Shown: positions 1-64,000 of the stretch, one piece after another
How the letters are laid out: every line of letters begins with the position of its first letter
Position numbering within the stretch: the stretch's first letter is position 1
Assembly: GCA_021741075.1 (NCBI GenBank)
Contig: JAIOYO010000002.1
Location: 28,848 to 92,847 of the forward strand
Direction: 5' to 3'
Source of the DNA: Flavobacteriales bacterium
Lineage (GTDB): Bacteria; Bacteroidota; Bacteroidia; UBA10329
Length of the DNA stretch: 64,000 bases
Translations under genes and position numbers: made by a program
Notes under the pieces: model-generated
Seen by the model: only the letters and a program-made list of their open reading frames with translations
Database searches by the model: none
What the model was told of the DNA's origin: nothing

Positions 1-20
1 TAGGCACGGAAAAACTGCAC

Positions 21-494
21 ATGCAAACGCTTTGCGGCATCGCGCATTTCGATTACAACATGCCGAATGTCTATTCCTACGAACAGGCATTTCAGGTAAT
101 GCGGCAACTACGACTACCCTACTCAGACGCGGAAGAGTTGTTCCGAAGAATGGTGTTCAACGTACTCTGTTTCAACTGTGATGACCACACGAAGAACATT
201 TCATTCTTGATGGACAAGCGTGGCGAATGGCGGCTTTCTCCTGCGTATGATATGACCTATGCCTACAATCCTGAGAACCGCTGGCTGAAACAGCATCAGA
301 TGGCGGTGAACGGAAAACGCGAGAACATCTATCGGAGCGATTTGTTGAAAGTGGCCAGTGAAATGAACATCAAAAGGGCGTTGGAAATAATCGCCTCCGT
401 TCAGCAAGCGGTTGCAAATTGGTCGAAATACGCTGAAGAGGCTGGAATGCCCATCGGCCAGATCGATAAAATCGACCGATTGATCAATCCCTAA
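21..494 (+). CDS. HipA-like Ser/Thr kinase toxin, C-terminal domain (probably 5'-truncated by window edge)
   Basis: Motif DDHTKNISFL matches the HipA_C catalytic loop (DDHxKNxS). Reading frame is open to the window start, so the N-terminal part of the gene is likely outside. Confidence 0.55.
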   Translation: MQTLCGIAHFDYNMPNVYSYEQAFQVMRQLRLPYSDAEELFRRMVFNVLCFNCDDHTKNISFLMDKRGEWRLSPAYDMTYAYNPENRWLKQHQMAVNGKRENIYRSDLLKVASEMNIKRALEIIASVQQAVANWSKYAEEAGMPIGQIDKIDRLINP

Positions 495-2804
495 TTACTT
501 GCCCTTAGCGGCAGCCCGCTTGGCGCGCTGCATCGGGTTCTCATCAGGACGATCAATTCCTTTGAAAAGCTCGAAACGAGTAGGCTCCTGTTTAGGTGGC
601 CAGTAGTTGTTGTTTCGGTCGATGTCGGCTGTTTCCAAAGTCGGGTCCAGCACTACGCGCACGAGTTCCTTCTCGGAGAAAAACACCTTACTCACCTTCT
701 TGTCGTTGGTCTTCCATATCTCGGCCGGAATACGATGCGTTTCTTTGGTTCCGTCTGAATACTCCAATTCGAGAATGACAGGCATTACCAATTCTCCGGG
801 CGATGAAATATCGATCTGGTAATAGTTCAACTTGGAATTGAGAAGCTCTTTTTCGTTCTCGGAAAGGCGAGCCATGTAACGATCGTAATCTTCGCTATCC
901 AGAATGGTCCATTTGAAGCGGTCGTATTCGTTATTGTAGAAATCGCGGGTTCGAGCATCTTTTTCAACCACACTTTGGAAAGCGTTCTCATTCCGCATAT
1001 CACTGATGTACTGTTCCTTCGCATCTTCTTGCTTCTTGGCCAGCGGTTTCTCTACCGAAGGATCCTTGGTATCAACCTGAAACCACTTCACGGCATCCAA
1101 GCTCTGATCCACGTGTTCGGTGGTATAGAACCAGCCTCTCCAAAACCAATCGAGGTCAACGCCTGAAGCATCTTCCATCGTGCGGAAAAAGTCTGCTGGA
1201 GACGGATGTTTGAAGGCCCAACGTCTTGCGTATTCCTTGAACGAATAATCGAAAAGTTCGCGACCCATCACAGTTTCGCGGAGAATATTCAATGCAGTGG
1301 CGGGCTTACCGTAAGCGTTGTTCCCGAACTGAAGAATGCTTTCACTGTTGGTCATGATCGGTACCATTCCGTTCTTATCGCCTTTCATGTAATCGACAAT
1401 ATTCGGAGCAGGACCTCTTCTGGTAGGAAAATCCTTATCCCATTCTTTCTCGGTCAAATATTCCACAAATGAATTCAAACCCTCGTCCATCCAGGTCCAT
1501 TGGCGCTCATCAGAATTGATGATCATTGGGAAGAAATTGTGGCCCACTTCGTGAACAATTACCCCGATCATGCGGTGCTTAGTGTCTGCCGTGTAAGTGC
1601 CATCCTTTTCGGGTCTTCCAAAGTTGAAACAGATCATCGGATACTCCATTCCGATCCTGTCGGCATGGACGGAAATGGCAACAGGATAAGGATAATCAAT
1701 CGTGTATTTGCTGTAGGTTTTGAGCGTATGGGCGACAACGCGCGTAGAATATTGCTCCCAAAGTGGATTTCCTTCCTTCGGATAATAACTCATTGCCATC
1801 ACTTTCTTGCCCGCGATGTCAACGCCCATCGCGTCCCAAATGAATTTTCGTGAGGTTGCAAATGCAAAGTCGCGCACATTCGTGGCCTTGTAGGTCCAGG
1901 TTTTCTTCTCAGTTGTTCCTTCCTTCTCATTCTCTTCTGCGTCTTTCTGCGTAACGATGATGACGGGTTCGGTAGCTGTTTTCGCCTGATTGAACTTGTC
2001 CATTTGTGCCGAAGTCAATACTTGGCTATAGTTCTGGCAGAATCCGGTTGCACCTACAATATGATCGGCCGGAACGGTGATGTTCACTTTATAGTCTCCG
2101 AACGGAAGTGCAAATTCACCACTTCCCAAGAACTGCTTGTGCTGCCATCCTTCCACCTCATTGTAAACACATAGCCGAGGGAAGAACTGCGCAATGGTGT
2201 AGAGGTAATTCTTGTCCTCTGGAAAGTATTCGTATCCCGAACGACCACCGATCTTCATCCGGTCGTTGATGTTGTACGACCATTTGACCTTGATCACTGT
2301 TTTTCCCTTCGACTTTAGCGCTTTTGGAAGATCCACGCGCATCATGGTGTTCACCACGGTAGCCTTCAGGTCATTTCCAGCGGCATCTTTCACGTATTCC
2401 ATCTTGAAACCACCATCAAAATCATTGTGAATCCGCCCGAGGTCTCCAAATCCCATTCGGTCGTTTATTTCGGCCGTACCGATCTTCTTGGTGTCGCTGT
2501 CCTTGGCGCGCATGTTCTGATCCAGTTGCAGCCACAGGTAGGTCAATTCATCTGGCGAATTGTTCCAGTAAGTAATGGTGCTTGTTCCATACAGGCGCTG
2601 TGTGGCATCGTCCAGTTCAATGTCCATGTCGTAATCGACCTGCTGCTGATAATACTCATGCCCAGGTGCTCCACTTGCCGTGCGGTACACATTTGGGGTG
2701 GGAAGTTCCTGTCCGAGCTGCGCAAACTTGCTGGCGCTGTTGTTCTCCTGAGAGAAAAGGAAAAGAGGAGAAAGGAGAAAAAGAAGAATGGAAATGCGTT
2801 TCAT
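495..2804 (-). CDS. M1-family zinc aminopeptidase, secreted
   Basis: HEVGHNFF...WMDEGLNSF gives the HExxH-18-E zinc site, with a GMEYP (GAMEN-like) motif. Signal peptide MKRISILLFLLSPLFLFSQ begins at an internal ATG at 2804; the listed ORF extends to 2906. Confidence 0.8.
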   Translation of the reverse strand: MKRISILLFLLSPLFLFSQENNSASKFAQLGQELPTPNVYRTASGAPGHEYYQQQVDYDMDIELDDATQRLYGTSTITYWNNSPDELTYLWLQLDQNMRAKDSDTKKIGTAEINDRMGFGDLGRIHNDFDGGFKMEYVKDAAGNDLKATVVNTMMRVDLPKALKSKGKTVIKVKWSYNINDRMKIGGRSGYEYFPEDKNYLYTIAQFFPRLCVYNEVEGWQHKQFLGSGEFALPFGDYKVNITVPADHIVGATGFCQNYSQVLTSAQMDKFNQAKTATEPVIIVTQKDAEENEKEGTTEKKTWTYKATNVRDFAFATSRKFIWDAMGVDIAGKKVMAMSYYPKEGNPLWEQYSTRVVAHTLKTYSKYTIDYPYPVAISVHADRIGMEYPMICFNFGRPEKDGTYTADTKHRMIGVIVHEVGHNFFPMIINSDERQWTWMDEGLNSFVEYLTEKEWDKDFPTRRGPAPNIVDYMKGDKNGMVPIMTNSESILQFGNNAYGKPATALNILRETVMGRELFDYSFKEYARRWAFKHPSPADFFRTMEDASGVDLDWFWRGWFYTTEHVDQSLDAVKWFQVDTKDPSVEKPLAKKQEDAKEQYISDMRNENAFQSVVEKDARTRDFYNNEYDRFKWTILDSEDYDRYMARLSENEKELLNSKLNYYQIDISSPGELVMPVILELEYSDGTKETHRIPAEIWKTNDKKVSKVFFSEKELVRVVLDPTLETADIDRNNNYWPPKQEPTRFELFKGIDRPDENPMQRAKRAAAKGK

Positions 2805-2833
2805 ACTGTTTGAATAGAGCGTGCAGAATTCTC

Positions 2834-3394
2834 TTAGAACGGAATTCGTTGGGCGGCCAAAAGTAAGGAAATGCCTCCCGACACTATGGAAAACACCGTG
2901 TTCCAATGAGCTTGTTTAACACTTATTGTCTTTATGAGTGCGTATTGCACCATGAATATCAGCCCGACAACCAACAATTGACCAAGCTCAATGCCGATGT
3001 TGAAGGCAAAAAGCGGCATCAACAGTTCATCACCCAAAAGCGAGCGCAGGTAATTGGAGAAGCCCATTCCGTGGATGAGGCCGAAACCAAGCACCATGAA
3101 ATAAGTTGCCGTTGCTGTTTTTTGCTGTTTCGCGATAAGGTTTTTAGCGGCTGTTGCAGCAATCGTTATTGGAATGAGAAATTCAATCCAAGCTGCATTC
3201 ACAGGAATGATGTTCAGAACAGCTAACGCAAGCGTGATGGAATGCCCGACCGTGAAAGCAGTGACGAGCACGAGAATTTTCTTCCATTCGAAATACTGAT
3301 AGGCCGCACACAGCGCCAACAGGAACAGCATATGATCATAGCCGTTAAGATCAGTAATGTGCTCAAATCCGAGCTGGAAGTAGGTTGGGAACAT
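2834..3394 (-). CDS. HupE/UreJ-family membrane protein (metal transport accessory)
   Basis: Starts at MFPTYF (internal ATG), with G..H....G.DH.LF motif (GFEHITDLNGYDHMLF) and about 5 TM helices. The start overlaps the upstream stop codon in a TAATG arrangement. Confidence 0.45.
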   Translation of the reverse strand: MFPTYFQLGFEHITDLNGYDHMLFLLALCAAYQYFEWKKILVLVTAFTVGHSITLALAVLNIIPVNAAWIEFLIPITIAATAAKNLIAKQQKTATATYFMVLGFGLIHGMGFSNYLRSLLGDELLMPLFAFNIGIELGQLLVVGLIFMVQYALIKTISVKQAHWNTVFSIVSGGISLLLAAQRIPF

Positions 3395-4584
3395 TAATCG
3401 AAGATCACCTTCGCACCATACACATTCTCCACCGACACGCCCAGATTGAGGTAACCCGTAAGCAGGTTCTTCTCCTTGTCCCAATTCAGGTCGGAGAACC
3501 ACGTTTTCATTCCCTCGCGTCTGATCGGGTTGGAAGTGCTGTATCGAATCACCTTCCCTTTCAGGCCAGCATCCGTGAAGGTGAAGGTCTTCTCCCAAAA
3601 ATAGAGGTCAGAAGCTGTTTCGGGAATACCCTGAAGCTTGCTCAACCACTCAGCATCAAACATGTCATGAAGCAAATGCTCAAGTGTAATTTGTAGAGTG
3701 TCGTTTTTTAGGTCGAACACGAATGGCACCGAAACCTGCCCCACGCGTGGCTCCTTTTTCTTGTACCAACCACGGAAACGGTTGCTCGCCTCTTTCATAT
3801 AACCTACATACCATGTTTGGCTGGTTTCCGTCAAGCGGTCGGGATGCGTGTCGTACCACCACAGCCATTCGTAAGGATGGATCTCGGGATGGCCCGTGTG
3901 GTTGTAATCAGCCACAAAGGCTCCGTAAAGTCCGAAGGTGGTGTGATCTGAGCCGATGTTCGGATGTTCCTTCGATGAGTTGGGCTGCATGACCGGATAG
4001 AACTTCTCGTTGAGCAGCGGTAGATATTCCTGTGGTGGCGTGATCTCGCAGTGCATTCGGTAGCGCTTGATGTTCTCCAGCGTTTCGGGATAGATCCAAG
4101 GCGCCTCATCAAAGTTCTTGATGCGATTGAACCGGTTCTTGTCGCGCTGCTGCTTAATGCCGACCCAAGTAAGGTCAATGTACTTTCTGATGCGCGGAAT
4201 GAGGTTGAAGTTGACGTCATATTCCGTGAAGCGAGGGCCGTGGCCTGGAACACGGATGCCATCTCGTTCGGTTCCTACGAATTTCTGTTTCGTCATATTC
4301 AGCGCCTTCCATTTATAGCCGAAAATGCTGATGATCCAACCCGCTTCGCCCACGCGGTGCCGCTGGCTTTTTGATGGCAGAACGCTATCAATCGAAAACG
4401 CTTTTACAAGGTCAACCAGTTCTTCGTTCAGGCTGTCGTTGTCGCTGATGAACTGTCGGTCTTTGGTTAGCAGAAGCCAGTTTTCCGAGGTTGGTACGTA
4501 GGACGAAACAATCAGGTTGTTCTGACCGAATGATTGAAGAAAAAGGAAAAAGGAAATAAGAGAAATAGTGATTGTTCTAAACAT
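3394..4584 (-). CDS. hypothetical secreted protein
   Basis: 396-aa ORF with N-terminal signal peptide (LFLQSFGQ). No recognisable catalytic motif. Confidence 0.5.
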   Translation of the reverse strand: MFRTITISLISFFLFLQSFGQNNLIVSSYVPTSENWLLLTKDRQFISDNDSLNEELVDLVKAFSIDSVLPSKSQRHRVGEAGWIISIFGYKWKALNMTKQKFVGTERDGIRVPGHGPRFTEYDVNFNLIPRIRKYIDLTWVGIKQQRDKNRFNRIKNFDEAPWIYPETLENIKRYRMHCEITPPQEYLPLLNEKFYPVMQPNSSKEHPNIGSDHTTFGLYGAFVADYNHTGHPEIHPYEWLWWYDTHPDRLTETSQTWYVGYMKEASNRFRGWYKKKEPRVGQVSVPFVFDLKNDTLQITLEHLLHDMFDAEWLSKLQGIPETASDLYFWEKTFTFTDAGLKGKVIRYSTSNPIRREGMKTWFSDLNWDKEKNLLTGYLNLGVSVENVYGAKVIFD

Positions 4585-4618
4585 GAGATTGCTTCTTTCC
4601 TCGCAATGAAGAGGCTAA

Positions 4619-5146
4619 TTATTTACCGTCCGTTCTACTAAAATCGACCTTGTCTCCAACGGCAACTCCGTGAATGTCACAGAATCCCTCGATCAGTTCC
4701 AAAACATACTTCGCGGGTCCTTTTGACGGAATGGATCTGTCTGATTTCGGTACACAGTATTTGGCAATGCTCTCTATGGTGCCATCTTGTTTGATGTAGA
4801 GAATATCCAGCCCCATCAACGTGTTGTGCATCCAAAACGAGCGGGGCTCTTCCTCCTCAAAAATGAACAGCATTCCTTGCGTCTCAGGCATGCTCCAACG
4901 ATGCATCAAACCGATGGTGCGTTCACTTTCAATATCAGCAATCTCAATGTCGATCTTCCGAATGGTGTCACCAGTTGCCTTCAGCAAAATCAGCTCTCCT
5001 TCCTTCTTGAACTGCGGACCTGTTGGGCGGACTTCCGACTTACCCATGTCCTTTCTGTCAGTTTTAGTTGATGTTCCAGAATCGCTTTCGCAGCCTACAA
5101 ATCCGGCAACCAATAGTGCCAAAAGGATGTTTTTCAACTTACTCAT
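4619..5146 (-). CDS. DUF192-family lipoprotein
   Basis: Lipobox-like LVAGFVGC. Central WMHNTLMGLDILYI segment is typical of DUF192/COG1430. Confidence 0.5.
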   Translation of the reverse strand: MSKLKNILLALLVAGFVGCESDSGTSTKTDRKDMGKSEVRPTGPQFKKEGELILLKATGDTIRKIDIEIADIESERTIGLMHRWSMPETQGMLFIFEEEEPRSFWMHNTLMGLDILYIKQDGTIESIAKYCVPKSDRSIPSKGPAKYVLELIEGFCDIHGVAVGDKVDFSRTDGK

Positions 5147-6999
5147 TTTCTGTCCTTCGGAAATGGATATACTCCGTTCAAATTATTTAGATCGGCCAAG
5201 CGGTTCGAGGGGTCAATCGTGATGCTCTCGATCTTTTGCTTTTTCAGACCCACCTCAAAAGTATAGTTTGGATTCGTCCATTCCCAATCAGGAAGTATGG
5301 TCCTGTCCGTTTGCCCTTCTTCGGCTGGTTTTTCGCCACGCATCAACCCAACCGGAATGTAATACCAATTGGTGTTTCCGTCCTTGTCAACGATCTTGAT
5401 ATCTAGTGGCATTGGAAGCTGACCGATTCGTTTCAGCTCGATGACGGTTCGACCCTTCTTCTCTTTTTCAATTTCTTCGATGCTGTAATCAATGACCTGC
5501 GTAGTTCCAACCCACAGGTCCATGAACCAATTGAGTTCAAGTCCAGAGGTTTTTTCCATCACCCGAAGAAAATCGTTCGGAGTTGGATGCTTGAAGCCCC
5601 ATTCATTGAAGTAGCGCTTCATACCTTTCCAAAAGGCTTCTTTTCCAACGATGTATTCCAATTGCATGAGGAAAATGGAGCCTTTTACATAGGATGAAAT
5701 TCCGTAGCAATAGTTGGTCTGAAAATGGTCTGCATGGGTGGTCAGCGGCTCTTCTACCCCGTTTTTGTGCAATTCCGCCAAGCGTTGAATGTCGTTTGCA
5801 TGTGGGTTGGAAACGGGCTTAGAACTCAGCGCATTGAGCACATGATCCTGAGCGTAAGAGGTAAATCCCTCGTCCATCCATGGATATTTACTCTCGTTTG
5901 TGGCAAGCACTCCATAGTACCAATTATGAAATGCCTCGTGAACAGTTACACTTAACAGCCCGCCATAATTTCTGCCGGAAGTTATGAGTGTTGCCATCGG
6001 GTACTCCATGCCTCCATCTCCTCCTTGAATGACCGAGAATTGTTTGTACGGATACTTGCCGAATTTCTCGTTCATTAGGGAGAATGCACCTGTGAATTCA
6101 TTCTGCAATCGCAACCAATGCCCGCTCGTATCAGGCAAATAGAGGAAATGTAAGGTCGGGCCATCGGGAACCTGCGTGGTATGATGCACATAATCCGGGT
6201 CAGCTGCCCAAGCGAAATCGTGTACCTGTGGTGCCACAAAGTGCCAAGTTAGTTTTTCTCCAAGTGGTGGCTTTACCTCCACTCCCGGAGCGGCATATCC
6301 GTGTCCGATCTCGTTCGGGTTTTGCAAATAGCCAGTTCCTCCGATCACGTACTTTTTATCGATGGAGATTTTCACATCAAAATCGCCCCAAACACCATAG
6401 AATTCTCTTCCTACGTAAGGATCAGAATGCCAGCCTTCGTAGTCGTATTCGGCCATTTTCGGATACCATTGCGTCATGGAATAATCGATGCCTTGCGCAT
6501 TATCGCGTCCGCTTCTTCTTACCTGCAACGGAACTTGGGAGTTGAAATCCATCAGAAACTCCGATTTCTGTCCAGGTAGAATTGGCTTGGCAAGATCAAC
6601 TTCCAGAACGGTTCCCTGAACGTGAAATTTCAAGGGCTGTCCATCCTGGGTGAACTTACCGATCTTGTGATAACCGATTTCTTCGGGCGTCAGTTTCGAA
6701 ATTCTGTCGGCTACTCTTGGGTCTGCATCTCTAATGGTCCGAGAACGAATATCCATCATGCTGCCAGGCTGAAAAGCATTGAAATAGAGGTGATAGAAAA
6801 CCTTTGTGAGCGTATCGGGAGAGTTGTTGGTGTACACCAGTTTTTGCTTGCCAGAAAATTGATGCTTGGCCGCGTCCATGTCAATCTCCATTTGATAGGA
6901 GGCGTGTTGCTGCCAATAGCCGTGCTGCGAAAACAGCCGGGAAGAAATTAACATCAAAACCACCACGAGTCTTATCTTATTCATAGAAGTGAAACGCAT
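5143..6999 (-). CDS. M1-family zinc metallopeptidase, secreted
   Basis: HEAFHNWYY...WMDEGFTSY gives HExxH-18-E, with a GGMEYP motif. Signal peptide ends ..SRLFSQ. Confidence 0.75.
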   Translation of the reverse strand: MRFTSMNKIRLVVVLMLISSRLFSQHGYWQQHASYQMEIDMDAAKHQFSGKQKLVYTNNSPDTLTKVFYHLYFNAFQPGSMMDIRSRTIRDADPRVADRISKLTPEEIGYHKIGKFTQDGQPLKFHVQGTVLEVDLAKPILPGQKSEFLMDFNSQVPLQVRRSGRDNAQGIDYSMTQWYPKMAEYDYEGWHSDPYVGREFYGVWGDFDVKISIDKKYVIGGTGYLQNPNEIGHGYAAPGVEVKPPLGEKLTWHFVAPQVHDFAWAADPDYVHHTTQVPDGPTLHFLYLPDTSGHWLRLQNEFTGAFSLMNEKFGKYPYKQFSVIQGGDGGMEYPMATLITSGRNYGGLLSVTVHEAFHNWYYGVLATNESKYPWMDEGFTSYAQDHVLNALSSKPVSNPHANDIQRLAELHKNGVEEPLTTHADHFQTNYCYGISSYVKGSIFLMQLEYIVGKEAFWKGMKRYFNEWGFKHPTPNDFLRVMEKTSGLELNWFMDLWVGTTQVIDYSIEEIEKEKKGRTVIELKRIGQLPMPLDIKIVDKDGNTNWYYIPVGLMRGEKPAEEGQTDRTILPDWEWTNPNYTFEVGLKKQKIESITIDPSNRLADLNNLNGVYPFPKDRK

Positions 7000-8386
7000 T
7001 TTTTAAGATTCTTTTCAATGATTTGGAATCAGAAATTCCATTTAAAGTCATTATAGTAATTGACAAAACAACCACTTCAATCGTCCAATTACTGTATCTA
7101 AAATCATTGCTTGGAGCAATTATCAGATACGGCAGCCAATAAAGCAAAGCGCTAATTCCCATCCCCAATAAAAACAATCTCTGCTCAGAATTTGGTCTAA
7201 AGAAAAGGAATGTCAGAACGATCAATAGCAATGATAAGTATGGAATCAAATTGTAAAAGCCGAACCGAGACAATCTTGTAATTAAATCGTTTTCGATTTT
7301 TAACAATGCTGACTCATGATTCATCGCGTATCTTTTCAAATCTAAGTTTTCGTCTCCTTTCCAATAGCTGGTGTGAAAAATGTACGCCATATAAGGCCTC
7401 CATCTTCCGTTTCCTACTAGTTCGTTTAATGACCGAATTCTAATACGAACATAATCTGCAGGATGATTAATTATAGAGCGTAGGCCGGTATTAAAAAACG
7501 CTTTACCATACTCTGGGTCTTCCCAAACTTTTGGTTTAATTATGCCTGAACCAAAAACTATTGAATTATTGCTAGCATCGTTGTAATAACGTTTTAGTAC
7601 TTCAACATTGGCCGAATCGGCATTCTCGAAAGCATCAACAGGAATTAGCATTTCGTCACTTTCAATAGATAAACCTGCTAGGTTCCAAAACACCAACTGG
7701 TTAATTAAATAGGGGTATCGAACCTCTACGCCAATTTGGTTGATTTTTTTTGACGCAAAAACCATAGAAAGAATAAACGTACAACTAAATAAGACCTTCA
7801 CAAACCATTTAGCTCGCGCTTGCATTAAATCAAACGTCATCATAAAAACCAACGGGATTACAGCGGTAATCGCGTTATGTCTGACACCACATGCAACCAT
7901 CAAGAAAAGCCATATTACTGGCAATAAAAAAAACCAAAACTTTGATTTTTGGCTTTTGATTGGTTTTCTTATTGCCAAATAAAGTCCTAGCGAAAAAAGA
8001 ATGGTTGACAGCATCAGCGCATCTTTCCAAACAGAGGCCATCATAAACCAGGTAACAGGAAAAAAGCCTACAAAAACAAGGGCCAAAGCCTTTGCAACTA
8101 ACCCTCTGTTATTTAAGGCAAACTGCACTATCAAGCCCAACCCAATCCAATAAAGAATGGATTGAAGCACGAGTAATCCTGATGGACCTTCAATAATAGC
8201 ATTGGTCAATTTCCAGATTTGGATAACCATTGGAGGATGCCAGTCTGAAACAGGTATAATTCCATTTAGTTGGTACCATTGAGATAGAGAGTCATTTCCC
8301 ATGCTTCCTGGGAAGAAGAGCCAAATGGAAAAGGAGCAACAAATTGCAACTACAAACCAATAAATGGAATTAGCTTTTAAGGTCAC
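6977..8386 (-). CDS. polytopic integral membrane protein (possible GT-C-like glycosyltransferase)
   Basis: 469 aa with more than 10 predicted TM segments. No soluble catalytic motif recognised. Confidence 0.4.
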   Translation of the reverse strand: MTLKANSIYWFVVAICCSFSIWLFFPGSMGNDSLSQWYQLNGIIPVSDWHPPMVIQIWKLTNAIIEGPSGLLVLQSILYWIGLGLIVQFALNNRGLVAKALALVFVGFFPVTWFMMASVWKDALMLSTILFSLGLYLAIRKPIKSQKSKFWFFLLPVIWLFLMVACGVRHNAITAVIPLVFMMTFDLMQARAKWFVKVLFSCTFILSMVFASKKINQIGVEVRYPYLINQLVFWNLAGLSIESDEMLIPVDAFENADSANVEVLKRYYNDASNNSIVFGSGIIKPKVWEDPEYGKAFFNTGLRSIINHPADYVRIRIRSLNELVGNGRWRPYMAYIFHTSYWKGDENLDLKRYAMNHESALLKIENDLITRLSRFGFYNLIPYLSLLLIVLTFLFFRPNSEQRLFLLGMGISALLYWLPYLIIAPSNDFRYSNWTIEVVVLSITIMTLNGISDSKSLKRILKNAFHFYE

Positions 8387-8388
8387 AA

Positions 8389-10536
8389 TTATTTGTTTAC
8401 ACCAACCAACTTGAACATGAACGCATATTCAAGGGCCGTTTCTTTAAGACTTTCGAAGCGTCCGCTTGCACCACCATGACCCGCTTCCATATTCGTATGT
8501 AGAAGCAGCAAGTTATTGTCTGTCTTGTTCACTCTCAATTTTGCGACCCATTTGGCTGGTTCCCAATACTGCACTTGACTATCATGAAGTCCGGTGGTGA
8601 CAAGCATATTCGGATAATTCTGAGCCCTAACATTATCGTAAGGAGAATAGCTCAGAATGTAGTCGTAATACTCTTTTTCGTTCGGGTTTCCCCATTCGTC
8701 ATACTCGCTAGTGGTCAGCGGAATGGTTTCGTCCAACATAGTTGTAATTACATCAACAAAAGCCACCTGAGCTACCACGCCTTTCCATAAATCTGGACGC
8801 ATGTTGACCACAGCACCCATCAGCAAACCACCGGCCGATCCGCCCATGGCAAATAGTTTTTCGTTGGTCGTGTAGCCGTTCTTGATGAGGTAATCGCCAC
8901 AATCAATGAAATCTGTGAAGGTGTTTTTCTTGTTCAGAAGTTTACCATTGTCATACCACTGTCGGCCCATTTCCTGTCCGCCACGGATGTGCGCCAAGGC
9001 ATAGACAAAACCGCGGTCGAGCAAGCTTAAACGAACAGAACTGAAATACGGATCCATGCTTGCTCCATACGAACCGTAAGCATAAAGCAAAGTCGGATTG
9101 CTTCCATCTTTCTTTATTCCTTTTCGGTAAACGATGGAAACTGGCACCTGTGTTCCATCGGTTGCAGTTACCATTACTCGTTCGGTTGTGTAATTATTGC
9201 GGTCAAAATCTCCAATGACCGGTTGCTCTTTCAGCAACGTTTTTTCCTTGGTTCGCATGTTGTAATCCAAGGTTGACCAAGGTGTGGTTAGGGATGAATA
9301 TCCATAGCGCAGCACTTCGGTATCGAAATCCATATTGGTTCCGATGTAGCTGGTGTAGGCCGCCTCTCCGAAGTTGAGATAGTGCTCCTGCTTCGATTTT
9401 TGATCCATGATGCGCAGCTGCGGAAGACCATTTGTCCGTTCGTTCACTACCATGAAGTTTTTGAAAATCTCAATGCCTTCAAGCAGTGTTTCTGGTCGAT
9501 GGGCAATCACTTCTTTCCAGTTCGATTTTGCCGGTTTATCAACCGTTGTTTCCATCAAACGGAAATTCTGCGCATCCCAATTGGTGACGATATAAAGCTT
9601 GTTCTCAAAATGTGTGACGTTGTATTCGTGATCTCGCTCACGCGGTTGAATGACTTTGAATTCTCCTTTCGGGTTGGAAGCATCCAACATTCGGTATTCC
9701 GAAGACACTGTTTGAAAAGATCCGATGAAGATGTAGCCCTTGCTTTTTGTTCTCCATGCATAGCAAGAAAACGTCTCGTCTTTTTCCTTGAAAACCTCCA
9801 CATCCGAAGTTACTTCTGTTCCCAGTTCGTGGCGTAGAATGCGGTCTGTGCGAAGCGTTTCGAGATCTTTTCCTATGTAGAAAAAGGTCTTGTTGTCTGC
9901 TGCCCAGGCTCCTCCGCCCGCGCATCCGGCAATGGTTTCAGCATACATTTCCCCAGTCTCCAAATTCTTGAAATACATGGTATAAATTCTGCGGCTTACC
10001 GTATCAATCCCGAATGCCGCAATCTTGTTGTCATCGCTTATTTCAATTCCGCCAAGCGAGAAATAGTCGTGGCCCTCAGCCAATTTATTCTCATCAATGA
10101 AAACCTCTTCGGGCGCGTCCATCGAACCCTTTCTTCGGCAATGCAATTGGTATTCTTTGCCTTCTTCATATCGGGTGTAGTAGAAGTAGCCATTGTCTTT
10201 GTACGGAACGCTTTCGTCATCTTCCTTGATGCGACCACGCATTTCCTTATAGAGGTCTTCCTGAAACTGCTTGGTGTCTGCCATTACGTTTTCGGTGTAG
10301 GCGTTTTCTTCTTCCAGGTATTTGATAACCTCTGGGTTTTCGCGCTCTTTCAACCAGAAATAGTTGTCGGTTCTGGTATGACCATGAATGGTCATTTCGT
10401 GCGGTTTTACTGCCGCAATAGGTGGTTTCATATCTTCTTGACCTTTATTGTTTGAGTTACAGCTAAGAATCGTGGAGACCGACATCACAATTCCAGTAAT
10501 TTTTAAGTATTGATTCATCGTGTATTTGATTCTCAT
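8389..10536 (-). CDS. S9A prolyl oligopeptidase family peptidase (oligopeptidase B-like), lipoprotein
   Basis: GGSAGGLLMG nucleophile elbow and C-terminal alpha/beta hydrolase after an N-terminal beta-propeller region. Lipoprotein-type signal (..ILSCNS). Confidence 0.75.
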   Translation of the reverse strand: MRIKYTMNQYLKITGIVMSVSTILSCNSNNKGQEDMKPPIAAVKPHEMTIHGHTRTDNYFWLKERENPEVIKYLEEENAYTENVMADTKQFQEDLYKEMRGRIKEDDESVPYKDNGYFYYTRYEEGKEYQLHCRRKGSMDAPEEVFIDENKLAEGHDYFSLGGIEISDDNKIAAFGIDTVSRRIYTMYFKNLETGEMYAETIAGCAGGGAWAADNKTFFYIGKDLETLRTDRILRHELGTEVTSDVEVFKEKDETFSCYAWRTKSKGYIFIGSFQTVSSEYRMLDASNPKGEFKVIQPRERDHEYNVTHFENKLYIVTNWDAQNFRLMETTVDKPAKSNWKEVIAHRPETLLEGIEIFKNFMVVNERTNGLPQLRIMDQKSKQEHYLNFGEAAYTSYIGTNMDFDTEVLRYGYSSLTTPWSTLDYNMRTKEKTLLKEQPVIGDFDRNNYTTERVMVTATDGTQVPVSIVYRKGIKKDGSNPTLLYAYGSYGASMDPYFSSVRLSLLDRGFVYALAHIRGGQEMGRQWYDNGKLLNKKNTFTDFIDCGDYLIKNGYTTNEKLFAMGGSAGGLLMGAVVNMRPDLWKGVVAQVAFVDVITTMLDETIPLTTSEYDEWGNPNEKEYYDYILSYSPYDNVRAQNYPNMLVTTGLHDSQVQYWEPAKWVAKLRVNKTDNNLLLLHTNMEAGHGGASGRFESLKETALEYAFMFKLVGVNK

Positions 10537-10593
10537 GACATTTTTTTAGCTGCACAAAATTGTAGAAAGTAAATCACTTGGCTTTTTAAGGAA

Positions 10594-11331
10594 TTATTCA
10601 ACCCCGTGTGTTTCCTTGATTTGATACAGTTCTGCAGGCGGCATTCGCTTCGCAGCTAAGAAATACAAAAGGGTGTTAAACGCCAACGTGAGTTTTTTTC
10701 GAAAAGTCCATTGCGACATACCTACCTCCCGTTTTCGCTTTTCGTAAAACAGTATTGCAGGTTCTTTTTCGATTAGAAGTAATAGTAGCAATCCATTGAT
10801 TCCGGACCTCATCTTGGTTTTCAGTTCGGAGATGAGCAATTTGTCGAACAAACAAAAATCAAAACCACCCGCTGGCAGATTATGTAATCCAAAAATTCTA
10901 AGCATTAGATTGAAAATCCAAGCAAAAAGTTTGGTCGAAACCGAATCGTGTCTGCGTTCTCGTGCGGCAATTATGACCTTATTACCTTCTTTCCATTTTT
11001 GAAACATTTCTTGGATGAGTAGTGGAGGGTCTTGAAGATCGGCACTCATTACCACCACACAATGGCCCGTTGCGTATTCAAAACCGGCAAAAATGGCGTT
11101 GTATGAGCCAACATTGGCTGCCAACCCTATTACCTTGGTTTTATTCGGATTTAAACGATGAAAATGAACCAGCTCAGTAAGCGTTCCGTCTCCGGAGAAA
11201 TCATCGATAAAAACATACTCAAATTTCACGTCAATAGAAAATCGCTTTTCGTTTTCGAGTAGTGCAGCCGTTGTAATGGGAATGTTTTTCTCATTGTTGA
11301 AGCACGGAATGACGACCGAGATTTTAGTCAT
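10594..11331 (-). CDS. GT2 polyprenyl-phosphate sugar transferase (ArnC/GtrB-like)
   Basis: VVIPCFNNE ... FIDDFSGDGT (DXD) ... ADLQDPP, with C-terminal TM helices. Paralog of 56593..57552. Confidence 0.7.
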   Translation of the reverse strand: MTKISVVIPCFNNEKNIPITTAALLENEKRFSIDVKFEYVFIDDFSGDGTLTELVHFHRLNPNKTKVIGLAANVGSYNAIFAGFEYATGHCVVVMSADLQDPPLLIQEMFQKWKEGNKVIIAARERRHDSVSTKLFAWIFNLMLRIFGLHNLPAGGFDFCLFDKLLISELKTKMRSGINGLLLLLLIEKEPAILFYEKRKREVGMSQWTFRKKLTLAFNTLLYFLAAKRMPPAELYQIKETHGVE

Positions 11332-11421
11332 CGGAACTTGAATAAGGGAGAATCGTGCTGAGGATGAAAATTCTGGAATAGGTCTTTCATTACCTTCTCA
11401 TTTGGTGCAAAATCGAAATCA

Positions 11422-12552
11422 TCACTTTTCGAAAAAGCAACTTATGGATTCAATCACCGCGTTTTGGTTGTCTGTTGTAAGGTCGTAGAAAAGTGGAAGC
11501 CGAACCAATCTATTGGTAAAAGAATCCGAATTTTTCAATTCCCTTCCATCATATTTATTTGAAAAATAATCAGACCGATGAAGCGATTGAAAATGAAATG
11601 TAGCCGCAATTCCTTTTTCGGCCAAATAAGAAATCAGCCTATCACGCTGGGGCTTAGATTCGGTAATGAGATAAAATGTATGTCCGTTATGATTGGCGTA
11701 GGCTGGAATCTTAGGTCGCTCAATTTTCCCTTGGTTTTCCAGCGTTTCAAACGCTTCAAAGTAGTTGTTCCAAAGACCAACTCTTCTGGCATTCACATCT
11801 TGAACTTTAGGTATCTGCGCCAAAAGAAAGGCCGAATTGAATGCCGATGGATAAAACGAAGAACCCAAATCGACCCATCCATAGTTGTTGACCTTGCCAT
11901 CTTTGAATTCTTGGCGATTGGTGCCCATGTCCCAAACAATCTCTGCGCGTGAAACAAGTGCTGGATTGTTGATGAGAATCGCACCTCCTTCTCCACAGTG
12001 GATGTTCTTGGTTTCGTGAAACGACAGCGCTCCAAGTGTTCCGATTCCTCCTAGTGCCTTGCCTTTATAGGTGCTTCCTACGCCCTGCGCATTGTCCTCA
12101 ATCATGTGCAGAGAATGCTTATCGGCAATGGCTTTTAGGGTGTCCATTTCGCACGCAACTCCTCCGTAATGAAGCGCGACAATCGCTTTGGTTTTTGATG
12201 TGATGAGTTCCTCAACTCTTGATTCGTCAATGGACGGATGGTCTGGTCGGCTGTCTGCAAAAACGATTTTCGCTCCAAGATTAGCAAAAGCATTTGCCGT
12301 AGTAACAAAGGCATAGGAAGGAATAATAACCTCATCTCCTTCTCCAATATTCAATAATAATGCTGACAGTTCGAGGGCGGAAGTGCAAGAGGTGGTCAGA
12401 AGCGCTTTTTGGTAACCAAACTGTTTCTCCAGTTCTTGTTGACATCGATTTCCGAAAAAACCATTTCCGGCAAACTGTTTTGAATCGAAAACCTCCGATA
12501 GCAAGGCTTGCTCCGTTCCTAACACCAGTGGCCGATTGAATGGAATTTCCAT
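11422..12552 (-). CDS. DegT/DnrJ/EryC1-family PLP aminotransferase, WecE-like (dTDP-4-amino-4,6-dideoxyhexose transaminase)
   Basis: SFHETKNIHCGEGG includes the catalytic Lys. N-terminus MEIPFNRPLVLGTE and C-terminus RLPLFY resemble E. coli WecE/RffA. Confidence 0.75.
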   Translation of the reverse strand: MEIPFNRPLVLGTEQALLSEVFDSKQFAGNGFFGNRCQQELEKQFGYQKALLTTSCTSALELSALLLNIGEGDEVIIPSYAFVTTANAFANLGAKIVFADSRPDHPSIDESRVEELITSKTKAIVALHYGGVACEMDTLKAIADKHSLHMIEDNAQGVGSTYKGKALGGIGTLGALSFHETKNIHCGEGGAILINNPALVSRAEIVWDMGTNRQEFKDGKVNNYGWVDLGSSFYPSAFNSAFLLAQIPKVQDVNARRVGLWNNYFEAFETLENQGKIERPKIPAYANHNGHTFYLITESKPQRDRLISYLAEKGIAATFHFQSLHRSDYFSNKYDGRELKNSDSFTNRLVRLPLFYDLTTDNQNAVIESISCFFEK

Positions 12553-12557
12553 TTACC

Positions 12558-13565
12558 TCAAGCAAATTGATTTGCGTTCAGTCCCAACCAATCTAAACTC
12601 GAATTGCAGAAAATATTCTCCAAATCCTGTTGTGGAAGATTCATCTCTTCAATGAATTTTCCGATTTCCAAATCGCCTAGCGGGAATGGATAATCGCTTC
12701 CCAAACAGACTTTTTCGGAACCCACTTTGTCAATGATGAATTTAAGAGCATCTGCATCATGTGTAATGCAATCGACCCAAAACTTGCTTAGGTAATTGCG
12801 TGGGTTTACATCATTGTCAATAGCCACGAGGTCGGGGCGGCAATTGAAACCGTGTTCAATTCTACCAATTGTTGGAATGAAAGAGCCACCAGCGTGGGCG
12901 AAGCAAACTCGAAGGTTTGGCAGTTTTTCAAATATTCCAGCAAACACCATCGAGCAAATAGCTCTTGATGTTTCGGCTGGCATTCCTACCAACCACGGCA
13001 GCCAGTACTTCTTCATTTTGTCCATTCCCATCATGTTCCACGGGTGCACAAAAACCGCCATTCCGAGGTCTTGACAGGCTTCGAAAATGGGAAAGAACTC
13101 AGGTTCGTCAAGATTCTTATCGTTTATGTTTGAACCAATTTGCACGCCTGGAAATCCCAGCTCTTTGCAGTGCTGCAATTCATTAATGGCAAGGTCAGTA
13201 TCTTGCATGGGAAGGGTTCCCAACCCGATGTAATGCTTCTTGAATGGCGCGATGGATTGGGCCAAATCATCGTTCAAAAAACGTGCTACCTCCGCGCCAT
13301 CTTCGGGCTTTGCCCAATAGGAAAACAGCACCGGAATAGTACAAACTACCTGCACTTGCGTGTTGAATTGTGCATACTCCGGAATACGAATTTCTGGGTT
13401 CCAGCAGTTCTCCGTTATCTGTCGGAAGAATTTACCGCCTTGCATCATATTGGCCGTTCCAGGTTCAATATGGTCGAGCATGATAAAATCGCCATAGCCA
13501 AACTTGCGGGCAAAATCGGGCATTTTGCGCGGCATGATATGGGTATGCATGTCTATCTTAAGCAA
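12558..13565 (-). CDS. amidohydrolase-2 family protein (ACMSD-like metal-dependent decarboxylase/hydrolase)
   Basis: MLKIDMHTHIMP N-terminal HxH metal motif with TIM-barrel amidohydrolase_2 organisation. Confidence 0.55.
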   Translation of the reverse strand: MLKIDMHTHIMPRKMPDFARKFGYGDFIMLDHIEPGTANMMQGGKFFRQITENCWNPEIRIPEYAQFNTQVQVVCTIPVLFSYWAKPEDGAEVARFLNDDLAQSIAPFKKHYIGLGTLPMQDTDLAINELQHCKELGFPGVQIGSNINDKNLDEPEFFPIFEACQDLGMAVFVHPWNMMGMDKMKKYWLPWLVGMPAETSRAICSMVFAGIFEKLPNLRVCFAHAGGSFIPTIGRIEHGFNCRPDLVAIDNDVNPRNYLSKFWVDCITHDADALKFIIDKVGSEKVCLGSDYPFPLGDLEIGKFIEEMNLPQQDLENIFCNSSLDWLGLNANQFA

Positions 13566-14601
13566 GCTTCCCGTCTTTTAGCATTTGTGCATATTCCTTG
13601 GCAAAATAGGTAAGGATTGCCGAAGCGCCCGCTCGTTTAAAACTCAAGAGCATTTCGGGCATGGCTTTGTCGTAATCGAGCCAACCGTTTTGGGCTGCAG
13701 CTTTTAGCATGGCATATTCGCCACTTACGTTGTAGGCTGCTATTGGCAATTCAAACTTTTCTTTGAGAAGATGGATAATGTCTAGGTACAACAGCGCTGG
13801 CTTTACCATCAGAAAGTCTGCTCCTTCAGACGCATCTAATTCTGCTTCGCGAAGTGCTTCCCATTTGTTGGCTGGATCCATCTGGTAGGTTTTCTTGTCG
13901 CCCGATTTTGGTGCGCTGCCTAGCGCATCTCTAAACGGTCCGTAGTAGGCACTTGCATACTTGGCGGTGTAACTCATTATGCCCACGTTCTCAAAATCTT
14001 CGTCATCTAACTCTTCACGAATGTGCTGAATGCGTCCGTCCATCATATCCGATGGACCAATAATATCGATACCCACTTCTGCCTGTGCCACGGCCATTCT
14101 TCCAAGAATATCGAGCGTTTCGTCATTCAAGATTTTCCCATCTTCCACCAAGCCATCGTGTCCATCAGAACTGTACGGATCCATGGCCACATCGCTGATT
14201 AAACACGTTTCTGGAAACTCCTTTTTCAACTTTGAGATGGTGCGCAGGTAGAAGTTCTTCTGGCTGTAACTGTAGGTAGCAGTTTTGTCTTTCAGCGAAT
14301 CCTCTACCGCAGGAAAAAGCACAAACGAGCGCAATCCAAGGTTCATCGATTCTTCCACTTCTTTCAGCAATTTATCTTCCGAATAACGGTAGATGCCAGG
14401 CAGCGAACCAATCTCATCTTTAATTCCTTTTCCATCAACCATAAACAGCGGATAAATGAGGTTAGAAAGGTCTAAGCGCGTTTCGCGCACCATACTTCGT
14501 ATGGTTTCTGTGGCGCGGTTTCTTCTAGGTCGTTCAAGCATTGTTCTTACGGTGTCGGCCAAAGGTATAAACCTGTTGGCAACAGCATATCTTTGCTGCA
14601 T
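13558..14601 (-). CDS. hemB: porphobilinogen synthase (delta-aminolevulinate dehydratase)
   Basis: ERPRRNR N-terminal motif and active-site regions (SDVAMDPY, GPSDMMDGR) match HemB. Start may be the internal Met at MLERPRRNR (about 14538). Confidence 0.8.
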   Translation of the reverse strand: MQQRYAVANRFIPLADTVRTMLERPRRNRATETIRSMVRETRLDLSNLIYPLFMVDGKGIKDEIGSLPGIYRYSEDKLLKEVEESMNLGLRSFVLFPAVEDSLKDKTATYSYSQKNFYLRTISKLKKEFPETCLISDVAMDPYSSDGHDGLVEDGKILNDETLDILGRMAVAQAEVGIDIIGPSDMMDGRIQHIREELDDEDFENVGIMSYTAKYASAYYGPFRDALGSAPKSGDKKTYQMDPANKWEALREAELDASEGADFLMVKPALLYLDIIHLLKEKFELPIAAYNVSGEYAMLKAAAQNGWLDYDKAMPEMLLSFKRAGASAILTYFAKEYAQMLKDGKLA

Positions 14602-16989
14602 TCGATGATTTTCAAATCGCCATTATTTAAGCGCGTTTTAATTCTAGCATTTGGCGTTGGCTGTCTATGGTTGGGAATCACCACTTACCAAGGAGTTTCC
14701 TTCCTATTGAATCCAAACGTTTCTATAACACCAGATACGAGTCAATCAATCATTCCGAAGGGCACTCATATCATGACGCGCTTATTGCAAGACGCAATCA
14801 ATCGAGAAAACATTGTCATGCTTCCGTTTGAGATGACTCACAAATTGAGATTGATTGATTTCCTGTTAAAGAACACACATTGGTTGAATCAGGATTGGAA
14901 GGCCTCAATGAAGCAATGGCGAGCAGAAATGTTACTTGATTATGGAAGCAGCGAACAGGCGATAACCCAAATTGAAGATTTGATGATTCAATTAGGCTAC
15001 GCAACCGACCATGTGTCAGAAGAAAACGTCTACTTAATGAGGTTGTTGGCTGTGGCTCACCTAAGGGCTGGAGAACAAGAAAATTGCTTCAGCAATCATA
15101 ATGCAAAATCGTGCATTTTTCCGTTCCACCCTCTGGCATATCATAAGACTGAAGAACATGTGACTAGAGCCAGTGAAATTTATTCGAAAATCTTGGCATT
15201 TGCGCCAAATGACCGAACAGCAAGGTGGTTATTGAATGTATGTCAAAGTGCTTTAGGAAACTACCCTAATGGTCTTGCAGAAGAGCTGCTTGTGCCTATT
15301 CCGCAGGCTTGTACCGAAGTAGATAGAGGCTCAATTTTCGAAAATAAAGCCGCAGCGCTTGGCATTGATGACGGAAGAGTGGCAGGTGGTGTGGTTATCG
15401 ATGATTTTAACAATGATGGGTTGTTTGACCTATTCGTGTCATCGTTTGGTATAAAAGACCAGTTAAAATATTACGAACGTGTTGCTGACGGCACATTCGT
15501 AGATAAAACAAAGCAAGCTGGTATTCTGGGGCTTACTGGAGGATTGAATATGGTTCAGGCTGATTACAATAACGATGGACTGGTTGATTTACTGGTTTTG
15601 CGTGGTTCTTGGTTTGGGGCTTCGGGCTGCTACCCTAATTCGTTGCTAAAAAACCTTGGTAACGGAACTTTTGAAGACGTGACTATTGAAAGCGGGCTCT
15701 ATTCTGAATTTCCAACGCAAGTTGCATGTTGGGGAGATTTTAACCTTGATGGATGGGTTGATGTTTTTATTGGGAATGAAGTACGCGATGAGGACGTTTA
15801 CAACAGCAATACCAAGGAGGATGCATATCCAAGCGAATTTTATGTGAACAATGGCGATGGAACCTTCACCAACTTAGCAAGCAAATACGGTTTGGAGATA
15901 AATGGATTTGTAAAAGGTGCGGTTTGGACAGATATTGACAATGATCGATTGCAAGACCTTCTCGTATCCGTCAAAGGGAGAGGAAACCTTCTTTTTCACA
16001 ACCAAGGAGGAACATCAATAGGTAATTGGTCATTCCAAAACATATCAAAAACAGCAGATATAAAAGACCCTATTCAAAGCTTTGGCGCTGCCTCGTTTGA
16101 TATTGACAATGATGGGTTTCAGGACTTGATTATATGTGATTATGATGATATTAATAACACTCCCGAAAAGGCATTTGTGTCTGAAATGCTTGGCGAAAAA
16201 GCAGTAGTAACCATGGCCGTATATCACAATAATGGTAATAACACATATGAAGATATCACCCAAAAGGCTGGATTAGGCAAACAACTGTACACCATGGGAT
16301 TCAATTATGGTGATTACAACAATGATGGGTTTCTTGACTTCTTTGCTGGAACTGGAGCGCCCGACTATTCATCCTTGGTGCCAAATCGGCTTTTCAAGAA
16401 CGCTGGAAATAACCAATTTGAAGATGTTACCTTTTCTTACGGTTTTGGTTCTCTTCAAAAAGGACATGGGGTGAGTTTTGCCGACCTTGACCATGATGGT
16501 AATCTAGACATCTATCTGGTTCAAGGTGGAGCATTTCAGGGAGATCAATACCCAAATGCCTGCTATATGAACTCTGGGAATAACGGTTCTTGGCTATCGA
16601 TGAAGCTGATTGGATCCAAGTCAAACCGATCAGCAATTGGTGCAGTAGTTAGGGTTGACTTTACAGATTCATTACATAACAAACGTTACCTATTTAGAAC
16701 CGTTAGTTCTGGTGGAAGTTTCGGTGCAAATCCGTTTGATGTGCATGTTGGTCTCGGGAATACATCTACTATTGATTCAATAACGGTTACATGGCCAAAT
16801 AAAAACCACACCACGCAAACGTTTAGGACAATAAGCGTAAATCAGTTCTTGGTTATTAGAGAAGATTCGGACCATATAGAAATCGTTCAGAAAAATAAAA
16901 TTTCAATAGAATCAAACTCCACAAGTAGTGGGTCCTGTATCCTTGTTCCTAGTACAGTTAAAAATCAGTCAAACACATGGCGATGGTGA
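14593..16989 (+). CDS. CRTAC1-family protein: FG-GAP/VCBS repeats plus ASPIC/UnbV C-terminal domain
   Basis: Repeated D-x-N/D-x-DG-x-x-D-L calcium-binding loops (FNNDGLFDL, DYNNDGLVDL, FDIDNDGFQDL, DLDHDGNLDI) and a C-terminal UnbV_ASPIC-like segment. N-terminal signal/TM. Confidence 0.65.
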   Translation: MLHSMIFKSPLFKRVLILAFGVGCLWLGITTYQGVSFLLNPNVSITPDTSQSIIPKGTHIMTRLLQDAINRENIVMLPFEMTHKLRLIDFLLKNTHWLNQDWKASMKQWRAEMLLDYGSSEQAITQIEDLMIQLGYATDHVSEENVYLMRLLAVAHLRAGEQENCFSNHNAKSCIFPFHPLAYHKTEEHVTRASEIYSKILAFAPNDRTARWLLNVCQSALGNYPNGLAEELLVPIPQACTEVDRGSIFENKAAALGIDDGRVAGGVVIDDFNNDGLFDLFVSSFGIKDQLKYYERVADGTFVDKTKQAGILGLTGGLNMVQADYNNDGLVDLLVLRGSWFGASGCYPNSLLKNLGNGTFEDVTIESGLYSEFPTQVACWGDFNLDGWVDVFIGNEVRDEDVYNSNTKEDAYPSEFYVNNGDGTFTNLASKYGLEINGFVKGAVWTDIDNDRLQDLLVSVKGRGNLLFHNQGGTSIGNWSFQNISKTADIKDPIQSFGAASFDIDNDGFQDLIICDYDDINNTPEKAFVSEMLGEKAVVTMAVYHNNGNNTYEDITQKAGLGKQLYTMGFNYGDYNNDGFLDFFAGTGAPDYSSLVPNRLFKNAGNNQFEDVTFSYGFGSLQKGHGVSFADLDHDGNLDIYLVQGGAFQGDQYPNACYMNSGNNGSWLSMKLIGSKSNRSAIGAVVRVDFTDSLHNKRYLFRTVSSGGSFGANPFDVHVGLGNTSTIDSITVTWPNKNHTTQTFRTISVNQFLVIREDSDHIEIVQKNKISIESNSTSSGSCILVPSTVKNQSNTWRW

Positions 16990-17327
16990 GGAATTGACAG
17001 AATAAGAATACAAATCCATTTCGCCTTCCATGGCCGCCCCAAGCAACCGCTTGAGCATAGGGGCAAGTACTCCGACTTTGCTGCCTCGCTATGTTCCATT
17101 CTTCAACTTTTCTATCGCTTCCCTCTCAAAGTTGGCGTAATCAAACTTGTCTTTCTGTTCTCCTTTCATGTTCTGTGTCGTTTTCAGTTTCCAAATTAAT
17201 AATTCTTACTGCTGATACAGTTTATTGTACAGACTCTCAAAGGAGTTCGGTAATCCAATTAGGCTCTTTCAACCATTCGTTTCCATTACCATCAACCAAA
17301 ACAAACAGCTTAGCTTTGCCAGCCGAA

Positions 17328-17954
17328 ATGCTACGCACGCAAACACTCACGTTTTCTTATCCGAATGGAACGCCATTCGCATTTCCAGACCTGAATGTAG
17401 CTGCTAATGAAGCTGTGCTTGTTCTCGGAAACTCGGGAAAAGGCAAAACCACACTGCTTCATTTATTGGCAGGGTTGATGGATGCAACAGATGGAACCAT
17501 TGTGTTGGATGGCACCAATATGGCCACGTTGAAAGGCTCGGCAAGAGACCGTTTTCGAGGTCAACACATCGGAATTGTGTTTCAGCAATCACAGTTTATT
17601 CGTTCTATAAGCGTGCTGCAAAACCTGCGCTTGGCGCGTTCGCTTGCTGGACTTCCTGAAGACGATGCATTTGCAGAAACCCTGCTTTCCGAACTCGGAA
17701 TATCGGAACGGAAAAACGCCAGACCCAACGAATTAAGCATTGGCGAACGACAACGGGTTGCAATCGCTCGAGCATTGGTTACTAAACCCAAAATTGTGTT
17801 GGCCGATGAACCAACCTCTGCATTAGACGATGAAAATTGCGAAGCCGTGGCGGCACTTTTTGAACGAACAGTTACAGGTCATGGAGCGGCTTTGGTAATT
17901 GTAACACACGATCAGCGTTTGAAAAACAGATTTCAAAACTCGGTTTCGTTATGA
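17328..17954 (+). CDS. ABC transporter ATP-binding protein (LolD/MacB-type)
   Basis: Walker A GNSGKGKTT, signature LSIGERQRV, Walker B VLADEPTSALD. Start taken at the internal ATG 17328; the ORF upstream of that lacks homology. Confidence 0.8.
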   Translation: MLRTQTLTFSYPNGTPFAFPDLNVAANEAVLVLGNSGKGKTTLLHLLAGLMDATDGTIVLDGTNMATLKGSARDRFRGQHIGIVFQQSQFIRSISVLQNLRLARSLAGLPEDDAFAETLLSELGISERKNARPNELSIGERQRVAIARALVTKPKIVLADEPTSALDDENCEAVAALFERTVTGHGAALVIVTHDQRLKNRFQNSVSL

Positions 17955-19171
17955 GGATGTTGCAGCTAGCATACGCAAACCTAAAGGAGCATTTCCTTTC
18001 TACCATTCTTAGCGTAATGCTATTGGGAATTGGCGTAGGAATGGTCTCATTTATCGTCACGGTTAGCGAGCAACTTAACGACCGTTTTAACCGCGACATC
18101 CGTGGTATAGACATGGTGGTGGGCGCCAAGGGCAGTCCGCTGCAGCTCATTCTTTCGGCAGTATATCAAATTGACAACCCTACGGGGAATATTCCGCTTG
18201 CAGAAGTGAACAAACTGAAACGAAACCCACTCATTAAATACAGCATTCCGCTTTCGTATGGCGATAGTTATCAGGGCTACCGCATTGTGGGTACAGACTC
18301 GCTTTATCTAAAGCATTATGGGGCCACTTTTTTTGAAGGAAATGTGTGGAACCGCAGCATGGATGTGGTTTTGGGAAGTGCCGTTGCCGAAAAACTTAAC
18401 CTAAAAATAGGCGCCCATTTTCATGGGAACCATGGGTTTGATGAAGAAGGTCACGCACATGATGATTCCCACTATAATGTGGTGGGAATTTTAAATGAAA
18501 CAGGAACAGTTGCGGATAGGCTTATTCTCACATCTACCGCAAGTGTTTGGGATATTCACAATCATCATGAAGATGAACATGACCACGACCACGCTAGTTG
18601 CGACCATGACCATGTAAAGGATGCGCCCTCAGAAATTACTGCGCTATTAGTAAAATTTAAAAGCCCCATGGGCATCATGCAAATACCTCGTATGGTGAAT
18701 GAAAAAACATCCATGCAGGCGGCAATTCCAGCCATCGAAATCAATAGGCTTTATTCCTTGATGGGTGTCGGATTTACTACCCTGCAAATCATTGGAATGG
18801 TGATTATGTGTATTGCCGCTTTAAGCGTTTTCATCTCCTTGCTCAACTCCTTAAAAGAACGGAAGTACGAGCTCGCACTCATGCGTTCGTTGGGCGCATC
18901 GCCCTTCAAACTTTTTGGACTTATCATTCAAGAAAGCTTGCTGCTTTGCTTAGCTGGTTACACGCTTGGCATCATCTTGGGAAGGGTTGGCATCATGCTA
19001 CTTTCATCCATCGGAGAAGACCAATTTCAATTTTCAGTATCGCAAAGCGGTGTTGCTGATGTAGAAATTTGGCTGCTGCCACTCACGCTCTGCATCGGAC
19101 TTGTTGCAGCACTCATTCCTGCCTTCCGTGCGTATCGTTCAGACATTTCAAGCGTTTTGAGAAATGAATAG
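17951..19171 (+). CDS. FtsX/MacB-type ABC permease with His-rich periplasmic insertion
   Basis: N-terminal TM, large periplasmic domain, three C-terminal TMs (FtsX topology). Contains HFHGNHGFDEEGHAHDDSH and HNHHEDEHDHDHASCDHDH tracts. Overlaps the upstream ATPase by 4 nt. Confidence 0.7.
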   Translation: MRMLQLAYANLKEHFLSTILSVMLLGIGVGMVSFIVTVSEQLNDRFNRDIRGIDMVVGAKGSPLQLILSAVYQIDNPTGNIPLAEVNKLKRNPLIKYSIPLSYGDSYQGYRIVGTDSLYLKHYGATFFEGNVWNRSMDVVLGSAVAEKLNLKIGAHFHGNHGFDEEGHAHDDSHYNVVGILNETGTVADRLILTSTASVWDIHNHHEDEHDHDHASCDHDHVKDAPSEITALLVKFKSPMGIMQIPRMVNEKTSMQAAIPAIEINRLYSLMGVGFTTLQIIGMVIMCIAALSVFISLLNSLKERKYELALMRSLGASPFKLFGLIIQESLLLCLAGYTLGIILGRVGIMLLSSIGEDQFQFSVSQSGVADVEIWLLPLTLCIGLVAALIPAFRAYRSDISSVLRNE

Positions 19172-19610
19172 ACTCATCCCTTTTCTCTTTATCTCTTTAT
19201 CCCTCTTTTCTTATTCAGAAGGAAAGGCGCAGCACAAAAAGGTTGATTGGCCGTTGCTTGCCAAAGTTGTTTGGGGCGAGAAATATTTCAAAGAGTATGA
19301 CGAAACGGTCTTTTATCCCGATTTCAGCAAGGAAGTATTGGCATTGGATAGCGCCCTGATAGAAATTCAAGGATATGTGATTCCTGTTGATGTAGAATCT
19401 GGTTATTACGTGCTTTCGGCCAATCCGTATGCCTCTTGTTTTTTCTGCGGAAACGCAGGGCCCGAAAGCGTGATGGAACTTCAATTTCCAAAGTCGATGA
19501 AATCGGTGTTTAAGATGGATGAAATAGTCACGTTTAAAGGACGACTGAAGCTAAATTGGGATGATTTAGAGCACTGTAATTACATCTTGAAAAACGCCAC
19601 GCCAAAATGA
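19164..19610 (+). CDS. small secreted protein with conserved CFFCGNAGPE motif (DUF3299-like?)
   Basis: 148 aa with signal peptide. Motif GYVIPVD...SANPYASCFFCGNAGPE. Tandem paralog of the next gene. Confidence 0.5.
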   Translation: MNRLIPFLFISLSLFSYSEGKAQHKKVDWPLLAKVVWGEKYFKEYDETVFYPDFSKEVLALDSALIEIQGYVIPVDVESGYYVLSANPYASCFFCGNAGPESVMELQFPKSMKSVFKMDEIVTFKGRLKLNWDDLEHCNYILKNATPK

Positions 19611-20050
19611 TGCGGCTACTCATCGTATTTCTACTAATGATTAGTTCCTCTGCCGGATTCGCTCAAACATTGGTGAGTTGGGACACATTTGCGCAGGTTA
19701 CTTTCTACCGGCAATACTCAGAAACATTTGGGTTTGAGGTAAACGTAAAACCACCCGAATTTGCGCCCAAATTATTGGCCTATCAAGGAAAAGAAATTTT
19801 GGTGAAAGGTTACGTTATTCCTGTGGATGTGGAGTTGGGTATGTACATGGTTTCGGCCAATGCGTTTGCCAATTGCTTTTTTTGCGGAAATGCGGGGCCA
19901 GAAACGGTTGTGGAGATTTTTCCTTCGAGCAAATTACCTCGTTTTAAGACGGATCAAATTGTCACGTTCAAGGGCATTCTTCAAATAAACAAGGAAGGAG
20001 AAATGAATGCCGTGCCTTATCAGCTATTTCAGGCCAAAGTGATTAACTAA
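19607..20050 (+). CDS. small secreted protein with conserved CFFCGNAGPE motif (paralog)
   Basis: 147 aa with signal peptide. GYVIPVD...SANAFANCFFCGNAGPE. 4-nt overlap with the previous paralog. Confidence 0.5.
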   Translation: MMRLLIVFLLMISSSAGFAQTLVSWDTFAQVTFYRQYSETFGFEVNVKPPEFAPKLLAYQGKEILVKGYVIPVDVELGMYMVSANAFANCFFCGNAGPETVVEIFPSSKLPRFKTDQIVTFKGILQINKEGEMNAVPYQLFQAKVIN

Positions 20051-20055
20051 GGTGC

Positions 20056-20499
20056 CTACTTCTCTTTCAGTGCTCCACTAAAAGTGTATTCTTCTTTAAT
20101 CTTACCTTTTTTAGAAACAGTAGCCTTCCCTTCTATTTGGTCAACCAGCACCTTTCCTTCCCACTTAAGCGACATTCCTTTCTGATTTCTGTTGATGGCT
20201 TGAAAGTGATATACCGCATCTTCCATAAGCTTTTCAACTTTAGAAATGGCGTACTCGCCCATTTGAAAACCTCCGCGGTCGGCACTTCGCATTTGAACGG
20301 TTGACATTTTATTGGTTCGAAAACTCAACTCTTCTTCAAACGGCTCTTCCTTTTTCTTCTTGTCGGAAACTTCCTCCATGGTAATCACAAAAACCTTTCG
20401 ATCAAGGAGTTTATCTTTTGGCCTTTTCTGTGCAAACGCACTTTGAACAAGAACTAGCAAGACAACAACCACAGACAATTTTCTTACAATCATGCTCAT
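20056..20499 (-). CDS. hypothetical secreted protein
   Basis: Signal peptide VVLLVLVQSAFAQ, followed by a Lys/Glu-rich sequence. Confidence 0.4.
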   Translation of the reverse strand: MSMIVRKLSVVVVLLVLVQSAFAQKRPKDKLLDRKVFVITMEEVSDKKKKEEPFEEELSFRTNKMSTVQMRSADRGGFQMGEYAISKVEKLMEDAVYHFQAINRNQKGMSLKWEGKVLVDQIEGKATVSKKGKIKEEYTFSGALKEK

Positions 20500-20942
20500 C
20501 CAAAGTTCCTTAAATACTCGATTTTGTCGTAAAGATTGGCTTTCAACTGACTGCCAGCTATTCTAAAATCTTGCATTTCGTCTGCCATATCCTTGTGCTT
20601 AAAAGGCAGCTCGCGGTCTTTCAGTAACACTCGGTCTTCAACTACGCGTTGAAGGTATTCTTCGTGCATTTTCAGTCTGTTCTTCTGGTTTTCAACCCGG
20701 TGCTCAACAAACGAAGTCAGTGTTTCTTTTAGTAACTGAATGTCCCTTTTTTCAACTGGATCAGACGCTTTTAAACCATAAATATCAACCATTCGCTGAT
20801 AGAACAAAAGGTCTATAACCAACGTGTTGAGTTCTGATTGCCATTCGCGGGTTTCGCTATGGTTGCGCTGCGCCTGTTTTCTATCGTTTACCTCTACCGA
20901 CATGAACCAAATATAGCTAGGATCAATGAAACTGAAATGCAA
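20496..20942 (-). CDS. hypothetical protein
   Basis: 148-aa ORF, 4-nt overlap with the downstream gene, helical and charged. No motif recognised. Confidence 0.35.
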   Translation of the reverse strand: MHFSFIDPSYIWFMSVEVNDRKQAQRNHSETREWQSELNTLVIDLLFYQRMVDIYGLKASDPVEKRDIQLLKETLTSFVEHRVENQKNRLKMHEEYLQRVVEDRVLLKDRELPFKHKDMADEMQDFRIAGSQLKANLYDKIEYLRNFG

Positions 20943-20978
20943 GGAACTTTCGCCCTCTTCGGTTGTTAGCTTTGCCGC

Positions 20979-22016
20979 GTGGATAGCTTAACACAAATTG
21001 TACTTGGAGCAGCGGTTGCTGAGGCCACTCTTGGCAAAAAAGTTGGCAATAAGGCGCTTCTTTGGGGCGGCATAGCGGGAACCATTCCTGATTTAGATGT
21101 GTTTTACATTAAGCTGATTGGCGGTGGAGCGATTGAAGAAATTGTGCTGCATCGGGGCATTTCGCACTCCATCACGTTTGCTGTTCTCATGGCTCCGCTC
21201 CTTGGCTGGATTGTGCATTGGCTTTACAGAAAGAAAAATGAAGCTACTTTCTTGCAATGGACCAATCTGTTTTTCTGGGCCATTTTCACTCATCCACTTC
21301 TCGACAGTTTAACTACCTACGGAACACAACTCTTTCTTCCCTTTTCGGATTATCGCGTAACCATTGCCACCGTTTTTGTAGTGGATTTGTTTTATACCAT
21401 TCCATTTCTGCTGAGTGTGATTGCCGTCTCCTTCATCAACCGTACAAATGGCTGGCGCAGAAAAATCAATTATCTCGGACTCGGAGTTAGTTCAGCTTAC
21501 TTGCTTGCAGGGCTAGTAAATAAATATGTGGCAAGCGATGTGTTCCGAAAAGACCTTGCTACTGAACCCGAAAAGAAAGAGTTGGTTTTTGTGGGAACCA
21601 CACCTTTGAACATCGCTCTTTGGTATGGTGTGGCAGAATCAGACTCGGCATTTCATATTGGTTATTATTCCTTTTTTGATGAAACGAAAGATGTCTCGTG
21701 GGTTTCGTTTCAAAAGAACCACCACTTGATTGCGGGCATTGAAAACGAATATGGCGTTGAACGATTGAGATGGTTTGGTGATCAGCTTTTTGTGCTCACT
21801 CAATCATCGCCAGATACCATCAATTTTTATACACTTAAATTCGGGAGGAGTAGTTTCAAGTCTACAAGCCCAGATGAATCTTTCATTTTCTATTTCCAGA
21901 TTATTCGCAATGCGGATGGTAGTTTGGCGTATGAATCTATTCGCAATACGGAAGGGTTGGATGTAAAAAAGCAGCTTGGGGAGTTAAAAGACCGAATTCT
22001 CGGTTTGAAACCATAA
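20979..22016 (+). CDS. membrane-bound metal-dependent hydrolase (YdjM/DUF457 family)
   Basis: N-terminus MDSLTQIVLGAAVAEA...GTIPDLDVF is typical of the YdjM/LexA-regulated inner membrane hydrolase family. Several TMs. Confidence 0.55.
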   Translation: MDSLTQIVLGAAVAEATLGKKVGNKALLWGGIAGTIPDLDVFYIKLIGGGAIEEIVLHRGISHSITFAVLMAPLLGWIVHWLYRKKNEATFLQWTNLFFWAIFTHPLLDSLTTYGTQLFLPFSDYRVTIATVFVVDLFYTIPFLLSVIAVSFINRTNGWRRKINYLGLGVSSAYLLAGLVNKYVASDVFRKDLATEPEKKELVFVGTTPLNIALWYGVAESDSAFHIGYYSFFDETKDVSWVSFQKNHHLIAGIENEYGVERLRWFGDQLFVLTQSSPDTINFYTLKFGRSSFKSTSPDESFIFYFQIIRNADGSLAYESIRNTEGLDVKKQLGELKDRILGLKP

Positions 22017-22092
22017 TTCTCGGTTTGAAACTCAAATTTTGAGTATTCTTTAAATCCTTTTCCTAGATATACATGATACCTTTGGGTTTAGC

Positions 22093-22968
22093 ATGACAAT
22101 CCAAAATCCTCAGGTTTTTACTGACAAGCAACTCCAACGCCATTTTGATGACTTCGGGTTTGTGCGAATTAATTTGCTCAATCTGGAGGAAACAGAGGAG
22201 CTGTTAAATTCTTATGAAGCACTTCCCCGCCCACGAGAATCTGGGTTTCACTGTACTATGTTTAGTCCAGATGCGGATTTGAAAACGTCAGTCGATTCCA
22301 TTATTAAAAACGCTTTGGTTGAAAAACTGAAACCACACTTTAAACAACACACTGCTCTGTATGGAAATTTTATGGTGAAAGAGCCAGGAGAAGAAAGCGA
22401 CTGGTTTGTGCACCAAGATTGGACCTATGTGGATGAAGCACAACATGTAAGTGTTGCCGTTTGGGTCCCACTAGTCGACCTCACCGAGAAAAACGGTGTT
22501 CTGTGTGTTGTTCCTGGTTCCCAAAAGATTCCAAATACGGTTAGAGGCCCAGGGGTGCATGATCCGTGGACAGATTTGCATCAAGTCATCAAAGAAGAAT
22601 ATCACGAAAAAGTTTTTCTAAAAGCAGGAGAAGCTATAGTGTGGCACCATCGTTTGGTTCACTTCTCGCCACCAAACATGTCTGATGAGCCCAGAATTGC
22701 AGCAACGCTTATCTGCACTCCAACCAATGTGCCGGTGTATCACTACTGGAAAGATCCATTGCAACAAGGAACTTTGGCCAGAAAATACCAGGTCGATTGC
22801 CGTTTTTTCATGAACTATGACATTGTGAATGAGCCAGCTAATGTGCCGTTTTCAGGACTGGTAGACAGCCACTTCCCAGATTTGGACCTGAACAGACTGA
22901 AGTCATTTTCCAATGAGCCTGTCGATGCTAGCTTTGTACACGGACCTCCACTGACAACCAATGCATAG
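22093..22968 (+). CDS. PhyH-family Fe(II)/2-oxoglutarate dioxygenase
   Basis: HQDWTYVDE (HxD facial triad) ... HHRLVHFSPPN distal His. Confidence 0.7.
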   Translation: MTIQNPQVFTDKQLQRHFDDFGFVRINLLNLEETEELLNSYEALPRPRESGFHCTMFSPDADLKTSVDSIIKNALVEKLKPHFKQHTALYGNFMVKEPGEESDWFVHQDWTYVDEAQHVSVAVWVPLVDLTEKNGVLCVVPGSQKIPNTVRGPGVHDPWTDLHQVIKEEYHEKVFLKAGEAIVWHHRLVHFSPPNMSDEPRIAATLICTPTNVPVYHYWKDPLQQGTLARKYQVDCRFFMNYDIVNEPANVPFSGLVDSHFPDLDLNRLKSFSNEPVDASFVHGPPLTTNA

Positions 22969-23812
22969 ACGGGTATTAAAAGATGCTGAGCTGCAAGCCA
23001 GATTCGATCAGGACGGATTTGTGGTCATTGATATGTTCTCAAATCAAGAATTCAACGAGTTGAAATCGATTCTGAGCCAGCTCAATGAGGAGAAGAAAGA
23101 CCTACAGTTCAATATCAATACCGATTACAAACTCAGTTTTTTCAGCACAGAACCTAATTATAGGAAACAGGTATTCAATTCGATTAGCGCGTTCTGCATG
23201 CCTGTTGTAAGTCGGTTTTTGGATGAATATGAACCGCTCATCGTGAACACGTTTGACAAGGAACCTGGCGAAGGAGAAGTACCCATTCATCAGAATTGGA
23301 CATTCGTTGATGAATCGAAGGCCACTTCCGTATCGGTTTGGATACCGATGATAGACACCACACGCGTCAACGGAACAATGGAGGTGGTGAAAGGCAGCCA
23401 TCGCGTTCTTTCAAGCTATCGTAGTCCCTCTATTCCGTGGGTGTTTGAAAACCTGCGGCATGAGATCAGAACCAAGTACATGGAACCGATTGATGCAAAG
23501 GTCGGTCAGGCCGTGATTCTGGATGATAGTATTCTGCATTACACCTCGCAAAATGATAGTGAAACCGTTCGGTCGGCCATTCAGCTGATTATGAAACCGA
23601 ACGATGTGCCTGCCATTCATTATCACATACCTTCCACCAGCTCTGTTGGTGTAGATGTATATGAGGTGGATTGGGAATTTTTCACACGGTTCAATATGAA
23701 TGAACCTCCTACAGGTGTGAAAAAGGTAGATGAATTGACCATCCACCAACATTTCCTTACCGAAGCTGAATTGGTTGATAGGATTGCACCATTGAAAGTC
23801 GCTGATCGCTGA
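22961..23812 (+). CDS. PhyH-family dioxygenase paralog with HxN variant of the iron motif
   Basis: IHQNWTFVDE aligns to the HxDW..VDE motif of its neighbours but carries Asn in place of Asp. Distal His in ILHYTSQN. Overlaps the upstream gene by 8 nt. Confidence 0.6.
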   Translation: MHRRVLKDAELQARFDQDGFVVIDMFSNQEFNELKSILSQLNEEKKDLQFNINTDYKLSFFSTEPNYRKQVFNSISAFCMPVVSRFLDEYEPLIVNTFDKEPGEGEVPIHQNWTFVDESKATSVSVWIPMIDTTRVNGTMEVVKGSHRVLSSYRSPSIPWVFENLRHEIRTKYMEPIDAKVGQAVILDDSILHYTSQNDSETVRSAIQLIMKPNDVPAIHYHIPSTSSVGVDVYEVDWEFFTRFNMNEPPTGVKKVDELTIHQHFLTEAELVDRIAPLKVADR

Positions 23813-23815
23813 CCT

Positions 23816-25384
23816 ATGCCAACATCCGGTTTAGCCAAATCCTTCATTGATTTGAAAACACTTGACGAGCGTGGTTTCACGTTGGTTTCCGCTCTTTCGC
23901 TAAAGGACATACTGAACCTGTTGATATTTTTCGATAAGCATCCTCATACTTCGAAGGGAGGCTCGTTTCATTCCACCATGGAACAGACAGAAGTTGACTA
24001 CAAGAAAATGGTTGACGAAAAGCTAAAGTCTGTTCTTAGTGACCAGATAGAACTGATGCTGCCGGGTCATGAGATCCTGTTCGGCAACTTTTTGGTGAAA
24101 GAGCCCGGGGCGAGCGGAAGTGTGGGTATTCACACCGATTGGTCGTATGTTGACGAATCCGTTCACACGTCATACAACCTCTGGATTCCTTTGACGGATG
24201 TGAATGAGCACAACGGATGTCTACATGTGTGGCCCGAAAGTCACAGGTTCACTCCACGTGTACGGACAACCCCCTATGTTCCGTTCAGCACTAAAGAGCA
24301 GCAAATGGTCCAGTTCAACTCTGTAGCGGTTCTATTATCTGCAGGACAGGGAGTGCTCTACCATAGCGGCCTTCTTCATTATTCCAACCCGAACAATACA
24401 CCAGATAATAGACCGGCCATTGCCTTGGTCATTGTTCCGAAGGGCGCACAACCGATGCATTACTATCGGCCAGAGCCGAACGGGTCAGAAGTGGAAGTCC
24501 ACAAGGTGGACCGCTCGTTTTTCCTTACGCACCTGCCTCAGTCCCGACCAACAGGAACCAAATTAGTGAAGACTGACGAAGTGCCGGTGTTCACATTAAG
24601 TACCGAAAGCGTACTGGAATCAGATGCTACGCAAACCAAGGTTTCTAACTACTATGACGAGTGGACCGGGGCTTACAGGGATATTTATGGAGATGTAATC
24701 CAAGCATTCCGTCCGAAAGATGAGACCGCTCTTCTCAACTATATCATGCACAGCGCTAGGATTGAAAACGGCCAAAGGATAGTCGATGCCGGTTGCGGCA
24801 TCTGCGGTCCTGCCATTTACTTCGCTCAGAACCGGGCGGTGCACATTGAGGCCATTACCCTATCGGGCGTGCAGACATCGATTGCAAACGAACGTATTTC
24901 TGCGGCCGGTCTACAAGAACTGATAACCTGCACTCAAGGCGATTTCCGGCTAATGGATTCTCTTGTAACCAGCGGAATGGATGGTGTCATCTTCTTAGAA
25001 TCGCTGGGGCATAGCACCAATGCACAAATGGCCATTCTGGCAGCCTACAGGGTGCTAAGGACGGGCGGCTTCATCTACATAAAGGACTTTTTTCCGCGAG
25101 AGTCGGCCAATCCAGAGATTCAACAGCGTATCGATAAAACAATAGACAACATCAATCGAGCATATAACTATGCCGTGCTCGACCTGAATAAGACATTGAG
25201 CCACCTTCGGAAAGCAGGGTTTGTAATAGATTTCATTCAAAGCCTGAACTTTGAAAGCGATACAGAAATTAGACGCAATTTTGAATCACAACACGGCATA
25301 TCGGTTTTCGAAGGAGGGGAGTTTATGCCAGCAGAGTGGCTCGAAATAAGGGCTGTTAAATATTTTGAGGAGGATGATAGATAA
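23816..25384 (+). CDS. fusion protein: PhyH-family dioxygenase (N) plus class I SAM-dependent methyltransferase (C)
   Basis: N-terminal half has GIHTDWSYVDE ... LLHYSNPN. C-terminal half has MTase motif I RIVDAGCGICGPAIYFA and post-I acidic/Rossmann pattern. Confidence 0.7.
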   Translation: MPTSGLAKSFIDLKTLDERGFTLVSALSLKDILNLLIFFDKHPHTSKGGSFHSTMEQTEVDYKKMVDEKLKSVLSDQIELMLPGHEILFGNFLVKEPGASGSVGIHTDWSYVDESVHTSYNLWIPLTDVNEHNGCLHVWPESHRFTPRVRTTPYVPFSTKEQQMVQFNSVAVLLSAGQGVLYHSGLLHYSNPNNTPDNRPAIALVIVPKGAQPMHYYRPEPNGSEVEVHKVDRSFFLTHLPQSRPTGTKLVKTDEVPVFTLSTESVLESDATQTKVSNYYDEWTGAYRDIYGDVIQAFRPKDETALLNYIMHSARIENGQRIVDAGCGICGPAIYFAQNRAVHIEAITLSGVQTSIANERISAAGLQELITCTQGDFRLMDSLVTSGMDGVIFLESLGHSTNAQMAILAAYRVLRTGGFIYIKDFFPRESANPEIQQRIDKTIDNINRAYNYAVLDLNKTLSHLRKAGFVIDFIQSLNFESDTEIRRNFESQHGISVFEGGEFMPAEWLEIRAVKYFEEDDR

Positions 25385-26210
25385 GATTGCTTTTGACAGA
25401 TTGGTGTTCACAGACCCAGAATTGAATTCACGCTTCAAATCTGAAGGATATGTGATTGTCAAAGGGTTCCTGTCTGAAAACGAGGTGGAACGCCTTGCAA
25501 CGTTCTATGAAGAACATCCTTCTGAGAGACGTACTGGTTTTCACACGACACTGCACGACAGCCGACCTGATTATCGCGAGTCGGTAACGAATGAGGTGAA
25601 TGACGTGTTCTACCCCAAAGCACAGAAATTACTGGTTGGATATGAACCTGTTTTTTCGTGTTTTACAGTAAAAGAACAGGATGCAGAAAGCGGTTTTGAC
25701 CTTCACCTTGACTGGAGCATGGTGGATGAAAAACAGTTCACTTCTGTCACCATCTGGTCTCCACTTACAGACATCACAGATACAAACGGTCTACTCTGGG
25801 TTCTTCCTGGAAGCCACCAATTCGAATATACCATCCGTGGAGGACCTGGATTGAGACTGTGGTGCGAAAAGCCTGCGCATGAGTGTTCTCAACGTTTTTC
25901 CATCCTTGAGCTGAAGTTGGCAAAAGGAGACGCCATCATCTACGACCATCGGTTATTTCATGGGTCGCCACCAAATCAAAGTAATCAGCGAAGGGTAGCA
26001 ATCAACTATTCAAGTATTCCTATAGCTGCTGAGTCCTTGCACTACCTGTTCAATGGAGATTCAGAAGTGCGAAGCCGATGTATCTCTCCTAATTACTATC
26101 ATCATCATATCCTTGACTATCTAGAAAATTGTGGTTTATACATAAACCGTAAAGAAATTGGAGGCAGCTTTCTTACCCAATCAGATGTGAACACATTAGT
26201 TAGAGACTAG
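25365..26210 (+). CDS. PhyH-family Fe(II)/2-oxoglutarate dioxygenase
   Basis: DLHLDWSMVDE ... RLFHGSPPN. Overlaps the upstream gene. Confidence 0.7.
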   Translation: MRRMIDKIAFDRLVFTDPELNSRFKSEGYVIVKGFLSENEVERLATFYEEHPSERRTGFHTTLHDSRPDYRESVTNEVNDVFYPKAQKLLVGYEPVFSCFTVKEQDAESGFDLHLDWSMVDEKQFTSVTIWSPLTDITDTNGLLWVLPGSHQFEYTIRGGPGLRLWCEKPAHECSQRFSILELKLAKGDAIIYDHRLFHGSPPNQSNQRRVAINYSSIPIAAESLHYLFNGDSEVRSRCISPNYYHHHILDYLENCGLYINRKEIGGSFLTQSDVNTLVRD

Positions 26211-26274
26211 ACAGCGGCACCGTGACGAATGGAAATATAGCAATGAATCTTATTATAAGTCTAAGGCACCAAAT

Positions 26275-27966
26275 ATGCGTGCAATAATGGATACAAGAAG
26301 CACTAAAAACACAACCTGGTTGCGCTTTTTCATTTCGCTATTGTCGGTTTGTTCGTTGACGTTGCTGGTTCGCCTAATAATGGATGGTTGGTTTTATCAG
26401 ACGCAAAGTGACACAGTTTTCCCAACGTACATTTTCGGTTTATATAATGGTGGGACAAACGCAATGCCAGACACTTTTGGCTGTTTTTCAGGCATTTCGC
26501 ATGGTCTAAACGCCTTGTATCATGCGGGATTTCGCAATATTTATGATCATCTCCAGGTTATCCTAGTGACCTTATGCATGGTTTATTGGGTGTTTGTGCT
26601 TTTGCCAAACAACTGGAACTCAAAAGGCCCGAACGCATTCATTTTGGTGCCAATATTCATTCATCTTAGTGATTTGGTGTTGCCTTTTGAGTTTTCAAAA
26701 ACGGCCATGATTGTGTCTTTGACTGGATTTCATATTAGCAGTAACCGCGATGGATTCTTGTCTGCAGTTTTTGGTACTCTACTTATTTCCATTGGTTTTT
26801 GTATCAGGCCTGAGCCAGTAGTTATTATGCTAATCATGGCTTTGGCGCTATTTCCCTTGCAAGCCAGTCTCAAGTTTGTCAAACAAGGTGGTCGCACTTT
26901 GCTTTTAGCTGTATTGGCGATAGTTGGGCTAAGTCAATATTTTCTGAACTCAGACCGAACACCTTCAAACACACATTACAAAGAAATTAGACCATATGAA
27001 TACGCCCTTGTAGATTTTAGGAAAAACGATTTAGAACTCACCGACTTTGAACCTTCGGATCAAGCTAAGATAATAGCCGCTCAGAGCTTCTTTTTTGCGG
27101 ACAAAGAACAATTGAATGTGGCTTATTTTAAATCGATTGGAATTGCTCCGATAGACAAGAGTCCCGTTTCACTTGTTAAGTCATTTTTTAGGCCAAATTG
27201 GATTGCAGATGGATTGAAAAATTTTTGGAGGCGCACGTCTTCCATTAAATTTCATTTTTTCACCTTTTTGCTCTTGGTTCTAATTTTTTGGAATCAGCAC
27301 CGTCAGATTTCAATTTACCTACTATTAATCACAGCCCTCATTGTTGTTGTAAGCGTATTTCTGAAAACTGAGCATCACTTCATTACGACCATTATGATGG
27401 CAGCATTGCTACTAATTGGCACAAACGAAAATGTTGGAAACTCCGCCAACTACTCCCAAGGCAAGTTTTGGGCTCTTTGCCTCTTTTCTTTAGTATTAGC
27501 TGGATTTGCCTTAGCAGAAAAAAAAACAATCACCCAGTCCTCTAGCCAAAAACACAATTACTACGCGCATGTAGCCAACGAAGTAGAACATCTGAATCCA
27601 AATTCCTTGGTTTTGAACATTTCGTTTTGGGACAACCTTCATTACAAACTTTATGCTCCTATTCAACCATTACAACATGAAAGTATGTCGGTTCTTGACG
27701 GAGGCATTTTGTATTTAAACCAGGAGTATCAAGAAATAATACAAATAAAATCTGGAGAAAGTGAGTTCATTCTTCAATTTATGAACTTCGCCATAACCAA
27801 GCAAAAGATTTTCGTTTCATCTCAGAAAAGAATGGATTTAATCATTGATTATTTAAATACTGTACACGGTACTTCGCTTAGGTGTAGCCAGATTAAAACT
27901 TTCAAACTTGAGGATCAACAAACAGCTTGCGAAGAAATCGGACTATTTATGATTAAAGAAGTTTAG
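26275..27966 (+). CDS. integral membrane protein (N-terminal polytopic domain plus C-terminal soluble domain)
   Basis: 563 aa; about 10 TM helices in the first ~420 aa, then a hydrophilic C-terminus. No known motif. Confidence 0.45.
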   Translation: MRAIMDTRSTKNTTWLRFFISLLSVCSLTLLVRLIMDGWFYQTQSDTVFPTYIFGLYNGGTNAMPDTFGCFSGISHGLNALYHAGFRNIYDHLQVILVTLCMVYWVFVLLPNNWNSKGPNAFILVPIFIHLSDLVLPFEFSKTAMIVSLTGFHISSNRDGFLSAVFGTLLISIGFCIRPEPVVIMLIMALALFPLQASLKFVKQGGRTLLLAVLAIVGLSQYFLNSDRTPSNTHYKEIRPYEYALVDFRKNDLELTDFEPSDQAKIIAAQSFFFADKEQLNVAYFKSIGIAPIDKSPVSLVKSFFRPNWIADGLKNFWRRTSSIKFHFFTFLLLVLIFWNQHRQISIYLLLITALIVVVSVFLKTEHHFITTIMMAALLLIGTNENVGNSANYSQGKFWALCLFSLVLAGFALAEKKTITQSSSQKHNYYAHVANEVEHLNPNSLVLNISFWDNLHYKLYAPIQPLQHESMSVLDGGILYLNQEYQEIIQIKSGESEFILQFMNFAITKQKIFVSSQKRMDLIIDYLNTVHGTSLRCSQIKTFKLEDQQTACEEIGLFMIKEV

Positions 27967-28172
27967 TAGTGCACAAACTCATATGTGTTGATGATGCGCT
28001 TCGGCTGATTATTCCCGACATTCGTAACCGAGGATTTTTCTTATTCTGAGGTTTCCTGATTGGAACACAAAGTCTGCATTGTACAAACAAAATAAGAAAA
28101 GAAACAGCGTAATCAACCCTTGATTCATTGGATGCTATTAACGCCATTCGACTAAAACTTCTAGGTTAGCTA

Positions 28173-29036
28173 ATGAAACAAATGGCAAATGACATGTTAG
28201 ACTCGCTTAGTGTTGAAGACAAAAGCGTAACATACATTTCGGCCGCTCCTGAGAACCTACTGAAGTACGTGCAGCGAGCATGGCACATGAGGAGGTTCGT
28301 AATCACTCTTGCTAAAAGAGAAATTAAGGTTCGGCACGCCAACACGTACTTTGGTCTTTTATGGGTGCTGCTTCAGCCACTGCCTTCAATAATCGTTTTC
28401 ACCTTTTTTTTCGACCGAATTATTCAGGTGGATACAGGGGACGTTCCGTATTCCATTTTTGCGCTTATTGGACTAATTGGCTGGAATTATTTTACCTATT
28501 TATCGGTCTCGTTAGGCAACGTTTTATATGAGTCATCAGATTTAATAAAGAAGATCTATTTCCCTCGAATACTATTGCTTTTATCTCGCGTTCTGTCTGG
28601 TGCTTTGGAGTTCTCAATCTCACTTGTGTTGCTTATTTCAGCAATGTTGATTTTCGGAACTTATCCAGATTCATCATTTTTTTACTTCCCTTTCTTTATT
28701 GTGCTGAATATTCTATTTGGTTTGAGCATTGGCGTATGGCTCTGTATTCTTACCTACAAACGAAAGGACCTAATGCATGTAATTCCGATAATTATAAATT
28801 TTAGCATTTGGCTCACACCTGTTTTTTTTCCGACAACAGTTTTACCAAGCCATCTCGCTGACGTAATGTATATTAACCCAATGACCCTCATTTGCGAAGG
28901 TTATCGATTTGCGCTAGTAGGAGGTCCAGCTCCAGATTTAACCCACTTTGGGTCTGTTCCAGTTATGGTTGTTTTGTTATTATTAGGTTTAAATCAATTT
29001 CGAAAAATTGATTCTCGCATAGCTGAGCATTTATAG
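28173..29036 (+). CDS. ABC-2 type exporter permease (Wzm/TagG/KpsM-like)
   Basis: N-terminal RRFVITLAKREIKVRHANTYFGLLW matches the ABC-2 permease signature, with six TM helices. Confidence 0.7.
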   Translation: MKQMANDMLDSLSVEDKSVTYISAAPENLLKYVQRAWHMRRFVITLAKREIKVRHANTYFGLLWVLLQPLPSIIVFTFFFDRIIQVDTGDVPYSIFALIGLIGWNYFTYLSVSLGNVLYESSDLIKKIYFPRILLLLSRVLSGALEFSISLVLLISAMLIFGTYPDSSFFYFPFFIVLNILFGLSIGVWLCILTYKRKDLMHVIPIIINFSIWLTPVFFPTTVLPSHLADVMYINPMTLICEGYRFALVGGPAPDLTHFGSVPVMVVLLLLGLNQFRKIDSRIAEHL

Positions 29037-29098
29037 TTGATTCATATCATTTTTCACAGAGGCGTATTGGATAGCTTTGATTTAGTAAATTAAAATGA

Positions 29099-30736
29099 AT
29101 GAAACTCGTTACAATTAAAAATATAGAACTGGCCGAAAGCCTTCGAGAAAAAGGATACGGAACAATAAACGGAGTCCTGAAGCCTAAAGACATTAACGAG
29201 CTTTCGTCATTTTTCTATGACCAACTTGAATTTTGTGGAGTTGATACTCCATTCTTCACAACCCATTGGAGCAGTTCTGAAGAGTATCGCAGAAAGGTGG
29301 ACGCAACCGTAAGGCGAGTAGTAGTACCGGCAATTGATAATTGGTTTGGCGACTACAAATGTCTTTTGGGTTATTACCTTTTAAAAAGACCCTCTACTAA
29401 TGGAGTGGTCACTCCACATAGAGATTGGTCGTTAACGGATGAGTCAAAATCAGCAGGATTGATTCTATGGATTCCGCTAACCAACATTAGTGCAGAAAAT
29501 GGCGGATTGGAGGTTGTGCAAAACAGCCACAATAACGCACCGCTTCGAGGAACAAACATTCATCCAGAAGTTCCAACGGAAATAAGTAGGAAAAAACTGT
29601 ATCCAGCAGCAGGTGATGCAATTGTTATGGACAATCGATTACTGCATTGTTCCGAACCCAATTCAAGCATGCATGAAAGGCTGGTAGTAGGTCTCATATT
29701 GCTTCCTAAAGATGCCGAGGTGCTCCATTCGTATCGGAAAGAGGGGGAGCGAGAAACACGAACTGTAAAAACTGGAGACGATTTTCTATTACGCTATCAT
29801 TTCAATCATGATAACCCAACAGATTGTGCGCACCTTGAGCATTATTCGACCAATTCAACAGAAAACTCTCTTTTTGGAAAAGGGAAAGGAAAAAACCAAG
29901 TTTTCCGAGATATTGCCCTAAATAAGACGTTTGAAAAATACGGTTACGTTGTCCTGAAACGGTTCTTGGACGAAGAAACTATTCTACGACTTCGCCAAGT
30001 CTATGAAGAAAACATCGATGTCGTCACCGATAAAGCATTCTATATCAGCCAGTGGAGCAATAAACAAGACAAGAAAGAACGTATAAACAAGGCGGTTCAG
30101 TCGGCTCTCGTTGCGCGTGCTCAGAATTACCTAAATGGGTATGAGCCCGTGTTCGCAGTGTTTGGGGTAAAACACCCTCAGCAAGACAGTGAAATGTACC
30201 TTCACCAAGACTGGGCACATGTGGACGAAACTTATTACCGAACCGTGAATGTTTGGTGCCCATTACTTGACATATCGAAAGACCGCGGTCCAGTACACGT
30301 GATTAACGGAAGTCATCGGCTATTTGACACATGGAGGGGCGTGGATATCCCCGATTCATTCCAGGAAATTGGCGTGGATGAACTCAAAAAGTATCTTACC
30401 GATATTCTGATGGAAGCTGGAGACGTGATAATGTGGGATCATCGCATCATACATGGTTCGGGAGTTAACCATTCTGATGTAACACGCGTTGCTGCCATCG
30501 TTAATATGAAACCAACTGCGGCCAAATTCTACTTATTTTATGCTGACTCAATCGAAAACCCTAAAAAAATTGAGGTTTTTGAACCGTCAGAAGACTTTTT
30601 CGTTAGCAATGACTCAGCAAACGAACCTGGTCTGGTGAAAGAAAAAGCCATTTTCATTCATCAGTTTCCGTATTGTAAGCCGCAGGTAACGGAGGCGGTT
30701 TTGCAACGCTTTATGCTTGATGAATTTCCTAATTAA
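29099..30736 (+). CDS. tandem double PhyH-family dioxygenase (two Fe/2OG domains in one polypeptide)
   Basis: Domain 1: TPHRDWSLTDE ... RLLHCSEPN. Domain 2: LHQDWAHVDE ... RIIHGSGVN. Confidence 0.7.
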   Translation: MKLVTIKNIELAESLREKGYGTINGVLKPKDINELSSFFYDQLEFCGVDTPFFTTHWSSSEEYRRKVDATVRRVVVPAIDNWFGDYKCLLGYYLLKRPSTNGVVTPHRDWSLTDESKSAGLILWIPLTNISAENGGLEVVQNSHNNAPLRGTNIHPEVPTEISRKKLYPAAGDAIVMDNRLLHCSEPNSSMHERLVVGLILLPKDAEVLHSYRKEGERETRTVKTGDDFLLRYHFNHDNPTDCAHLEHYSTNSTENSLFGKGKGKNQVFRDIALNKTFEKYGYVVLKRFLDEETILRLRQVYEENIDVVTDKAFYISQWSNKQDKKERINKAVQSALVARAQNYLNGYEPVFAVFGVKHPQQDSEMYLHQDWAHVDETYYRTVNVWCPLLDISKDRGPVHVINGSHRLFDTWRGVDIPDSFQEIGVDELKKYLTDILMEAGDVIMWDHRIIHGSGVNHSDVTRVAAIVNMKPTAAKFYLFYADSIENPKKIEVFEPSEDFFVSNDSANEPGLVKEKAIFIHQFPYCKPQVTEAVLQRFMLDEFPN

Positions 30737-30745
30737 CATGTTTAA

Positions 30746-32092
30746 AAAACCACGTTCATCGAAACTGTAATTAAGACTATAAGTAGTAAAGAACCCGTTC
30801 TGCGTGTAAGTGGGATAAGTAAATCATTTAAGGGTTCTGCTCAATTCAGAATAGCCCACGAAAAGGGCCCAGTACTAACTGATATCTCATTTCAACTCGT
30901 TAAAGGTGATGTTCTTGGACTCGTTGGAAACAACGGGGCAGGTAAAAGCACACTTCTTAAAATAATTTCAGGACTAATCGCCCCAGATGCAGGAAGTGTA
31001 AGTTACAAGGGTAAGTTACTATCCATTTTAGATATTGGATCGGGTTTTCATCTTGATTTGACAGGGAGAGAAAACGTATTTATGGCGGGTCAATTATTTG
31101 GCCTTCAAAAAGAAGAAATAGCCACTAAGCTTGAAGAGATTGTGAAATTCAGCGGTCAAGGAGCACACATGGATACTCCGGTAAAGCATTATTCAAGCGG
31201 AATGTTTTTGCGTTTAGCATTCTCCGTGGCAACGACATTTCCGTCAGATATTCTTCTGTTAGATGAAGTAATGAGCGTTGGAGACATGAAATTTCAGGAG
31301 GAATCTGTCGACCGCATCAGGCAGATAACAAGTAGCGGAACCACGGTAATATTTGCTAGTCACGAACTTCCAGCGATACTAATGTTGTGTAATAAAGTTA
31401 TGCTTCTAGAAAATGGTATGATTAGTCGGTTTGGCGCTCCAAATAAAATAATTGAAGAATACTTAGAAAAAGAAGCGTTTAGTGAGCTACTGGGCAATGA
31501 AACTATTGCTGAAGGTGAAGCGATGTCAGCTCGCGGCCCGCAAAACCCAGAAAAAACCAACGATTTTGAGCCGACCGTTGATATTGAAGCCTCTATTTCG
31601 AACACAATAAGCGAATTAGAGAATCTAGAATCAACTAACCTGAACTTTGATGTGACGGTACACGATGCGTTTGTCTATGCTGATCAAAAAGAGAGGACGG
31701 ATACGATTTCTGCAGATGACAAAGTCTGTTTGTATATTGACTTTTCAAAAGACTGGGAAGGTCCAATCATATTATCAGCCGTTTTTACAGATAAGTTTAG
31801 AAACAACCTCATGAGTTTCTGTAACTATCGACCACTTAGGAAGGAGGAACATGTAGAAACTTCTCTGCCAGGAAGGTACGCTCTTCGACTTCGGCTTCCT
31901 GAAGGTTTTCTTAACGCTGGCCTTTTTCGTGTAAACCTATATTTCGCTAATGCACAGCAGATTACAACACTTGCTCTGGAGGATTATCTTTCCTTCCGAA
32001 TATCTCCCAGCGGCTATCGCCTCAAAGAATATCATAATATTGGAAACTATACTGGGCCTCTTTATCCACTCGGAGAATGGTCGCGCGCTTAA
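30746..32092 (+). CDS. ABC transporter ATP-binding protein, Wzt/TagH-like with C-terminal substrate-binding extension (start unresolved; possible frameshift)
   Basis: Walker A GNNGAGKST at about 30930, Q-loop, signature YSSGMFLRLAF, Walker B LLLDEVMSVGD, plus a C-terminal domain of about 170 aa. The frame is open from 30746 but has no ATG before the Walker A; an ATG at 30738 is in another frame, across an A6 run. Confidence 0.6.
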   Translation, partial: KTTFIETVIKTISSKEPVLRVSGISKSFKGSAQFRIAHEKGPVLTDISFQLVKGDVLGLVGNNGAGKSTLLKIISGLIAPDAGSVSYKGKLLSILDIGSGFHLDLTGRENVFMAGQLFGLQKEEIATKLEEIVKFSGQGAHMDTPVKHYSSGMFLRLAFSVATTFPSDILLLDEVMSVGDMKFQEESVDRIRQITSSGTTVIFASHELPAILMLCNKVMLLENGMISRFGAPNKIIEEYLEKEAFSELLGNETIAEGEAMSARGPQNPEKTNDFEPTVDIEASISNTISELENLESTNLNFDVTVHDAFVYADQKERTDTISADDKVCLYIDFSKDWEGPIILSAVFTDKFRNNLMSFCNYRPLRKEEHVETSLPGRYALRLRLPEGFLNAGLFRVNLYFANAQQITTLALEDYLSFRISPSGYRLKEYHNIGNYTGPLYPLGEWSRA

Positions 32093-32126
32093 ATTTTCTA
32101 TTTAGGTTACTTTAATCAACGAACTT

Positions 32127-32873
32127 TTGCAACAAGCCCCAACAGTTTCTGTTATTATTCCCCTCTACAAGAGCAAGCAGCTTTTCAAAAACATCATCAA
32201 CTTGACCCAAGAACTATTTCCCCTGCTTGGGTCAAAATCAGAACTTTTACTCATTAACGATGGAGATTCCGACCTTTTTGACCTCACTGTATTCGATGCG
32301 TTCACAACTATTAGCCGGTCTGTAACTTTACTGAGCCTTAGAAAAAATTTTGGTCAAATGACCGCCACTCTTTGCGGAATGAGCTTGGCAAAGAGCCCTA
32401 TTATACTGACAATAGATGCTGATTTTTACTGTGATTCAAACGTACTGAAAGAGTTAGTGATTAAGGCACAGGCTTCAAAGCACATCGCGTACATAGATTT
32501 ACAAGAACCAAACAACAACTTACCCATTCATCGAAAGGTTCTGAGTTGGATAAACAGAAAGGCCTTTACCCTCCTTGTTCACAATCCAGAATTGCATGCT
32601 TATACTGGGTCTTCAATTAGAGCAATTGAGCAATCATTGGTTGAAAGACTTATTCAAGAACACCGCAGTTCTGAATTAATGGATGTATGGTTGTTAAATA
32701 ATGCATTGAAGGTGTCGTTTATTCCCGTTAGCCAAAAAGGTGAGTCTAGTTCTTCTTATTCAATCACCTCCTTGATATCTTTCACATTTAGATTCATCCA
32801 TGGTTTGTTCAAGAAAAACAGCCGTTTCAAGGCTACTGACTATATTTATCAAATAGAAAAATTAAGCGGTTGA
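32127..32873 (+). CDS. GT2 family glycosyltransferase
   Basis: VSVIIPLYKS ... INDGDSD ... TIDADF (DXD). Confidence 0.6.
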   Translation: MQQAPTVSVIIPLYKSKQLFKNIINLTQELFPLLGSKSELLLINDGDSDLFDLTVFDAFTTISRSVTLLSLRKNFGQMTATLCGMSLAKSPIILTIDADFYCDSNVLKELVIKAQASKHIAYIDLQEPNNNLPIHRKVLSWINRKAFTLLVHNPELHAYTGSSIRAIEQSLVERLIQEHRSSELMDVWLLNNALKVSFIPVSQKGESSSSYSITSLISFTFRFIHGLFKKNSRFKATDYIYQIEKLSG

Positions 32874-34288
32874 CCGAAAAAAAAGGCCTTTCTGTTCTTA
32901 AAACAAAGTCTAGTGATGTTGAGGTTGTTTTCATAAACCCACGAGACTTGGTTGCTTGTGTGCCATATGTAAAGTTAGCCTCACTTGCAGGAACCCTTCG
33001 TGGTAACGGAATCCGCTCCCTTATTATAGAGCCAACGGCTACGAGGCTAAGTACAGCCGATGTGGTTCAACGTATCATTGATATTGATCCTAAAATCGTA
33101 TGTATTGGAGCATTCCCTTCCACTCTTCCTGATGCTTACAAACTAACATGTGAGCTAAAAAAGGAGGTGCCAAATACTACGTTGATACTGGAAGGCTACC
33201 ATGTAAATGCCGACCCTTCGATTCTAGTGGAAATGGATATTGAATGGGGTCTTCGAGGAGATGCTGAGTTGGCATTTGTCAATCTCTGTAAACACATATT
33301 ATCTGGTGAATCGTTTGATAATTCCATTCCAGGACTTGTACATTACATTGGGGGTATACTTAAAGACAATGGGCCAGCAACAATCAAGGATCTTGATTCA
33401 CTGCCCCTGCCCGCTTACGATTTGTTGTCTGTAGAGCGCTACTATTCTGCAAGCACCAACAAGCGATATATGCAGCTGTTCACCACACGTGGCTGTCCGT
33501 ACAATTGTAATTTCTGCGCTAACCCAACACAAATGAGTTTTCGCTATTTGAGCAACGAAAGAGTGCTGCAACACCTTAACGTACTCGTAAAAGACTGCCG
33601 TGTAGAATGGGTGGAATTTATGGATCTAACGTTTACAGTAAATCGCAAACGCACACTGTCTATGTGTCAAGCAATTATTGACTTTGGTGTTCATTTTGAC
33701 TGGGGATGTGAGACCCGAGCAGACTTGATAGATGAAGAATTGTTGTTAAAAATGAAGGACGCGGGTTGCAAAAAAATCACTTTCGGTGTTGAGTCTGGCG
33801 CGGAGCATGTTCGTTTTAGAACGGGAAAGAAAATTACCAATCAGCAGTGCATAGAAGCTTTCGATTTATGTCGAAAGCACGGAGTAAAAACAATGGCCAA
33901 TTTCATTTTCGGCCATCCCAACGAGACAGAATCTGAAATGTGGGAGACCGTACGCTTTGCAGCAAAACTAAAACCGTTCAACGTCATGTTTACGCGAATG
34001 GTGCCTATGCCAGATGTGGAGGTTTATAAATTGGGTATAAAAGAAAAACAATTCGGTTCTGATGTTTGGGTACGGTACATGAAGGGCGAAATAGAACATC
34101 CCACCTATATCCCTAACACCATTGACAAGTCTTTGATGAATAAGATGTACCAATTAGCTTACCTGCGGTACTATCTTTCTTTAAGAGTTATGCGAAGCTA
34201 CCTACCTCTGCTAATTGAACCTAAATTTTTTGTGCAATCAATTATCGTTTTTGGTCGAATGGCCTTCGGAAAACCTGTATTTAAATGA
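32870..34288 (+). CDS. B12-binding domain radical SAM protein (class B rSAM, probable methyltransferase)
   Basis: N-terminal Rossmann-like B12-binding region, then TTRGCPYNCNFCANP (Cx3Cx2C). Confidence 0.65.
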   Translation: MTEKKGLSVLKTKSSDVEVVFINPRDLVACVPYVKLASLAGTLRGNGIRSLIIEPTATRLSTADVVQRIIDIDPKIVCIGAFPSTLPDAYKLTCELKKEVPNTTLILEGYHVNADPSILVEMDIEWGLRGDAELAFVNLCKHILSGESFDNSIPGLVHYIGGILKDNGPATIKDLDSLPLPAYDLLSVERYYSASTNKRYMQLFTTRGCPYNCNFCANPTQMSFRYLSNERVLQHLNVLVKDCRVEWVEFMDLTFTVNRKRTLSMCQAIIDFGVHFDWGCETRADLIDEELLLKMKDAGCKKITFGVESGAEHVRFRTGKKITNQQCIEAFDLCRKHGVKTMANFIFGHPNETESEMWETVRFAAKLKPFNVMFTRMVPMPDVEVYKLGIKEKQFGSDVWVRYMKGEIEHPTYIPNTIDKSLMNKMYQLAYLRYYLSLRVMRSYLPLLIEPKFFVQSIIVFGRMAFGKPVFK

Positions 34289-34812
34289 ACCTACGAAAAA
34301 TCTTTACCTCGTTTTTTAAGTCAGAAAATATTCCGGTTAATTCGATTCACAACTTATCGATTAAAACCCTCGAAGGAGAGCCTTTTTCCTTAAGCCAATT
34401 CAAGGGCAAAAAGCTGCTAATTGTAAATGTGGCTTCTGCATGTGGTCTCACTCCACAGTACGAGCAACTGCAACAGCTTTACGTCAAGTACCATGGCAAA
34501 CTGGAAATTCTAGGTATTCCTTGCAACGATTTTGCTGGGCAAGAACCCGGAACGCCAGAACAGATACTTGAATTCTGTAAAATCAATTATGATGTCTCTT
34601 TTCTGCTAACAGAAAAAGTGAACATTAAAACCGAGCCTATTCATCCGCTATATACTTTTCTTACCAGAAAGGAGAATAATGGGCTTCAAGACTCAGAAGT
34701 AGATTGGAATTTTCAGAAGTATTTGCTTAATGAGCAAGGTGTGTTAATTCAAGTTTTATCACCAGCAACAGAGCCTCTTTCGTCCGAGTTGTGTGCTGCC
34801 ATAGATGCGTAG
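34285..34812 (+). CDS. glutathione peroxidase family protein (Cys-type)
   Basis: LLIVNVASACGLTPQY ... ILGIPCNDFAGQEPG is the classic GPx/BtuE signature, with Cys rather than Sec. Confidence 0.8.
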   Translation: MNLRKIFTSFFKSENIPVNSIHNLSIKTLEGEPFSLSQFKGKKLLIVNVASACGLTPQYEQLQQLYVKYHGKLEILGIPCNDFAGQEPGTPEQILEFCKINYDVSFLLTEKVNIKTEPIHPLYTFLTRKENNGLQDSEVDWNFQKYLLNEQGVLIQVLSPATEPLSSELCAAIDA

Positions 34813-34909
34813 TTTTGAGAAATTCATTCAAATTGGCTTGATTGCAAGTTATATTTGAGACAATGCGATTTTACGGCTACGCGCAATAAATTCCGTTAAT
34901 TACTGGAAA

Positions 34910-36412
34910 ATGGCGAAGGTTCTATTTGTACAAGATATCGTTTACGAATACTTTGGAGTAATGTACATGAGTGCATACCTCAAAAAACATGGCCACGACT
35001 GTGACGTTGTTGTAGAATTTGCAGAAAAAGACTGGATGGAATCCGTGCGCAAGTACAAACCGGATATAATAGCTTTCTCTGTGCTTAGTGGGAGTTACAA
35101 CTGGGCAATCGATCGCGCAACACGATTAAAAAATGAGTTTGGAGCTCCAATCGTTTTCGGAGGCGTTCACGTGTACCTTAACCCAGCAGAAACAATTACC
35201 CAATCCTGTATAGACGCAATATGTATTGGAGAAGGAGAGATTCCGCTTAAAGAGCTGTGCGATGAATTTGATCGGTTAGGTCAAATGCCAAATGATGTAA
35301 AGGGTTTCTGGTTCAAAAACGAAGACGGATCTATACAGAAGAACGCACATCAACGTTTGGTCGAAGACCTTGATAGTCTGCCATTTGCTGATAGAGATAT
35401 CTATTACAAATACCCAAGTATCAAACGAAGAAACATTCTTCCGATGTTAGGCAGTAGAGGATGCCCATATACTTGCTCTTATTGCGTTATTCCAGCGGCT
35501 AAAAAAGTCTTTGAAGGCCAGGGCAAATTCATTCGCGAACGTTCTGCCGAAAGCATTCTAGAAGAGGTAGAGTTTTGCATTTCAAAATCAGACCGAAAGG
35601 AGTTTGTTCATTTTGTTGAGGACCACTTTGGCAATAATCGGCAGCTTGCACTTAAAGTACTACGAGGAATCTCCAAATTAAACAATGGCACGTTGGCATG
35701 GGGAGGTGCGATTAGGGTCGAACGTTTTAATAAGGAAGAATACGTTAAGGAATTAAGCACCACTAATCACGGGCTATTAGGAATTGCTGTAGAGTGTGGC
35801 GATGAAGACTATAGGCGAGACGTATTGAAGAGACCTGTTACAAATGCGCAAATTAGGGAGGCAGCAACTCTTGCTCGAAAATATGGCATTCAATTCGATA
35901 CATTAAATATGATCGGGTTACCAGGGGAAACCTTTGAACAAGCATTGAAAACTCTTGATTTAAACATTGAACTAAAACCCGTATTTGCCAATTGTTACGT
36001 CTACCAACCATATCCTGGGACTGATTTGCAGAAATTTTCCGTTGAACATGGACTCATTGACCCTAAGGTCATAGCAAATATTGGTCTTTCTTTTTACGAC
36101 CGGTATTGGAAAAGCAATAAAGAGCACAATACGATAATAAACCTACAGCGCATTTTTGGACTCGCGGTAAAATTCCCCATTCTCAAACAACCTCTAGTTT
36201 TCATTGCAAGAAAAGACATCCGCCCAATAGCCGATATGATTTTCGGGGCTTATTACATGTGGTGGCTGCTTTATTATTATAAACTGACACTAGGTCAAGT
36301 TGCCAACCTAGTTTACACTTGGACGCGATCCAAGTTCTCATTCCATGATGGCCCAGCGGCCGAGAGCATTAGGCAAGGAGAAGGTCAACTTTATCCTGAC
36401 ATTCGAGAATGA
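34910..36412 (+). CDS. B12-binding domain radical SAM protein (class B rSAM)
   Basis: N-terminal B12-binding-like region, then LGSRGCPYTCSYCVIP (Cx3Cx2C). Confidence 0.65.
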   Translation: MAKVLFVQDIVYEYFGVMYMSAYLKKHGHDCDVVVEFAEKDWMESVRKYKPDIIAFSVLSGSYNWAIDRATRLKNEFGAPIVFGGVHVYLNPAETITQSCIDAICIGEGEIPLKELCDEFDRLGQMPNDVKGFWFKNEDGSIQKNAHQRLVEDLDSLPFADRDIYYKYPSIKRRNILPMLGSRGCPYTCSYCVIPAAKKVFEGQGKFIRERSAESILEEVEFCISKSDRKEFVHFVEDHFGNNRQLALKVLRGISKLNNGTLAWGGAIRVERFNKEEYVKELSTTNHGLLGIAVECGDEDYRRDVLKRPVTNAQIREAATLARKYGIQFDTLNMIGLPGETFEQALKTLDLNIELKPVFANCYVYQPYPGTDLQKFSVEHGLIDPKVIANIGLSFYDRYWKSNKEHNTIINLQRIFGLAVKFPILKQPLVFIARKDIRPIADMIFGAYYMWWLLYYYKLTLGQVANLVYTWTRSKFSFHDGPAAESIRQGEGQLYPDIRE

Positions 36413-37209
36413 CCCGCCTTAAACACGCTAGCAACGCCCCTGAGCTTTGGTTTGCAGATTTCGATGGAACTTATTTAGGAGAGCAAATCGATTTTCTACC
36501 CAAAGAACACGACCCTATATGCCATGAGTTAGAAAAACTATATCCCGAAATCCTTAAGGAAGTCTCTTTCTTGTGGGTAAACCCAAATGCTTTCAATAAT
36601 TATGATTTGTTTGACGACAAACAATTTCCTGTTGGGTCTTGGAAAAAGATAGTGCTCAAAGTCTGGGGTATAACTCTGAAGTCCAATAGCGCGCAATTTC
36701 CCATAATTGCTTCACTGCTTTTAAATTATCGCAAAAGAGTAACCAGTTGTCAAATTACGCGCCTTGCCCCCAACTCTCTAATTAAACCACACTGTGGAGA
36801 AACAAACTCAATTATAAGAATTCACTTAGGTCTCAATGTTCCAGATTGCTCAATAGAGGAGTGTGGAATCAGAGTTGGTGCATCAAAAAAGCAATGGAAC
36901 AACGGAAAAGTGCTTTGCTTTCTGGATGCCACAGACCACGAAGTTTGGAACAATTCACAGTTCTATAGGTATGTCTTAATAGTGGATGTCCTAAGGCCTG
37001 ATTTTCAATCCCGAGCTTCACTCATATGTTCCCGAATTATCATTTCCCAAGCAATTTTCATGGTTCTCATTAGCCTAAGGCTAAAAAAGCTGGCGCAAAT
37101 GATTCCTTCTCAAGTGCTTGCGTTTCTAGCACACATATTTCGATATCCGATAGCCCTTATTTCGTTCATTCTTAATTATCGAATAAATGATAGGGCAAAC
37201 CAACATTGA
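36409..37209 (+). CDS. aspartyl/asparaginyl beta-hydroxylase family Fe/2OG oxygenase (AspH/LpxO-like)
   Basis: HCGETNSIIRIHLGL matches the AspH/LpxO H-x-G-x-T-N-x-x-x-R-x-H-L-G-L motif. Confidence 0.6.
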   Translation: MTRLKHASNAPELWFADFDGTYLGEQIDFLPKEHDPICHELEKLYPEILKEVSFLWVNPNAFNNYDLFDDKQFPVGSWKKIVLKVWGITLKSNSAQFPIIASLLLNYRKRVTSCQITRLAPNSLIKPHCGETNSIIRIHLGLNVPDCSIEECGIRVGASKKQWNNGKVLCFLDATDHEVWNNSQFYRYVLIVDVLRPDFQSRASLICSRIIISQAIFMVLISLRLKKLAQMIPSQVLAFLAHIFRYPIALISFILNYRINDRANQH

Positions 37210-38836
37210 AAAAATGACAGCGTGGTCTAAGCAACGAGTCGAAAGATTCGCTTTAACCCTATTTGCAACAAGCATTTTGTTGTCCGCCATTGCCTATCCT
37301 ATTTGGTTAGGTAGTTCGGTTAATGATAAAGACAAGGCATTTACCGGTGTTGTAGGTCTTTATGCAGATGAATCGTTCTATTATCTTGCTTTAGGACCTG
37401 CAGAGATGACTGATAATCAAAGATTATTTGGTGAGGATAAATTTATGAGGTCTGATAAGGCAATGTTTATAAATCCTATTGGAAACTTCATTGCCTTACT
37501 GTCGCACGTAACCAGATGGGACAATACGACCTCTTTTTTCGTCTACCGAATTATTGCAGCCATATTACTTATGGTTAGTTTTTTGAGGCTCAGCCGCGCT
37601 TTTTTGAGCCAAAAGAAATTTCAGCTATTCGCGCTTCTAATTTTTGCTTTCGGTACTGGTTTAGACACGTGTGTTCCAGGTCTCAATGCTTGCTCTTGGT
37701 CAGTTACGGCACCAGAACTAAACACGTTTATCGCTTGCATTGGCGAGTATTACATTCCTACAGCAACCGCATTGTTTTTATTCTATATAGAGCGGTTATT
37801 GTCGCTCATGAATGCTCCTTGCCCACAGCGAAGAAATCTGCTATTAACTGGCTTGTTGCTGTTCCTCTTAGGGGCGGTGTATGTCTATTCTATGCTAATT
37901 GCCCTGCTAATTACAGCGTCACTACTGATTTATAAGCAAAAAAAACAACCTGCCAAAGGACACAGTTATTGGAAAATTGTAGGTTGGTTAATTCCATTTT
38001 CACTTATAGTCATTGTTTACTACGCTTGGGTATATTTCAACTTGAGTAACGCAGGGCAAGATGAAGGCTGGGTAGTTGGTCCAAGTTTGATGGAAACATT
38101 ACTGACTAATTTTTGGGTTGCCATTCCTGCATTGTTTTTAGTTGTTTTCAGCACAAATAATAATCGTGAGGACAAAGATTGGAAACCTCTTGCTATATGG
38201 GTTGCCACAACACTTCTCATTACCCGAATTCCTCCTCCTTATTTACCTTTTCAAGTTCAAGCTCATGTTGGTTTGTATGCGCCATTATGTTTAATGGCGG
38301 CCACGGGCTTACAAAAATGGTACAACAATAAAAGGCTTAGTCAATTTACCAAGCCGATAGTTCTGTCCCTAAGTATGTTACTACTGTTTTTCTCTGCACT
38401 TCCAAATTGGAACTTTTACGATAAAATGCTAACACGCGTTGAGCAAATGAATTACCCTGAATTTGCGGATAAAGATGAATTGGAAGCATTCAGTTGGATT
38501 CGCGATAATCTCCCTCAGACTGCAACTTTCGCGGTTGTACCTGAGCGAGCTCGCATGCTTGCCGGAACCACCGGATGCCGCGTGTTTTACCGAAACACTC
38601 CTTTTCATGAACTATCTGAAACCACAGAGGTTTTGGCAAATTGGTCAAAAGCGATTGAAAAAAATGACACAAACTGTCCAAGCAGTCTAACACAACATGC
38701 AATATCTCACGTTTTTGCCGAAAAAAAATTTCGCGTCAGTTATCTAGATTCGCTTGGAATAAAAAACATACCGTGTTCCAAAAGCATCTATTCTTCAGGA
38801 GAAGTTACTATTTGGGAGTTAACCAAGCAACCCTAA
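37187..38836 (+). CDS. polytopic integral membrane protein (possible GT-C-like transferase)
   Basis: 549 aa with about 12 TMs and a periplasmic-type C-terminal domain. Confidence 0.4.
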   Translation: MIGQTNIEKMTAWSKQRVERFALTLFATSILLSAIAYPIWLGSSVNDKDKAFTGVVGLYADESFYYLALGPAEMTDNQRLFGEDKFMRSDKAMFINPIGNFIALLSHVTRWDNTTSFFVYRIIAAILLMVSFLRLSRAFLSQKKFQLFALLIFAFGTGLDTCVPGLNACSWSVTAPELNTFIACIGEYYIPTATALFLFYIERLLSLMNAPCPQRRNLLLTGLLLFLLGAVYVYSMLIALLITASLLIYKQKKQPAKGHSYWKIVGWLIPFSLIVIVYYAWVYFNLSNAGQDEGWVVGPSLMETLLTNFWVAIPALFLVVFSTNNNREDKDWKPLAIWVATTLLITRIPPPYLPFQVQAHVGLYAPLCLMAATGLQKWYNNKRLSQFTKPIVLSLSMLLLFFSALPNWNFYDKMLTRVEQMNYPEFADKDELEAFSWIRDNLPQTATFAVVPERARMLAGTTGCRVFYRNTPFHELSETTEVLANWSKAIEKNDTNCPSSLTQHAISHVFAEKKFRVSYLDSLGIKNIPCSKSIYSSGEVTIWELTKQP

Positions 38837-38908
38837 TTTTTTCGTCTTCTTCTATTTGAGCCTTTATAGATTTGACATTGGGAACCACCAGTTTCCTACC
38901 TTCTATCT

Positions 38909-40438
38909 TTGTGGTACATAGCCGAAATGTCCGTCAATCAAGAAATCAGTCGATTATTTGAAATTCCGGGTTTAAATCCTGACCGTATAATGTTTAAATA
39001 TGTTAGGCGCGGTGCTGTACAATCGATTACTGGATTGGAAATTGATTCGCGTTCGACTTATTTAGCCTACCAACTCGTTGATGCCGGAATTGAGACTGGA
39101 GATAGAATAATTAGCTTTGTTAAAGACTTGCCCACTTGGAATATTGTCGAATGTGCTGTGCTAAAGTCAGGAGCCATTCACGTCCCGTTGCCAGTGTCCG
39201 TTTCCGAAAACAGACTACTGTCAGTGATAAGCATGGTCCGACCAGTGAAAATCTTGGTCGATTCTGCTGTTCAATTAAGGAGAATTCGTTCAGCATGTTC
39301 GTCATTGCTTGATGCGAATTCTATTTGGTTGGTTCACGAATTAGAGGAAATCGAGAAATCCGAATCCCTTGTAACTGAATTAAACCAACGCATAAACCGC
39401 GTAAAACCACAGAACACGGCCGTCATCCTGTTCACATCTGGAAGCACTGGCGCCTCAAAAGGGGTAATGCTGAGCCATAGAAACATATTGGTTGCTGCAG
39501 AAGAGTTCAGCAAAACAGACGTTTTTCAGGGTATTGACAAGAGCTTAAGTGTTCTTCCCATGAGTCATAGTGCGGCTAGGAAGGTAAATTACGCATGTCA
39601 ACTGAAGGGGATAACCATTTGTTATTCTGCCACAACGATTTCCTTGCTTAAAAACCTCCAATTATTTGAAGTACAGCATGTTGCGCTAGTTCCGTTTCTC
39701 CTTCAAAAACTAAAAAACGAATTAGGAAAAAGCGCTCTCTCAACTCATGAACTTAAAACCATAACCTGCGGTGGCGCTCCTTTATCTGCCGGTCTATGGC
39801 ATTGGTTTGAAAACCTTGGCGTGAACATTTTTGAAGTTTACGGGCTTACCGAAACGGCCTCTCTGCTCACTTACAGCACAAACAAAGTTAGGCGGCCAAA
39901 TTGTGTTGGAATAAAGGCAAAAAATATTGAGATTAGAATAACAGAAAAAAGCGAGCTGGAAGTTAAAGGCCCAACTTTACTTCAAGCATATATGCTCAGC
40001 GATGGGTCAGTCCTAGATGCACTGAATGATAGCGGTTGGTTCAATACTGGCGATAATGTCTCCATAAGTGAGGATGGAGGTGTTCAGGTTACAGGTAGAA
40101 CAACACGCAGTTACAAAACTGAGCGTGGAAATTTTCTCCACCCAGAAGACATTGAGCGTTCGCTAGTGTCTTTATCAGGTGTAGAGGAAGCCTATTTAAT
40201 CGATGATTCGTTGAAGCCGTTGAAGGTAGTACTAGTGACTTCCGAAGCAGTGCCTATTGATTACATTCACAAACAGATAAGGCAATACAACCACGGAAAA
40301 ACAGAAGACCTACAAATAGATTCTTTCTCCGTTTTGAACTCGAATTCCATCAGGAAATTCCGAAAAATAGGGGAGATGAAACTGGAGAAACATACCTTCA
40401 CAAAAATGATGAGGAATCAAAAGTTCACCAAAATTTGA
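38909..40438 (+). CDS. AMP-dependent synthetase/ligase (acyl-AMP/acyl-ACP ligase-like)
   Basis: ILFTSGSTGASKGVMLSHRN (AMP-binding motif I) and downstream YGLTE / GWFNTGD motifs. Confidence 0.75.
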   Translation: MWYIAEMSVNQEISRLFEIPGLNPDRIMFKYVRRGAVQSITGLEIDSRSTYLAYQLVDAGIETGDRIISFVKDLPTWNIVECAVLKSGAIHVPLPVSVSENRLLSVISMVRPVKILVDSAVQLRRIRSACSSLLDANSIWLVHELEEIEKSESLVTELNQRINRVKPQNTAVILFTSGSTGASKGVMLSHRNILVAAEEFSKTDVFQGIDKSLSVLPMSHSAARKVNYACQLKGITICYSATTISLLKNLQLFEVQHVALVPFLLQKLKNELGKSALSTHELKTITCGGAPLSAGLWHWFENLGVNIFEVYGLTETASLLTYSTNKVRRPNCVGIKAKNIEIRITEKSELEVKGPTLLQAYMLSDGSVLDALNDSGWFNTGDNVSISEDGGVQVTGRTTRSYKTERGNFLHPEDIERSLVSLSGVEEAYLIDDSLKPLKVVLVTSEAVPIDYIHKQIRQYNHGKTEDLQIDSFSVLNSNSIRKFRKIGEMKLEKHTFTKMMRNQKFTKI

Positions 40439-40680
40439 ATTGCCCTTTGGAATTAACGCGTTTCATAGCATTACTAGCTTCAGAGTTTGACGATTTGGAC
40501 CCCAACATCATTGGGTCAGACAGTGTTTACAAGGAAGTGATCGAGTGGAACTCCATTAACTCGGTGGTGCTGTCCGTGATTATAGAGGCTGAGTTTGGGG
40601 TTTTACTTGAAAAGGAAGATTACCAGAAGGCCGTTACCGTTGCTGAATTACTTGAGTTGATTCAAACAAAAAGTGATTGA
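40435..40680 (+). CDS. acyl carrier protein-like (phosphopantetheine-binding)
   Basis: 81 aa, acidic, four-helix pattern. Candidate attachment Ser in IEWNSINSV. Coupled by a 4-nt overlap to the ligase. Confidence 0.5.
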   Translation: MNCPLELTRFIALLASEFDDLDPNIIGSDSVYKEVIEWNSINSVVLSVIIEAEFGVLLEKEDYQKAVTVAELLELIQTKSD

Positions 40681-40686
40681 AACTAA

Positions 40687-41709
40687 ATGGATAACGTTCG
40701 AATTGTCAGTATTGGGGCGGCCGTTCCTCAGAAAAAACTTCTGAGCTCTCAGGTTTCTTTCGAATCTGATGAAACAAGAAGTCAGTTTATCCGACAAGTT
40801 GGCGTTACAGAAAAGCGTTACTCACAAAACCGGCTTACAGCAGGAGACCTGTGCTTCTCGGCAGCACAAAAGTTGCTCACCGAGGTTGCATGGGATCCTT
40901 CTACAATTGGAGTTGTAATACTAGTCACGCAGTCGCCCGACAGACTTATGCCTGCAACGGCCATCTTATTGCAGGAAAAATTAGGATTGCCTTCTTCGTG
41001 CTTGGCGTTCGACATTAACTTAGGTTGCTCTGGTTGGGTATATGGGCTATCTGTGGTTAGTTCGCTAATGCAAACACTAAAAATTGACCGAGGTTTGCTG
41101 TTGGCTGGCGAAACGGCAGTGCTCGCTTCTGAAGATGATACAAGCTATTTCCCACTCATGGGTGATGCAGGAACCGCTACCGTTTTGGAACTGTCTATGC
41201 ATTCCGAACCTATGGTTTTCCAGTTCTACTCTGACGGAAGCCAGTTTGAGGCCATACATGCCCCCAACAGTGGTGCTCGCCATTTTGCAGATGGCGGAAC
41301 AGAAGCCGCCCAAAAGTACCGAGCTCAAATGGATGCGGATCAGGTATTGCGCTTTTGCTTGCGCGATGTGGTGCCAAACATACATTCCTTCTTGAACCAG
41401 CTGAATGTTACAGTTCAAGAAATAGATTACTTCGTATTCCATCAGGCCAACAAGCTCATTAACGAAGCTATGCGCAAAAAACTTAACATCCCAGAGGAAA
41501 AGTTTCCCTACTCTATTGGTCAATTTGGTAATACCTCATCTGCATCTATTCCACTTACCATGGTAACGCAGCTTCGCGAGCAAATGGCACATAAACAAAC
41601 GTTGCTTTGCTCTGGCTTCGGAGTTGGGCTTTCTATGGGACACGTGCTATTACACACAGAGAACATTATTTGCCATCCAATAATAGAGGTCGCAATTCCT
41701 GAAAAATGA
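40687..41709 (+). CDS. 3-oxoacyl-ACP synthase III (FabH/KAS III family)
   Basis: AFDINLGCSGWVYGL (active-site Cys) ... HQANKLIN (His) ... GNTSSASIP (Asn). These are the FabH Cys-His-Asn triad motifs. Confidence 0.75.
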   Translation: MDNVRIVSIGAAVPQKKLLSSQVSFESDETRSQFIRQVGVTEKRYSQNRLTAGDLCFSAAQKLLTEVAWDPSTIGVVILVTQSPDRLMPATAILLQEKLGLPSSCLAFDINLGCSGWVYGLSVVSSLMQTLKIDRGLLLAGETAVLASEDDTSYFPLMGDAGTATVLELSMHSEPMVFQFYSDGSQFEAIHAPNSGARHFADGGTEAAQKYRAQMDADQVLRFCLRDVVPNIHSFLNQLNVTVQEIDYFVFHQANKLINEAMRKKLNIPEEKFPYSIGQFGNTSSASIPLTMVTQLREQMAHKQTLLCSGFGVGLSMGHVLLHTENIICHPIIEVAIPEK

Positions 41710-42266
41710 AAATAAGTCACGGAAATACCGTACTCCGCAGCCTTGAAAACAAAGACCTTGAACGTGTGCGAAGCTGGCGCAATAACGAATCCGTAAACCA
41801 GCACCTTCTGAACAGGGAATACATCTCTATAGAGGCGCAGGCAAAGTGGTTCGAAAATATTGATGCTGAAACATCCCTTTATTGTATTGCAGAGGAAAGT
41901 GGCGTTCCTTTCGGATTGATTTACGCAACTGAAATAAACAAGGGAAAACGAACTTTTTGGGGAAACGTCTTAGTCGGGGAGCCTGCGTTTCGTAGCTCTG
42001 CTTTGCCTGTAAAGGCAGTGGTTATGCTCATGTGGTACTTTTTAGAAAATTTGGGGTTTGAAACCTGTTTTTCCAAGGTTGCGACTAGCAACTCTTCGGC
42101 ATTGCAACTAAATCAGCGACTCGGTTTTTTAACATTCAAAAAAGAAGGCGGCCTTTCGATTCAACGTTGTGAACGAGCACTGTACCATTCCAAGGCAGCA
42201 CGATTCTGGAAACCCCTGCTCGCCCACCATCAAATACGAGTATTTCAATCTGAACTTGATTTATGA
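41706..42266 (+). CDS. GNAT-family N-acyltransferase
   Basis: 186 aa with RimL/WecD-like GNAT fold pattern (..QLNQRLGF.. acyl-CoA binding motif A region). Confidence 0.55.
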   Translation: MKISHGNTVLRSLENKDLERVRSWRNNESVNQHLLNREYISIEAQAKWFENIDAETSLYCIAEESGVPFGLIYATEINKGKRTFWGNVLVGEPAFRSSALPVKAVVMLMWYFLENLGFETCFSKVATSNSSALQLNQRLGFLTFKKEGGLSIQRCERALYHSKAARFWKPLLAHHQIRVFQSELDL

Positions 42267-45200
42267 TGAGACCATTCTTTTTTCTGGTAGGGATAACGGT
42301 ACTATTTGTGTCTTGCGGCACACTACCGAATAAAAAGACCAAAGGGCCAATGTTTGAAGCTCTTTCCCCTCAGCAATCTGGTATTTTCTTTTCGAACGTG
42401 CTAGACGATACGCGCAGCATTCCTTCTGGGGCAGATTCATTAATGGAAAACCTCCCGTGGGGGATTAATGAGCTTATGTATAACTATGCTGGCGGGGGTG
42501 TTTCTGTAGCTGATATTAACAACAATGGGCTACCAGATATTTTCTTCACCAGCAATCAAGGAGAAGGAGCTCTTTACCTGAATTTGGGCGATTTTCGCTT
42601 CCAAGACATAACAAAGGAGTCCGGTTTAACATATCCTGCTGCGTGGGTTACAGGAACAGTGATGGCCGATGTAAATGGTGACGGCTTTATGGACATTTAT
42701 GTGTGTAGAGCGGGTAAGAAACCAATGTCAAACACCAGTAATCTTCTGTTTATCAATAACGGTAATCTAACATTTACTGAGCGAGCTGCCGAATATGGTC
42801 TCAACGATATTGGTCTGACTACAAGCGCCTCATTCTTCGACATGGATTTAGACGGAGATTTGGACGTCTATGTTTTGAACCAGCCTATTTTCGGTGAAGA
42901 AGACCCCACTAGTTTTCAATTTGAAATTTTACTTCCGCATGATTCATTAAGTGCCGACCGTCTTTATGAGAATGTTGGAAATCGATTTGTTGATGTGACG
43001 TTCCAAGCTGGACTACCGGTCGAAAAGGGCTCTGGTTTGGGCATCACCATATCAGATTTAGATATGGATGGCCTTCCAGACATTTTTGTGGCAAACGATT
43101 GGATTACGAATGATTTCGTTTACATCAATCAGGGTAACGGCAAATTTGAGAATCAGTGTGAAGAACTACTGCCACGAAATAGTTTTTTCAGCATGGGATG
43201 TGACATTGCAGATGTAGACAACAACGGCCGCCCAGATGTATTTGTATGCGATATGGCTCCGTATTCGCATTACAGAAGAAACATGATTCTTAACGGTGCA
43301 CCACAAGAGTATTATCAATTGCAAAAACGGTATAAAGGAGTAATGCAGTATAGTCGTAACATGCTTCATCTCAATTACCAAGGAGGTTTTCAGGAAACAG
43401 GAAATATGCACGGAATAGCACGCACAGATTGGAGCTGGAGCCCCCTTCTTGTGGATTTGGATAATGATGGTCTGAAAGACCTTTTCGTTACCAACGGCAT
43501 GAAACGAGATGTTGGAAATATGGACTTTGAAATGCTGATGTATGCGGACCTTGAAGGCGAGAGTTATAAAAGAGAGCGTGCCGAGCTAGTAAAAAACTAC
43601 CCGGTTTACAGGCTCCCCAATAGGGCCTTCCGCAACAATAGTGCTGGTCGCTGGATAGATGTGACAGATTCGTGGGGATTTGGCGGCCCTTTGAATACAC
43701 AAGGATCCGCTTATGCCGACCTAGACCTTGACGGAAACATCGACCTGATTTTGAATCCAACGGACAGTGTAGCACGCATTTACAAAAACCACGGAGATGA
43801 GAACAACCATCTGTCCATCAAAATACTAGGAGCAGGAAAAAACACATTAGGGCTAGGAACTAAAGTTTGGCTATTCAACAACGGAGAAACACATTTTTGT
43901 GAGCTTTCTAATGCACGCGGGTTTCAATCGTCTTCAGAACCCATTATTCATTTCGGGGTGGGAAAAGCTACTCTTATTGACAGTATTCGTGTGGTTTTTC
44001 CTTTGGGGTCTTATCAGGTATTGAAAAACGTACCTGTCCAGCAACGGATTACACTTACGGAAAATGGTTCAAACCCTCAACATTTGATTCCACTGGAAGA
44101 CGCAAATGATACTTGGTCAAACGCTACACACCGAATTATACCTGCTTTTAAACATAATCAACCCGACTTTTTTGACTTTGCTAGAGATAAGACTGCGTTT
44201 AGAATGTTTTCCCGTGAGGGACCGGCACTTGTGGTTGCAGACGTAAATGGCGACCTCCGCCAAGACTTTTTTGTAGGCGGCCAAGCCGGACAGCCATCAA
44301 GAATTTACATCCAAACTACATCGGGAGAATTCTTGTTGTCTAACCAACCAGAAATTGAAGCCGATAGCACATCGGCTGACGTAGACGCGGTTATTGTAGA
44401 CCTTAATGCAGACGGTTATCCCGATCTCTACGTGGCTAGTGGAAGTAACCTGTTCCCTATTAGTGACGAGCGCTACCTTGACCGGCTTTATTTGAACAAT
44501 GGCAAGGGTCAGTTTAAACGGTGCAAAGACTGCTTAGAAGACATCCGTGTAAGTTCGGGATGTGTTGCTGCTCATGACGTGGATGATGACGGAATTCCTG
44601 AATTATTTGTAGGAGGTAGGGTAGTTCCTGGGACAGAAGGAATCATTCCCGAAAGCTACTTGCTTCAAAATTCAAACGGACGTTTTAGCTCAACTAGTAA
44701 TACGATTATTAAGAATCTACCAAGTGTTGGAATGGTAACTGACGCAATTTGGCATGACCTCAATACTGACGGAGAAAAAGAACTCATTGTGACATGTGAG
44801 TGGGAATCGCCAAAAGTGTACAAGTGGTCAAAAAATGTCTTCACAGAGTCCGCGGCTGAATTCGGCATAAATCTGCCAAACGGACTGTGGACGAGTATTT
44901 CCGTTTGCGATGCAAATGCCGATGGTAAACAAGACCTCTTGTTTGGAAATTGGGGGCTTAACTCCATCCTGACCGCAGACGTAAAGAAACCACTAAAGCT
45001 CTTAATCAACGATTTTGACGGAAACGGAAAGCAAGAGCCACTGTTATGCATCTATTTGAACGACACCTTAGACTCGTTCCTCGGGAGAAACGAAATCTGT
45101 GGAGCAATGCCGCAATTCTGGAGAAAGTACAACACCTACCAAAGTTTTGCGACCACACCACTAACTAATAAGTTTGGATTGGCGACAATTGATAATTCTG

Positions 45201-45574
45201 AGTATCGAACTGTAAATGAACTCCAATCTACCCTTATGATGAACAGTGAGTCTGGCAAATACACACAAAAATCATTGCCTTTTGGTTGTCAAGCAGCTTC
45301 AATTAATGCAGCTATTACGTTAAATGGCGACAAACGCCCTATTCTATTCGGAGGTAACGAAAGTTTGCATTATACCGAGGGAGCAATTGATGCGCTCGGG
45401 GTTCGACTTCTCAGCTTGTCTGAATCAAATATCTTGCAAATACAGTCACCTAAACTAGGCGAGTTATTTCCATTATTCCGCAATGTGAGTAGCGCAGAAA
45501 TTATTTCCATTAATGGGGAGGAGTTCATTCTTGTCGCACGGCCATCAAATGAGTTGTTACTAGTAAAGCCTTGA
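42263..45574 (+). CDS. CRTAC1-family lipoprotein: multiple FG-GAP/VCBS repeats plus ASPIC/UnbV domain
   Basis: Lipobox VLFVSCGT. Many D-x-N-x-DG-x-x-D loops (DINNNGLPDIF, DVNGDGFMDIY, DMDLDGDLDVY ...) and a central UnbV_ASPIC-like segment (GLGTKVWLFNNGETHFCE...). Paralog of 14593..16989. Confidence 0.65.
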   Translation: MMRPFFFLVGITVLFVSCGTLPNKKTKGPMFEALSPQQSGIFFSNVLDDTRSIPSGADSLMENLPWGINELMYNYAGGGVSVADINNNGLPDIFFTSNQGEGALYLNLGDFRFQDITKESGLTYPAAWVTGTVMADVNGDGFMDIYVCRAGKKPMSNTSNLLFINNGNLTFTERAAEYGLNDIGLTTSASFFDMDLDGDLDVYVLNQPIFGEEDPTSFQFEILLPHDSLSADRLYENVGNRFVDVTFQAGLPVEKGSGLGITISDLDMDGLPDIFVANDWITNDFVYINQGNGKFENQCEELLPRNSFFSMGCDIADVDNNGRPDVFVCDMAPYSHYRRNMILNGAPQEYYQLQKRYKGVMQYSRNMLHLNYQGGFQETGNMHGIARTDWSWSPLLVDLDNDGLKDLFVTNGMKRDVGNMDFEMLMYADLEGESYKRERAELVKNYPVYRLPNRAFRNNSAGRWIDVTDSWGFGGPLNTQGSAYADLDLDGNIDLILNPTDSVARIYKNHGDENNHLSIKILGAGKNTLGLGTKVWLFNNGETHFCELSNARGFQSSSEPIIHFGVGKATLIDSIRVVFPLGSYQVLKNVPVQQRITLTENGSNPQHLIPLEDANDTWSNATHRIIPAFKHNQPDFFDFARDKTAFRMFSREGPALVVADVNGDLRQDFFVGGQAGQPSRIYIQTTSGEFLLSNQPEIEADSTSADVDAVIVDLNADGYPDLYVASGSNLFPISDERYLDRLYLNNGKGQFKRCKDCLEDIRVSSGCVAAHDVDDDGIPELFVGGRVVPGTEGIIPESYLLQNSNGRFSSTSNTIIKNLPSVGMVTDAIWHDLNTDGEKELIVTCEWESPKVYKWSKNVFTESAAEFGINLPNGLWTSISVCDANADGKQDLLFGNWGLNSILTADVKKPLKLLINDFDGNGKQEPLLCIYLNDTLDSFLGRNEICGAMPQFWRKYNTYQSFATTPLTNKFGLATIDNSEYRTVNELQSTLMMNSESGKYTQKSLPFGCQAASINAAITLNGDKRPILFGGNESLHYTEGAIDALGVRLLSLSESNILQIQSPKLGELFPLFRNVSSAEIISINGEEFILVARPSNELLLVKP

Positions 45575-45578
45575 GTTT

Positions 45579-46931
45579 TTACTCAGCCGCAACAAGCCGT
45601 TTAAGCACGTGTTGACCAATCTTTTTTCCTTGTGCGATGCCGTCATCATTAGAAAAACGATAATGAATTCCACCGTATAGACGGCTGTTTGCCACTTCGT
45701 CTGAAGCCTCTTTAAAACTACCGAATGACCTAGGCGTTTTGCCGAAAGGAACCTCAAGGCTATCGGTGAATGCATAATTATTTCCAAAAAATTCAGTTAA
45801 AACCGTGGATGCTGCAGCAGAAATAGCGCTGTGTCCGCTAGTGTAGTCTGGAAAATGTGGGGTTTCAAGCAATGGTCTCCACTTAGGATCTATGTATCTG
45901 TTTATATACGTCTCTGGCCGTATCAATTGATAATGGTATTTGGTGTCCCACACGGAAATAAATCCATCGTGAAGCGCAATAGCCGTTATGGCGGTCCTAA
46001 ATGAGCTTTCGTGAAGGTCTAAGTTCTGTACTGTGCAAGCATTTCGAACCAAACCTATCCAGTGAGCCCCTGGGCTCATTTGCCGAACGGCCCTAATGGC
46101 ATGACCATCCCTCTTAGTGAGATATGGATTGCAATCCCAAAAATTCGCAATCTCCCGCTGTTCTAGCGTCAGTGTTTCAACTGTTTGTTGTACCTCTTTG
46201 GCGTAGTTATAGAATTCCGAACTTGAATCCGCGGAAAAAGTCACCCGAAAATCTGGTCTGTAAACCGAAGGTGAGTCCAATACGAAAGACCTAATCTTAT
46301 GCCACCAAGGGTCTAAGGCTTCGGAATACTTGGGTGGTGTTGGTTCCCATGCCCATGGCTCGTTTATAGTTACATACCGTGGCAGTGCTCGCATCTCAGC
46401 GAAACCATCTGCACGCATCCATTTAAGCAAATGCTCTTCTAGTTTACGGCATATTTCCATGGTGTATTCCACCTTATGGTTGCCGTATAAAGAACTAATT
46501 GAATCTGTGAAATGGGCGCTTAATTCATCTATCAATTGTGGATGAAAAACCCCCTCTCTCGCTAAAGAACAGAAAGCGTGTATTACCGCTAGTTCTACCA
46601 CATAATTGCTTGTATCCACATCCAAATCTGGAACACCATAGCCATTCAATCTTCCTGAAAAACCATTGTACTTGTTCTGCTTAATTGCAGTTGCTTCAAA
46701 GGCGGCTATGTTCGCATAAGCAAAGCACCTAGCTGCAGCAGGTGGCGAAAGGGTTCCAGCTATGGTTGCCTCGGTAAGCCGATGGTTTATTCGATTCAAA
46801 AGTTCATTGTTGCGTTTATTTGACTCCATCAACGAACCCACCTTGTGGTCACACCCATTGTGCGTCAAGGCCAAAAGCAGCAGACCAATCGAGATGAACG
46901 TTTTGTTGAGGGCTTGGATAAATTCAATCAT
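45579..46931 (-). CDS. PAP2-superfamily protein, vanadium-dependent haloperoxidase-like
   Basis: Three PAP2/V-HPO motifs in order: KYHYQLIRP (KxxxxxxRP), PDYTSGHS (PSGH), SRLYGGIHYRFSND (SRxxxGxH...D), preceded by a helical N-terminal domain of about 280 aa. Lipoprotein signal. Confidence 0.5.
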   Translation of the reverse strand: MIEFIQALNKTFISIGLLLLALTHNGCDHKVGSLMESNKRNNELLNRINHRLTEATIAGTLSPPAAARCFAYANIAAFEATAIKQNKYNGFSGRLNGYGVPDLDVDTSNYVVELAVIHAFCSLAREGVFHPQLIDELSAHFTDSISSLYGNHKVEYTMEICRKLEEHLLKWMRADGFAEMRALPRYVTINEPWAWEPTPPKYSEALDPWWHKIRSFVLDSPSVYRPDFRVTFSADSSSEFYNYAKEVQQTVETLTLEQREIANFWDCNPYLTKRDGHAIRAVRQMSPGAHWIGLVRNACTVQNLDLHESSFRTAITAIALHDGFISVWDTKYHYQLIRPETYINRYIDPKWRPLLETPHFPDYTSGHSAISAAASTVLTEFFGNNYAFTDSLEVPFGKTPRSFGSFKEASDEVANSRLYGGIHYRFSNDDGIAQGKKIGQHVLKRLVAAE

Positions 46932-47071
46932 GTTTTGTAAATGTAAGTGAATGGATTGAATAATTTCGCAATGGCTTTCCTGTGATTAAGCCAAAGAACA
47001 ACAACATTTTACTTCTTCCTTTGAGGCTTCATTCTCTAAAAATTTAATTCTTTCTTACATATCTAACCATC

Positions 47072-47260
47072 ATGAATTCACGAGAAAGCGCTCAAAATAT
47101 CGTTAAATTGATGCTCATTTTTTGTGTCCTAATGGTAGTGGTTTTAGTTTCTGCAAGAATCGTTTTTGACACATCAAAACCAGAGATAGTGCGTTGGCTG
47201 AAACCAAATTTAGGTGTTATTTCGGTGGTATTTTTCGCAATTCTTTCACGCAACCGTTAA
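47072..47260 (+). CDS. small membrane ORF in-frame with and abutting the next gene (possible N-terminal fragment of an interrupted gene)
   Basis: 62 aa, two hydrophobic helices, ends with TAA immediately followed by the ATG of 47261..48556 in the same reading frame. Confidence 0.3.
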   Translation: MNSRESAQNIVKLMLIFCVLMVVVLVSARIVFDTSKPEIVRWLKPNLGVISVVFFAILSRNR

Positions 47261-48556
47261 ATGTTGCCGGATTCTGCCCCAAGTATTGTGTTCGGAACAG
47301 GAATGATGTTCCACAATTTGGTTGCAGGCGGTTTACCTGGCGTGGCGTTAGCCCTATTTATAAGCACGTTCTATACAAATTCAACTGAGAAAAAATTTCG
47401 CATTTTTTTATTGCATCTATATGCAATCCATTTTGTCATTTCTAGTGTTTCGGGACTAATGCTTGAAACGGGCCTAGACATTCATTGGCCTGGTCTTGAA
47501 AATTCATTAGTGCAGTTGGTCAATCATCCATTTGGAAGGTCTGCACTACTCGCCTTTATTCAAATATCCGTTTTGTTGATTGTTTTGCTCGGTAAAAGTG
47601 AAACGCGTATTTGGAAAGTCGCGACCTTGTATATCTGCCTAAACAGCTTCTTCCTAAGCGGATGGTCAGTTATTGTAAATAGCTGGATGCACGCACCAAG
47701 TTTAGGTATTTATGGCAACCACAATCAAGATATTACTGATTTAGGGTTTAAGCAAGTCTGTGATTTTATGATGCAACCATTTGTACTTAGTCGGCTTTTG
47801 CATCATTACCTAGCTTCAATATTGATTGGTCTTTTTTGGGTTTTGTTTTCCCTTTCATTAAATCATTCGTCCAATTCGAATTCAGCGTGCCTTTTGCAAA
47901 CTAGATTTAGAAAATCAATATTGGGGTTATCTGCAATTTTACTACTAATCCAGCCCATTCTTGGGCACCTTAGCTTCAATCAACTTGCAATACTGCAACC
48001 AATCAAAGTTTCAGCAATCGAAGGGTTGTACAGTAAAACAACAGGTGACATTCCAATTTATTTTTTTGGAAAGACTAACCCAGAAAGAATGGTTACAGAG
48101 GGTATTGCTCTACCTAAATCGATTTCAAACGCACTACAGCAGTCTATGGATGTGCCAATTGAATCTCTCTCTTCTCAACCTAAGGATAAGTGGCCTCCAG
48201 TGAGAAGGGTATTCTATTCGTTTCGCATCATGATTGTAAGCTGGGGAGCGCTACTTGTGGCAACGTGCGTCTTAGTTTTTATTGACTTCTCTGAGAATCA
48301 GAGAACTTTTGTCACATCCCTAGCTCTAGCTATTGCGATTTCGGCTTCCTCGGCTGGTTGGATGGTCAGTGAGTCAGGAAGATTGCCTTGGATAATATAC
48401 GATGTAACTACCGTATCACAAGCAGTTAGTATAGACGTCAAACCCTACGATTATTACAGAGCAATCTTTTCTAACGTCATTCTGCACCTCGCTCTTTTAA
48501 TTAGCAGCATTCGCATACAACTCAAAATTGTTAGACTACATTTCGCAACCCCATAG
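47261..48556 (+). CDS. polytopic integral membrane protein
   Basis: 431 aa, more than 9 TMs. No motif recognised. Confidence 0.45.
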   Translation: MLPDSAPSIVFGTGMMFHNLVAGGLPGVALALFISTFYTNSTEKKFRIFLLHLYAIHFVISSVSGLMLETGLDIHWPGLENSLVQLVNHPFGRSALLAFIQISVLLIVLLGKSETRIWKVATLYICLNSFFLSGWSVIVNSWMHAPSLGIYGNHNQDITDLGFKQVCDFMMQPFVLSRLLHHYLASILIGLFWVLFSLSLNHSSNSNSACLLQTRFRKSILGLSAILLLIQPILGHLSFNQLAILQPIKVSAIEGLYSKTTGDIPIYFFGKTNPERMVTEGIALPKSISNALQQSMDVPIESLSSQPKDKWPPVRRVFYSFRIMIVSWGALLVATCVLVFIDFSENQRTFVTSLALAIAISASSAGWMVSESGRLPWIIYDVTTVSQAVSIDVKPYDYYRAIFSNVILHLALLISSIRIQLKIVRLHFATP

Positions 48557-48602
48557 AAGTGCAAACAAGCAGTACTGCTTGAGTTAGAGTTGCTTCATAA
48601 GA

Positions 48603-49751
48603 TTAGTCTTTAACGCATCGAATCTGAAAGCCATCCGCTTTAGGGTCATAACCTCTTCCTACAGCACCATCCGAAAAGTCACACGCCTGAGCAAATGCAT
48701 CAGCACTATTTTCAGCAAGAGTCGTCCACCAACAACCCGCTATTTGTAATAAGCCAAACTGCCCAGCTACGGCTGATAATCGTGCACCTCCTCCTCTACC
48801 AGAGAAGCCTGAAATATTTGTTGCGTCACGATTGGGGGCAAGCCAGTAATCTGTCCCTGTTTCCTTCATTTTTCCTCCAGCAACATACTCCCCTCCCAAA
48901 TTAGCGACCAATGCATTCATTTCTGAATCTGAAGGTAAATGCCAGCCTGTTGGACAGGCATTTCGTGAATCGGTAGCAGCATACCAATTGTACATCTTGC
49001 CGTAAATAGGCTCATACTGTGGGTTATTTTCAAAATGACACCAAGCACCAGTGGTCAAATTGCCCCAAGCCGTACCGTCCTGTACATTAGGAATTGGGTC
49101 TCCGTTTGCGTATGTTCCTGTTCGAAGGTTTTCCGCCATCCATTCTGGTCCATAATTCATTACAATCGTGCTGTAATTGTTTCCTTCAATATCTGTAACG
49201 CCAGCCCCTGGTATAGAGTATTGGCTTCCTGGACCACCATTGCTACTGCTGATGCCAGGGATAATAACATAGTCAGCTCCCAAATAGAGCGTATCGCCTG
49301 TAGCCGAAACAGAATGAACACCTCCACTAAGTGAAGCAGCGGTTTTGGCGTGCATGGCATAAGGAACACTTATAAGCTGAGAGGTTCCCATTTCTGTGTA
49401 TGCGCTTCCACCTGCGGCATCTAATCCTACCTGAAGGAAAAAATCGTTGGAAGACCAATCTATGAGGCCAAGAGCCCCTACCTGCACAACGCCACCACCA
49501 ATTTGTAAACTTAAACGCCCAAAATCGTCTGAGTTAAGGGTGTGATTTTCTTGATAAACTACAACTCCATTTATTGAACCTTCAAGCACCGAAATTTGAA
49601 CTCCAATAGCGCTATTGCTAATCGGGTCTCCAGAAGCGTCACGCGCAATTGCGCTATAGCTGAATTTATCCGGATGTGACTGGGCAAAAATTCCAGTAGA
49701 GCAACAAATCAGTAGAGCTAGCTGGATTCCAAAAATTACGTGCTTTTTCAT
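48603..49751 (-). CDS. secreted protein with C-terminal Fibrobacter succinogenes major paralogous (FISUMP) domain
   Basis: Signal peptide; C-terminal YSTIVMNYGPEWMAENL ... CPTGWHLPSDSEMNALV ... GFQIRCVKD resembles the TIGR02145 pattern. Confidence 0.55.
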   Translation of the reverse strand: MKKHVIFGIQLALLICCSTGIFAQSHPDKFSYSAIARDASGDPISNSAIGVQISVLEGSINGVVVYQENHTLNSDDFGRLSLQIGGGVVQVGALGLIDWSSNDFFLQVGLDAAGGSAYTEMGTSQLISVPYAMHAKTAASLSGGVHSVSATGDTLYLGADYVIIPGISSSNGGPGSQYSIPGAGVTDIEGNNYSTIVMNYGPEWMAENLRTGTYANGDPIPNVQDGTAWGNLTTGAWCHFENNPQYEPIYGKMYNWYAATDSRNACPTGWHLPSDSEMNALVANLGGEYVAGGKMKETGTDYWLAPNRDATNISGFSGRGGGARLSAVAGQFGLLQIAGCWWTTLAENSADAFAQACDFSDGAVGRGYDPKADGFQIRCVKD

Positions 49752-50047
49752 GTTATGCGATTTAAATAAATGATGGTTTTAATTGCCTAAGAAGACAGCA
49801 AAACCATAAAACGGTCGTGATGTTTCGTATGGTATCATCAAAGAAAGCAATTTTCTCCCTCAAATTGAGCTGATGTTTGATTTAAATAATGCGCTGAGGA
49901 GTAACTAAGCCTTGCTACCATAGGTCTATTACATCGGGTTTCAACAAGGGCGTGACGATTTTTGCCGACCAACAAACATATTGCGAGTAAGCGGCATAGT
50001 TTTAACGAAAGAATACCTTCATTGCACTGATTGGATTAACGTACGCC

Positions 50048-51034
50048 ATGTCAATGAGGTCTTCTTTGTTTAGAATAACTGTCCAAGCTTCTCTCTTTAT
50101 ATTGATTATTTGGGTTCTTACTTCGAAACTCAACATGGATTCGATTGTTCCAGCAATTCAATCGTTCTCGTTTTTTCCAATAGCAGTAGCGACCTTGTTG
50201 ATGCTGGTTCGTTATGCCTTGTTGGGAACAAGATGGTGGTTATCGATTACAAACAATCGTCCACCTCTTTTTTGGTCAATACAAACGGAATGGCACATCC
50301 TCTTTTTGGAGTTTGTGATTCCGTTTCCTGATGCTGAAGACATTTTTAGAATTTTGCTTCTGAAATTTCGGAACGTGACTGATGGATCCGCAATTAGAAG
50401 CGTTATACGAATGCGACTGGCGGGCGTGGCTGTGCTTCTTTGTCTTTTGTTGTTGTTTTTCATCTCATGGGGGCAGGCCGTAATTGGCCAAAAATCCACA
50501 GCCCTGTATTCAGTGGTGGCCCTATTTATTTTGTTTCTATTGCCCTTTACAGATTTTTTTGTTCGAAACGCTTTGCGTCTTGTCAAGCATGTGCCTAAAA
50601 TTGGTCAACCACTGGCCAAGCGGTTGACTGACGCACTCGAGGAGCCGCAAAAATCGGGTTTAATGACCGTTTTGTTTTTGGTTTCTTTGTTACAATCTGT
50701 TGTTCAAGCAGCAGTCATTTTTGTTTTGCTTTCCAAGACAAGTCAATCAATTCCTTTTCTGGACATACTGTGCCTAGTTCCATTGTTAAACCTAAGTTTC
50801 ATCTTGCCATTAAGTATACAAGGCTTCGGGTTACCCGAAACTTGTTTAATATTTATGCTTCCCTTTTTTGGAGTGCCCTTGGAGGAAGCCACTGCCGTTG
50901 CTTTGGTTCATTTGCTCATTTACTCAACGATGATTTTTATGGGCGCCTGTTTGTTCTTCATTAATTCAGAACTAACATTGAAAGGCTTACGGAACATGTT
51001 TAGAAAACCTGGACGCTTTCCAGACGCAAAATGA
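50048..51034 (+). CDS. UPF0104/LPG-synthase-TM-like (flippase-like) membrane protein
   Basis: 328 aa, 8 TMs. N-terminal FRITVQASLFILIIWVL..L and R/K-rich loops are typical of YbhN-type proteins that pair with GT2 enzymes. Confidence 0.4.
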   Translation: MSMRSSLFRITVQASLFILIIWVLTSKLNMDSIVPAIQSFSFFPIAVATLLMLVRYALLGTRWWLSITNNRPPLFWSIQTEWHILFLEFVIPFPDAEDIFRILLLKFRNVTDGSAIRSVIRMRLAGVAVLLCLLLLFFISWGQAVIGQKSTALYSVVALFILFLLPFTDFFVRNALRLVKHVPKIGQPLAKRLTDALEEPQKSGLMTVLFLVSLLQSVVQAAVIFVLLSKTSQSIPFLDILCLVPLLNLSFILPLSIQGFGLPETCLIFMLPFFGVPLEEATAVALVHLLIYSTMIFMGACLFFINSELTLKGLRNMFRKPGRFPDAK

Positions 51035-51112
51035 AGGAGCGACTAATTGGTCTTTTGATGCTTTGAGAAACATTTTATACCTACACGCCAACATTCATAC
51101 AGATTTAGCCGG

Positions 51113-52021
51113 TTGAGAATAGTACGAATTTTAATAATCCTCTCGCTTTTAATTGCTGTGGTGGTTGGTGTCTTAGGATTGCTTTGGACTCCAAATTTCT
51201 CGCGTCCAGGATATAACGATTTGCCAAACTCGTCAATGGAAAATACCAGTACGATTGAAGGCGAGCGAATTGTAAAGACTATATGTATTCGCTGCCATTA
51301 CAATCCCAACACATTGTCTTTATCAGGGTTTAACCACGCCAACCCAGAAAGAATAGGACATTTTTGGAGTAGTAACATTACTGGTGATAGCTTATTTGGA
51401 ATAGGGTCGTGGACCAAACGCGACTTGGTCTACTTTTTACGGTTTGGCGTCAATCCAGATGGAGACTTCGTATTTGATATGCCAAAGTATGTGCATTTAA
51501 GCGATCAAGATATGTCTTCGTTGGTAAGCTTTCTTAAGAGTGATGACCCACTTGTTAAACCCACCCCATTCAAAACGCCAAGCCCAGAATACTCATTACC
51601 GATGAGACTATTGATGTCTTTTTGGCTGAGGCCGCCCTCTTGGAAACCAAAACCGGTGTTAGAACCCGACAAAACAAACCAAGTGGCTTGGGGTCGATAT
51701 TTGGCAGTAGCCAAGTTTGCTTGTTTTGACTGTCACAGCGGAAATAGTATGACTAACAATCATCTCCATCCAGAAAACTCTTGGCGGTTTTTTGAAGGGG
51801 GCAGTCCGCATGCAAACGAATTTGGAGAAAAGATAGTATCGGCCAATTTGACACAAAATGATGTAAGCGTGATTATAAATTGGTCTGAAAATGACTTTGT
51901 TCGCTGCTTACGAACAGGAATCCGCCCTGACGGGAGCACCGTTCGGGACCCGATGTTTCCATTTTCGATGTTAACGGAAGATGAAGCTAGGGCTATTTAT
52001 CAATACTTACTGACCTTGTAA
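51113..52021 (+). CDS. diheme c-type cytochrome, membrane-anchored
   Basis: Two CxxCH motifs (CIRCH, CFDCH). N-terminal TM anchor. Confidence 0.6.
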   Translation: MRIVRILIILSLLIAVVVGVLGLLWTPNFSRPGYNDLPNSSMENTSTIEGERIVKTICIRCHYNPNTLSLSGFNHANPERIGHFWSSNITGDSLFGIGSWTKRDLVYFLRFGVNPDGDFVFDMPKYVHLSDQDMSSLVSFLKSDDPLVKPTPFKTPSPEYSLPMRLLMSFWLRPPSWKPKPVLEPDKTNQVAWGRYLAVAKFACFDCHSGNSMTNNHLHPENSWRFFEGGSPHANEFGEKIVSANLTQNDVSVIINWSENDFVRCLRTGIRPDGSTVRDPMFPFSMLTEDEARAIYQYLLTL

Positions 52022-52046
52022 TGCTTGTTCTTATCGTGCTAGAGCG

Positions 52047-53624
52047 TTAGGTGGCTTTTACAATTACACGGAACAGATACCATGATTTACCTACAGTAAG
52101 TGCTGGTTTTTCAGTTGTTATCAATGGACACACACTTTCAAAGTCTGTTCGTTCTCCGATAAATACAACCAATTGAAAAGAGTCTGGGCAAGCTTTAACA
52201 ATTCTTTCATAATAATGATCTTGAAAGCCCTTTTCAAATCGTTTTAGGGCATTGGGGTCGTAAATTTCTGCTAGCTCGGAAAAATGTTTGGTGTTTGGTT
52301 TAGTGGGGACAATCTTGACGTCTATTAATTCGTTTCCCGTGCGAAAAGAGATATACTTAATTACCGCATCGAACATCTCTATATTTACTAAAGGGTCTCC
52401 CACAAGAACTACCTTGCCCTCATTCTCGCGGGTTTCAGCCACAAACCTTATGAGTTCTTGTATGGCTTTGCCAGAATCAATGTATTCGGAAATCATATTT
52501 CTCGACCACACCGATTGAATACAAAAAATAAGGATAAGCGCAGAAGCAATTAGACTTTTCTGAACGTTTGATTCTCGTAAAGAAGCAATGCCGATTGCTA
52601 CTATTACAAAAAACACTATCAGTGAAGGAATAAGGTATCTGCCTGCGTAACCAACTGATGAAAACAGCACTAACTGAGCCAAAATGCAAAGCATGCCAAT
52701 GGCGAAAAGGCTCCAAAACCAGCGGCCACCTTTGTTCCGAACGTAAACCAAAAAATATAAAATGGCAAGTACAATAAAGTACGGCAAGGGAGTTGACGCT
52801 AGCCATTGATGCTGCCAAACATGATTAAAATAACTGATGAGATTATCTACAACCGCTGTCGGCTCACTAAGAATATAATCTGCCTCCGAGTTTGTTGTGT
52901 CTACAACTAGAAAGGCTCCTGCAAAAAGCGCGCAGATTCCAAACACTCCTAATGAGAAATAATGCTGCCCTTTGCTCTCCAATGTGGTGCTTTTATTCCA
53001 TTCTGATTGGCAGAAATAGGAAAACACGACCAAGAAGGGTGCTAACAATACAAAACTTTCTTTAGTAAAAAACAGGAGAAATAATAAACCCAGCGTTTTC
53101 CAATCGTGTTTACCATTGGCAATTCGGTTTAATAGAATCCCCGCAATCAGCAACGATACGCTTTCAATTGTCGCCAACCGAGTCATCAACTCTGTTGGAG
53201 TTCCAACAACAAGCATTAGCGGCAACACAAAGGAAATGACCTTTGACAAGCCCAACGTCCTTCCCAACGACTGAAATTGATGCAAAGCCAACGTCATTAA
53301 CGTCAAAACCAGCGTGTGCCACATCCACCACCGAGAGCCAAACATGGCAGAAAACAATCCAAGGTATACGTTCAAACCTCGGCTTATGCGGTTTCCGCTT
53401 TCATTCCAAACCCGCAAAACATAATCATCGAGCGCAGCTTGTTTAAACAGAAGGTGATTGGCCATTATTTCGTGATCTTCCATCATGTGAAATCCGGACT
53501 CGATTAGCCCCGAAACCATGTACACTATCAGAAAAATCAGCCCGTAAGGCCAAGCCTTTGTCATTTTCATTACAAATCGTACTTTCCCGTCCAAACCACG
53601 GTTTCTTCTTTTCATCCCAATCAA
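52047..53624 (-). CDS. polytopic membrane protein, GT-C (ArnT/PMT)-like putative glycosyltransferase
   Basis: More than 11 TMs. First extracytoplasmic loop carries an acidic HMMEDHE motif reminiscent of the GT-C DE/DExxY loop. The assignment is weak. Confidence 0.35.
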   Translation of the reverse strand: MIGMKRRNRGLDGKVRFVMKMTKAWPYGLIFLIVYMVSGLIESGFHMMEDHEIMANHLLFKQAALDDYVLRVWNESGNRISRGLNVYLGLFSAMFGSRWWMWHTLVLTLMTLALHQFQSLGRTLGLSKVISFVLPLMLVVGTPTELMTRLATIESVSLLIAGILLNRIANGKHDWKTLGLLFLLFFTKESFVLLAPFLVVFSYFCQSEWNKSTTLESKGQHYFSLGVFGICALFAGAFLVVDTTNSEADYILSEPTAVVDNLISYFNHVWQHQWLASTPLPYFIVLAILYFLVYVRNKGGRWFWSLFAIGMLCILAQLVLFSSVGYAGRYLIPSLIVFFVIVAIGIASLRESNVQKSLIASALILIFCIQSVWSRNMISEYIDSGKAIQELIRFVAETRENEGKVVLVGDPLVNIEMFDAVIKYISFRTGNELIDVKIVPTKPNTKHFSELAEIYDPNALKRFEKGFQDHYYERIVKACPDSFQLVVFIGERTDFESVCPLITTEKPALTVGKSWYLFRVIVKAT

Positions 53625-53634
53625 ATGAATTCGA

Positions 53635-55344
53635 ATGGTTTCGCGTTTAACACCAAATGTAAAAGGTATTTATCTGTCGCAACACGTTGACAAGATACCT
53701 TGGTTGGTCTTTTTATTCGCGGCACCGATTAGTTATTTTTTCGGCTATTTCGAAAGTCATGTTGACCTTGTAAATCACAGCATGACCGAAAGTTTGTGGT
53801 TTGAACAGACTAAATCTCCACTTTGGAATGCAACCGGCTTTCTTGTCCCTTGTTTAGACAATGCACTAAACGCCACGTTTGGAGAGTATGATTTCTACGC
53901 ACTGTTCATGGTTTCCATCAATTCAGCTGTATTATCGTTTCTGATTTGGTCCCTGCTAAAACTAGCCTCGAAGCTTGACATTTCGACTGGATATTTCATA
54001 GCAATTTGCTCTTGGTTAATCGTTGCTGCACCGCAAATTTTGACCATTAACAGCACTCGAATAGCAATTACAGGCACCTTTGCTGTGCTGCTCTATCTCG
54101 GCTCAAAGGATAATTGGCGAGGAATGCTTTGCATTACAAAAGCATTCTTGTTGTTCCTGTTTTTGGCAATTTTATCGCTGGTGAGGATGGAAGCTGTAGT
54201 TTTAATAGGCGCATACGTAGGTTTCCCTCTATTTATCTACAACCGCTGGTCGTACAAATTTTTGTCGCCTGTGATTATTGGGTTAGCGATAATGATTGGC
54301 TACAACCTTTCGCTGGAAGCTCGCGCCCCAGAAGCAATGAAAGTCTTCTATTATTACGAAAACGAATTGATAGATCGCGGGAATGTGTGTGTCGAAAATG
54401 CTTATACCAGAGGTCTTTTGGATGATAAAACACTGGTACTGAAGAACAGCGAGGACAGCCTGTCGATGCAAACTACAACACTTATTTACCACTCTCTGCC
54501 AGACATTGGATTGCTAAAAACCAGTTTTGTCGAAAACACGCTGTGCTCAGGAAAGCTTAAGCCTCTTGTTCATCTGTTCCTAGGAGGAATAAATTTAGAT
54601 AGCTGGCGTAGTTGCTTTACACTGTCTATCGAAGAGTCTAAGAGAGGGCTTTGGGTGATGATTGCTTCTTTGTTACTGTTAGTGTTTTTAAGTTTTGCAC
54701 ATGGGTTTGATAGATTCACTTTATCAGCTTTCTTGATGTTCCTCTTACCCGTGTTATTACTATTTCATATTACGGTTCCGGATAGGTTTTTGATACCCTA
54801 CTATACTTGTTTTATATCTATTTATTTGATTTTATCATGTCTTAAACAACCCCGCGTAGGCCCAATCTCAATACTTTTTTCTTTACTTATCGCTTCTTTT
54901 TTAATTGTCGAGCAAGGACTGTGTATTAAGGAAAAACAGGCAAAAGAAAAACTAATCGCTAACTACATAGCTGGTGTTCGGAAAATCGTAAAAGAAGAAA
55001 AGCGTTTTGTTGTTCTACAAACTAACTCCCCTGAATTGTTTATGCCACAACGCGTACAACAAAACTATTCACCAATAGACTCTGTCTTGTTTATGGATGA
55101 ATACTTTACGTATAAAACTTTTTATGAAACTTGGCGTGCAACCTGTAATTGCAATCCTGCCTCCATTACAGACCGTTTGGAATTTGCAGCAATAACTAAA
55201 GCAGCGTACATTTCAACTGAATCAGGAGTTCATTTTAGTTCAAAGTACGCCCACTTAATGCATAAATTTCCAGTGAAATTCATTCCAAAATCAAACTTCG
55301 GAAATGCTCTTACGAGGTATCAAGTGCAAATAAGTCAACAGTAG
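53635..55344 (+). CDS. polytopic integral membrane protein
   Basis: 569 aa, more than 12 TMs, divergent from 52047..53624. Confidence 0.4.
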   Translation: MVSRLTPNVKGIYLSQHVDKIPWLVFLFAAPISYFFGYFESHVDLVNHSMTESLWFEQTKSPLWNATGFLVPCLDNALNATFGEYDFYALFMVSINSAVLSFLIWSLLKLASKLDISTGYFIAICSWLIVAAPQILTINSTRIAITGTFAVLLYLGSKDNWRGMLCITKAFLLFLFLAILSLVRMEAVVLIGAYVGFPLFIYNRWSYKFLSPVIIGLAIMIGYNLSLEARAPEAMKVFYYYENELIDRGNVCVENAYTRGLLDDKTLVLKNSEDSLSMQTTTLIYHSLPDIGLLKTSFVENTLCSGKLKPLVHLFLGGINLDSWRSCFTLSIEESKRGLWVMIASLLLLVFLSFAHGFDRFTLSAFLMFLLPVLLLFHITVPDRFLIPYYTCFISIYLILSCLKQPRVGPISILFSLLIASFLIVEQGLCIKEKQAKEKLIANYIAGVRKIVKEEKRFVVLQTNSPELFMPQRVQQNYSPIDSVLFMDEYFTYKTFYETWRATCNCNPASITDRLEFAAITKAAYISTESGVHFSSKYAHLMHKFPVKFIPKSNFGNALTRYQVQISQQ

Positions 55345-55481
55345 TTTTCGTAAATATGCAGCAGTACCTGAATGCCAACGGATTCGCAATCTGATTGAAT
55401 CATTTATAAACCATTGCTTCAGACATATTACATTTGAGAACAAACTTCAGGTTTGTTTCTGCAAACAGCACTCAATAAATT

Positions 55482-56612
55482 GTGAATCAGATAATTCCGC
55501 TATTCAAAAACACACATGAACAGCTCGGTCTAACCGACCCTGTATATTCTCTGGGTGTGAACGACCAGACCGTCTTGTGCAAACAGTTCCTCTCAAGAAT
55601 CGTAGGGACCGAGGATGTGTTTTTCACAAAATCATGCACTCAGTCTTTGGAGTTAGCAATCATGATTCTTAATCTGCCTCCAAATAGTGAGATAATACTC
55701 CCGTCTTATGGATTCGTGTCACTGGCAAACGCAGTGGCTCTATTGGGTCATAAGTGTGTGTTTGTTGATTGTGAAATTGAAACGCTTAACATCTCTGCTG
55801 ATGCTATAGAAGCAGCCATCACCGAAAGAACAAAAGCGGTAATCTGTATTAATTATGCCGGAGTACCATGCGAATACGATAAAATCAACTCCATTTGCAA
55901 TCGAAACAACCTCTGGCTAATTGAAGATAATGCGCATGGGTTCCTTGCCAACTTAAATGGCAATCCGCTCGGCTCGTTTGGCGATATATCAACATTCAGT
56001 TTTGATCACCTAAAAATGATTACTTCATATGAGGGCGGAGCGTTGGCCATAAACAATAAATCCTTGGTTGGCGGTGCTTCTTCTTGTTTGGATATGGGAA
56101 CTAATCGGTCTGAATTCAAAGCAGGCAAGGCGCCCTTTTATGAATGGACGTCACTTGGCACAAACTCTGTATTGGCGGCTCCGCTTTTTGATCTTTTGAT
56201 AAAGCAGTTTCATGAATCTCCAACAATTCTTAGTTCATTCGTTAATGGTTGGCTCTTTTACCAAGAAGCACTGGCCCCTCTATTTGCTAAGCACGGAATT
56301 AAGGGGGCTAAGGTCGTTTCTACCCTAAACATCAACGGTTACATTTTCTGGATTATGACTCGATCTGCAACCGAGCGAAGTGCACTAATTGCTGAATTGC
56401 AGACAAAAGGAATTACGCTAAGTCCACACTATTCTGCTCTACACAAATCCCATTACGGAAAAACCTACCATTCATATTCTGGTGACATGAAAAACACGGA
56501 AGAAGCCGTAGCACAAATGGTTCGTCTTCCACTGTTCTATGGTATCACCGTTGATGAGCAAAAACGAGTGGTTTCGGAAATTGAACAATTTTATGCTGAA
56601 CTGGATGGATAA
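55482..56612 (+). CDS. DegT/DnrJ/EryC1-family PLP aminotransferase, WecE-like (second copy)
   Basis: SFDHLKMITSYEGG (catalytic Lys), IEDNAHG, C-terminal RLPLFYGIT. Paralog of 11422..12552. Confidence 0.7.
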   Translation: MNQIIPLFKNTHEQLGLTDPVYSLGVNDQTVLCKQFLSRIVGTEDVFFTKSCTQSLELAIMILNLPPNSEIILPSYGFVSLANAVALLGHKCVFVDCEIETLNISADAIEAAITERTKAVICINYAGVPCEYDKINSICNRNNLWLIEDNAHGFLANLNGNPLGSFGDISTFSFDHLKMITSYEGGALAINNKSLVGGASSCLDMGTNRSEFKAGKAPFYEWTSLGTNSVLAAPLFDLLIKQFHESPTILSSFVNGWLFYQEALAPLFAKHGIKGAKVVSTLNINGYIFWIMTRSATERSALIAELQTKGITLSPHYSALHKSHYGKTYHSYSGDMKNTEEAVAQMVRLPLFYGITVDEQKRVVSEIEQFYAELDG

Positions 56613-57552
56613 TGAAACCAATGCAGCATTTGGTATCTCTAGGTTGATTTCGATTGTCGTTCCGTGCTATCAAAGCGACTCGGAATTGATTGAGCTTGAA
56701 AGGGCGATTAGCACACTTCACCAAGAAATTCAGAACGCATATAAACTTGAGGTTGTGTTTGTTGATGATGGATCTACCGACAGCACCCTTGATGGTTTAA
56801 AAAAAATTAAAGCCCGGGCTCCTTTTGAGTGTAAAATTGTTGTTCTAACCGGCAACTTCGGGTCGTATAATGCTTTTCATGCAGGCATATTAAACACAAG
56901 CGGAGAGGCCATCATTCAACTTCACGCGGACCTTCAGGACTCTCCCAAACATATTCCATTAATGCTAAGTAAGTGGGCAGAGGGCGCTAAACTTGTTATC
57001 GGTCAGCGTGTAGCTAGAGAAGAAAGTATGTCAACCAAGTTCTTTTCTGGAATGTACCACAATATGGTAAAGCGCTTTGCACTTCCACACATTCCCGATG
57101 GAGGTTATGACCTTATACTTCTTGATAAAGAAATTGGTGAGCACCTAAGGCAAATAGACGTTCACAACATAAACCTAGTTTATTTAATCTCATGGTTAAG
57201 TCAGCGCTACGAAGCCGTTCCGGTTGTTAGAGAAAGTAGAAAAACTGGGAAGTCTCAGTGGTCCTTTTCGAAGAAAGTAAAGCTGGTAATAGACACCTTT
57301 ATTGGCTTTTCATACGCTCCAGTCAGATTTTTTCGAATTCTAGCGATAGTCGAGCTTCTTCTTTTTCCAGTGCTCGTAATTCTGGTAACAAAATCTAACT
57401 GGGATCTAACCATTAAGGTCTGCTCCATCATTGTTTCAAGCTGGATGGTCACCATCCTAATCGGAATCACGTTACTATCCGAAATGCTTTGGAGAACGCT
57501 TGTTTCCGCCAGAAAAAGACCGCCATACATCATAGAAAAAGTGATTCAGTAA
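56593..57552 (+). CDS. GT2 polyprenyl-phosphate sugar transferase (ArnC/GtrB-like; second copy)
   Basis: IVVPCYQSD ... FVDDGSTDST ... HADLQDSP ... C-terminal TM helices. Start ATG at 56593 overlaps the WecE-like stop. Confidence 0.65.
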   Translation: MLNWMDNETNAAFGISRLISIVVPCYQSDSELIELERAISTLHQEIQNAYKLEVVFVDDGSTDSTLDGLKKIKARAPFECKIVVLTGNFGSYNAFHAGILNTSGEAIIQLHADLQDSPKHIPLMLSKWAEGAKLVIGQRVAREESMSTKFFSGMYHNMVKRFALPHIPDGGYDLILLDKEIGEHLRQIDVHNINLVYLISWLSQRYEAVPVVRESRKTGKSQWSFSKKVKLVIDTFIGFSYAPVRFFRILAIVELLLFPVLVILVTKSNWDLTIKVCSIIVSSWMVTILIGITLLSEMLWRTLVSARKRPPYIIEKVIQ

Positions 57553-58850
57553 TGAACCTCCGCATTGCAGACTGGTGGAATTCTAAGGTGGCCATGCTTG
57601 TTGGATGGTCTTATTTTTTTGTTCTCCTTTCTGATGTTGAGCCCAATTTATATTTCAAACTTTTACCTGTCATCCTCATTTGGCTATTCTCCACAGCTGG
57701 TTTTGGGTATTACGTAAATGATTGCTTCGATGTAGCAATTGACGAAAAAGCATCCAAACCAAACTACGTTTCCCAACATTCCAAGTTTAAGCGGTTTTCA
57801 ATATCGCTGTTTTTGGCGGTAGTTTCATTGGCAAGTGCCTTGGTTTTATTTTGGAATCAGCCCTATTTTATTGCAATTGTTGGTGTTCAGCTCATACTGT
57901 TTGTCTTGTACTCAGCCTCGCCTTTTAGATGGAAAGAGGTTCCTTACATAGACGTTGTGACTGATTCGGTTTATGCCCAAGTTATTCCTGTAACCATAAT
58001 GGCATTGGTAATTGTTTCAATGCAAACCAGTCCGCCCAACTCATTTCAACTCTTGGTCTATTGTCTCACAGGGTTTTGGGGGGTTCTTTCGGGTCTTCGA
58101 AACATAGTAGAACATCAAGTAATAGACTTCCAAAATGATGAGATTTCTGGCGTATCAAATACCGTTCAATTAATCGGCATTTCAAATGCTACTGCATTTC
58201 TCAATAAATGGATTATTCCGATGGAATGGTTGCTTTTTGCGGCAATCATTATTTACTCTGGTTTTCACCTACCTCCATTACTCATTCTCACTGCCCTATT
58301 CGTAGTTACTATTGGATTTACTACGCCCATAGCTGAGGGAATTATTGAGAAAACCAGACCTTTTAGGTTAGGTAGCCGGTTGCTAGAACCACGACTCATT
58401 TACGAATTCTGGTTCCCTTTGGCTTGTATTATGGTTTTGATGCTCCTGAATTGGAAATATCTGCTTTTAGGTATTCTTCATTTAGTGCTTTTTAGAAATT
58501 GGATTGCCATTTTGATTGGGGACTTTATGGGGAATGTTGTCTACTACCAAACTTCAGACGTGCTTTGGCATCGTGGTGCGCTACGGTTTTACTATCAGAC
58601 TAAAACTGTTTTGAGCATGCTTTATGGTATTTCTAAGGATGTTGCAAACCGAATACTAACTACCATTTGGGCAATTCTTGTAGGTTTCTCATACCGCTTG
58701 TTTCACATTATTTACTTCAAAGGCATTTTAGAACTTTGGATTGCCTTTAAGTTGCTTGTAAATTACTTAGCCTATCAATTTAAATTCCGAGTGCTTGGCG
58801 ATAAAGAAGAACAGATTCGATGGAAAAATAGGAATGGCGGAAACCGTTAA
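57552..58850 (+). CDS. UbiA-family polyprenyltransferase-like membrane protein
   Basis: YYVNDCFDVAIDEKA (NDxxDxxxD) and a later DFQND (DxxxD) motif, 8-9 TMs. Start taken at internal ATG 57552 (TAATG overlap with GT2 stop). Confidence 0.5.
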   Translation: MNLRIADWWNSKVAMLVGWSYFFVLLSDVEPNLYFKLLPVILIWLFSTAGFGYYVNDCFDVAIDEKASKPNYVSQHSKFKRFSISLFLAVVSLASALVLFWNQPYFIAIVGVQLILFVLYSASPFRWKEVPYIDVVTDSVYAQVIPVTIMALVIVSMQTSPPNSFQLLVYCLTGFWGVLSGLRNIVEHQVIDFQNDEISGVSNTVQLIGISNATAFLNKWIIPMEWLLFAAIIIYSGFHLPPLLILTALFVVTIGFTTPIAEGIIEKTRPFRLGSRLLEPRLIYEFWFPLACIMVLMLLNWKYLLLGILHLVLFRNWIAILIGDFMGNVVYYQTSDVLWHRGALRFYYQTKTVLSMLYGISKDVANRILTTIWAILVGFSYRLFHIIYFKGILELWIAFKLLVNYLAYQFKFRVLGDKEEQIRWKNRNGGNR

Positions 58851-59625
58851 TGGCTTATGGATTGGTAATCGGCTTTCTCTCATGGAAACCCTCACCATTA
58901 CTTCCTTCCTAGCGCAAGGACACGAATTCCGTCTTTTCGTGTACGAACCCATTTTAACACCGCTACCTTCAGGTTGCATTATTGAAGACGCAAATAAAAT
59001 CCTGCCCGAATCCGCAGTTTTCAGATACAAAAACACCACTCAGTTCGGACAAGGAAAAGGAAGTGTTTCTGGTTTTTCAGACATCTTTCGGTACAAGCTC
59101 CTTTATGAAGAGGGTGGGTGGTGGTCAGATATGGATGTTACGTGTTTGAAACATTTAGACATTCCTTCTGATTACTATTTCAGAGAACATCCCACCCTAC
59201 CGTTGGTTGGAAACATGATGAAAGCCCCAAAAGGTTCTGAACTCATGAGAAACTGTTTTGAACAAGCCTCTTCTCAAGTTGACGAGCACAATACAGATTG
59301 GCACAAGCCAATTGAAATACTAGCCAATGCAGTAGCACATTTTGAACTCAACCAATACATTGATAGTGGCTACAAACGGTCAAATCCTGATGCCTGGGAT
59401 TACGTTCGTAATCTTCTTATTGGAAAAACTGAAATGCCACAAGACTATTATTTCATTCATTGGATGAATGAAAATTGGAGGTCTAAAGGGCTAGACAAAA
59501 ATGACTTTATGATTGGTTCGGCTTACTTTAAACTCCTTGTTAAATACGGATTAATTGAGGATGATTTCAACGCTTTTCAGCGATGGAAAAATCGTTTCAG
59601 GCATCGTTACTTAAATTGGTATTAG
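58834..59625 (+). CDS. GT32-family glycosyltransferase (Och1/capsule-type, DXD)
   Basis: LWIGNRLS ... FSDIFRYKLLYEEGGWWSDMD matches the GT32 D..R..LL...GG.Y.D.D signature. Confidence 0.55.
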   Translation: MAETVNGLWIGNRLSLMETLTITSFLAQGHEFRLFVYEPILTPLPSGCIIEDANKILPESAVFRYKNTTQFGQGKGSVSGFSDIFRYKLLYEEGGWWSDMDVTCLKHLDIPSDYYFREHPTLPLVGNMMKAPKGSELMRNCFEQASSQVDEHNTDWHKPIEILANAVAHFELNQYIDSGYKRSNPDAWDYVRNLLIGKTEMPQDYYFIHWMNENWRSKGLDKNDFMIGSAYFKLLVKYGLIEDDFNAFQRWKNRFRHRYLNWY

Positions 59626-59697
59626 TTTACGCTTGGATTTCAAAGGTTCCATTCTTTCAATAAGACAATTTCAAGTACCAAAACCGCACAAATAAAA

Positions 59698-61122
59698 ATG
59701 AGTTTCTTCAAAAGCCTTTTTAATCGAAAAAGTATTGGGAACTCTGAATCTGGACTCCCCGCAGAAACAATTAGAGCCTATAACCAAACAAGGCGCGTTC
59801 GAGATAAATCACTTTTATGCCACGCCCCTTTCTCAAACATGTACTTCAACACAGAGGGGCATGTTGCTGTGTGCTGGAAAACGTTCCATAAGCATGAAAC
59901 CTATTCTGAGGAAAAATCCATCATGGATATTTGGAAAGGGGAGAACTTTGAAAAAATTAGAGCGGGCATAAAGTCATGCAATCTTGATTTTGGGTGTCAA
60001 GAGTGCAAAAAGCACCTGTTAGAAGGGAATTATGTAAACGTGCTTTCCAAGGCATACGACAACGACCATTTACATCCAATTTACCCAACAATTATGGAGT
60101 TTGAGCTCAGTAACCGATGTAATTTGGGCTGTACCATGTGCAACGGAAACCTCAGCTCCACTATTCGTAAGGATCGAGAGAAACTTCCGCCTTTACCTTC
60201 TCCTTATGGTCAAAAGTTTGTTGAAGAACTGAACGAATTCATTCCGCACCTTAATGAAGCACGTTTTAATGGAGGTGAACCTTTCCTCATTAAACAATAC
60301 TACGACATCTGGGACAATATCATTAAGCTGAATCCGAAGCTTAAACTGGTGATTGCAACCAACGGTACGGTGCTTACTTCTAAGGTGAAAGAGTACATGG
60401 AAAAATCGAATTTCCATTTCAACATATCCATTGATGGTTTTAGTCCAGAAACGTATGGGTCTATTCGGATAAACGGAAATTTTGAGAAACTGATGGAGAA
60501 CCTCGAGTACTTTATCACTTATTGCCAAAAAAATAAACGCACGTTGTGCATCATGATAAACCCACTACGGCAAAACTGGTGGGAAATGCCCGCATTCGTG
60601 AATTGGTGCAACCAGAAAAACATTCACCTCTGGTTCAATAGCATCATCAAACCTGCCGACCAAGCACTTTGGAGCTTGCCTTCTTCTGAATTAGGAAATA
60701 TTCTGAAAAAGCTTTCATCTGCCAAATTAGAGATGCCAAATACGGGAGACCGAGCCATTCACAAATACAACATCGACACCTATAATAACCTCGTAAATCA
60801 GCAAATAAAAACATGGTATTTAGAGGCTGTTGAGAGAGAGGAAACAAGTAATAATTTGTCTGAAAAACCCGAGGTAAACGCTAAACAACAAGCCCAGAAA
60901 AAAATAACGACTTATTTCGGTGCCGAACATAAAAGCGACTGCCAATTTCTCCTCGATAAATTAAGTGTTCTAGAGTCAACAATTGAAACCGAACAGCTCA
61001 TTAATCGCCTCTATGCTCTTGTTTTGAATAGCGACCCAGCGGTTCTTTTGGAAATGGCCAAAGACCTATCTGCGGAGGAACTCAAACAAAAGTTTGAATC
61101 AGAAGTAACCAAGAATCAATAG
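59698..61122 (+). CDS. radical SAM protein with N-terminal SPASM/twitch-like Cys-rich domain (paralog 1 of 3)
   Basis: Core EFELSNRCNLGCTMCNG (Cx3Cx2C) at about residue 140, with GGEPFL downstream. It is preceded by CHAPFSNMYFNTEGHVAVCW...IWKG...SCNLDFGCQEC. About 200 aa of unique C-terminal extension. Confidence 0.6.
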   Translation: MSFFKSLFNRKSIGNSESGLPAETIRAYNQTRRVRDKSLLCHAPFSNMYFNTEGHVAVCWKTFHKHETYSEEKSIMDIWKGENFEKIRAGIKSCNLDFGCQECKKHLLEGNYVNVLSKAYDNDHLHPIYPTIMEFELSNRCNLGCTMCNGNLSSTIRKDREKLPPLPSPYGQKFVEELNEFIPHLNEARFNGGEPFLIKQYYDIWDNIIKLNPKLKLVIATNGTVLTSKVKEYMEKSNFHFNISIDGFSPETYGSIRINGNFEKLMENLEYFITYCQKNKRTLCIMINPLRQNWWEMPAFVNWCNQKNIHLWFNSIIKPADQALWSLPSSELGNILKKLSSAKLEMPNTGDRAIHKYNIDTYNNLVNQQIKTWYLEAVEREETSNNLSEKPEVNAKQQAQKKITTYFGAEHKSDCQFLLDKLSVLESTIETEQLINRLYALVLNSDPAVLLEMAKDLSAEELKQKFESEVTKNQ

Positions 61123-62720
61123 TTTTCCTCTACGTGCGCCAATAAATTCTCGGTTGTATTGTTGGTGATTAATTGGAGGTGATTCACAACACTTTTTCGG
61201 TCTATGTCATCAATCAAGTCACTCAAAATGGCTTGCTGCCTTCTCATATCTGTTACGTGCGCTAGGATTGCCGCAGCTTTAGTTTCTGTTTCATTTAGCA
61301 GCTCTACTCCATAAAAAGCCCCAGCCAAAAGAGGCATTAATTTGAAATAGGCCTCAAAAAACCATGAATCGCCATTCTTTTTCCAAAGATTAAAGAGGAG
61401 CGGTTTAATCGGTTTTGGTTCGTCCGAATCTAAAAAACCAACGGTAATGAGCTGGTCTTTTATAGCAGGTTTTGCCCATGCGTAATGCTTTACTAGACTC
61501 TTTGCAAGCAACAAAACATCGGGCGAGTTGGAAGGGATTTCTGATAATAAGCTAGGGTTAACTAAATCAACATTTTCATAACTATCCAATTTTTCCAGCC
61601 TGTTTTTAGCCCGTTCACTCTTCCAATGCTTAACCGTATTGTTCAGCTCCGCAAAGGCTTTCACGTTCATCTTTTCTGTGTTGGTTTTATTCGGCAACGA
61701 AACACTAGCAAAATATTCCGCTATCTGAGTAAGCTCGTCAAAGTTCATGTATCGCATCGACAAGTGCCCTGGATTCCACACAACGTTAAAATGTATTGGA
61801 ATCTCTTTGGCATTACAGAACTCAATTAGTTTGGGAATTCCTTTCCAATTCGTGCTCATGGCACACGCGGCAATGGTTAAATATGTGTTCTTCTTTTTTG
61901 TTAGGGCATGCAACTGTTCTAGGTTTTCTAAAACCCTCGACAGTTTTGCACCAGACCTTACAGAAGCAAATTCTTCAGGATCAATGGAGTCAACGGAAAT
62001 AACCAAACCAACATTCAATCTGGTCATTATTTCCTTTACCCGGTTGTTAAAAACCGTTCCGTTTGTTGTAATGTGTATTCGGATATTGGGGTTTACAACC
62101 GCAACTCGTTCCCATATTTTGTAATAAATCTCAATCAAAAATGGTTCTCCTCCCAGAAACTTGAGGTCGGTTAAATAAGGCATGAATTCAGCTACCTGGT
62201 CTACAAAAGCATCATCGTAAGGATTGTGCATTGGCGGAAGTTGCTCACGATTCTTCCTTATGGTTGAAGAAAAGTAACCGTTGCACATTTCGCATTCTAG
62301 ATTACACGTGTTGGATATTTCAAACTCAAAAACACGTGGCATGGTAGATTTATCCTTCAGTCCTACAAAGCTTTTAAGCTTCTCCATTTTTCCCTGCGGA
62401 ATCGCATACTCATCGTAATGGATTGCTTTGGTTCCCTGATAATTTCCACTTTCCAATAAAATGCCGCACAGTTTACACCCTCCATCCAGTTTTTTCTGAG
62501 CAATATTCTTTCGAAGCTGATGGATTGCTAATCCATTCCATATTTCTGAAATTGTCTGGTCTGGATATCGGCCTAAAACATCCGTTCGGTTAAAACAACA
62601 TGCTGTTACATTTCCGTTCTGTTCAAAGTTTAAGCTTACCGATGGAGCATGACATACTTTGTCTCGCGCTTGAACTGGTCTTAACGCATTATACTTTTCT
62701 ATATCGGTTGATGTAATCAT
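61116..62720 (-). CDS. radical SAM protein with N-terminal SPASM/twitch-like Cys-rich domain (paralog 2 of 3)
   Basis: CHAPSVSLNFEQNGNVTACCFNR...IWNG...GGCKLCG, then EFEISNTCNLECEMCNG and FLGGEPFL. Start at internal ATG 62720 (ATGA overlap with upstream paralog). Confidence 0.6.
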   Translation of the reverse strand: MITSTDIEKYNALRPVQARDKVCHAPSVSLNFEQNGNVTACCFNRTDVLGRYPDQTISEIWNGLAIHQLRKNIAQKKLDGGCKLCGILLESGNYQGTKAIHYDEYAIPQGKMEKLKSFVGLKDKSTMPRVFEFEISNTCNLECEMCNGYFSSTIRKNREQLPPMHNPYDDAFVDQVAEFMPYLTDLKFLGGEPFLIEIYYKIWERVAVVNPNIRIHITTNGTVFNNRVKEIMTRLNVGLVISVDSIDPEEFASVRSGAKLSRVLENLEQLHALTKKKNTYLTIAACAMSTNWKGIPKLIEFCNAKEIPIHFNVVWNPGHLSMRYMNFDELTQIAEYFASVSLPNKTNTEKMNVKAFAELNNTVKHWKSERAKNRLEKLDSYENVDLVNPSLLSEIPSNSPDVLLLAKSLVKHYAWAKPAIKDQLITVGFLDSDEPKPIKPLLFNLWKKNGDSWFFEAYFKLMPLLAGAFYGVELLNETETKAAAILAHVTDMRRQQAILSDLIDDIDRKSVVNHLQLITNNTTENLLAHVEENY

Positions 62721-63916
62721 TCCTTTTTCTGTGCTCTCCACGATTTTAGTTGTGCAATAAGATGCTGTAGTTGAATTTGGAGATGCTTAGGAAACGTTTG
62801 TTTCGAATATAACTCAATAACCTCATCAAGTTCCGATTGGCCCATGGTCTGAAGAGAAACATCAGGAAGAAGCTCTGTAGCACTGCCTGATTCAATCGAA
62901 TTGAATTTATGAACGCCTTCAAGTTTTCCACCTAACGGACCATAAACCACGTTAAAGTAAATATCTAAGTCGTTTTTATCGCAAAACCTCATTATATCCG
63001 GAATCTCCTTCCAATTTTGAATCATTGGGCAAACCGAAAATGATTTCAGCTTTTTGCTGCCCAAAAGCCAATGAATGTTGTTTTCTAAATCTTCAAAACA
63101 TCCATTTCGTCTTATAGACTCCCAAGTGCTCTTATTAAGACTATCAATGGAAAGTGTAATTCGGCAATTTGGTAGCCGTTCAATAATGCCTCTAGCCCGA
63201 GAGCTGAGCATGGTGCCGTTTGAGGTGATACCTACATCTACATTCGGATTTACCTCAATAATAGCCTCCCAAATGTCATAATATGGTCCTATCAAAAATG
63301 GTTCTCCTCCCAAAAAGTTAGCCCTAGCAAGCTGGGGCAAATAGTTCTTTACTTGATTAACAAACTCTTTATCGTATGGGCTTTTAAGCGGGGGAAGTTT
63401 TTCTCTGTTCTTACGAATGGCAGACGACCACTTACCTCCGCACATAATACATTCAAGGTTACAATGGTTCGATATTTCAAACTCAAAAACCAGCGGTGCT
63501 TGGTTCGGTTTCTCTTCCTTTTTCCGATAAAATGAACCTAGTATTGAACTTAATAGACCATTGTTTTCTGGCTTGACTTGTTGGTCTTTTATTAAAGGTA
63601 CGTAGTCGTCAAAATGATTAATAAGCACACTCTCGAAATTTCTCTCCACAATCATTCGGTCGCATAATCCGCAACCCAATTCCAGCTTATTGGACGCCAA
63701 GGAGTCGCGGAGTTTTTTCACCTTTTCACCGGACCAAATTTCATCAATCGTATTTTCGGGATAACTGCCTAAAACGTATTGCCTGTTAAAACAACAGGCC
63801 GTTACATTACCTGTTTGGTCAAAATTTAGCGATAAGACAGGAGCGTAACACAAATAGGCCGAGTTTCGGACACTTCTGGTCTGGTTGAAGGCCTTTATTT
63901 GCTCGATAGTTGCCAT
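62717..63916 (-). CDS. radical SAM protein with N-terminal SPASM/twitch-like Cys-rich domain (paralog 3 of 3)
   Basis: CYAPVLSLNFDQTGNVTACCFNR...IWSG...LGCGLCD, then EFEISNHCNLECIMCGG and FLGGEPFL. Confidence 0.6.
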   Translation of the reverse strand: MATIEQIKAFNQTRSVRNSAYLCYAPVLSLNFDQTGNVTACCFNRQYVLGSYPENTIDEIWSGEKVKKLRDSLASNKLELGCGLCDRMIVERNFESVLINHFDDYVPLIKDQQVKPENNGLLSSILGSFYRKKEEKPNQAPLVFEFEISNHCNLECIMCGGKWSSAIRKNREKLPPLKSPYDKEFVNQVKNYLPQLARANFLGGEPFLIGPYYDIWEAIIEVNPNVDVGITSNGTMLSSRARGIIERLPNCRITLSIDSLNKSTWESIRRNGCFEDLENNIHWLLGSKKLKSFSVCPMIQNWKEIPDIMRFCDKNDLDIYFNVVYGPLGGKLEGVHKFNSIESGSATELLPDVSLQTMGQSELDEVIELYSKQTFPKHLQIQLQHLIAQLKSWRAQKKE

Positions 63917-64000
63917 AACGCTAAAGTAACTAGCAATAGTCCAATTGACCTACAAATTCCAGAACGAAGCCATTACCTTTGGGCTAGATGTCTAATTCAC

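Follow-up and report, generated by a model that had tools for sequence, protein, structure and literature searches.

Two diverged WecE-like aminotransferase and GtrB-like glycosyltransferase gene pairs as candidates for amino-sugar decoration of a surface glycan in a Flavobacteriales bacterium

In a 64,000-nucleotide stretch of a Flavobacteriales genome (contig JAIOYO010000002.1, positions 28,848 to 92,847; hereafter, the window), we examined two gene pairs, each encoding a sugar aminotransferase and a GT2 glycosyltransferase. In the reading that we favor with moderate confidence, both pairs would represent the donor-making cytoplasmic half of GtrA/B/C-type 'three-component' extracytoplasmic glycosylation, specialized for amino-dideoxyhexoses, and they probably act, together with membrane enzymes, in the extracytoplasmic decoration of a surface glycan. 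The observations behind this reading are the protein families and folds, the catalytic and lipid-phosphate-binding residues, the linkage of the genes across genomes, and purifying selection.

Relationship of the two gene pairs

The open reading frames of pair 1 are on the minus strand, at 11422..12552 (aminotransferase 1, 376 aa) and 10594..11331 (GT2 copy 1, 245 aa), and those of pair 2 are on the plus strand, at 55482..56612 (aminotransferase 2, 376 aa) and 56539..57552 (GT2 copy 2). These coordinates agree with the initial annotation, except that the reading frame of GT2 copy 2 extends 5' to 56539. Two alternative starts are available for this gene, namely, 56593, the choice of the gene callers (319-aa cluster P0121, 100% identity), and 56605 (giving 56605..57552), a start that would make the two genes overlap by 8 nt at the aminotransferase stop (ATGGATAA); relatives have the same junction.

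Alignment of the two pairs, which the initial annotation had proposed as a check, shows 38% identity over 340 aa for the aminotransferases (E = 6e-79) and 33% identity over 235 aa for the GT2s (E = 6e-44). Judged from these alignments, the likeness is far beyond chance and also far from that of a recent duplication, and the pairs are homologous but old and diverged, as claimed, and not near-identical; their age and divergence are consistent with two separate decorations. The term 'clear paralogs' holds as far as homology is concerned but is valid in a broad sense only, because closer relatives of each copy are found in other genomes than within this genome. Both aminotransferases match the Pfam family DegT_DnrJ_EryC1 (284 and 216 bits for aminotransferases 1 and 2, respectively), and both GT2s match Glycos_transf_2 (78 and 81 bits for copies 1 and 2). 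The previously noted GT2 motifs GSYNA, ADLQD.P and KW.EG are present in both copies, whereas the motif described for the aminotransferases is found in aminotransferase 1 (SFHETKNIHCGEGG) but not in aminotransferase 2 (SFDHLKMITSYEGG), where 'GEGG' is 'YEGG'; both enzymes have the PLP lysine.

Aminotransferases

Aminotransferase 1 passes the cut-offs of both WecE models of NCBIfam (NF008687, 505.1 bits, cut-off 375; TIGR02379, 452.7 bits, cut-off 434.85), scores 383 bits against the solved WecE structure 6BLG compared to 172 bits against ArnB, and is predicted to be a WecE-type dTDP-4-keto-6-deoxyhexose 4-aminotransferase. Aminotransferase 2 falls below both cut-offs (322.3 and 291.5 bits), scores 231 bits against solved WecE and 112 bits against solved ArnB, with 153 bits for the PseC model, and appears to be a divergent WecE-like sugar aminotransferase. 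Its orthologs in two related loci, L012 (72% identity) and L011 (59%), both encoded directly upstream of a GT2, also remain below the NF008687 cut-off (316-328 bits vs. 375). For the ArnB model, the scores were 209 bits (aminotransferase 1) and 144 bits (aminotransferase 2), with an equivalog cut-off of 631. The PLP lysine lies in SFHETK in aminotransferase 1 and in SFDHLK in aminotransferase 2, both aligning to WecE 6BLG, and the Asp of the D-x-A-Q/H motif lies in EDNAQG and EDNAHG, respectively.

By these scores, both enzymes are WecE-like (505 and 322 bits) and not ArnB-like (209 and 144 bits). WecE itself acts on dTDP-4-keto-6-deoxy-D-glucose and forms the galacto (Fuc4N) epimer. Given the WecE-type scores and that no ArnA, ArnD or ArnT-family protein was found in the window, 4-amino-arabinose and lipid A form the weaker branch, and a 4-amino-4,6-dideoxyhexose would be the better candidate for the sugar product. 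No rmlA/rmlB-type gene was detected among the window ORFs scanned against Pfam and NCBIfam, and no acyltransferase or deacylase adjoins either pair.

GT2 glycosyltransferases

GT2 copy 2 aligns to solved GtrB over its full length (106 bits, residues 37-333), across the GT-A domain, the juxtamembrane helices, the TM hairpin and the C-terminal hairpin, and to solved ArnC with 100 bits. In NCBIfam, GT2 copy 1 scores highest with PgfS (120 bits) and ArnC (73 bits), neither of which reaches its cut-off; copy 2 scores 109 bits in the ArnC model (cut-off 529), and all curated equivalog scores of the GT2s for polyisoprenyl-phosphate glycosyltransferases (PI-GTs) are under cut-off. Mutagenesis of GtrB has shown that D96, Q98, R122, R125, D157 and R200 are essential, and R122 and R200 have been called universally conserved among lipid-phosphate-using glycosyltransferases (PMC4728340). 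Copy 1 keeps equivalents of all these six residues, and copy 2 keeps equivalents of D96, R122, R125, D157, R200 and R290. The segments ADLQD and GG[FY]D, with the metal-binding Asp and Gln (D96, Q98) and the catalytic D157, are conserved in both copies, as is the segment of the second juxtamembrane helix (JM2), and the first Asp of the DXD motif (GtrB D94) is replaced by Ser or His in both (SAD, HAD). A third GT2 of the window, at 32127..32873, lacks R122, D157 and R200. The full-length matches to GtrB and ArnC and the conserved lipid-phosphate-binding arginines support the earlier assignment of the pair GT2s to the GtrB/ArnC/DPM1 type. Both fall into a single subfamily of such predicted polyprenyl-phosphate glycosyltransferases, which spans the Bacteroidota.

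A lack of C-terminal TM helices had been named beforehand as evidence against this assignment. Copy 2 has two such helices (residues 265-283 and 294-312 of the 337-aa ORF by hydropathy), whereas copy 1 has none, an internal alignment gap spanning TM1-TM2; it has no R290 equivalent and retains the two juxtamembrane helices along with the tail at its C-terminus. Copy 1 thus seems to have arisen by internal deletion of the hairpin with the tail kept. The TM-less form is common to about 22 clusters (244-263 aa, down to 46% identity), the nearest relatives of copy 1 (45-50% identity) have the hairpin at a length of about 308 aa, and in locus L004 a hairpin-bearing long GT2 occupies the same chromosomal position as copy 1. 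Comparison of copy 1 to its ortholog in L006, the closest relative (GT2s 80% identical), yields a dN/dS of 0.13. From this comparison and the clusters, the hairpin loss is a trait of the clade that is kept under purifying selection. TM topology varies within the GtrB family, and human DPM1 has no TM segment of its own (PMC4728340). Given this precedent, the intact juxtamembrane region and R122/R200, and purifying selection, the hairpin loss does not refute a role in polyprenyl-phosphate glycosylation.

Linkage to amino-sugar genes across the subfamily

Among 80 GTDB species-representative loci of the GT2 subfamily, a DegT aminotransferase gene is directly adjacent to the GT2 gene (≤300 nt) in 46, and an FdtA-like gene is located within 3 kb in 50. 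The usual cassette, of the QdtA/QdtC/QdtB type, combines the GT2 gene with genes for an FdtA ketoisomerase, an acetyltransferase of the hexapeptide class and a QdtB-like aminotransferase that scores 411 bits to 3FRK. Linkage to sugar aminotransferases is therefore a family-wide trait, and pairing of the two gene types is typical, as the initial annotation had it. The coupling to QdtB-like enzymes in the relatives implies, however, that the usual donor of the subfamily would be a 3-amino and not a 4-amino sugar.

The island of pair 1

Pair 1 is located in a hypervariable island between an amidohydrolase gene and an S9 peptidase gene, and its two genes are separated by a 90-nt gap. At the same site, L095 carries WecE-like, FdtA, acetyltransferase, QdtB-like, long GT2 and polytopic genes, L094 and L009 only the WecE-like, QdtB-like and TM-less GT2 genes, and the window only the WecE-like and TM-less GT2 genes, the WecE-like gene being the only sugar-nucleotide-modifying gene left in its island. 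The WecE-like and TM-less GT2 genes thus co-occur in L009, L094 and the window; in L009 and L094, the QdtB-like gene lies between them and overlaps the GT2 gene by 8 nt. In L001, L002, L004 and L015, the WecE-like gene adjoins genes for an acetyltransferase resembling WecD (97 bits) and for another, long GT2, and in L006 a methyltransferase gene lies upstream of the TM-less GT2. DNA similarity to the relatives begins exactly at the start codon of GT2 copy 1. The adjacency within pair 1 is not conserved and appears to result from loss of the intervening QdtB-like gene kept by the relatives, which makes the functional coupling of the two genes uncertain; we infer that they work together.

The module of pair 2

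The two genes of pair 2 overlap and are conserved together within a syntenic module: the adjacency of aminotransferase and GT2 is conserved in L012 and L011, and in L012 the module comprises genes for a flippase-like protein, a cytochrome c, two polytopic proteins, the aminotransferase, the GT2, a UbiA-like protein and a GT32-like protein. The flippase-like membrane protein (50048..51034, plus strand, 328 aa), a candidate carrier-lipid flippase, matches LPG_synthase_TM (PF03706) with 87 bits and the TIGR00374 'flippase-like domain' with 40.3 bits (cut-off 43.2); its gene is syntenic in L012 and, more distantly, in L013. No GtrA, ArnE/F, GtcA or MATE flippase was found in the window, nor any small multi-TM ORF of GtrA/ArnE/ArnF size. 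The 453-aa UbiA-superfamily-like polytopic protein (57489..58850, plus strand), whose gene overlaps the end of the GT2 gene, has an NDxxDxxxD motif in its translation, an L012 ortholog at 73% and a score of 45.8 bits in the PRK12875 prenyltransferase model (cut-off 205), with no Pfam or PDB sequence match. It is followed by a GT32-like DXD glycosyltransferase (58795..59625, plus strand, 276 aa; Pfam Gly_transf_sug, 31 bits), a conserved module partner that is 94% identical in L012. PseH N-acetylates a UDP-4-amino-4,6-dideoxy sugar, and a PseH-like GNAT acetyltransferase encoded at 41706..42266 (plus strand; PseH, 55.8 bits, cut-off 93, the best NCBIfam match) is a candidate N-acetylase of the 4-amino sugar; a 33%-identical homolog is encoded in L013 about 0.85 kb from the GT2 homolog.

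Polytopic proteins and GT-C candidates

Large polytopic proteins are encoded near both pairs, as noted initially: hydropathy analysis identifies proteins of 469, 525, 569 and 453 aa with 8, 9, 9 and about 10 segments, respectively. GT-C glycosyltransferases are membrane enzymes that use lipid-linked sugar donors, and the initial annotation had anticipated such transferases close to both pairs. The 469-aa protein near pair 1 (6977..8386, minus strand, 8 hydrophobic segments) and the 569-aa protein near pair 2 (53635..55344, plus strand, about 9 TM segments and a C-terminal alpha/beta domain) are both predicted to have a GT-C fold, an assignment at the fold level only, with weak Foldseek E-values (2e-4 to 1e-1) and TM-scores of 0.3-0.45. 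For 6977..8386, the AF2 model has a pLDDT of 85.5 and a pTM of 0.87, and the top ~29 Foldseek matches in PDB are all GT-C proteins (STT3, 2e-4; AglB, ArnT, PglB, PMT, DPY19, ALG and Emb; TM-score 0.3-0.45). For 53635..55344, the corresponding values are 86.9 and 0.89, and the top 22 matches are all GT-C proteins (ArnT, 4.7e-4; PglB, STT3, DPY19, AglB, ALG12/9 and AftA).

A feature of GT-C enzymes is a conserved acidic residue in the first extracytoplasmic loop. The 469-aa protein has no Pfam or NCBIfam match and just 10 homologs; in this family, D32 (GNDS, behind TM1) is conserved almost without exception, and K121-D122 and R169-H170-N171 do not vary. A gene of the family follows that for the S9 peptidase in each of three loci (the window, L094 and L095), coming just after it in L094 and L095. 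The 569-aa protein has no Pfam, NCBIfam or PDB sequence match, and in its family of 56 representatives E40 and D44 follow TM1 and only R184, E242 and D290 are invariant; in both families, these placements refer to sequence order, not topology. Its L012 ortholog (60%) is encoded at the same position upstream of the aminotransferase. The second polytopic candidate near pair 2 (52047..53624, minus strand, 525 aa, 9 TM), with a syntenic ortholog in L012 (64%), resembles GtrC (STM0557), a family that modifies O-antigen; its match to PF19528 (DUF6056 / GT_STM0557_N; E = 3.7e-6) reaches 26.4 bits, just below the 27-bit cut-off. In each module, the polytopic genes rank with the most diverged ones, and the GT-C candidates of the islands have no BLAST match to each other, as expected of acceptor-specific enzymes.

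Discussion

From these observations, we infer the identity and stereochemistry of the sugar, a dTDP donor, the flippase and the acceptor, and the pathway would proceed as follows. The WecE-type PLP aminotransferase would convert an NDP-4-keto-6-deoxyhexose, for aminotransferase 1 most likely dTDP-4-keto-6-deoxy-D-glucose, to a 4-amino-4,6-dideoxy sugar, which, for pair 2 only, might be N-acetylated by the PseH-like GNAT. The GtrB/DPM1-like GT2 would then move the amino sugar onto polyprenyl phosphate at the inner membrane face, GT2 copy 1 acting as a peripheral enzyme that, like human DPM1, is held at the membrane by amphipathic juxtamembrane helices or some partner. The lipid-linked sugar would be flipped, with the PF03706 protein as the only candidate in the window, and attached to an already exported acceptor by the GT-C-fold protein 6977..8386 at site 1 and by 53635..55344 and/or 52047..53624 at site 2. 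The acceptor would most likely be a polysaccharide, e.g., one exported by the Wzm/Wzt-type ABC transporter of the window. Several observations speak against this pathway: the genes of pair 1 are not neighbors in relatives, no rmlA/rmlB-type gene was detected among the window ORFs scanned, neither pair adjoins an acyltransferase or deacylase gene, the window has no classical flippase, the GT-C assignments are at the fold level, copy 1 lacks the hairpin and the R290 equivalent, and the DXD motif of both GT2s has its first Asp replaced.

Alternatively, the genes of pair 1 could be accidental neighbors after gene loss in a hypervariable island, with the WecE-like enzyme feeding a cytoplasmic (Leloir) pathway, e.g., for a Fuc4NAc-type repeat-unit residue, the TM-less GT2 keeping its ancestral donor (3-amino/3-acetamido-3,6-dideoxyhexose or other) or being on its way out, and only pair 2 being a true functional pair. 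The reductive series at one site from L095 over L094/L009 to the window, the methyltransferase gene upstream of the TM-less GT2 in L006, the onset of DNA similarity at the GT2 start codon, and the WecD-like and long GT2 neighbors in L001, L002, L004 and L015 all argue for this scenario. We nevertheless consider it rather unlikely: under purifying selection and with all catalytic residues intact, the TM-less GT2 must still be supplied with a donor, the WecE-like gene is the island's sole remaining sugar-nucleotide-modifying gene and co-occurs with it in L009, L094 and the window, and the window, L094 and L095 all have a GT-C-fold gene of one family after the S9 gene.

Two further readings concern the fate of the sugar. 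An ArnB/ArnC/ArnT-like modification of lipid A phosphates with a cationic 4-amino sugar, conferring resistance to cationic antimicrobial peptides, shares the overall logic (aminotransferase, ArnC-like GT2, GT-C), ArnT is the top fold match of the 569-aa protein (4.7e-4), a free amine is possible because no N-acyltransferase is adjacent, and an OlsC/LpxO-like lipid hydroxylase (75 and 45 bits), a KAS III and an acyl-AMP ligase in the surrounding cluster hint at lipid chemistry. This is improbable given that the ArnB (209/144 vs. 631) and ArnC (73/109 vs. 529) scores are far below cut-off, that both aminotransferases are much nearer to WecE, and that the Pfam/NCBIfam scans of the window ORFs found no ArnA-type dehydrogenase/formyltransferase, ArnD deformylase or ArnE/F; moreover, no polytopic protein matches the ArnT/PMT_2 Pfam families, the sole sequence-level match is to the O-antigen-modifying GtrC (STM0557) family, and the ArnT fold match is no better than those to OST, PglB and DPY19. 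We regard as equally improbable that the TM-less GT2, and perhaps both GT2s, are ordinary soluble enzymes that add the sugar directly to a growing glycan or other cytoplasmic acceptor. The missing TM helix of copy 1, the replaced first Asp of the DXD motif and the sub-cut-off PI-GT equivalog scores would fit such a role, but the nearest kin (45-50% identity, about 308 aa) have the hairpin, one of them at the same site (L004), copy 1 still has R122, R200, the two juxtamembrane helices and its C-terminal tail, and in human DPM1 there is a PI-GT that has no TM segment of its own (PMC4728340).

For the favored extracytoplasmic reading, the closest analogue appears to be wxcK–wxcO of Xanthomonas, where, as here, amino-dideoxyhexose sugar-nucleotide genes are clustered with a GT2 and membrane proteins; the comparison with WxcL is by description, and the roles of WxcL and WxcO are putative. 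In Xanthomonas campestris, wxc region 3 also has wxcM, an isomerase/acetyltransferase. The rhamnan O-antigen loses its FucNAc side branch in mutants of the aminotransferase gene wxcK and of wxcN, which encodes a small membrane protein (PMC4878081); WxcL is a GT2, and WxcO, a membrane protein, is hypervariable among strains (PMC13133917), a variability resembling that of the polytopic genes in the window. The Bacteroidota cassette (46-50/80 loci; FdtA, acetyltransferase, QdtB-like, GT2) has the same make-up. In contrast, the window aminotransferases are WecE-type (4-amino), not FdtB/QdtB-type (3-amino), no ketoisomerase or GtrA-like protein was found in the window, and one GT2 lacks the hairpin.

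Comparison with GtrA/GtrB/GtrC (Shigella and Salmonella phages; Synechocystis GtrB 5EKP) shows full alignment of GT2 copy 2 with D96, R122, R125, D157, R200 and R290 kept, and a match of the 525-aa protein to the GtrC (STM0557) N-terminal family close to its cut-off (E = 3.7e-6, 26.4 vs. 27 bits). Here, however, the likely donor is an NDP-amino-dideoxyhexose, not UDP-glucose, there is no GtrA in the window, D94 is replaced, copy 1 has no hairpin, and the setting is a chromosomal island, not a prophage. The order of steps in ArnB/ArnC/ArnT, from a PLP aminotransferase over ArnC-type transfer to undecaprenyl phosphate to a GT-C enzyme, is similar, and copy 2 matches solved ArnC over its full length (100 bits), but the window lacks ArnA, ArnD, ArnE and ArnF, and none of its polytopic proteins is an ArnT-family member by sequence. 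As in GT2 copy 1, human DPM1 combines a GT-A domain and juxtamembrane helices with no TM of its own (PMC4728340), although small separate subunits (DPM2/DPM3) anchor DPM1 and no such partner was found for copy 1; the tail that copy 1 seemingly retains mediates tetramer contacts in GtrB.

Similarity to WecE/WecD of enterobacterial common antigen (dTDP-Fuc4NAc) extends to the passed WecE cut-off of aminotransferase 1 and the WecD-like gene in the islands of relatives. WecF adds Fuc4NAc in the cytoplasm onto the lipid II intermediate, whereas the WecE-like gene in the window neighbors a GtrB-like GT2, with no adjacent WecD-like gene, no WecF in the window and no rmlAB among the window ORFs scanned. 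Pentofuranose three-component systems employ a UbiA-family PPPRS, a MATE flippase and a GT136 GT-C enzyme, and no GtrB-type enzyme (Kelly et al. 2024, PMC11127046). Shared features are the post-export addition of side chains to ABC-transporter-dependent glycans by a GT-C enzyme from a polyprenyl-phosphate sugar and the UbiA-superfamily-like gene directly 3' of GT2 copy 2; the window UbiA-like protein is, however, weakly assignable (45.8 bits), and neither a phosphatase domain nor a MATE protein was detected.

The loss of the membrane anchor from GT2 copy 1 is unusual. Known PI-GTs use UDP- or GDP-sugars, the characterized amino-sugar PI-GTs (ArnC, FlmF2, LgmA and PpgS) use N-acylated donors, and we know of no biochemical precedent for a PI-GT donor of the kind proposed here. 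In a more specific version of our proposal, which we advance tentatively and consider unlikely, the clade of GT2 copy 1, DPM1-like through precise excision of the hairpin with the juxtamembrane helices and the tetramerization tail kept, would act with a WecE-type enzyme and no acyltransferase to transfer a 4-amino-4,6-dideoxyhexose, un-acylated and cationic, from its dTDP donor to the carrier lipid, and the amidohydrolase-S9 site would be a serotype-switching island. If this holds, GT2 copy 1 would be the first dTDP-dependent, free-amine PI-GT, and the site would serve as a serotype switch for periplasmic amino-sugar decoration in environmental Flavobacteriales.

Two divergent aminotransferase and glycosyltransferase pairs

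Two pairs of an aminotransferase and a GT2 glycosyltransferase, as proposed in the initial annotation, were confirmed as four open reading frames: pair 1 on the minus strand (aminotransferase 11422..12552, GT2 10594..11331, 245 aa) and pair 2 on the plus strand (aminotransferase 55482..56612, GT2 ending at 57552). The shared motifs quoted for them are present, except that 'GEGG' reads 'YEGG' in copy 2. The two copies are indeed divergent: in pairwise comparisons, the aminotransferases are 38% identical (E = 6e-79) and the GT2s 33% (E = 6e-44), and nearer relatives are found in other genomes, so that a recent in-genome duplication was rejected.

Both aminotransferases match Pfam DegT_DnrJ_EryC1 and retain the PLP lysine. 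Copy 1 scored 505 bits on the NCBI WecE equivalog model (cut-off 375) and 453 bits on TIGR02379 (cut-off 435), compared to 209 bits on the ArnB model, far under the cut-off of 631; among solved structures, its best match is WecE (383 bits, against 172 for ArnB). Copy 2 reached 322 bits on the WecE model, under the cut-off, as did its orthologs in other genomes (316-328 bits), and matched the solved structures of WecE and ArnB with 231 and 112 bits; judged by these scores, it is a separate WecE-like lineage of uncertain substrate. No rmlA/rmlB-type gene was found among the scanned window ORFs.

Both GT2s match Pfam Glycos_transf_2. The solved structures of GtrB (106 bits) and ArnC (100 bits) align with the pair-2 enzyme end to end, including the transmembrane (TM) hairpin. 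The curated equivalog models (PgfS, ArnC) all scored far under cut-off for both enzymes. The search for a small membrane ORF of the GtrA, ArnE or ArnF type gave only two candidates in the window, both antisense inside peptidase genes. The suggestion that the pairs might make an Ara4N-like decoration of lipid A is probably wrong: the tests for Arn membership fail and no Arn accessory genes were found among the scanned window ORFs, leaving the Arn pathway as a functional analogy only.

Linkage of the GT2 subfamily to amino-dideoxyhexose genes

Scanning GTDB species representatives with motifs of the GT2 subfamily yielded 80 loci, mostly from Bacteroidota (Chitinophagales, Cytophagales, Saprospiraceae, Hymenobacter), with some from Ignavibacteria and Kapaibacteria. 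A DegT aminotransferase gene lies at most 300 nt from the GT2 gene in 46 of these 80 loci, and an FdtA-like gene at most 3 kb away in 50 of 80. The canonical cassette consists of FdtA (3,4-ketoisomerase), a hexapeptide acetyltransferase (both confirmed by Pfam), a 368-aa aminotransferase that is QdtB-like (411 bits to 3FRK), and the GT2, the genes of the last two overlapping by 8 nt. Among the genera with this cassette are Hymenobacter, Rufibacter, Pseudarcicella and Chitinophaga (loci L046, L051, L070, L017 and L031), which include cultivable relatives. At many loci, large membrane proteins (450-650 aa, 8-15 TM segments) adjoin the GT2.

This linkage across the 80 loci strongly supports, at the family level, the idea that the aminotransferase feeds a polyprenyl-phosphate GT2. 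Judged by its gene content, the usual partner pathway would lead to a 3-acetamido-3,6-dideoxyhexose, not to the WecE product. The survey indicates that a whole Bacteroidota subfamily of GtrB-like enzymes is dedicated to amino-dideoxyhexoses. Such dedication would require dTDP-sugar donors, and we know of no polyisoprenyl-phosphate glycosyltransferase (PI-GT) for which the use of such donors has been demonstrated. Surface antigens owe much of their diversity to extracytoplasmic 'three-component' glycosylation, whose characterised donors carry hexoses, N-acetylhexosamines, Ara4FN or pentofuranoses. Our literature search found no characterised polyprenyl-phosphate-linked Fuc4N, Qui3NAc or Fuc3NAc synthase, and no WecE/ArnC combination in Bacteroidetes; in both cases it returned only Xanthomonas wxc genetics.

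A maintained GT2 form that lacks the transmembrane hairpin

Residues D94, D96, R122, R125, D157, R200 and R290 are essential in GtrB, and R122 and R200 are described as universally conserved among glycosyltransferases with lipid-phosphate acceptors (PMC4728340). Alignment with GtrB shows that D96, Q98, R122, R125, D157 and R200 are retained in both pair GT2s, and that both have another residue in place of the first DXD Asp (SAD and HAD). The C-terminal TM helices expected of such enzymes were found by hydropathy in pair 2 (two helices) but not in pair 1, whose GT2 has none. In this 245-aa protein, as in some 22 database clusters of 244-263 aa with identities down to 46%, an internal gap falls exactly on TM1-TM2; the second juxtamembrane helix remains, as does a C-terminal tail matching the terminal beta-hairpin of GtrB in the alignment. 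In the short homologs P0018 and P0021 (database entries), a 'YLWR' motif with the R290 equivalent is still present. Relatives with 45-50% identity are about 308 aa long and possess the hairpin, including one at the same chromosomal position in another genome (L004).

We rejected the reading of the short GT2 as a pseudogene, as some 22 clusters carry it as an intact ORF and comparison with its 80%-identical ortholog in locus L006 gave a dN/dS of 0.13 (ratios for more distant comparisons were discarded, dS being saturated). With the catalytic residues also kept, the TM-less form is, on sequence evidence, being maintained rather than decaying. Human DPM1 has the same architecture, with no TM segment of its own (PMC4728340). 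A PI-GT that lost its hairpin yet stayed under selection amounts to a natural experiment on what the TM helices of these enzymes do, a question posed by the structures of GtrB and DPM1.

A third ArnC-like GT2 in the window (32127..32873, plus strand, 248 aa) is TM-less too and has a similar C-terminal tail. Since the equivalents of GtrB R122, D157 and R200 are missing from its alignment with GtrB, it probably does not act as a lipid-phosphate glycosyltransferase, or acts in a different way.

Pair 1 in a hypervariable island

The array hemB, Amidohydro_2, island, S9 peptidase, M1 peptidase and DUF192 is syntenic in relatives. The genes flanking the island share 86-94% identity with those of relatives, against only about 50-80% for the genes within it, and what the island contains is entirely different even among close relatives. 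The Amidohydro_2-S9 peptidase site (8389..13565) was compared with seven loci (L001, L002, L004, L006, L009, L094 and L095); alternative contents include WecE/WecD/GT2, FdtA/QdtB/GT2/methyltransferase, a sulfotransferase, small EamA pairs, ATP-grasp and HAD genes. From this gene content, we regard the site as a hypervariable glycan-modification island. A second hypervariable site lies between the S9 and M1 peptidase genes. At L004 (4717..7866) and L006 (6776..9907), genes for FdtA, a DegT aminotransferase, a long GT2 and a SAM methyltransferase form a cassette, which points to an N-methylated 3-amino-3,6-dideoxyhexose linked to polyprenyl phosphate in these close relatives of the organism.

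The GT2, TM-less or long, is always the last island gene or the next before a polytopic gene. The L095 island holds a WecE-like gene, FdtA, an acetyltransferase, a QdtB-like gene, a long GT2 and a polytopic gene; those of L094 and L009 hold WecE-like, QdtB-like and TM-less GT2 genes; and in that of the window, only the WecE-like gene and the TM-less GT2 are present, 90 nt apart. Given this series, the adjacency in pair 1 is most simply explained by loss of an intervening gene. No deletion scar of a QdtB-like gene is detectable in the 90-nt gap 5' of the GT2, because DNA similarity to relatives begins exactly at the GT2 start codon. In four other loci (L001, L002, L004 and L015), the neighbours of the WecE-like gene are an acetyltransferase resembling WecD (97 bits) and a long GT2 of another kind. 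Functional coupling within pair 1 is nonetheless plausible, since the WecE-like enzyme is the sole sugar-nucleotide enzyme remaining in the island and stands beside a GT2 still under selection. The pairing logic of the initial annotation was right, but the annotation was incomplete with respect to the TM-less GT2 and the non-conserved adjacency in pair 1.

Pair 2 in a conserved module

The entire pair-2 module is syntenic at locus L012 with 60-94% identity, and comprises a PF03706 flippase-like protein, a dihaem cytochrome c, two polytopic proteins (the most diverged genes in this comparison), the aminotransferase, the GT2, a UbiA-like and a GT32-like protein, and one radical SAM protein. The aminotransferase-GT2 pair is retained in L011; L013 has the GT2 with a cytochrome c, a flippase-like protein and a PseH-like GNAT, and no aminotransferase. 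From these three loci, pair 2 appears to be a conserved functional unit within a large conserved cluster. The GNAT of the window (41706..42266) has as its best NCBIfam match PseH (55.8 bits, under cut-off), an enzyme that N-acetylates a 4-amino-4,6-dideoxy sugar.

The gene of a UbiA-like polytopic protein (57489..58850, plus strand, 453 aa; L012 ortholog 73% identical) overlaps the end of the pair-2 GT2 gene. The protein has an NDxxDxxxD motif and a weak UbiA-prenyltransferase match (45.8 bits), and PDB sequence and Pfam searches with it were empty; by analogy with pentofuranose three-component systems, it could be a polyprenyl-phosphate phosphoribosyltransferase-like enzyme. Kelly et al. 2024 describe the general three-component concept and a UbiA-based variant (PMC11127046); the assignment in the window is too weak to equate the two.

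We also observed a cytochrome bd subunit-I-like protein (47261..48556, plus strand, 176 bits) with no adjoining subunit II gene, and a dihaem c-type cytochrome (51113..52021, plus strand) flanking the flippase-like gene. This trio co-occurs with a GT2 homolog in the distant L013, an association of redox proteins with a glycosylation module. Adjoining the module, 59698..63916 encodes three paralogous radical SAM proteins with a SPASM/twitch domain N-terminal to the radical SAM core, a domain order seen by Pfam in 59698..61122 and 61116..62741. The former, the only one compared with NCBIfam, scored 149.5 bits on 'N_Twi_rSAM' (cut-off 170), and one of the three proteins is 92% identical in L012.

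Candidate GT-C transferases

Hydropathy confirmed large polytopic proteins near both pairs, and the expected GT-C candidates are present among them. Next to pair 1, a 469-aa protein (6977..8386, minus strand) has no family hit and only ten homologs; its confident AF2 model (pLDDT 85.5, pTM 0.87) retrieved GT-C enzymes as all of its top ~29 PDB fold matches. An Asp directly after TM1 is nearly invariant in this family, which also comes after the S9 gene in L094 and L095. The sole identical database entry (P0238) is called as 417 aa, 52 residues shorter, a start that would cost the protein TM1 and its conserved GNDS aspartate; the longer ORF is supported by homologs 455-462 aa in length.

Directly 5' of aminotransferase 2, a 569-aa protein (53635..55344) with a C-terminal alpha/beta domain gave an AF2 model (pLDDT 86.9, pTM 0.89) whose top 22 PDB fold matches are only GT-C, ArnT being first (4.7e-4); Pfam matched 0 of 29 members of its family, and no PDB sequence match was found. 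Beside it, a 525-aa protein (52047..53624) matches the GtrC (STM0557) N-terminal family with E = 3.7e-6, just below cut-off. All three are GT-C candidates, by fold-level assignments with modest scores. Pairwise BLAST among the polytopic proteins and against the GT-C of the L001 island found nothing significant, nor did hhalign between the 569-aa and 469-aa families (probability 0.7%).

A large neighbouring cluster and the proposed pathway

The region 22093..49751 contains six PhyH-domain dioxygenases (one a methyltransferase fusion, one with a double domain), two B12-binding radical SAM proteins, an OlsC/LpxO-like lipid hydroxylase, an acyl-AMP ligase, KAS III, a GNAT, an FG-GAP/ASPIC protein, a PAP2-like protein and two further polytopic proteins, one at 37187 with a 'YADES' motif. 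Parts of this cluster recur in L011 and L013, and its content suggests a heavily tailored glycolipid or glycan as its product. A Wzt/TagH-like ABC ATPase (30752..32092, plus strand, 159 bits) has an extension of about 200 aa C-terminal to the ATPase domain. Its Walker A region lies in frame 5' of the first ATG/GTG/TTG (31058), so that no canonical start codon precedes the ATP-binding site; either a non-canonical start or a sequencing error would account for this.

The observation of two pairs holds, and its initial interpretation is partly supported. The evidence best supports a three-component pathway of the Gtr type, acting on an amino-dideoxyhexose: the sugar would be synthesised on a nucleotide, moved by the GT2 to polyprenyl phosphate, flipped across the membrane and joined to its acceptor on the extracytoplasmic side by a GT-C enzyme. 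Given the ABC-2/Wzt-type exporter in the window, an ABC-transporter-dependent polysaccharide is a reasonable guess for the acceptor. [quoted passage not shown]

Possible biological roles are evasion of phages or grazers and charge modification. The island between two housekeeping genes is a possible marker of glycan serotype diversity in uncultured Flavobacteriales. These findings overturn no known principle; the family-wide linkage of amino-dideoxyhexose genes to PI-GTs and the hairpin-less PI-GT clade merit a biochemist's attention.

Follow-up and report, generated by a model that had tools for sequence, protein, structure and literature searches.

The window analysed here, a 64,000-nucleotide stretch of a Flavobacteriales genome, carries on its forward strand a single four-gene operon with overlapping ends. 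It encodes an ABC ATPase subunit of 208 aa (17328..17954, +), an FtsX/MacB-type permease of 406 aa (17951..19171, +) and two probably secreted, DUF3299-like paralogs with a predicted OB fold, small protein 1 of 148 aa (19164..19610, +) and small protein 2 of 147 aa (19607..20050, +). The ATPase is a nucleotide-binding domain of the PA4064/ZrgC type, encoded by a gene separate from the permease, and its 208 aa are the same length as in orthologs. When the sequence was re-read, the open reading frames, both His-rich tracts of the permease and both CFFCGNAGPE motifs of the small proteins lay where the first-pass annotation had placed them. The permease and small protein 1 genes overlap by 8 nt (ATGAATAG) and not by the 4 nt it described; each of the other two junctions is a 4-nt ATGA. 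Of 80 genome loci, about 60 share the gene order ATPase-permease-small protein, and about 20 have the small protein standing alone, in heterogeneous contexts. The operon's neighbours in the window are housekeeping genes, and a survey of genes neighbouring related loci found no conserved association on the 3' side.

The ATPase matches Pfam ABC_tran (1.1e-32), stays under all NCBIfam equivalog cutoffs including those for LolD, DevA and FtsE, and is 38% identical to PA4064 (E 2e-39). The permease matches Pfam FtsX (4.5e-15) and MacB_PCD (4.9e-11) and aligns over its full length with P. aeruginosa PA4065 (30% identity over 414 aa, E 6.6e-58); identity to the Catenovulum permease is 29% (E 2e-50). 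It is a four-helix (4-TM) protein with a large periplasmic domain, residues ~51-259. Its AF2 model (pLDDT 76.6) is matched best in Foldseek by LolCDE, MacB, Spr0695, HrtB and YbbP (E 1e-16 to 1e-9), giving a MacB/LolCDE-like fold, and sequence likeness to solved structures is confined to the TM region. The predicted fold places the permease among the type VII ABC mechanotransducers, proteins that are not known to pass substrates through the inner membrane. The operon had been annotated as an exporter; this is not supported, and the data here show no direction of transport.

Two well-known systems of related fold do not fit. A lipoprotein-sorting variant had been suggested, and the likeness to the Lol permeases is far below that to PA4065 (BLASTP E 0.28 for E. 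coli LolC and 3.6e-7 for LolE), the operon encodes one permease only, and the equivalog models score well short of their cutoffs (TIGR02212 46 bits against 362; LolD 172 against 308). MacAB-TolC is a poor match as well, the NBD being encoded separately and an HlyD-type membrane-fusion adaptor being absent from the operon. A survey of the 25 Pfam families most frequent among the genes around related loci showed no such adaptor either, so that the metal-gated efflux that had been proposed finds no support.

Fourteen of the 16 His residues of the permease fall in residues 156-221. His tract 1 (HFHGNHGFDEEGHAHDDSH, residues 156-174; 18416..18472, +) includes the codons of H161 (18431-18433, +) and H170 (18458-18460, +); the codon of Asp189, also in the periplasmic domain, lies at 18515..18517 (+); and His tract 2 (HNHHEDEHDHDHASCDHDH, residues 203-221; 18557..18613, +) begins with the H203 codon (18557-18559). 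Among 117 permease orthologs of at least 60% identity, H158, H161 and H170 are invariant, with H203 present in 116 and H156 in 115. In the Bacteroidota permeases H161, D189 and H203 are each found in 58/58 and H170 in 57/58, and all four residues recur in PA4065 and in the Catenovulum, Paracoccus and Chondrinema permeases. The Deinococcus permease has a His one alignment column off the H170 position and keeps the other conserved residues. E. coli LolC and LolE lack the conserved His/Asp residues, with Gly (LolC) or His (LolE) at the D189 position. By alignment, then, H161, H170, D189 and H203 are kept across four phyla in this permease subfamily, and conservation of H156 and H158 is restricted to the clade of the window's permease. 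Model confidence in His tract 1 is low (pLDDT 54 for residues 161-170). The His/Asp/Glu-rich loop directly after H203 is predicted to be disordered (pLDDT <50 for residues 205-225 in the AF2 model); it varies among relatives in length and from no His to more than 20, and it is lacking in the PA4065, Catenovulum and Deinococcus permeases. Absence of the His and CxxC residues from orthologs had been named as what would refute a metal-related reading. They are kept, and judged by this conservation the His tracts and Cys motifs exceed chance.

The two small proteins are 45% identical (E 3e-35), each begins with what reads as a signal-like hydrophobic segment, and both contain CFFCGNAGPE (nt 19437-19466, +, in small protein 1; nt 19874-19903, +, in small protein 2), bearing out their description as secreted paralogs that share this motif. 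Their family comprises 982 representatives at 50% clustering; 147 of 149 top representatives, of the Bacteroidota type, carry C-x-x-C, as do all 120 alphaproteobacterial-type small proteins, and small protein 2 retains every family-invariant residue. A relationship to DUF3299 had been raised, and it stands in a remote form. Pfam and NCBIfam scans returned no match for either small protein even at E 10, PF11736 included, on a scale where a canonical DUF3299 member scores 4.4e-44. At the same time, 25 of 147 family representatives do match PF11736, homologs from MAGs that are 77-88% identical to small protein 2 carry the NCBI name 'DUF3299 domain-containing protein', and hhalign places the family alignment against the DUF3299 proteins PA4066, Catenovulum and Vibrio at 84% (E 7.5e-6 over 87 columns), the Cys motifs lining up. 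Profile comparison thus supports the small proteins as remote DUF3299 relatives of PA4066/ZrgE. At the aligned position S/N-C-F-F-C-G-N-A-G-P-E replaces the canonical G-A-C-(I/L)-H-x-P-P-P-P-x-N-Q, the latter taken from the PA4066, Catenovulum and Vibrio fortis proteins, so that the first Cys alone is common to both. A periplasmic CxxC may, of course, simply be a disulfide.

Structural comparison of the small proteins is less specific. The AF2 model of small protein 1 (pLDDT 79.5) forms a beta barrel, which Foldseek matches best to generic OB folds (E about 1e-3), among them a weak likeness to the periplasmic OB-fold chaperone CcmE. PA4066 has a reported OB-like fold (PDB 4hsp; PMC8561739); its structure is not among the top 50 Foldseek matches of the model, and sequence and profile searches of the PDB reached 4hsp at E 0.86-1.9 only. 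The top PDB matches in those searches, RnfB, thiol peroxidase and a transfer protein, looked spurious and involved short Cys-containing stretches.

Upstream of the ATPase gene lies a 338-bp leader that had been thought a possible seat of a regulator site. In close relatives about 65 bp separate the divergent hemB from the ATPase gene; one related locus, L092, also has a long spacer, and there conservation is limited to the ~45 nt immediately before the ATG. This sole conserved stretch contains TAGCTTTG (17311..17318, +, 9 nt 5' of the ATPase start codon), a candidate Bacteroidetes-type -7 promoter element (consensus TAnnTTTG), with TAGTTTTG at the matching place in three further related loci (L001, L004 and L008). 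Comparison with relatives marks the leader as a lineage-specific spacer, and the idea of a regulator site within it is not supported: the leader is otherwise unconserved and lacks the palindrome of the relatives. A riboswitch or other RNA element was rejected after an Rfam search with a limit of E 1 gave no match, and a remnant of the hemB 5' end with an empty tblastn search and a 24-nt match only. Sigma-70 promoter and terminator scans gave results at chance level.

The link to zinc comes from the known relatives and from neighbouring genes in other genomes. Just upstream of the operon in relatives are COG0523 (8 loci) and MerC (10 loci) genes. In Cytophagales the operon adjoins COG0523, MerC, FolE and Fur-family genes and is preceded by a 7-1-7 palindrome that occurs repeatedly, and in Chondrinema it reads ATPase-folE-Fur family-permease-DUF3299 with MerC-COG0523 divergent. 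Across 18 loci there are 42 copies of the palindrome TGCAA-N5-TTGCA, with 0.84 expected. It lies in the promoters of such operons, in front of a TonB receptor gene and next to a Fur-family gene, and is a candidate Zur-type operator of Cytophagales. In the alphaproteobacterial and Deinococcus loci examined a PhoA-type alkaline phosphatase gene (PF00245), of a zinc enzyme family, lies directly upstream in 5/5 cases, the order phosphatase-CxxC small protein-ATPase-FtsX permease being shared by Paracoccus, Martelella, Agrobacterium, Rhodovulum and Deinococcus. In the window itself no Zur-type box was found near the operon or at its promoter; with one mismatch allowed the palindrome has three matches (22, 34522 and 47975), below chance expectation and none near the operon, and homologs of COG0523, MerC, Fur, FolE and PhoA were found nowhere across the whole 64 kb. 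The assignment to a metal-related system is backed by homology and by gene context in relatives, and both point to zinc. Specificity for Ni or Cu is neither favoured nor disfavoured.

Taking these lines together, we consider it probable, at roughly 60%, that the operon encodes a Bacteroidota DUF3299-associated zinc-handling ABC system, driven by ATP and acting in the periplasm. The His-rich loop would catch periplasmic Zn(II) at low affinity, like an antenna, doing in cis the job that the separate His-rich ZrgA/PA4063 would do in trans; ZrgA and PA4063 bind zinc via His-rich loops (PMC9820375, PMC8561739). That the His-rich module is here fused to the permease argues that ZrgA-like tracts act at the permease's periplasmic domain. 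From the loop the metal would pass to a putative His3-Asp site (H161, H170, D189 and H203). As other type VII ABC proteins do, the complex would use its long TM1/TM2 helices to transmit ATP binding and hydrolysis from the cytoplasm and so remodel the periplasmic domain, a movement that could pass metal between the site on the permease and the loop with the Cys pair in the DUF3299-like partners. These might in turn deliver it to periplasmic zinc enzymes or into an uptake route at the inner membrane, and the overall benefit to the cell would be zinc economy under scarcity. Of the original metal interpretation, the link to metal and to DUF3299 is thereby retained, and export, lipoprotein sorting, metal-gated efflux and the leader regulator site are not. 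We would go further only tentatively, to the rather doubtful idea that the His3-Asp site works together with the Cys-pair loop as a zinc relay in the periplasm, powered by ATP and in effect an energised metallochaperone outside the cytoplasm, which would take zinc from low-affinity ligands and pass it to exported apo-enzymes (e.g., PhoA-type phosphatases) or to an uptake route. If true, such a relay would explain how a MacB-fold ABC protein that is unable to import can promote zinc acquisition in Vibrio and Pseudomonas.

Other explanations need to be weighed against a zinc-handling system of this kind. By analogy with FtsEX-EnvC or CcmAB-CcmE, the operon could encode a periplasmic metallation or activation machine that spends ATP on loading exported apo-enzymes with zinc, or on activating them, through its OB-fold partner; the ABC complex would then carry nothing over the inner membrane, and PhoA-type alkaline phosphatase would be one possible client. 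The 5/5 linkage to that phosphatase in the loci examined, a permease fold shared with mechanotransducing type VII ABC proteins, FtsEX included, and the CcmE-like trace, weak and among many OB folds, in the small-protein model are all consistent with it. We nevertheless think it unlikely, as neither an alkaline phosphatase nor another obvious client is present in the window or found consistently beside Bacteroidota operons, and the support that the Vibrio system gives to growth under zinc chelation suggests supply to the cytoplasm (PMC9820375). It should also be considered that this explanation overlaps with the zinc-handling reading we prefer, the main difference being the acceptor.

Less probable still is an exporter whose substrate is a metal, alone or bound to a chelator, and whose role is detoxification or metallophore recycling; for PA4064/PA4065 such export, of cobalt-pyochelin, has been proposed. 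MacB-fold pumps are typically exporters, and the permease is homologous to PA4065 over its full length. In P. aeruginosa, cobalt and pyochelin levels inside the cell rose when PA4065 was lost (PMC11481552). Against this, no adaptor, outer-membrane channel or metallophore biosynthesis gene was found in or beside the operon or among the commonest neighbour Pfam families across about 60 loci, and the neighbours in relatives (COG0523, a MerC-type importer and a Fur-family repressor) indicate acquisition under scarcity rather than detoxification. Finally, it is very improbable that the operon encodes an FtsX-family transporter of the ordinary sort, with a substrate other than metal (in lipoprotein sorting, efflux of peptides or antibiotics, or control of cell-wall hydrolases) and with its acidic His-rich loops as incidental low-complexity insertions: the best NCBIfam likenesses are indeed to LolD and lolCE-type models and tract 2 is poorly conserved in length and sequence, but those models all score far under cutoff, the permease is much closer to PA4065 than to LolC/E, its His/Asp positions are invariant over four phyla, linkage to Cys-motif DUF3299-type proteins is persistent with zinc-regulon genes added in relatives, and a second permease paralog and LolA/B-like, HlyD-like and EnvC-like partners are all absent.

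The zinc-handling reading bears on a group of systems that matter to pathogen growth under zinc starvation and whose mechanism is disputed between zinc import and metallophore export; import is hard to reconcile with the permease, whose fold belongs to machines that are not importers. To the cited literature on the Zrg and PA4063-66 systems our comparison adds four invariant periplasmic His/Asp residues extending from Bacteroidota to Pseudomonas, a natural fusion with the His-rich module on the permease itself, a position in the DUF3299 partner that holds either of two Cys motifs (C-x-x-C or C-x-H), and a strict linkage to PhoA-type phosphatase in other phyla. The Cytophagales operator candidate is a further product of the same comparison.

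Among known systems, PA4063-PA4066 is like the operon in its separate ATPase and 4-TM permease, its H-H-D-H positions and a DUF3299-superfamily protein encoded right after the permease. It differs in that the PA4063 (DUF2796) gene is missing from the operon described here, and a tblastn search with PA4063 across the window and 96 related loci found no homolog. PA4063 has His tracts of its own, HDDHDHDHAH and HEHEHEHEHEHGH, and PA4065 is without the His-rich loop, which is inserted in the permease of the window. PA4066 has G-A-C-I-H-V-P-P-P-P, whereas the window has two copies with S-C-F-F-C-G-x-A-G-P-E; PA4063-PA4066 is Zur-regulated, whereas this operon has no recognisable Zur box. ZrgABCDE of V. 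cholerae and V. parahaemolyticus likewise combines, according to the literature, an ATPase, a MacB-like permease and the DUF3299 protein ZrgE (PMC9817125, PMC9820375), and its ZrgA (DUF2796) and ZrgD (DUF2607) are without counterpart here; at the sequence level the comparison with Zrg was indirect, made with PA4063-66 and with a single DUF3299 protein of Vibrio fortis that stands alone. Both the zrg and the PA4063-66 operons are under Zur control and induced by zinc starvation (PMC9817125, PMC11481552), and the Vibrio system aids growth under zinc chelation (PMC9820375). For the DUF3299 component, PA4066 was reported to be without evident zinc binding and knocking out zrgE singly gave no phenotype (PMC11481552, PMC9820375), and for the homologous P. 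aeruginosa pump export of cobalt-pyochelin has been proposed rather than zinc import (PMC11481552). Like DUF3299/4hsp the small proteins are small and secreted, with an OB-like beta barrel in the model, and they have a profile match that is colinear over its 87 columns (84%) and an adjoining permease of the same family; canonical members have an N-terminal extension missing from the proteins of the window. MacAB-TolC and LolCDE share the permease fold and topology with MacB_PCD and FtsX domains, differ in their membrane-fusion protein, fused NBD or LolC/LolE pair, all lacking here, and apart from the fold are unrelated in the sequence of the periplasmic domain. As judged by homology, the operon is a Flavobacteriales/Bacteroidota version of the ZrgABCDE/PA4063-PA4066 DUF3299-associated type VII (MacB-fold) ABC systems, and for this window the result is a family assignment to a known kind of system.

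Four genes on the forward strand overlap at every junction: an ABC ATPase (17328-17954, 208 aa; Pfam ABC_tran), a permease (17951-19171, 406 aa; Pfam FtsX and MacB_PCD), small protein 1 (19164-19610, 148 aa) and small protein 2 (19607-20050, 147 aa). The first-pass annotation had described this overlapping operon, the His tracts of its permease and the CFFCGNAGPE motifs of its small proteins, all of which were confirmed with minor corrections. ATPase and permease, and likewise the two small-protein genes, overlap by 4 nt (both ATGA), whereas the permease/small 1 junction reads ATGAATAG, an overlap of 8 nt where the annotation had given 4. The His tracts span permease residues 156-174 and 203-221, and 14 of the protein's 16 His lie within 156-221. 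The small proteins are 45% identical; both begin with a signal-like hydrophobic stretch whose last residues are A-Q, and both carry C-F-F-C-G-N-A-G-P-E. Neither had a match in Pfam or NCBIfam scans even at E 10. For the ATPase and permease no NCBIfam equivalog cutoff was approached, LolD, lolCE, DevA/C, FtsE and MacB included. An NCBI 'Flavobacteriales bacterium' MAG encodes a protein with 100% identity to the permease.

Sequence comparison places the transporter in the family of the zinc-linked PA4063-PA4066 (P. aeruginosa) and Zrg (Vibrio) systems. A P. aeruginosa record in the plasmid collection, with DUF2796, ABC ATPase, ABC permease and DUF3299 genes followed by oprG, is the PA4063-PA4066 locus; the window permease matches its PA4065 at 30% identity over 414 residues (E 6.6e-58) and the ATPase its PA4064 at 38% (E 2e-39). 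A Catenovulum permease, whose partner protein matches PF11736 at 4.4e-44, aligns at 29% identity (E 2e-50). Against E. coli LolC and LolE the permease gave only E 0.28 and 3.6e-7, and an initial suggestion of lipoprotein sorting was not borne out. H161, H170, D189 and H203 of the window permease have counterparts in PA4065 and in the permeases of Catenovulum, Paracoccus and Chondrinema, whereas LolC has S/P/G/M and LolE N/P/H/L opposite them; in the Deinococcus permease the second conserved His is offset by one alignment column. Among 117 orthologs (at least 60% identity) H158, H161, H170 and D189 never vary, and H203 is kept in 116 and H156 in 115. Because the second tract varies in length, these orthologs have between 7 and 27 His within residues 150-232. 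Across 58 permeases from the fetched loci, H161, D189 and H203 are found in all and H170 and W200 in 57, with H156 and H158 specific to the window's clade and the loop that follows H203 holding from zero to more than 20 His. On these alignments the His/Asp residues are conserved across phyla. An AF2 model (pLDDT 76.6) predicts TM1 at residues 15-50, a periplasmic domain at ~51-259 and then TM2-4, with disorder at 205-225 and low confidence at 161-170; its best Foldseek matches (LolCDE, MacB, Spr0695, HrtB, YbbP, FtsX, BceB) are all type VII ABC proteins.

The small proteins belong to a family of 982 representatives (50% clustering, E <= 1e-3), of which 147 of the best 149 carry C-(F/Y)-F-C-G-x-(A/G)-G-x-E, so the Cys motif, like the permease His residues, is kept in orthologs. 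The early lead to DUF3299 proved sound as remote homology: several homologs, 77-88% identical, carry the NCBI name 'DUF3299 domain-containing protein', PF11736 matched 25 of 147 representatives (best E 1.8e-7), and profile-profile comparison with PA4066 and two canonical DUF3299 proteins gave 84% probability (E 7.5e-6, 87 colinear columns), or 74% with a single canonical sequence. Family profiles reached the PA4066 structure, 4hsp, only at E 0.86-1.9. The canonical G-A-C-(I/L)-H-x-P-P-P-P-x-N-Q aligns opposite S-C-F-F-C-G-N-A-G-P-E, with the first Cys common to both, and all 120 sequences of an alphaproteobacterial/Deinococcus branch carry C-P-F-C-S-(S/T)-D-x-D-W; a Cys-based motif is conserved across phyla. 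AF2 models the small protein as a beta barrel (pLDDT 79.5) with the Cys motif in a low-confidence loop (residues 91-100, pLDDT 59). The best Foldseek matches of this model are OB folds, including RPA, Stn1/Ten1, the AspRS N-domain, YgiW and CcmE; 4hsp was absent among the top 50, and the modelled fold is consistent with the OB-like one described for 4hsp (PMC8561739).

Scanning one genome per species yielded at least 565 loci with small-protein relatives, and the 80 kept are nearly all labelled Bacteroidota (Flavobacteriales, Cytophagales, Saprospiraceae). The order ATPase, permease and one or two small proteins recurs in ~60 of these, the duplicated gene only in some Flavobacteriales lineages. 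Loci L006, L009 and L078 and proteins P0295 and P0325 are close to the Flavobacteriales-type operon but were deposited under labels such as Chryseobacterium gleum, Comamonadaceae, Alteromonas macleodii or Polaribacter MAGs; the likely cause is mis-binning or mislabelling of metagenome assemblies.

Unlike the window permease, PA4065 has no His-rich loop beyond its last conserved His, and its operon encodes PA4063, with two His tracts that bind zinc (PMC8561739), as does ZrgA (PMC9820375). Neither the window nor any of 96 related loci yielded a PA4063 homolog; the His-rich module, carried in trans in Pseudomonas, is thus in cis in this operon, and we infer that the two are functionally equivalent. 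The Paracoccus permease likewise has a long His-rich loop. A Catenovulum (Gammaproteobacteria) plasmid locus (L089:2301-5589) comprises MerC, a divergent canonical DUF3299 gene, ATPase and permease, with neither a DUF2796/ZrgA gene nor a His-rich loop, so this module is not obligatory in the transporter family.

A zinc-regulon context is present in relatives. The families most often directly upstream of their ABC operons are DUF6089 (12 loci), MerC (10), peroxiredoxin (9) and COG0523 CobW/CobW_C (8); downstream genes showed no conserved association. In Cyclobacteriaceae, the promoter region between divergent MerC-COG0523 and ABC genes contains a 7-1-7 palindrome, TGCAACAnTGTTGCA, twice. The palindrome's core, TGCAA-N5-TTGCA, has 42 exact matches, spread over 18 of the 85 loci, where 0.84 were expected (L016:3906-3959, L020:3721-3774, L027:3918-3971, L088:2704-2758 and 14 more loci), with paired copies often ~25 bp apart in Cytophagales. 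There it occurs in promoters of ABC/DUF3299-like and MerC-COG0523 operons, and it is also seen upstream of a TonB-dependent receptor gene and near Fur-family genes, in Echinicola beside one of them, making it a candidate Zur-type operator of Cytophagales. A Chondrinema litorale plasmid operon encodes, in this order, ATPase, folE, a Fur-family repressor, permease and DUF3299, with divergent MerC-COG0523 and two palindrome boxes between. All 5 loci examined from Paracoccus, Martelella, Agrobacterium, Rhodovulum and Deinococcus have a PF00245 alkaline phosphatase of PhoA type (~585 aa) directly ahead of, and in the same orientation as, the genes for the CxxC small protein, the ATPase and the FtsX permease (L087:3017-7321, L090:1105-5598, L094:5167-9382, L095:5085-9407, L096:5150-9665). 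PhoA-type enzymes use zinc, and FolE paralogs are linked to Zur. COG0523 paralogs are likewise linked to Zur (PMC2770081), and the systems of Vibrio and Pseudomonas are reported to be under Zur control, with strong induction upon zinc starvation (PMC9817125, PMC11481552). The MerC, COG0523, folE and Fur-family neighbours and the palindromes are hallmarks of a Zur-type regulon. In the window, no palindrome was found near the operon, the three one-mismatch matches elsewhere being fewer than expected by chance, and COG0523, MerC, Fur, FolE, PhoA and the boxed TonB receptor have no homolog within the 64 kb. The zinc link here is accordingly one of homology and conserved residues rather than of local regulation; with the relatives' context, these uphold the metal-related reading first proposed.

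In the window's clade a divergent hemB is followed by ATPase, permease, the genes for small proteins 1 and 2, a pair of convergent small ORFs and ydjM. The hemB-ATPase gap is ~65 bp in most relatives; the window's 338-bp spacer arises because an FG-GAP/ASPIC-UnbV repeat protein gene (14593-16989, 798 aa) intervenes. Other relatives have a different gene of 655-667 aa there. The short gap in several relatives and the differing insertions elsewhere mark the spot as variable. Comparison rejected the spacer as a hemB remnant. A regulatory site supposed in this leader found no support: an Rfam scan of the spacer gave no match, no palindrome is nearby, and conservation, against the single relative with a spacer of similar length, is limited to the last ~45 nt. 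That stretch contains TAGCTTTG at 17311-17318, a candidate -7 element fitting TAnnTTTG, the Bacteroidetes -7 promoter consensus. The adjacency of hemB (13558-14601, minus strand) is conserved. Zinc-dependent ALADs carry a Cys-rich D-x-C-x-C-x-Y motif, at whose position the window product has D-V-A-M-D-P-Y; by these residues it is probably a zinc-independent, Mg-type enzyme. Two overlapping minus-strand ORFs converge on the operon end (20056-20499, 147 aa with a signal-like N-terminus; 20496-20942, 148 aa), kept in synteny in every clade member examined and with no Pfam or NCBIfam match. Further on, 22093-25384 holds three successive PhyH-family (phytanoyl-CoA dioxygenase-like) genes, the third fused to a methyltransferase domain, as assigned via syntenic genes of two related loci (L091, L093).

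We propose that H161, H170, D189 and H203 would form a metal site supplied by the His-rich loop, and that ATP-driven mechanotransmission could shift metal between the permease and its OB-fold partners; the ultimate recipient might be an importer of the inner membrane, enzymes of the periplasm or the exterior. The original label of exporter is not supported. Given the lack of an adaptor or outer-membrane partner and the starvation-type neighbours in relatives, metal acquisition or allocation is more likely than detoxification. Work in P. aeruginosa has argued for export of cobalt-pyochelin (PMC11481552), and that in Vibrio for zinc acquisition (PMC9820375). The PA4063-PA4066/Zrg system is thus a known one whose mechanism is still disputed, and the locus described here is a variant of it, differing in its cis His-rich loop, its lack of ZrgA and its duplicated CxxC-type DUF3299 partner.

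Follow-up and report, generated by a model that had tools for sequence, protein, structure and literature searches.

Several described systems share kinds of components with the locus reported here. Wzm/Wzt exporters, such as those of Aquifex aeolicus, E. coli O9a, and Klebsiella O12, consist of an ABC-2 permease and an ATPase with a sugar-binding domain. The same kinds of components as in our locus also make up the Arn and Gtr systems (ArnB/C/T and GtrA/B/C), the Group A carbohydrate system GacI-L, and the mycobacterial combination of Wzm/Wzt with Aft/Emb. Xanthomonas LPS cassettes place PhyH-family genes within a wzm/wzt-type LPS locus. The O-polysaccharide locus of Flavobacterium psychrophilum encodes its own acyl carrier protein (ACP), ketoacyl-ACP synthases, and acyltransferase (wfpC-wfpG), whose predicted role is N-acylation of a 4-amino-4,6-dideoxy sugar with 3,5-dihydroxyhexanoate (PMC6519341). 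The locus analyzed here, in a 64-kb stretch of DNA (the window) of a Flavobacteriales bacterium MAG, follows this generally familiar logic, but its mix of enzymes is without counterpart among characterized pathways. We give about even chances to the reading that it builds a lipid-linked surface glycoconjugate, tailors it, and exports it, by a pathway that is O-antigen-like or Arn/Gtr-like and carries an N-acylated amino sugar.

Organization and extent of the gene array

The array consists of 19 co-directional genes (g01 to g19) on the + strand at 22093-45574 and, as the initial annotation had described, is closed by a convergent gene (45579-46931). That annotation had counted 21 genes on one strand, most of them overlapping by 4 to 8 nt; in our recount about half of the junctions overlap (9/18), seven by 4 to 8 nt and two by 20 to 23 nt, and three further gene pairs are spaced by 6 nt or less. 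Nineteen same-strand genes with such tight junctions are far beyond chance. The single operon that had been proposed is nevertheless not supported. Across the window, TAnnTTTG, the -7 motif of Bacteroidota, is depleted, yet it occurs in or beside the gaps upstream of g01 (22077-22084), g07 (29072), g12, and g15 (38867 and 38904), and the array is thus probably divided into several transcription units.

The boundaries originally drawn (22093-46931) proved too narrow on the right. Genes at 50048-63916 and in the ~10 kb past the window recur within sister loci, which indicates, from these gene neighborhoods, that the locus extends over at least 52 kb and that we are looking at its left half. Profile annotation with Pfam and NCBIfam bore out every domain call made earlier (Table 1). 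It also agreed with the view that the array is not a recognized cluster: no array gene reached a curated NCBIfam cutoff, all matches falling below it, and the genes are therefore not assignable to already characterized pathways.

Table 1. Genes of the array (g) and of its right-hand extension (d)
Gene	Position	Strand	Assignment	Evidence
g01	22093..22968	+	PhyH-type Fe/2OG oxygenase	Pfam PF05721, E 1e-21; HxD...H triad in alignment
g02	22961..23812	+	PhyH-type oxygenase	Pfam, E 8.9e-16; variant triad H-Q-N in alignment
g03	23816..25384	+	PhyH domain fused to CMAS-like SAM methyltransferase	Pfam PhyH, E 1.7e-18; CMAS, E 3.5e-8
g04	25365..26210	+	PhyH-type oxygenase	Pfam, E 2.9e-23
g05	26275..27966	+	Polytopic membrane protein, 563 aa	~10 hydrophobic segments
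g06	28173..29036	+	Wzm-type ABC-2 permease	Pfam PF01061, E 8e-17
g07	29099..30736	+	Two PhyH domains	Pfam, two stretches, E 3.7e-37
g08	30738..32092	+	Wzt-type ATPase, ~200-aa C-terminal domain	E 4.4e-51 to Aquifex Wzt 6amx
g09	32127..32873	+	Small soluble GT2, ArnC-like catalytic domain	Pfam, E 1.6e-12
g10	32870..34288	+	Class B (B12-binding) radical SAM enzyme 1	Pfam; CxxxCxxC present
g11	34285..34812	+	Glutathione-peroxidase-type thiol peroxidase	Pfam GSHPx, E 1e-32
g12	34910..36412	+	Class B radical SAM enzyme 2	Pfam
g13	36409..37209	+	Membrane-anchored AspH/OlsC/LpxO-like hydroxylase	Pfam, E 7e-36
g14	37187..38836	+	GT-C fold glycosyltransferase of a family without Pfam model	
g15	38909..40438	+	ANL-family adenylating ligase	Pfam AMP-binding, E 4.9e-54
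g16	40435..40680	+	Acyl carrier protein	PP-binding, E 0.0016 (under cutoff); N-S-I serine motif
g17	40687..41709	+	KAS III (FabH-like), Cys-His-Asn motifs	Pfam; E 8e-53 to 4efi
g18	41706..42266	+	GNAT N-acyltransferase, PseH-like	Pfam; PseH model, E 5.6e-15 (under cutoff)
g19	42263..45574	+	FG-GAP/ASPIC (CRTAC1-like) lipoprotein	Pfam FG-GAP_3, E 7.5e-65; UnbV_ASPIC; lipobox
g20	45579..46931	-	Vanadium-dependent haloperoxidase lipoprotein	E 1e-103 to Zobellia VIPO 4CIT
d3	50048..51034	+	LPG_synthase_TM flippase-like membrane protein	Pfam, E 1.9e-24
d4	51113..52021	+	Membrane-anchored c-type cytochrome	Pfam
d5	52047..53624	-	Polytopic membrane protein, weakly DUF6056/GT_STM0557_N (GtrC-like)	Pfam, 26.4 bits (cutoff 27)
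d6	53635..55344	+	Polytopic membrane protein, 569 aa	Orthologs within the L137 and L053 loci
d7	55482..56612	+	DegT/WecE-like sugar 4-aminotransferase	Pfam, E 1.6e-63
d8	56539..57552	+	ArnC/GtrB/PgfS-like GT2, two predicted C-terminal TM helices	
d9-d10	57489..59625	+	UbiA-like prenyltransferase (weak) and DXD glycosyltransferase	NCBIfam prenyltransferase, E 4e-12; Gly_transf_sug
d11-d13	59698..63916	.	Three paralogous radical SAM enzymes, N-terminal twitch/SPASM domain	Pfam

Conservation of the locus

Comparison of gene neighborhoods revealed that the array recurs as a unit, collinear in loci L137 and L138 and in shuffled versions on at least six further contigs (L053, L054, L052, L004, L135, and L136). 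All contigs carrying the locus belong to uncultured Bacteroidota, and no cultured organism with it was found. Identity to L138 is mosaic, reaching 80 to 86% for g17 to g20 versus 39 to 44% for g14 and g05, a pattern that we would regard as typical of variable surface-glycan loci. Sister loci also carry DprE1/DprE2-like, UbiA, GFO_IDH_MocA, DegT, and carbamoyltransferase genes, which are typical of sugar pathways.

Oxidative, methyl, and acyl tailoring genes

Pfam places the six predicted PhyH domains in g01, g02, the N terminus of g03, g04, and, twice, g07, and the predicted SAM methyltransferase is the fusion partner in g03. This fusion, which has weak cyclopropane-fatty-acid synthase matches in NCBIfam, is also present in L138. 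Orthologs of g04 (66% in L138, 51% in L137) and g07 (56 to 62%) occur in both collinear loci. The Xanthomonas cassettes differ in having one or two PhyH genes, against six to nine domains here; the passage that describes them names no B12 radical SAM, GT-C, or haloperoxidase genes. Both B12 radical SAM enzymes, the peroxidase, and the AspH/LpxO-like hydroxylase were likewise recovered by Pfam. The top NCBIfam matches of g10 (BchE, HpnJ, and PhpK) are all far under cutoff, and the best solved relative of g12 is AprD4 (E 8e-21); ortholog clusters of g12 at 50% identity or more number ~50, all from metagenomes or MAGs. The peroxidase g11 sits with radical SAM genes in seven sister loci. Like the lipid acyl 2-hydroxylases LpxO and OlsC, g13 has an Asp_Arg_Hydrox domain and a C-terminal membrane anchor (two predicted TM segments), but it is not an equivalog, since the best named model, OlsC, scores 75 bits against a cutoff of 450.

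The acyl-AMP ligase, ACP, KAS III, and GNAT called earlier were all confirmed by Pfam, with the sub-cutoff ACP match noted in Table 1; that ACP is kept between the ligase and KAS III in four loci. The closest solved relatives of the ligase reach only E 1e-22. As in F. psychrophilum (PMC6519341), an ACP of its own, a ketoacyl-ACP synthase, and an acyltransferase would be encoded in a surface-glycan locus. However, the transferase is a GNAT here and a PglD homologue there, an ANL ligase supplies the starter and no ketoreductase is encoded here, and export here is by Wzm/Wzt, in contrast to the Wzy polymerase-dependent route of F. psychrophilum.

Exporter, glycosyltransferases, and membrane proteins

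The proposed ABC-2 permease and Wzt ATPase with a C-terminal extension stood up, whereas a binding role for the extension is weakly indicated and g08 has no usable in-frame start. The frame of g08 that includes the Walker A motif contains no ATG, GTG, or TTG before 31058; an ATG at 30738, one base past the stop of the preceding gene, misses this frame by one A in the run of six A residues at 30744-30749. The extra domain occupies the place of the sugar-binding domain in the described Wzm/Wzt systems, but its similarity is marginal (Wzt_C, E 0.011; Aquifex Wzt sugar-binding domain, E 0.2), so a role in sugar binding is suggested only weakly. KpsM and Wzm models match the permease under cutoff. 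In contrast to the described systems, no WecA-type initiator, polymerizing transferases, or WbdD-type terminator were found in the locus; in the 64-kb window and 10 kb beyond, we saw no initiating phosphoglycosyltransferase and no obvious polymerizing GT4 or large GT2.

The GT2 and polytopic membrane proteins expected in the array were found, g09 by Pfam and g05 and g14 as polytopic or GT-C proteins. The ArnC model matches g09 under cutoff (E 2e-16), and no TM segment is predicted for it. Whereas g14 has a GT-C fold, profile comparison gave no link to GT-C for g05, d5, or d6. No family was found in Pfam or NCBIfam for g05, which has orthologs in L137, L138, and L053, and d6 had no Pfam match.

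The right-hand extension adds further components. The flippase-like d3 (TIGR00374, 40.3 bits; cutoff, 43.2) has orthologs within the clusters of L137 and L053, a 40% ortholog of d4 adjoins the g12 counterpart in L053, and a 45% ortholog of d5 lies within the L137 array. The aminotransferase d7 scores 322 bits with the WecE model (cutoff, 375), and DegT genes recur in seven sister loci. Full-length matches of d8 to PgfS (E 8e-37) and ArnC (E 2.4e-31) are both under cutoff, and the d9-d10 pair adjoins Wzm in L054. The radical SAM enzymes d11 to d13, of which d12 matches NF033640 at 182 bits (cutoff, 170), presumably belong to the unit; two further copies of this type lie past the window. With Arn/Gtr-type systems, the locus thus shares a DegT aminotransferase, an ArnC/GtrB-like GT2 with C-terminal TM helices, a GT-C transferase, a weakly GtrC-like protein, a flippase-like membrane protein, and a UbiA-like gene. 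It differs in that no component reaches an equivalog cutoff, GtrA and ArnE/F are absent, the place of the single transferase is taken by several unrelated polytopic proteins, and a large oxidative tailoring set is added.

The haloperoxidase and CRTAC1-like pair

Both lipoprotein assignments at the end of the array held. Sequence comparison indicates that g20 is a true vanadium haloperoxidase homologue: it aligns with the Zobellia galactanivorans vanadium iodoperoxidase over 402 residues and conserves the vanadate-site motifs (K/R, SGH, R/H). Unlike that enzyme, g20 is a lipoprotein with a fixed place at the end of a biosynthetic array, and haloperoxidase genes of its type are paired with a g19-like gene in four loci (L052, L138, L006, and L007).

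Proposed pathway and alternative explanations

Starting from the domain identities, the GT-C fold of g14, the homologies of Wzt and the haloperoxidase, and the conserved co-location, we assigned the following steps by enzyme family. The DegT/WecE-like transaminase would yield a nucleotide-linked 4-amino-4,6-dideoxy sugar. A carboxylic acid loaded by g15 onto g16 would be extended by g17 and transferred as an acyl group to the amino sugar by g18. The ArnC-like GT2 enzymes (g09 and d8) could then pass sugars to polyprenyl phosphate or to a growing lipid-linked glycan. On the cytoplasmic side, the six PhyH domains, the fused methyltransferase, g13, and the two B12 radical SAM enzymes may introduce hydroxyl and methyl groups or rearrange carbons, with the co-encoded peroxidase (g11) limiting peroxide damage. 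Wzm/Wzt would export the lipid-linked product, its C-terminal domain possibly recognizing a terminal decoration. At the periplasmic face, g14, and probably other large polytopic proteins, would add sugars from polyprenyl-phosphate donors, and the haloperoxidase and CRTAC1-like lipoproteins may act on the product outside the cytoplasm.

The initial annotation had pointed to an exported modified glycoconjugate, and the components fit (Wzm/Wzt, ArnC-like GT2s, GT-C, WecE-like aminotransferase, and acyl-ACP/N-acyltransferase genes); the product could be a polymer, a glycolipid, or a modified protein. The domain content, the match of Wzt to the Aquifex O-antigen exporter (E 4e-51), the full-length ArnC and PgfS matches and two C-terminal TM helices of d8, the WecE score of d7, and the PseH-like g18 argue for the glycoconjugate reading. 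So do the collinear and shuffled sister loci with their added sugar-pathway genes, the mosaic identity to L138, and the precedents of the F. psychrophilum acyl genes and the Xanthomonas PhyH cassettes. Against it stand the lack of an initiator or polymerizing transferase, the start and frame problem and weak C-terminal domain of g08, the polytopic proteins without a GT-C link, and the sub-cutoff NCBIfam matches.

The product may instead be a discrete exported glycolipid or lipo-oligosaccharide, Nod-factor-like or a lipid A/aminolipid-type modification, and not a polymer, which we consider rather unlikely. Here, the acyl chain of an N-acyl amino sugar lipid would receive hydroxyl and methyl groups before the lipid is exported by an ABC-2 transporter related to NodIJ, DrrAB, and KpsMT. 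Several of the tailoring enzymes have a lipid-directed look (the OlsC/LpxO-like hydroxylase with its TM anchor, the CMAS-like methyltransferase, and PhyH, a family founded on an enzyme for a branched acyl chain), NodI models match g08 at E 2e-26, and the extended locus, like L054, has a carbamoyltransferase gene; the missing polymerase and initiator also suit a discrete glycolipid. However, Wzt is nearest to O-antigen and teichoic acid exporters, the presence of several GT2 enzymes, a GT-C enzyme, and further polytopic proteins suggests multiple sugar transfers at the outer face, and the transferases diverge in a mosaic manner similar to serotype-type variation.

We regard as improbable a third reading, in which Fe/2OG hydroxylases (PhyH and AspH, with JmjC in sister loci) and B12 radical SAM methylases decorate residues of a secreted protein or peptide that GT-C enzymes then glycosylate in the periplasm, as do PMT, OST, DPY19, and TfpW. 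The AspH and JmjC/cupin_8 families do hold many protein hydroxylases, JmjC genes occur in L135 and L136, and DprE1/E2-like and UbiA genes similar to those of the sister loci accompany Pseudomonas pilin arabinosylation. Yet the intergenic gaps hold no precursor-like small ORF, there is no protease or leader-recognition protein, and the acyl-ACP/GNAT and aminotransferase modules would have no role.

Least likely is that several independent small operons (oxygenases, transporter, lipid module, and haloperoxidase) with no common product lie side by side by chance or by inheritance within the lineage. The -7 motifs, the differing module content (L052 and L004 lack PhyH and ABC genes within 10 kb, and L053, L135, and L136 lack the acyl module), and the close relationship of L138, through which part of the synteny is simply inherited, would fit this reading. 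However, distant radical SAM homologues (<43% identity) have none of these neighbors, many junctions overlap by 4 nt, counterparts of d3, d5, and d6 are interleaved with array genes in L137, and these families remain associated in at least eight loci despite reshuffling, at 25 to 70% identity.

Organization and extent of the locus

An ORF listing placed the genes g01 to g19 consecutively on one strand with the convergent gene g20 behind them, which agrees with the co-directional array and closing gene of the initial annotation except that the array has 19 genes and not 21. Overlaps, which had been ascribed to most junctions, were found at 9 of 18, with 3 more gene pairs lying within 6 nt of each other. 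The domain calls were all borne out by Pfam profiles (table). When the array genes were compared with NCBIfam, none reached a curated cut-off. An Rfam scan returned no elements, and a tandem-repeat scan was likewise empty.

The array had been taken to end at 46931 as a complete unit; however, the locus runs on past this point. Its only other record, a Logan contig (assembly of SRR12088350), extends beyond the window. Orthologues of d3, d5, and d6, which lie to the right of the array, are located within the array of L137, a sister-locus contig. In addition, the core of a second such contig, L054, is flanked by recurring genes (carbamoyltransferase, a 396-aa protein, CN_hydrolase, and DegT, along with a UbiA/DXD-glycosyltransferase pair). 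Thus, the locus spans at least 52 kb. The twitch/SPASM radical SAM paralogues at its far end total five. A carbamoyltransferase, a weak PP-loop protein of ~397 aa, and a CN_hydrolase form a conserved trio; the latter two resemble a split NAD-synthetase-type amidotransferase, for which a sugar acid might be the amidation target. Between the haloperoxidase gene and the remaining locus sits a CydA-like gene, with a membrane ORF of 62 aa ahead of it and no adjoining CydB; the sister locus L138 carries no such gene at the same position.

The genes left of 22093 are mostly unrelated-looking (peptidases, YdjM, a MacB-like ABC system, and what by eye looks like HemB), with two exceptions. One is a trio that is similar to the GT2/DegT pairs of the sister loci L135 and L136. 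The other is a second FG-GAP/ASPIC protein, after which come a MacB-like ABC pair and two secreted paralogues, each of ~148 aa and without a Pfam match.

Features of the locus and its surroundings. Positions are those of the window unless a contig is named; L139 is the stretch used for the part past the right edge. Scores are bits versus cut-off unless given as E values.
Feature	Position	Strand	Assignment	Top named NCBIfam model or score
GT2, DegT aminotransferase, Amidohydro_2	10594-13565	-	trio; GT2 of 245 aa	
Second ASPIC protein and following genes	14593-20050		FG-GAP/ASPIC, 798 aa	
g01-g19	22093-45574	+	array	
g01, g02, g03 (N-terminal half), g04, g07 (twice)		+	PhyH (Pfam)	
g02	22961-23812	+		
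g03		+	fused CMAS-type SAM methyltransferase (Pfam)	
g06		+	ABC-2 permease (Pfam)	
g08		+	Wzt	Wzt/RfbE, 158.7 vs 400
g09		+	GT2 (Pfam)	ArnC, E 2e-16
g10, g12		+	B12-binding radical SAM (Pfam)	g10: BchE/HpnJ/PhpK; BchE 154 vs 481
g11		+	glutathione peroxidase (Pfam)	
g13		+	Asp_Arg_Hydrox (Pfam); two predicted TM segments at C-terminus	OlsC, 75.4 vs 450; LpxO, 44.6 vs 500
g14	37187-38836	+	GT-C fold transferase	
g15-g18		+	AMP-binding ligase, carrier protein, KAS III, GNAT (Pfam)	g18: PseH, 56 vs 93
g19		+	FG-GAP/ASPIC, 1103 aa, lipoprotein signal	
g20	45579-46931	convergent	V-haloperoxidase-like	
CydA-like gene	47072-48556		cytochrome bd subunit I	
d3	from 50048		flippase-like LPG_synthase_TM protein	40.3 vs 43.2
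d4	from 51113		c-type cytochrome	
d5	from 52047	-	polytopic; weak DUF6056/GT_STM0557_N (GtrC-like)	
d6	from 53635		polytopic, 569 aa	
d7	from 55482		WecE-like aminotransferase	322 vs 375
d8	from 56539		ArnC/PgfS-like GT2, two TM helices	
d9	from 57489		UbiA-like	
d10	from 58795		DXD glycosyltransferase	
d11-d13	59698-63916		three radical SAM proteins with N-terminal twitch domain	d12: above NF033640 cut-off
Two further twitch radical SAM genes	L139 1-3424		beyond window (Logan contig)	
Carbamoyltransferase, weak PP-loop protein, CN_hydrolase	L139 5222-8896; L054 1-3387		conserved trio; L139 copy beyond window (Logan contig)	
Seventh PhyH gene, GT2, GFO_IDH_MocA oxidoreductase			beyond window (Logan contig)	
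DprE1/DprE2-like pair	L135 2448-4778; L136 1163-3515		FAD_binding_4 (ALO) oxidase beside short-chain dehydrogenase	
TAnnTTTG matches listed	20967, 22077, 22929, 29072, 34810, 34850, 38867, 38904, 55429	+	-7 motif	

Conservation in sister loci

The initial annotation had made its case for a unit depend on conservation in relatives, and the array proved to be conserved. L138 is collinear with the window, in the order PhyH-methyltransferase, PhyH, TM protein, Wzm, double PhyH, Wzt, GT2, first radical SAM, glutathione peroxidase, GT-C, ligase, ACP, KAS III, GNAT, ASPIC protein, and haloperoxidase (- strand); it differs in that g12 is missing at its window position and the AspH gene (g13) is relocated. 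Compared over 26275-46931 of the window, the two show a mosaic of identity: g17 to g20 (KAS III, GNAT, ASPIC protein, and haloperoxidase) share 80 to 86%, but g14 and g05, both polytopic, share 39 to 44%. L137 is also collinear, at 40 to 70% identity. The same families recur in changed order in L053, L054, L052/L005, L004, L135, and L136. At least 8 PhyH domains are found in L135, and both L135 and L136 additionally carry JmjC genes and a DprE1/DprE2-like pair. This pair, together with the UbiA gene of L054, hints at polyprenyl-phospho-pentose donors.

Orthologues sharing at least 50% identity with g12 fell into ~50 clusters, all of them from metagenomes or MAGs and, where named, from Bacteroidota or Chitinophagales; no cultured carrier of the locus is known. 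More distant radical SAM relatives (at most 43% identity, among the matches listed in a metagenome scan with the g12 profile) had no neighbors in common with the window.

Tailoring enzymes

Alignment of the six PhyH domains of the array revealed an HxD...H triad in five, while g02 has HQN. The domains share 20 to 32% identity with one another, and their nearest solved relatives (PHYHD1, PHYH, and EvdO2) are marginal. Halogenases of the PhyH fold have H-x-A/G in place of the H-x-D/E...H triad. Every triad here is HxD or HxN and none of the six is HxA/G, so we rejected halogenation by these domains. We found no clear orthologue of g02 in the sister loci; this paralogue might lack activity or coordinate iron in another way.

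Both g10 and g12 are class B radical SAM proteins, with an N-terminal B12-binding domain (PF02310) and a radical SAM core of the CxxxCxxC type (PF04055), and neither reached the cut-off of a named subfamily. The nearest solved relative of g12 is the diol dehydratase AprD4; thus, methylation is not the sole possible chemistry. The hydroxylase g13 has no equivalog-level match to OlsC or LpxO. Two known pathways were considered and rejected: an HpnI/J/L-type cyclitol pathway, for which HpnI was unmatched and HpnJ scored far under its cut-off, and phosphonate tailoring, prompted by weak PhpK and PhnY matches, for which PEP mutase was not seen.

The Wzm/Wzt exporter

The permease g06 (Wzm) matches PF01061 with 61.9 bits (cut-off, 26.9). 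The ATPase domain of g08 (Wzt) aligns to Aquifex Wzt with an E value of 4.4e-51 and has the Walker A, signature, and Walker B motifs; its score against the Wzt/RfbE model lies too far below the cut-off for g08 to be an equivalog. Two independent weak signals connect the C-terminal domain of g08 to sugar binding domains of this type, namely a match to Wzt_C (E value of 0.011; 16 bits versus a cut-off of 30.4) and a profile comparison with the Aquifex sugar-binding domain (E value of 0.2). A homologue search with this domain recovered only the query itself, and its single-sequence AF2 model was unusable (pLDDT of 41.8).

The frame of wzt that includes Walker A is open from 30746, yet its first in-frame ATG, GTG, or TTG comes only at 31058. 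An ATG at 30738, one base past the g07 stop, would come into this frame were the A6 run (30744-30749) one A longer (A7). The Logan contig, an independent assembly, is the same as the window across this stretch, and wzt orthologues start with an ordinary ATG. Phase-variable expression, ribosomal slippage, loss of the gene's function, use of a non-canonical start, or an error in the assembly could each account for the offset.

Glycosyltransferases, acyl module, and haloperoxidase

The GT-C fold transferase g14 belongs to a family of proteins of 520 to 570 aa, for which a search of 1.84 billion proteins gave 1,075 representatives with an E value no worse than 1e-3, and Pfam matched none of 10 sampled members. 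The polytopic proteins g05, d5, and d6 are unrelated, and neither hhalign nor an HMM built from 148 sequences tied them to the GT-C family of g14. With its two C-terminal TM helices, d8 has the make-up of a polyprenyl-phosphate sugar synthase; its matches to ArnC and PgfS are full-length, with scores under the equivalog cut-offs. We found no dedicated GtrA or ArnE/F flippase; d3 is flippase-like, with a score just under the cut-off.

In the acyl module, g17 is FabH-like, with the Cys-His-Asn motifs present, and g15 has no close characterized relative. A flexirubin, dialkylresorcinol, or aryl-polyene cluster was rejected, as g17 matches DarB with an E value of only 2.9e-7 (30 bits versus a cut-off of 550). 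The V-haloperoxidase-like closing gene proved to encode a true vanadium haloperoxidase: g20 aligns to the Zobellia iodoperoxidase 4CIT with an E value of 1e-103 and has intact vanadate-site motifs (WDxKY..LIRPE, TSGHS, and SRxYGGIHYR), whose residues we take to act in vanadate binding.

Proposed pathway and alternatives

The domain identities are established, as are the GT-C fold assigned to g14, the homologies of Wzt and of the haloperoxidase, and a co-location that is conserved; around these we infer an order of events for an exported, tailored surface glycoconjugate. The WecE-like transaminase would supply a nucleotide-linked 4-amino-4,6-dideoxy sugar; an acyl group built by the ligase, ACP, and KAS III would be set on its amine by the GNAT; and GT2 enzymes would load sugars onto polyprenyl phosphate. 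Tailoring of the lipid-linked intermediate in the cytoplasm would fall to the PhyH and AspH-like enzymes, the methyltransferase, and the B12 radical SAM enzymes, under the protection of the peroxidase, and export would go through Wzm/Wzt. Outside, the GT-C and related polytopic proteins would add more sugars, and the haloperoxidase and CRTAC1-like lipoproteins would act last. For the N-acyl step, the O-polysaccharide locus of F. psychrophilum offers a described analogue (PMC6519341).

Pfam annotation of the window plus 10 kb beyond it (~75 kb) contained no initiating phosphoglycosyltransferase and no polymerizing cytoplasmic glycosyltransferases, which counts against a polymeric product, although both could be encoded in another part of the genome. 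That the product is instead a discrete exported glycolipid or lipo-oligosaccharide is possible, though doubtful. Slightly more doubtful is a Bacteroidota surface glycoconjugate of a novel class, in which PhyH enzymes would poly-hydroxylate the N-acyl amino-sugar units, B12 radical SAM enzymes would C-methylate or rearrange them, and the haloperoxidase/CRTAC1-like pair would halogenate or oxidatively cross-link them after export. If true, this would be the first haloperoxidase integral to envelope glycan maturation. Hydroxylation and glycosylation of a protein or peptide is quite unlikely. The intergenic gaps hold no precursor ORF, whereas RiPP or proteusin-type peptide modification would call for a precursor gene beside the modifying enzymes. 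It is very unlikely that the genes are side by side by accident, because the gene set recurs after reshuffling.

The logic of the locus, as an exported and decorated glycoconjugate system, is similar to ABC-dependent O-antigen export joined to periplasmic glycosylation of the Arn/Gtr type, and its assembly logic, in which a lipid-linked sugar is exported by an ABC-2 transporter and decorated by GT-C enzymes, is already known. Because no equivalog threshold was reached, the locus works like these systems while being a member of no named one. Xanthomonas LPS cassettes of the wzm/wzt type likewise contain PhyH genes. The tailoring set combines 6 to 9 PhyH domains and an OlsC-like hydroxylase with two B12 radical SAM enzymes, several others of the N-twitch kind, and a fixed haloperoxidase pair; it has no characterized counterpart and recurs across uncultured Bacteroidota; in the literature, we found no description of this enzyme combination or of the fixed pair. 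As a lead, the locus is solid and conserved, and its enzymology is unusual. Solving its product would allow functions to be assigned to large unannotated families, including the Pfam-less GT-C family (~1,000 representatives), and a role to the PhyH genes of other LPS loci. It would also put new oxygenases and radical SAM enzymes for sugars or acyl chains on hand, and new envelope chemistry in abundant environmental bacteria might emerge.

Predicted promoters and transcription units

The Bacteroidota -7 consensus is TAnnTTTG, and we scanned the window for this motif. It is depleted about 2-fold, with 33 matches versus 60.8 expected. Between 22 and 46 kb, the + strand has nine matches, six of which fall within the 620 nt of intergenic DNA, where they precede g01, g07, g12 (two), and g15 (two); one further match lies 32 nt ahead of g02. 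The placement of the motif argues for at least four promoters and thus for a supra-operon, in place of the single operon initially proposed. Scans for sigma-70 promoters and terminators were uninformative. Across the window, the TAnnTTTG copies that remain cluster immediately 5' of gene starts.
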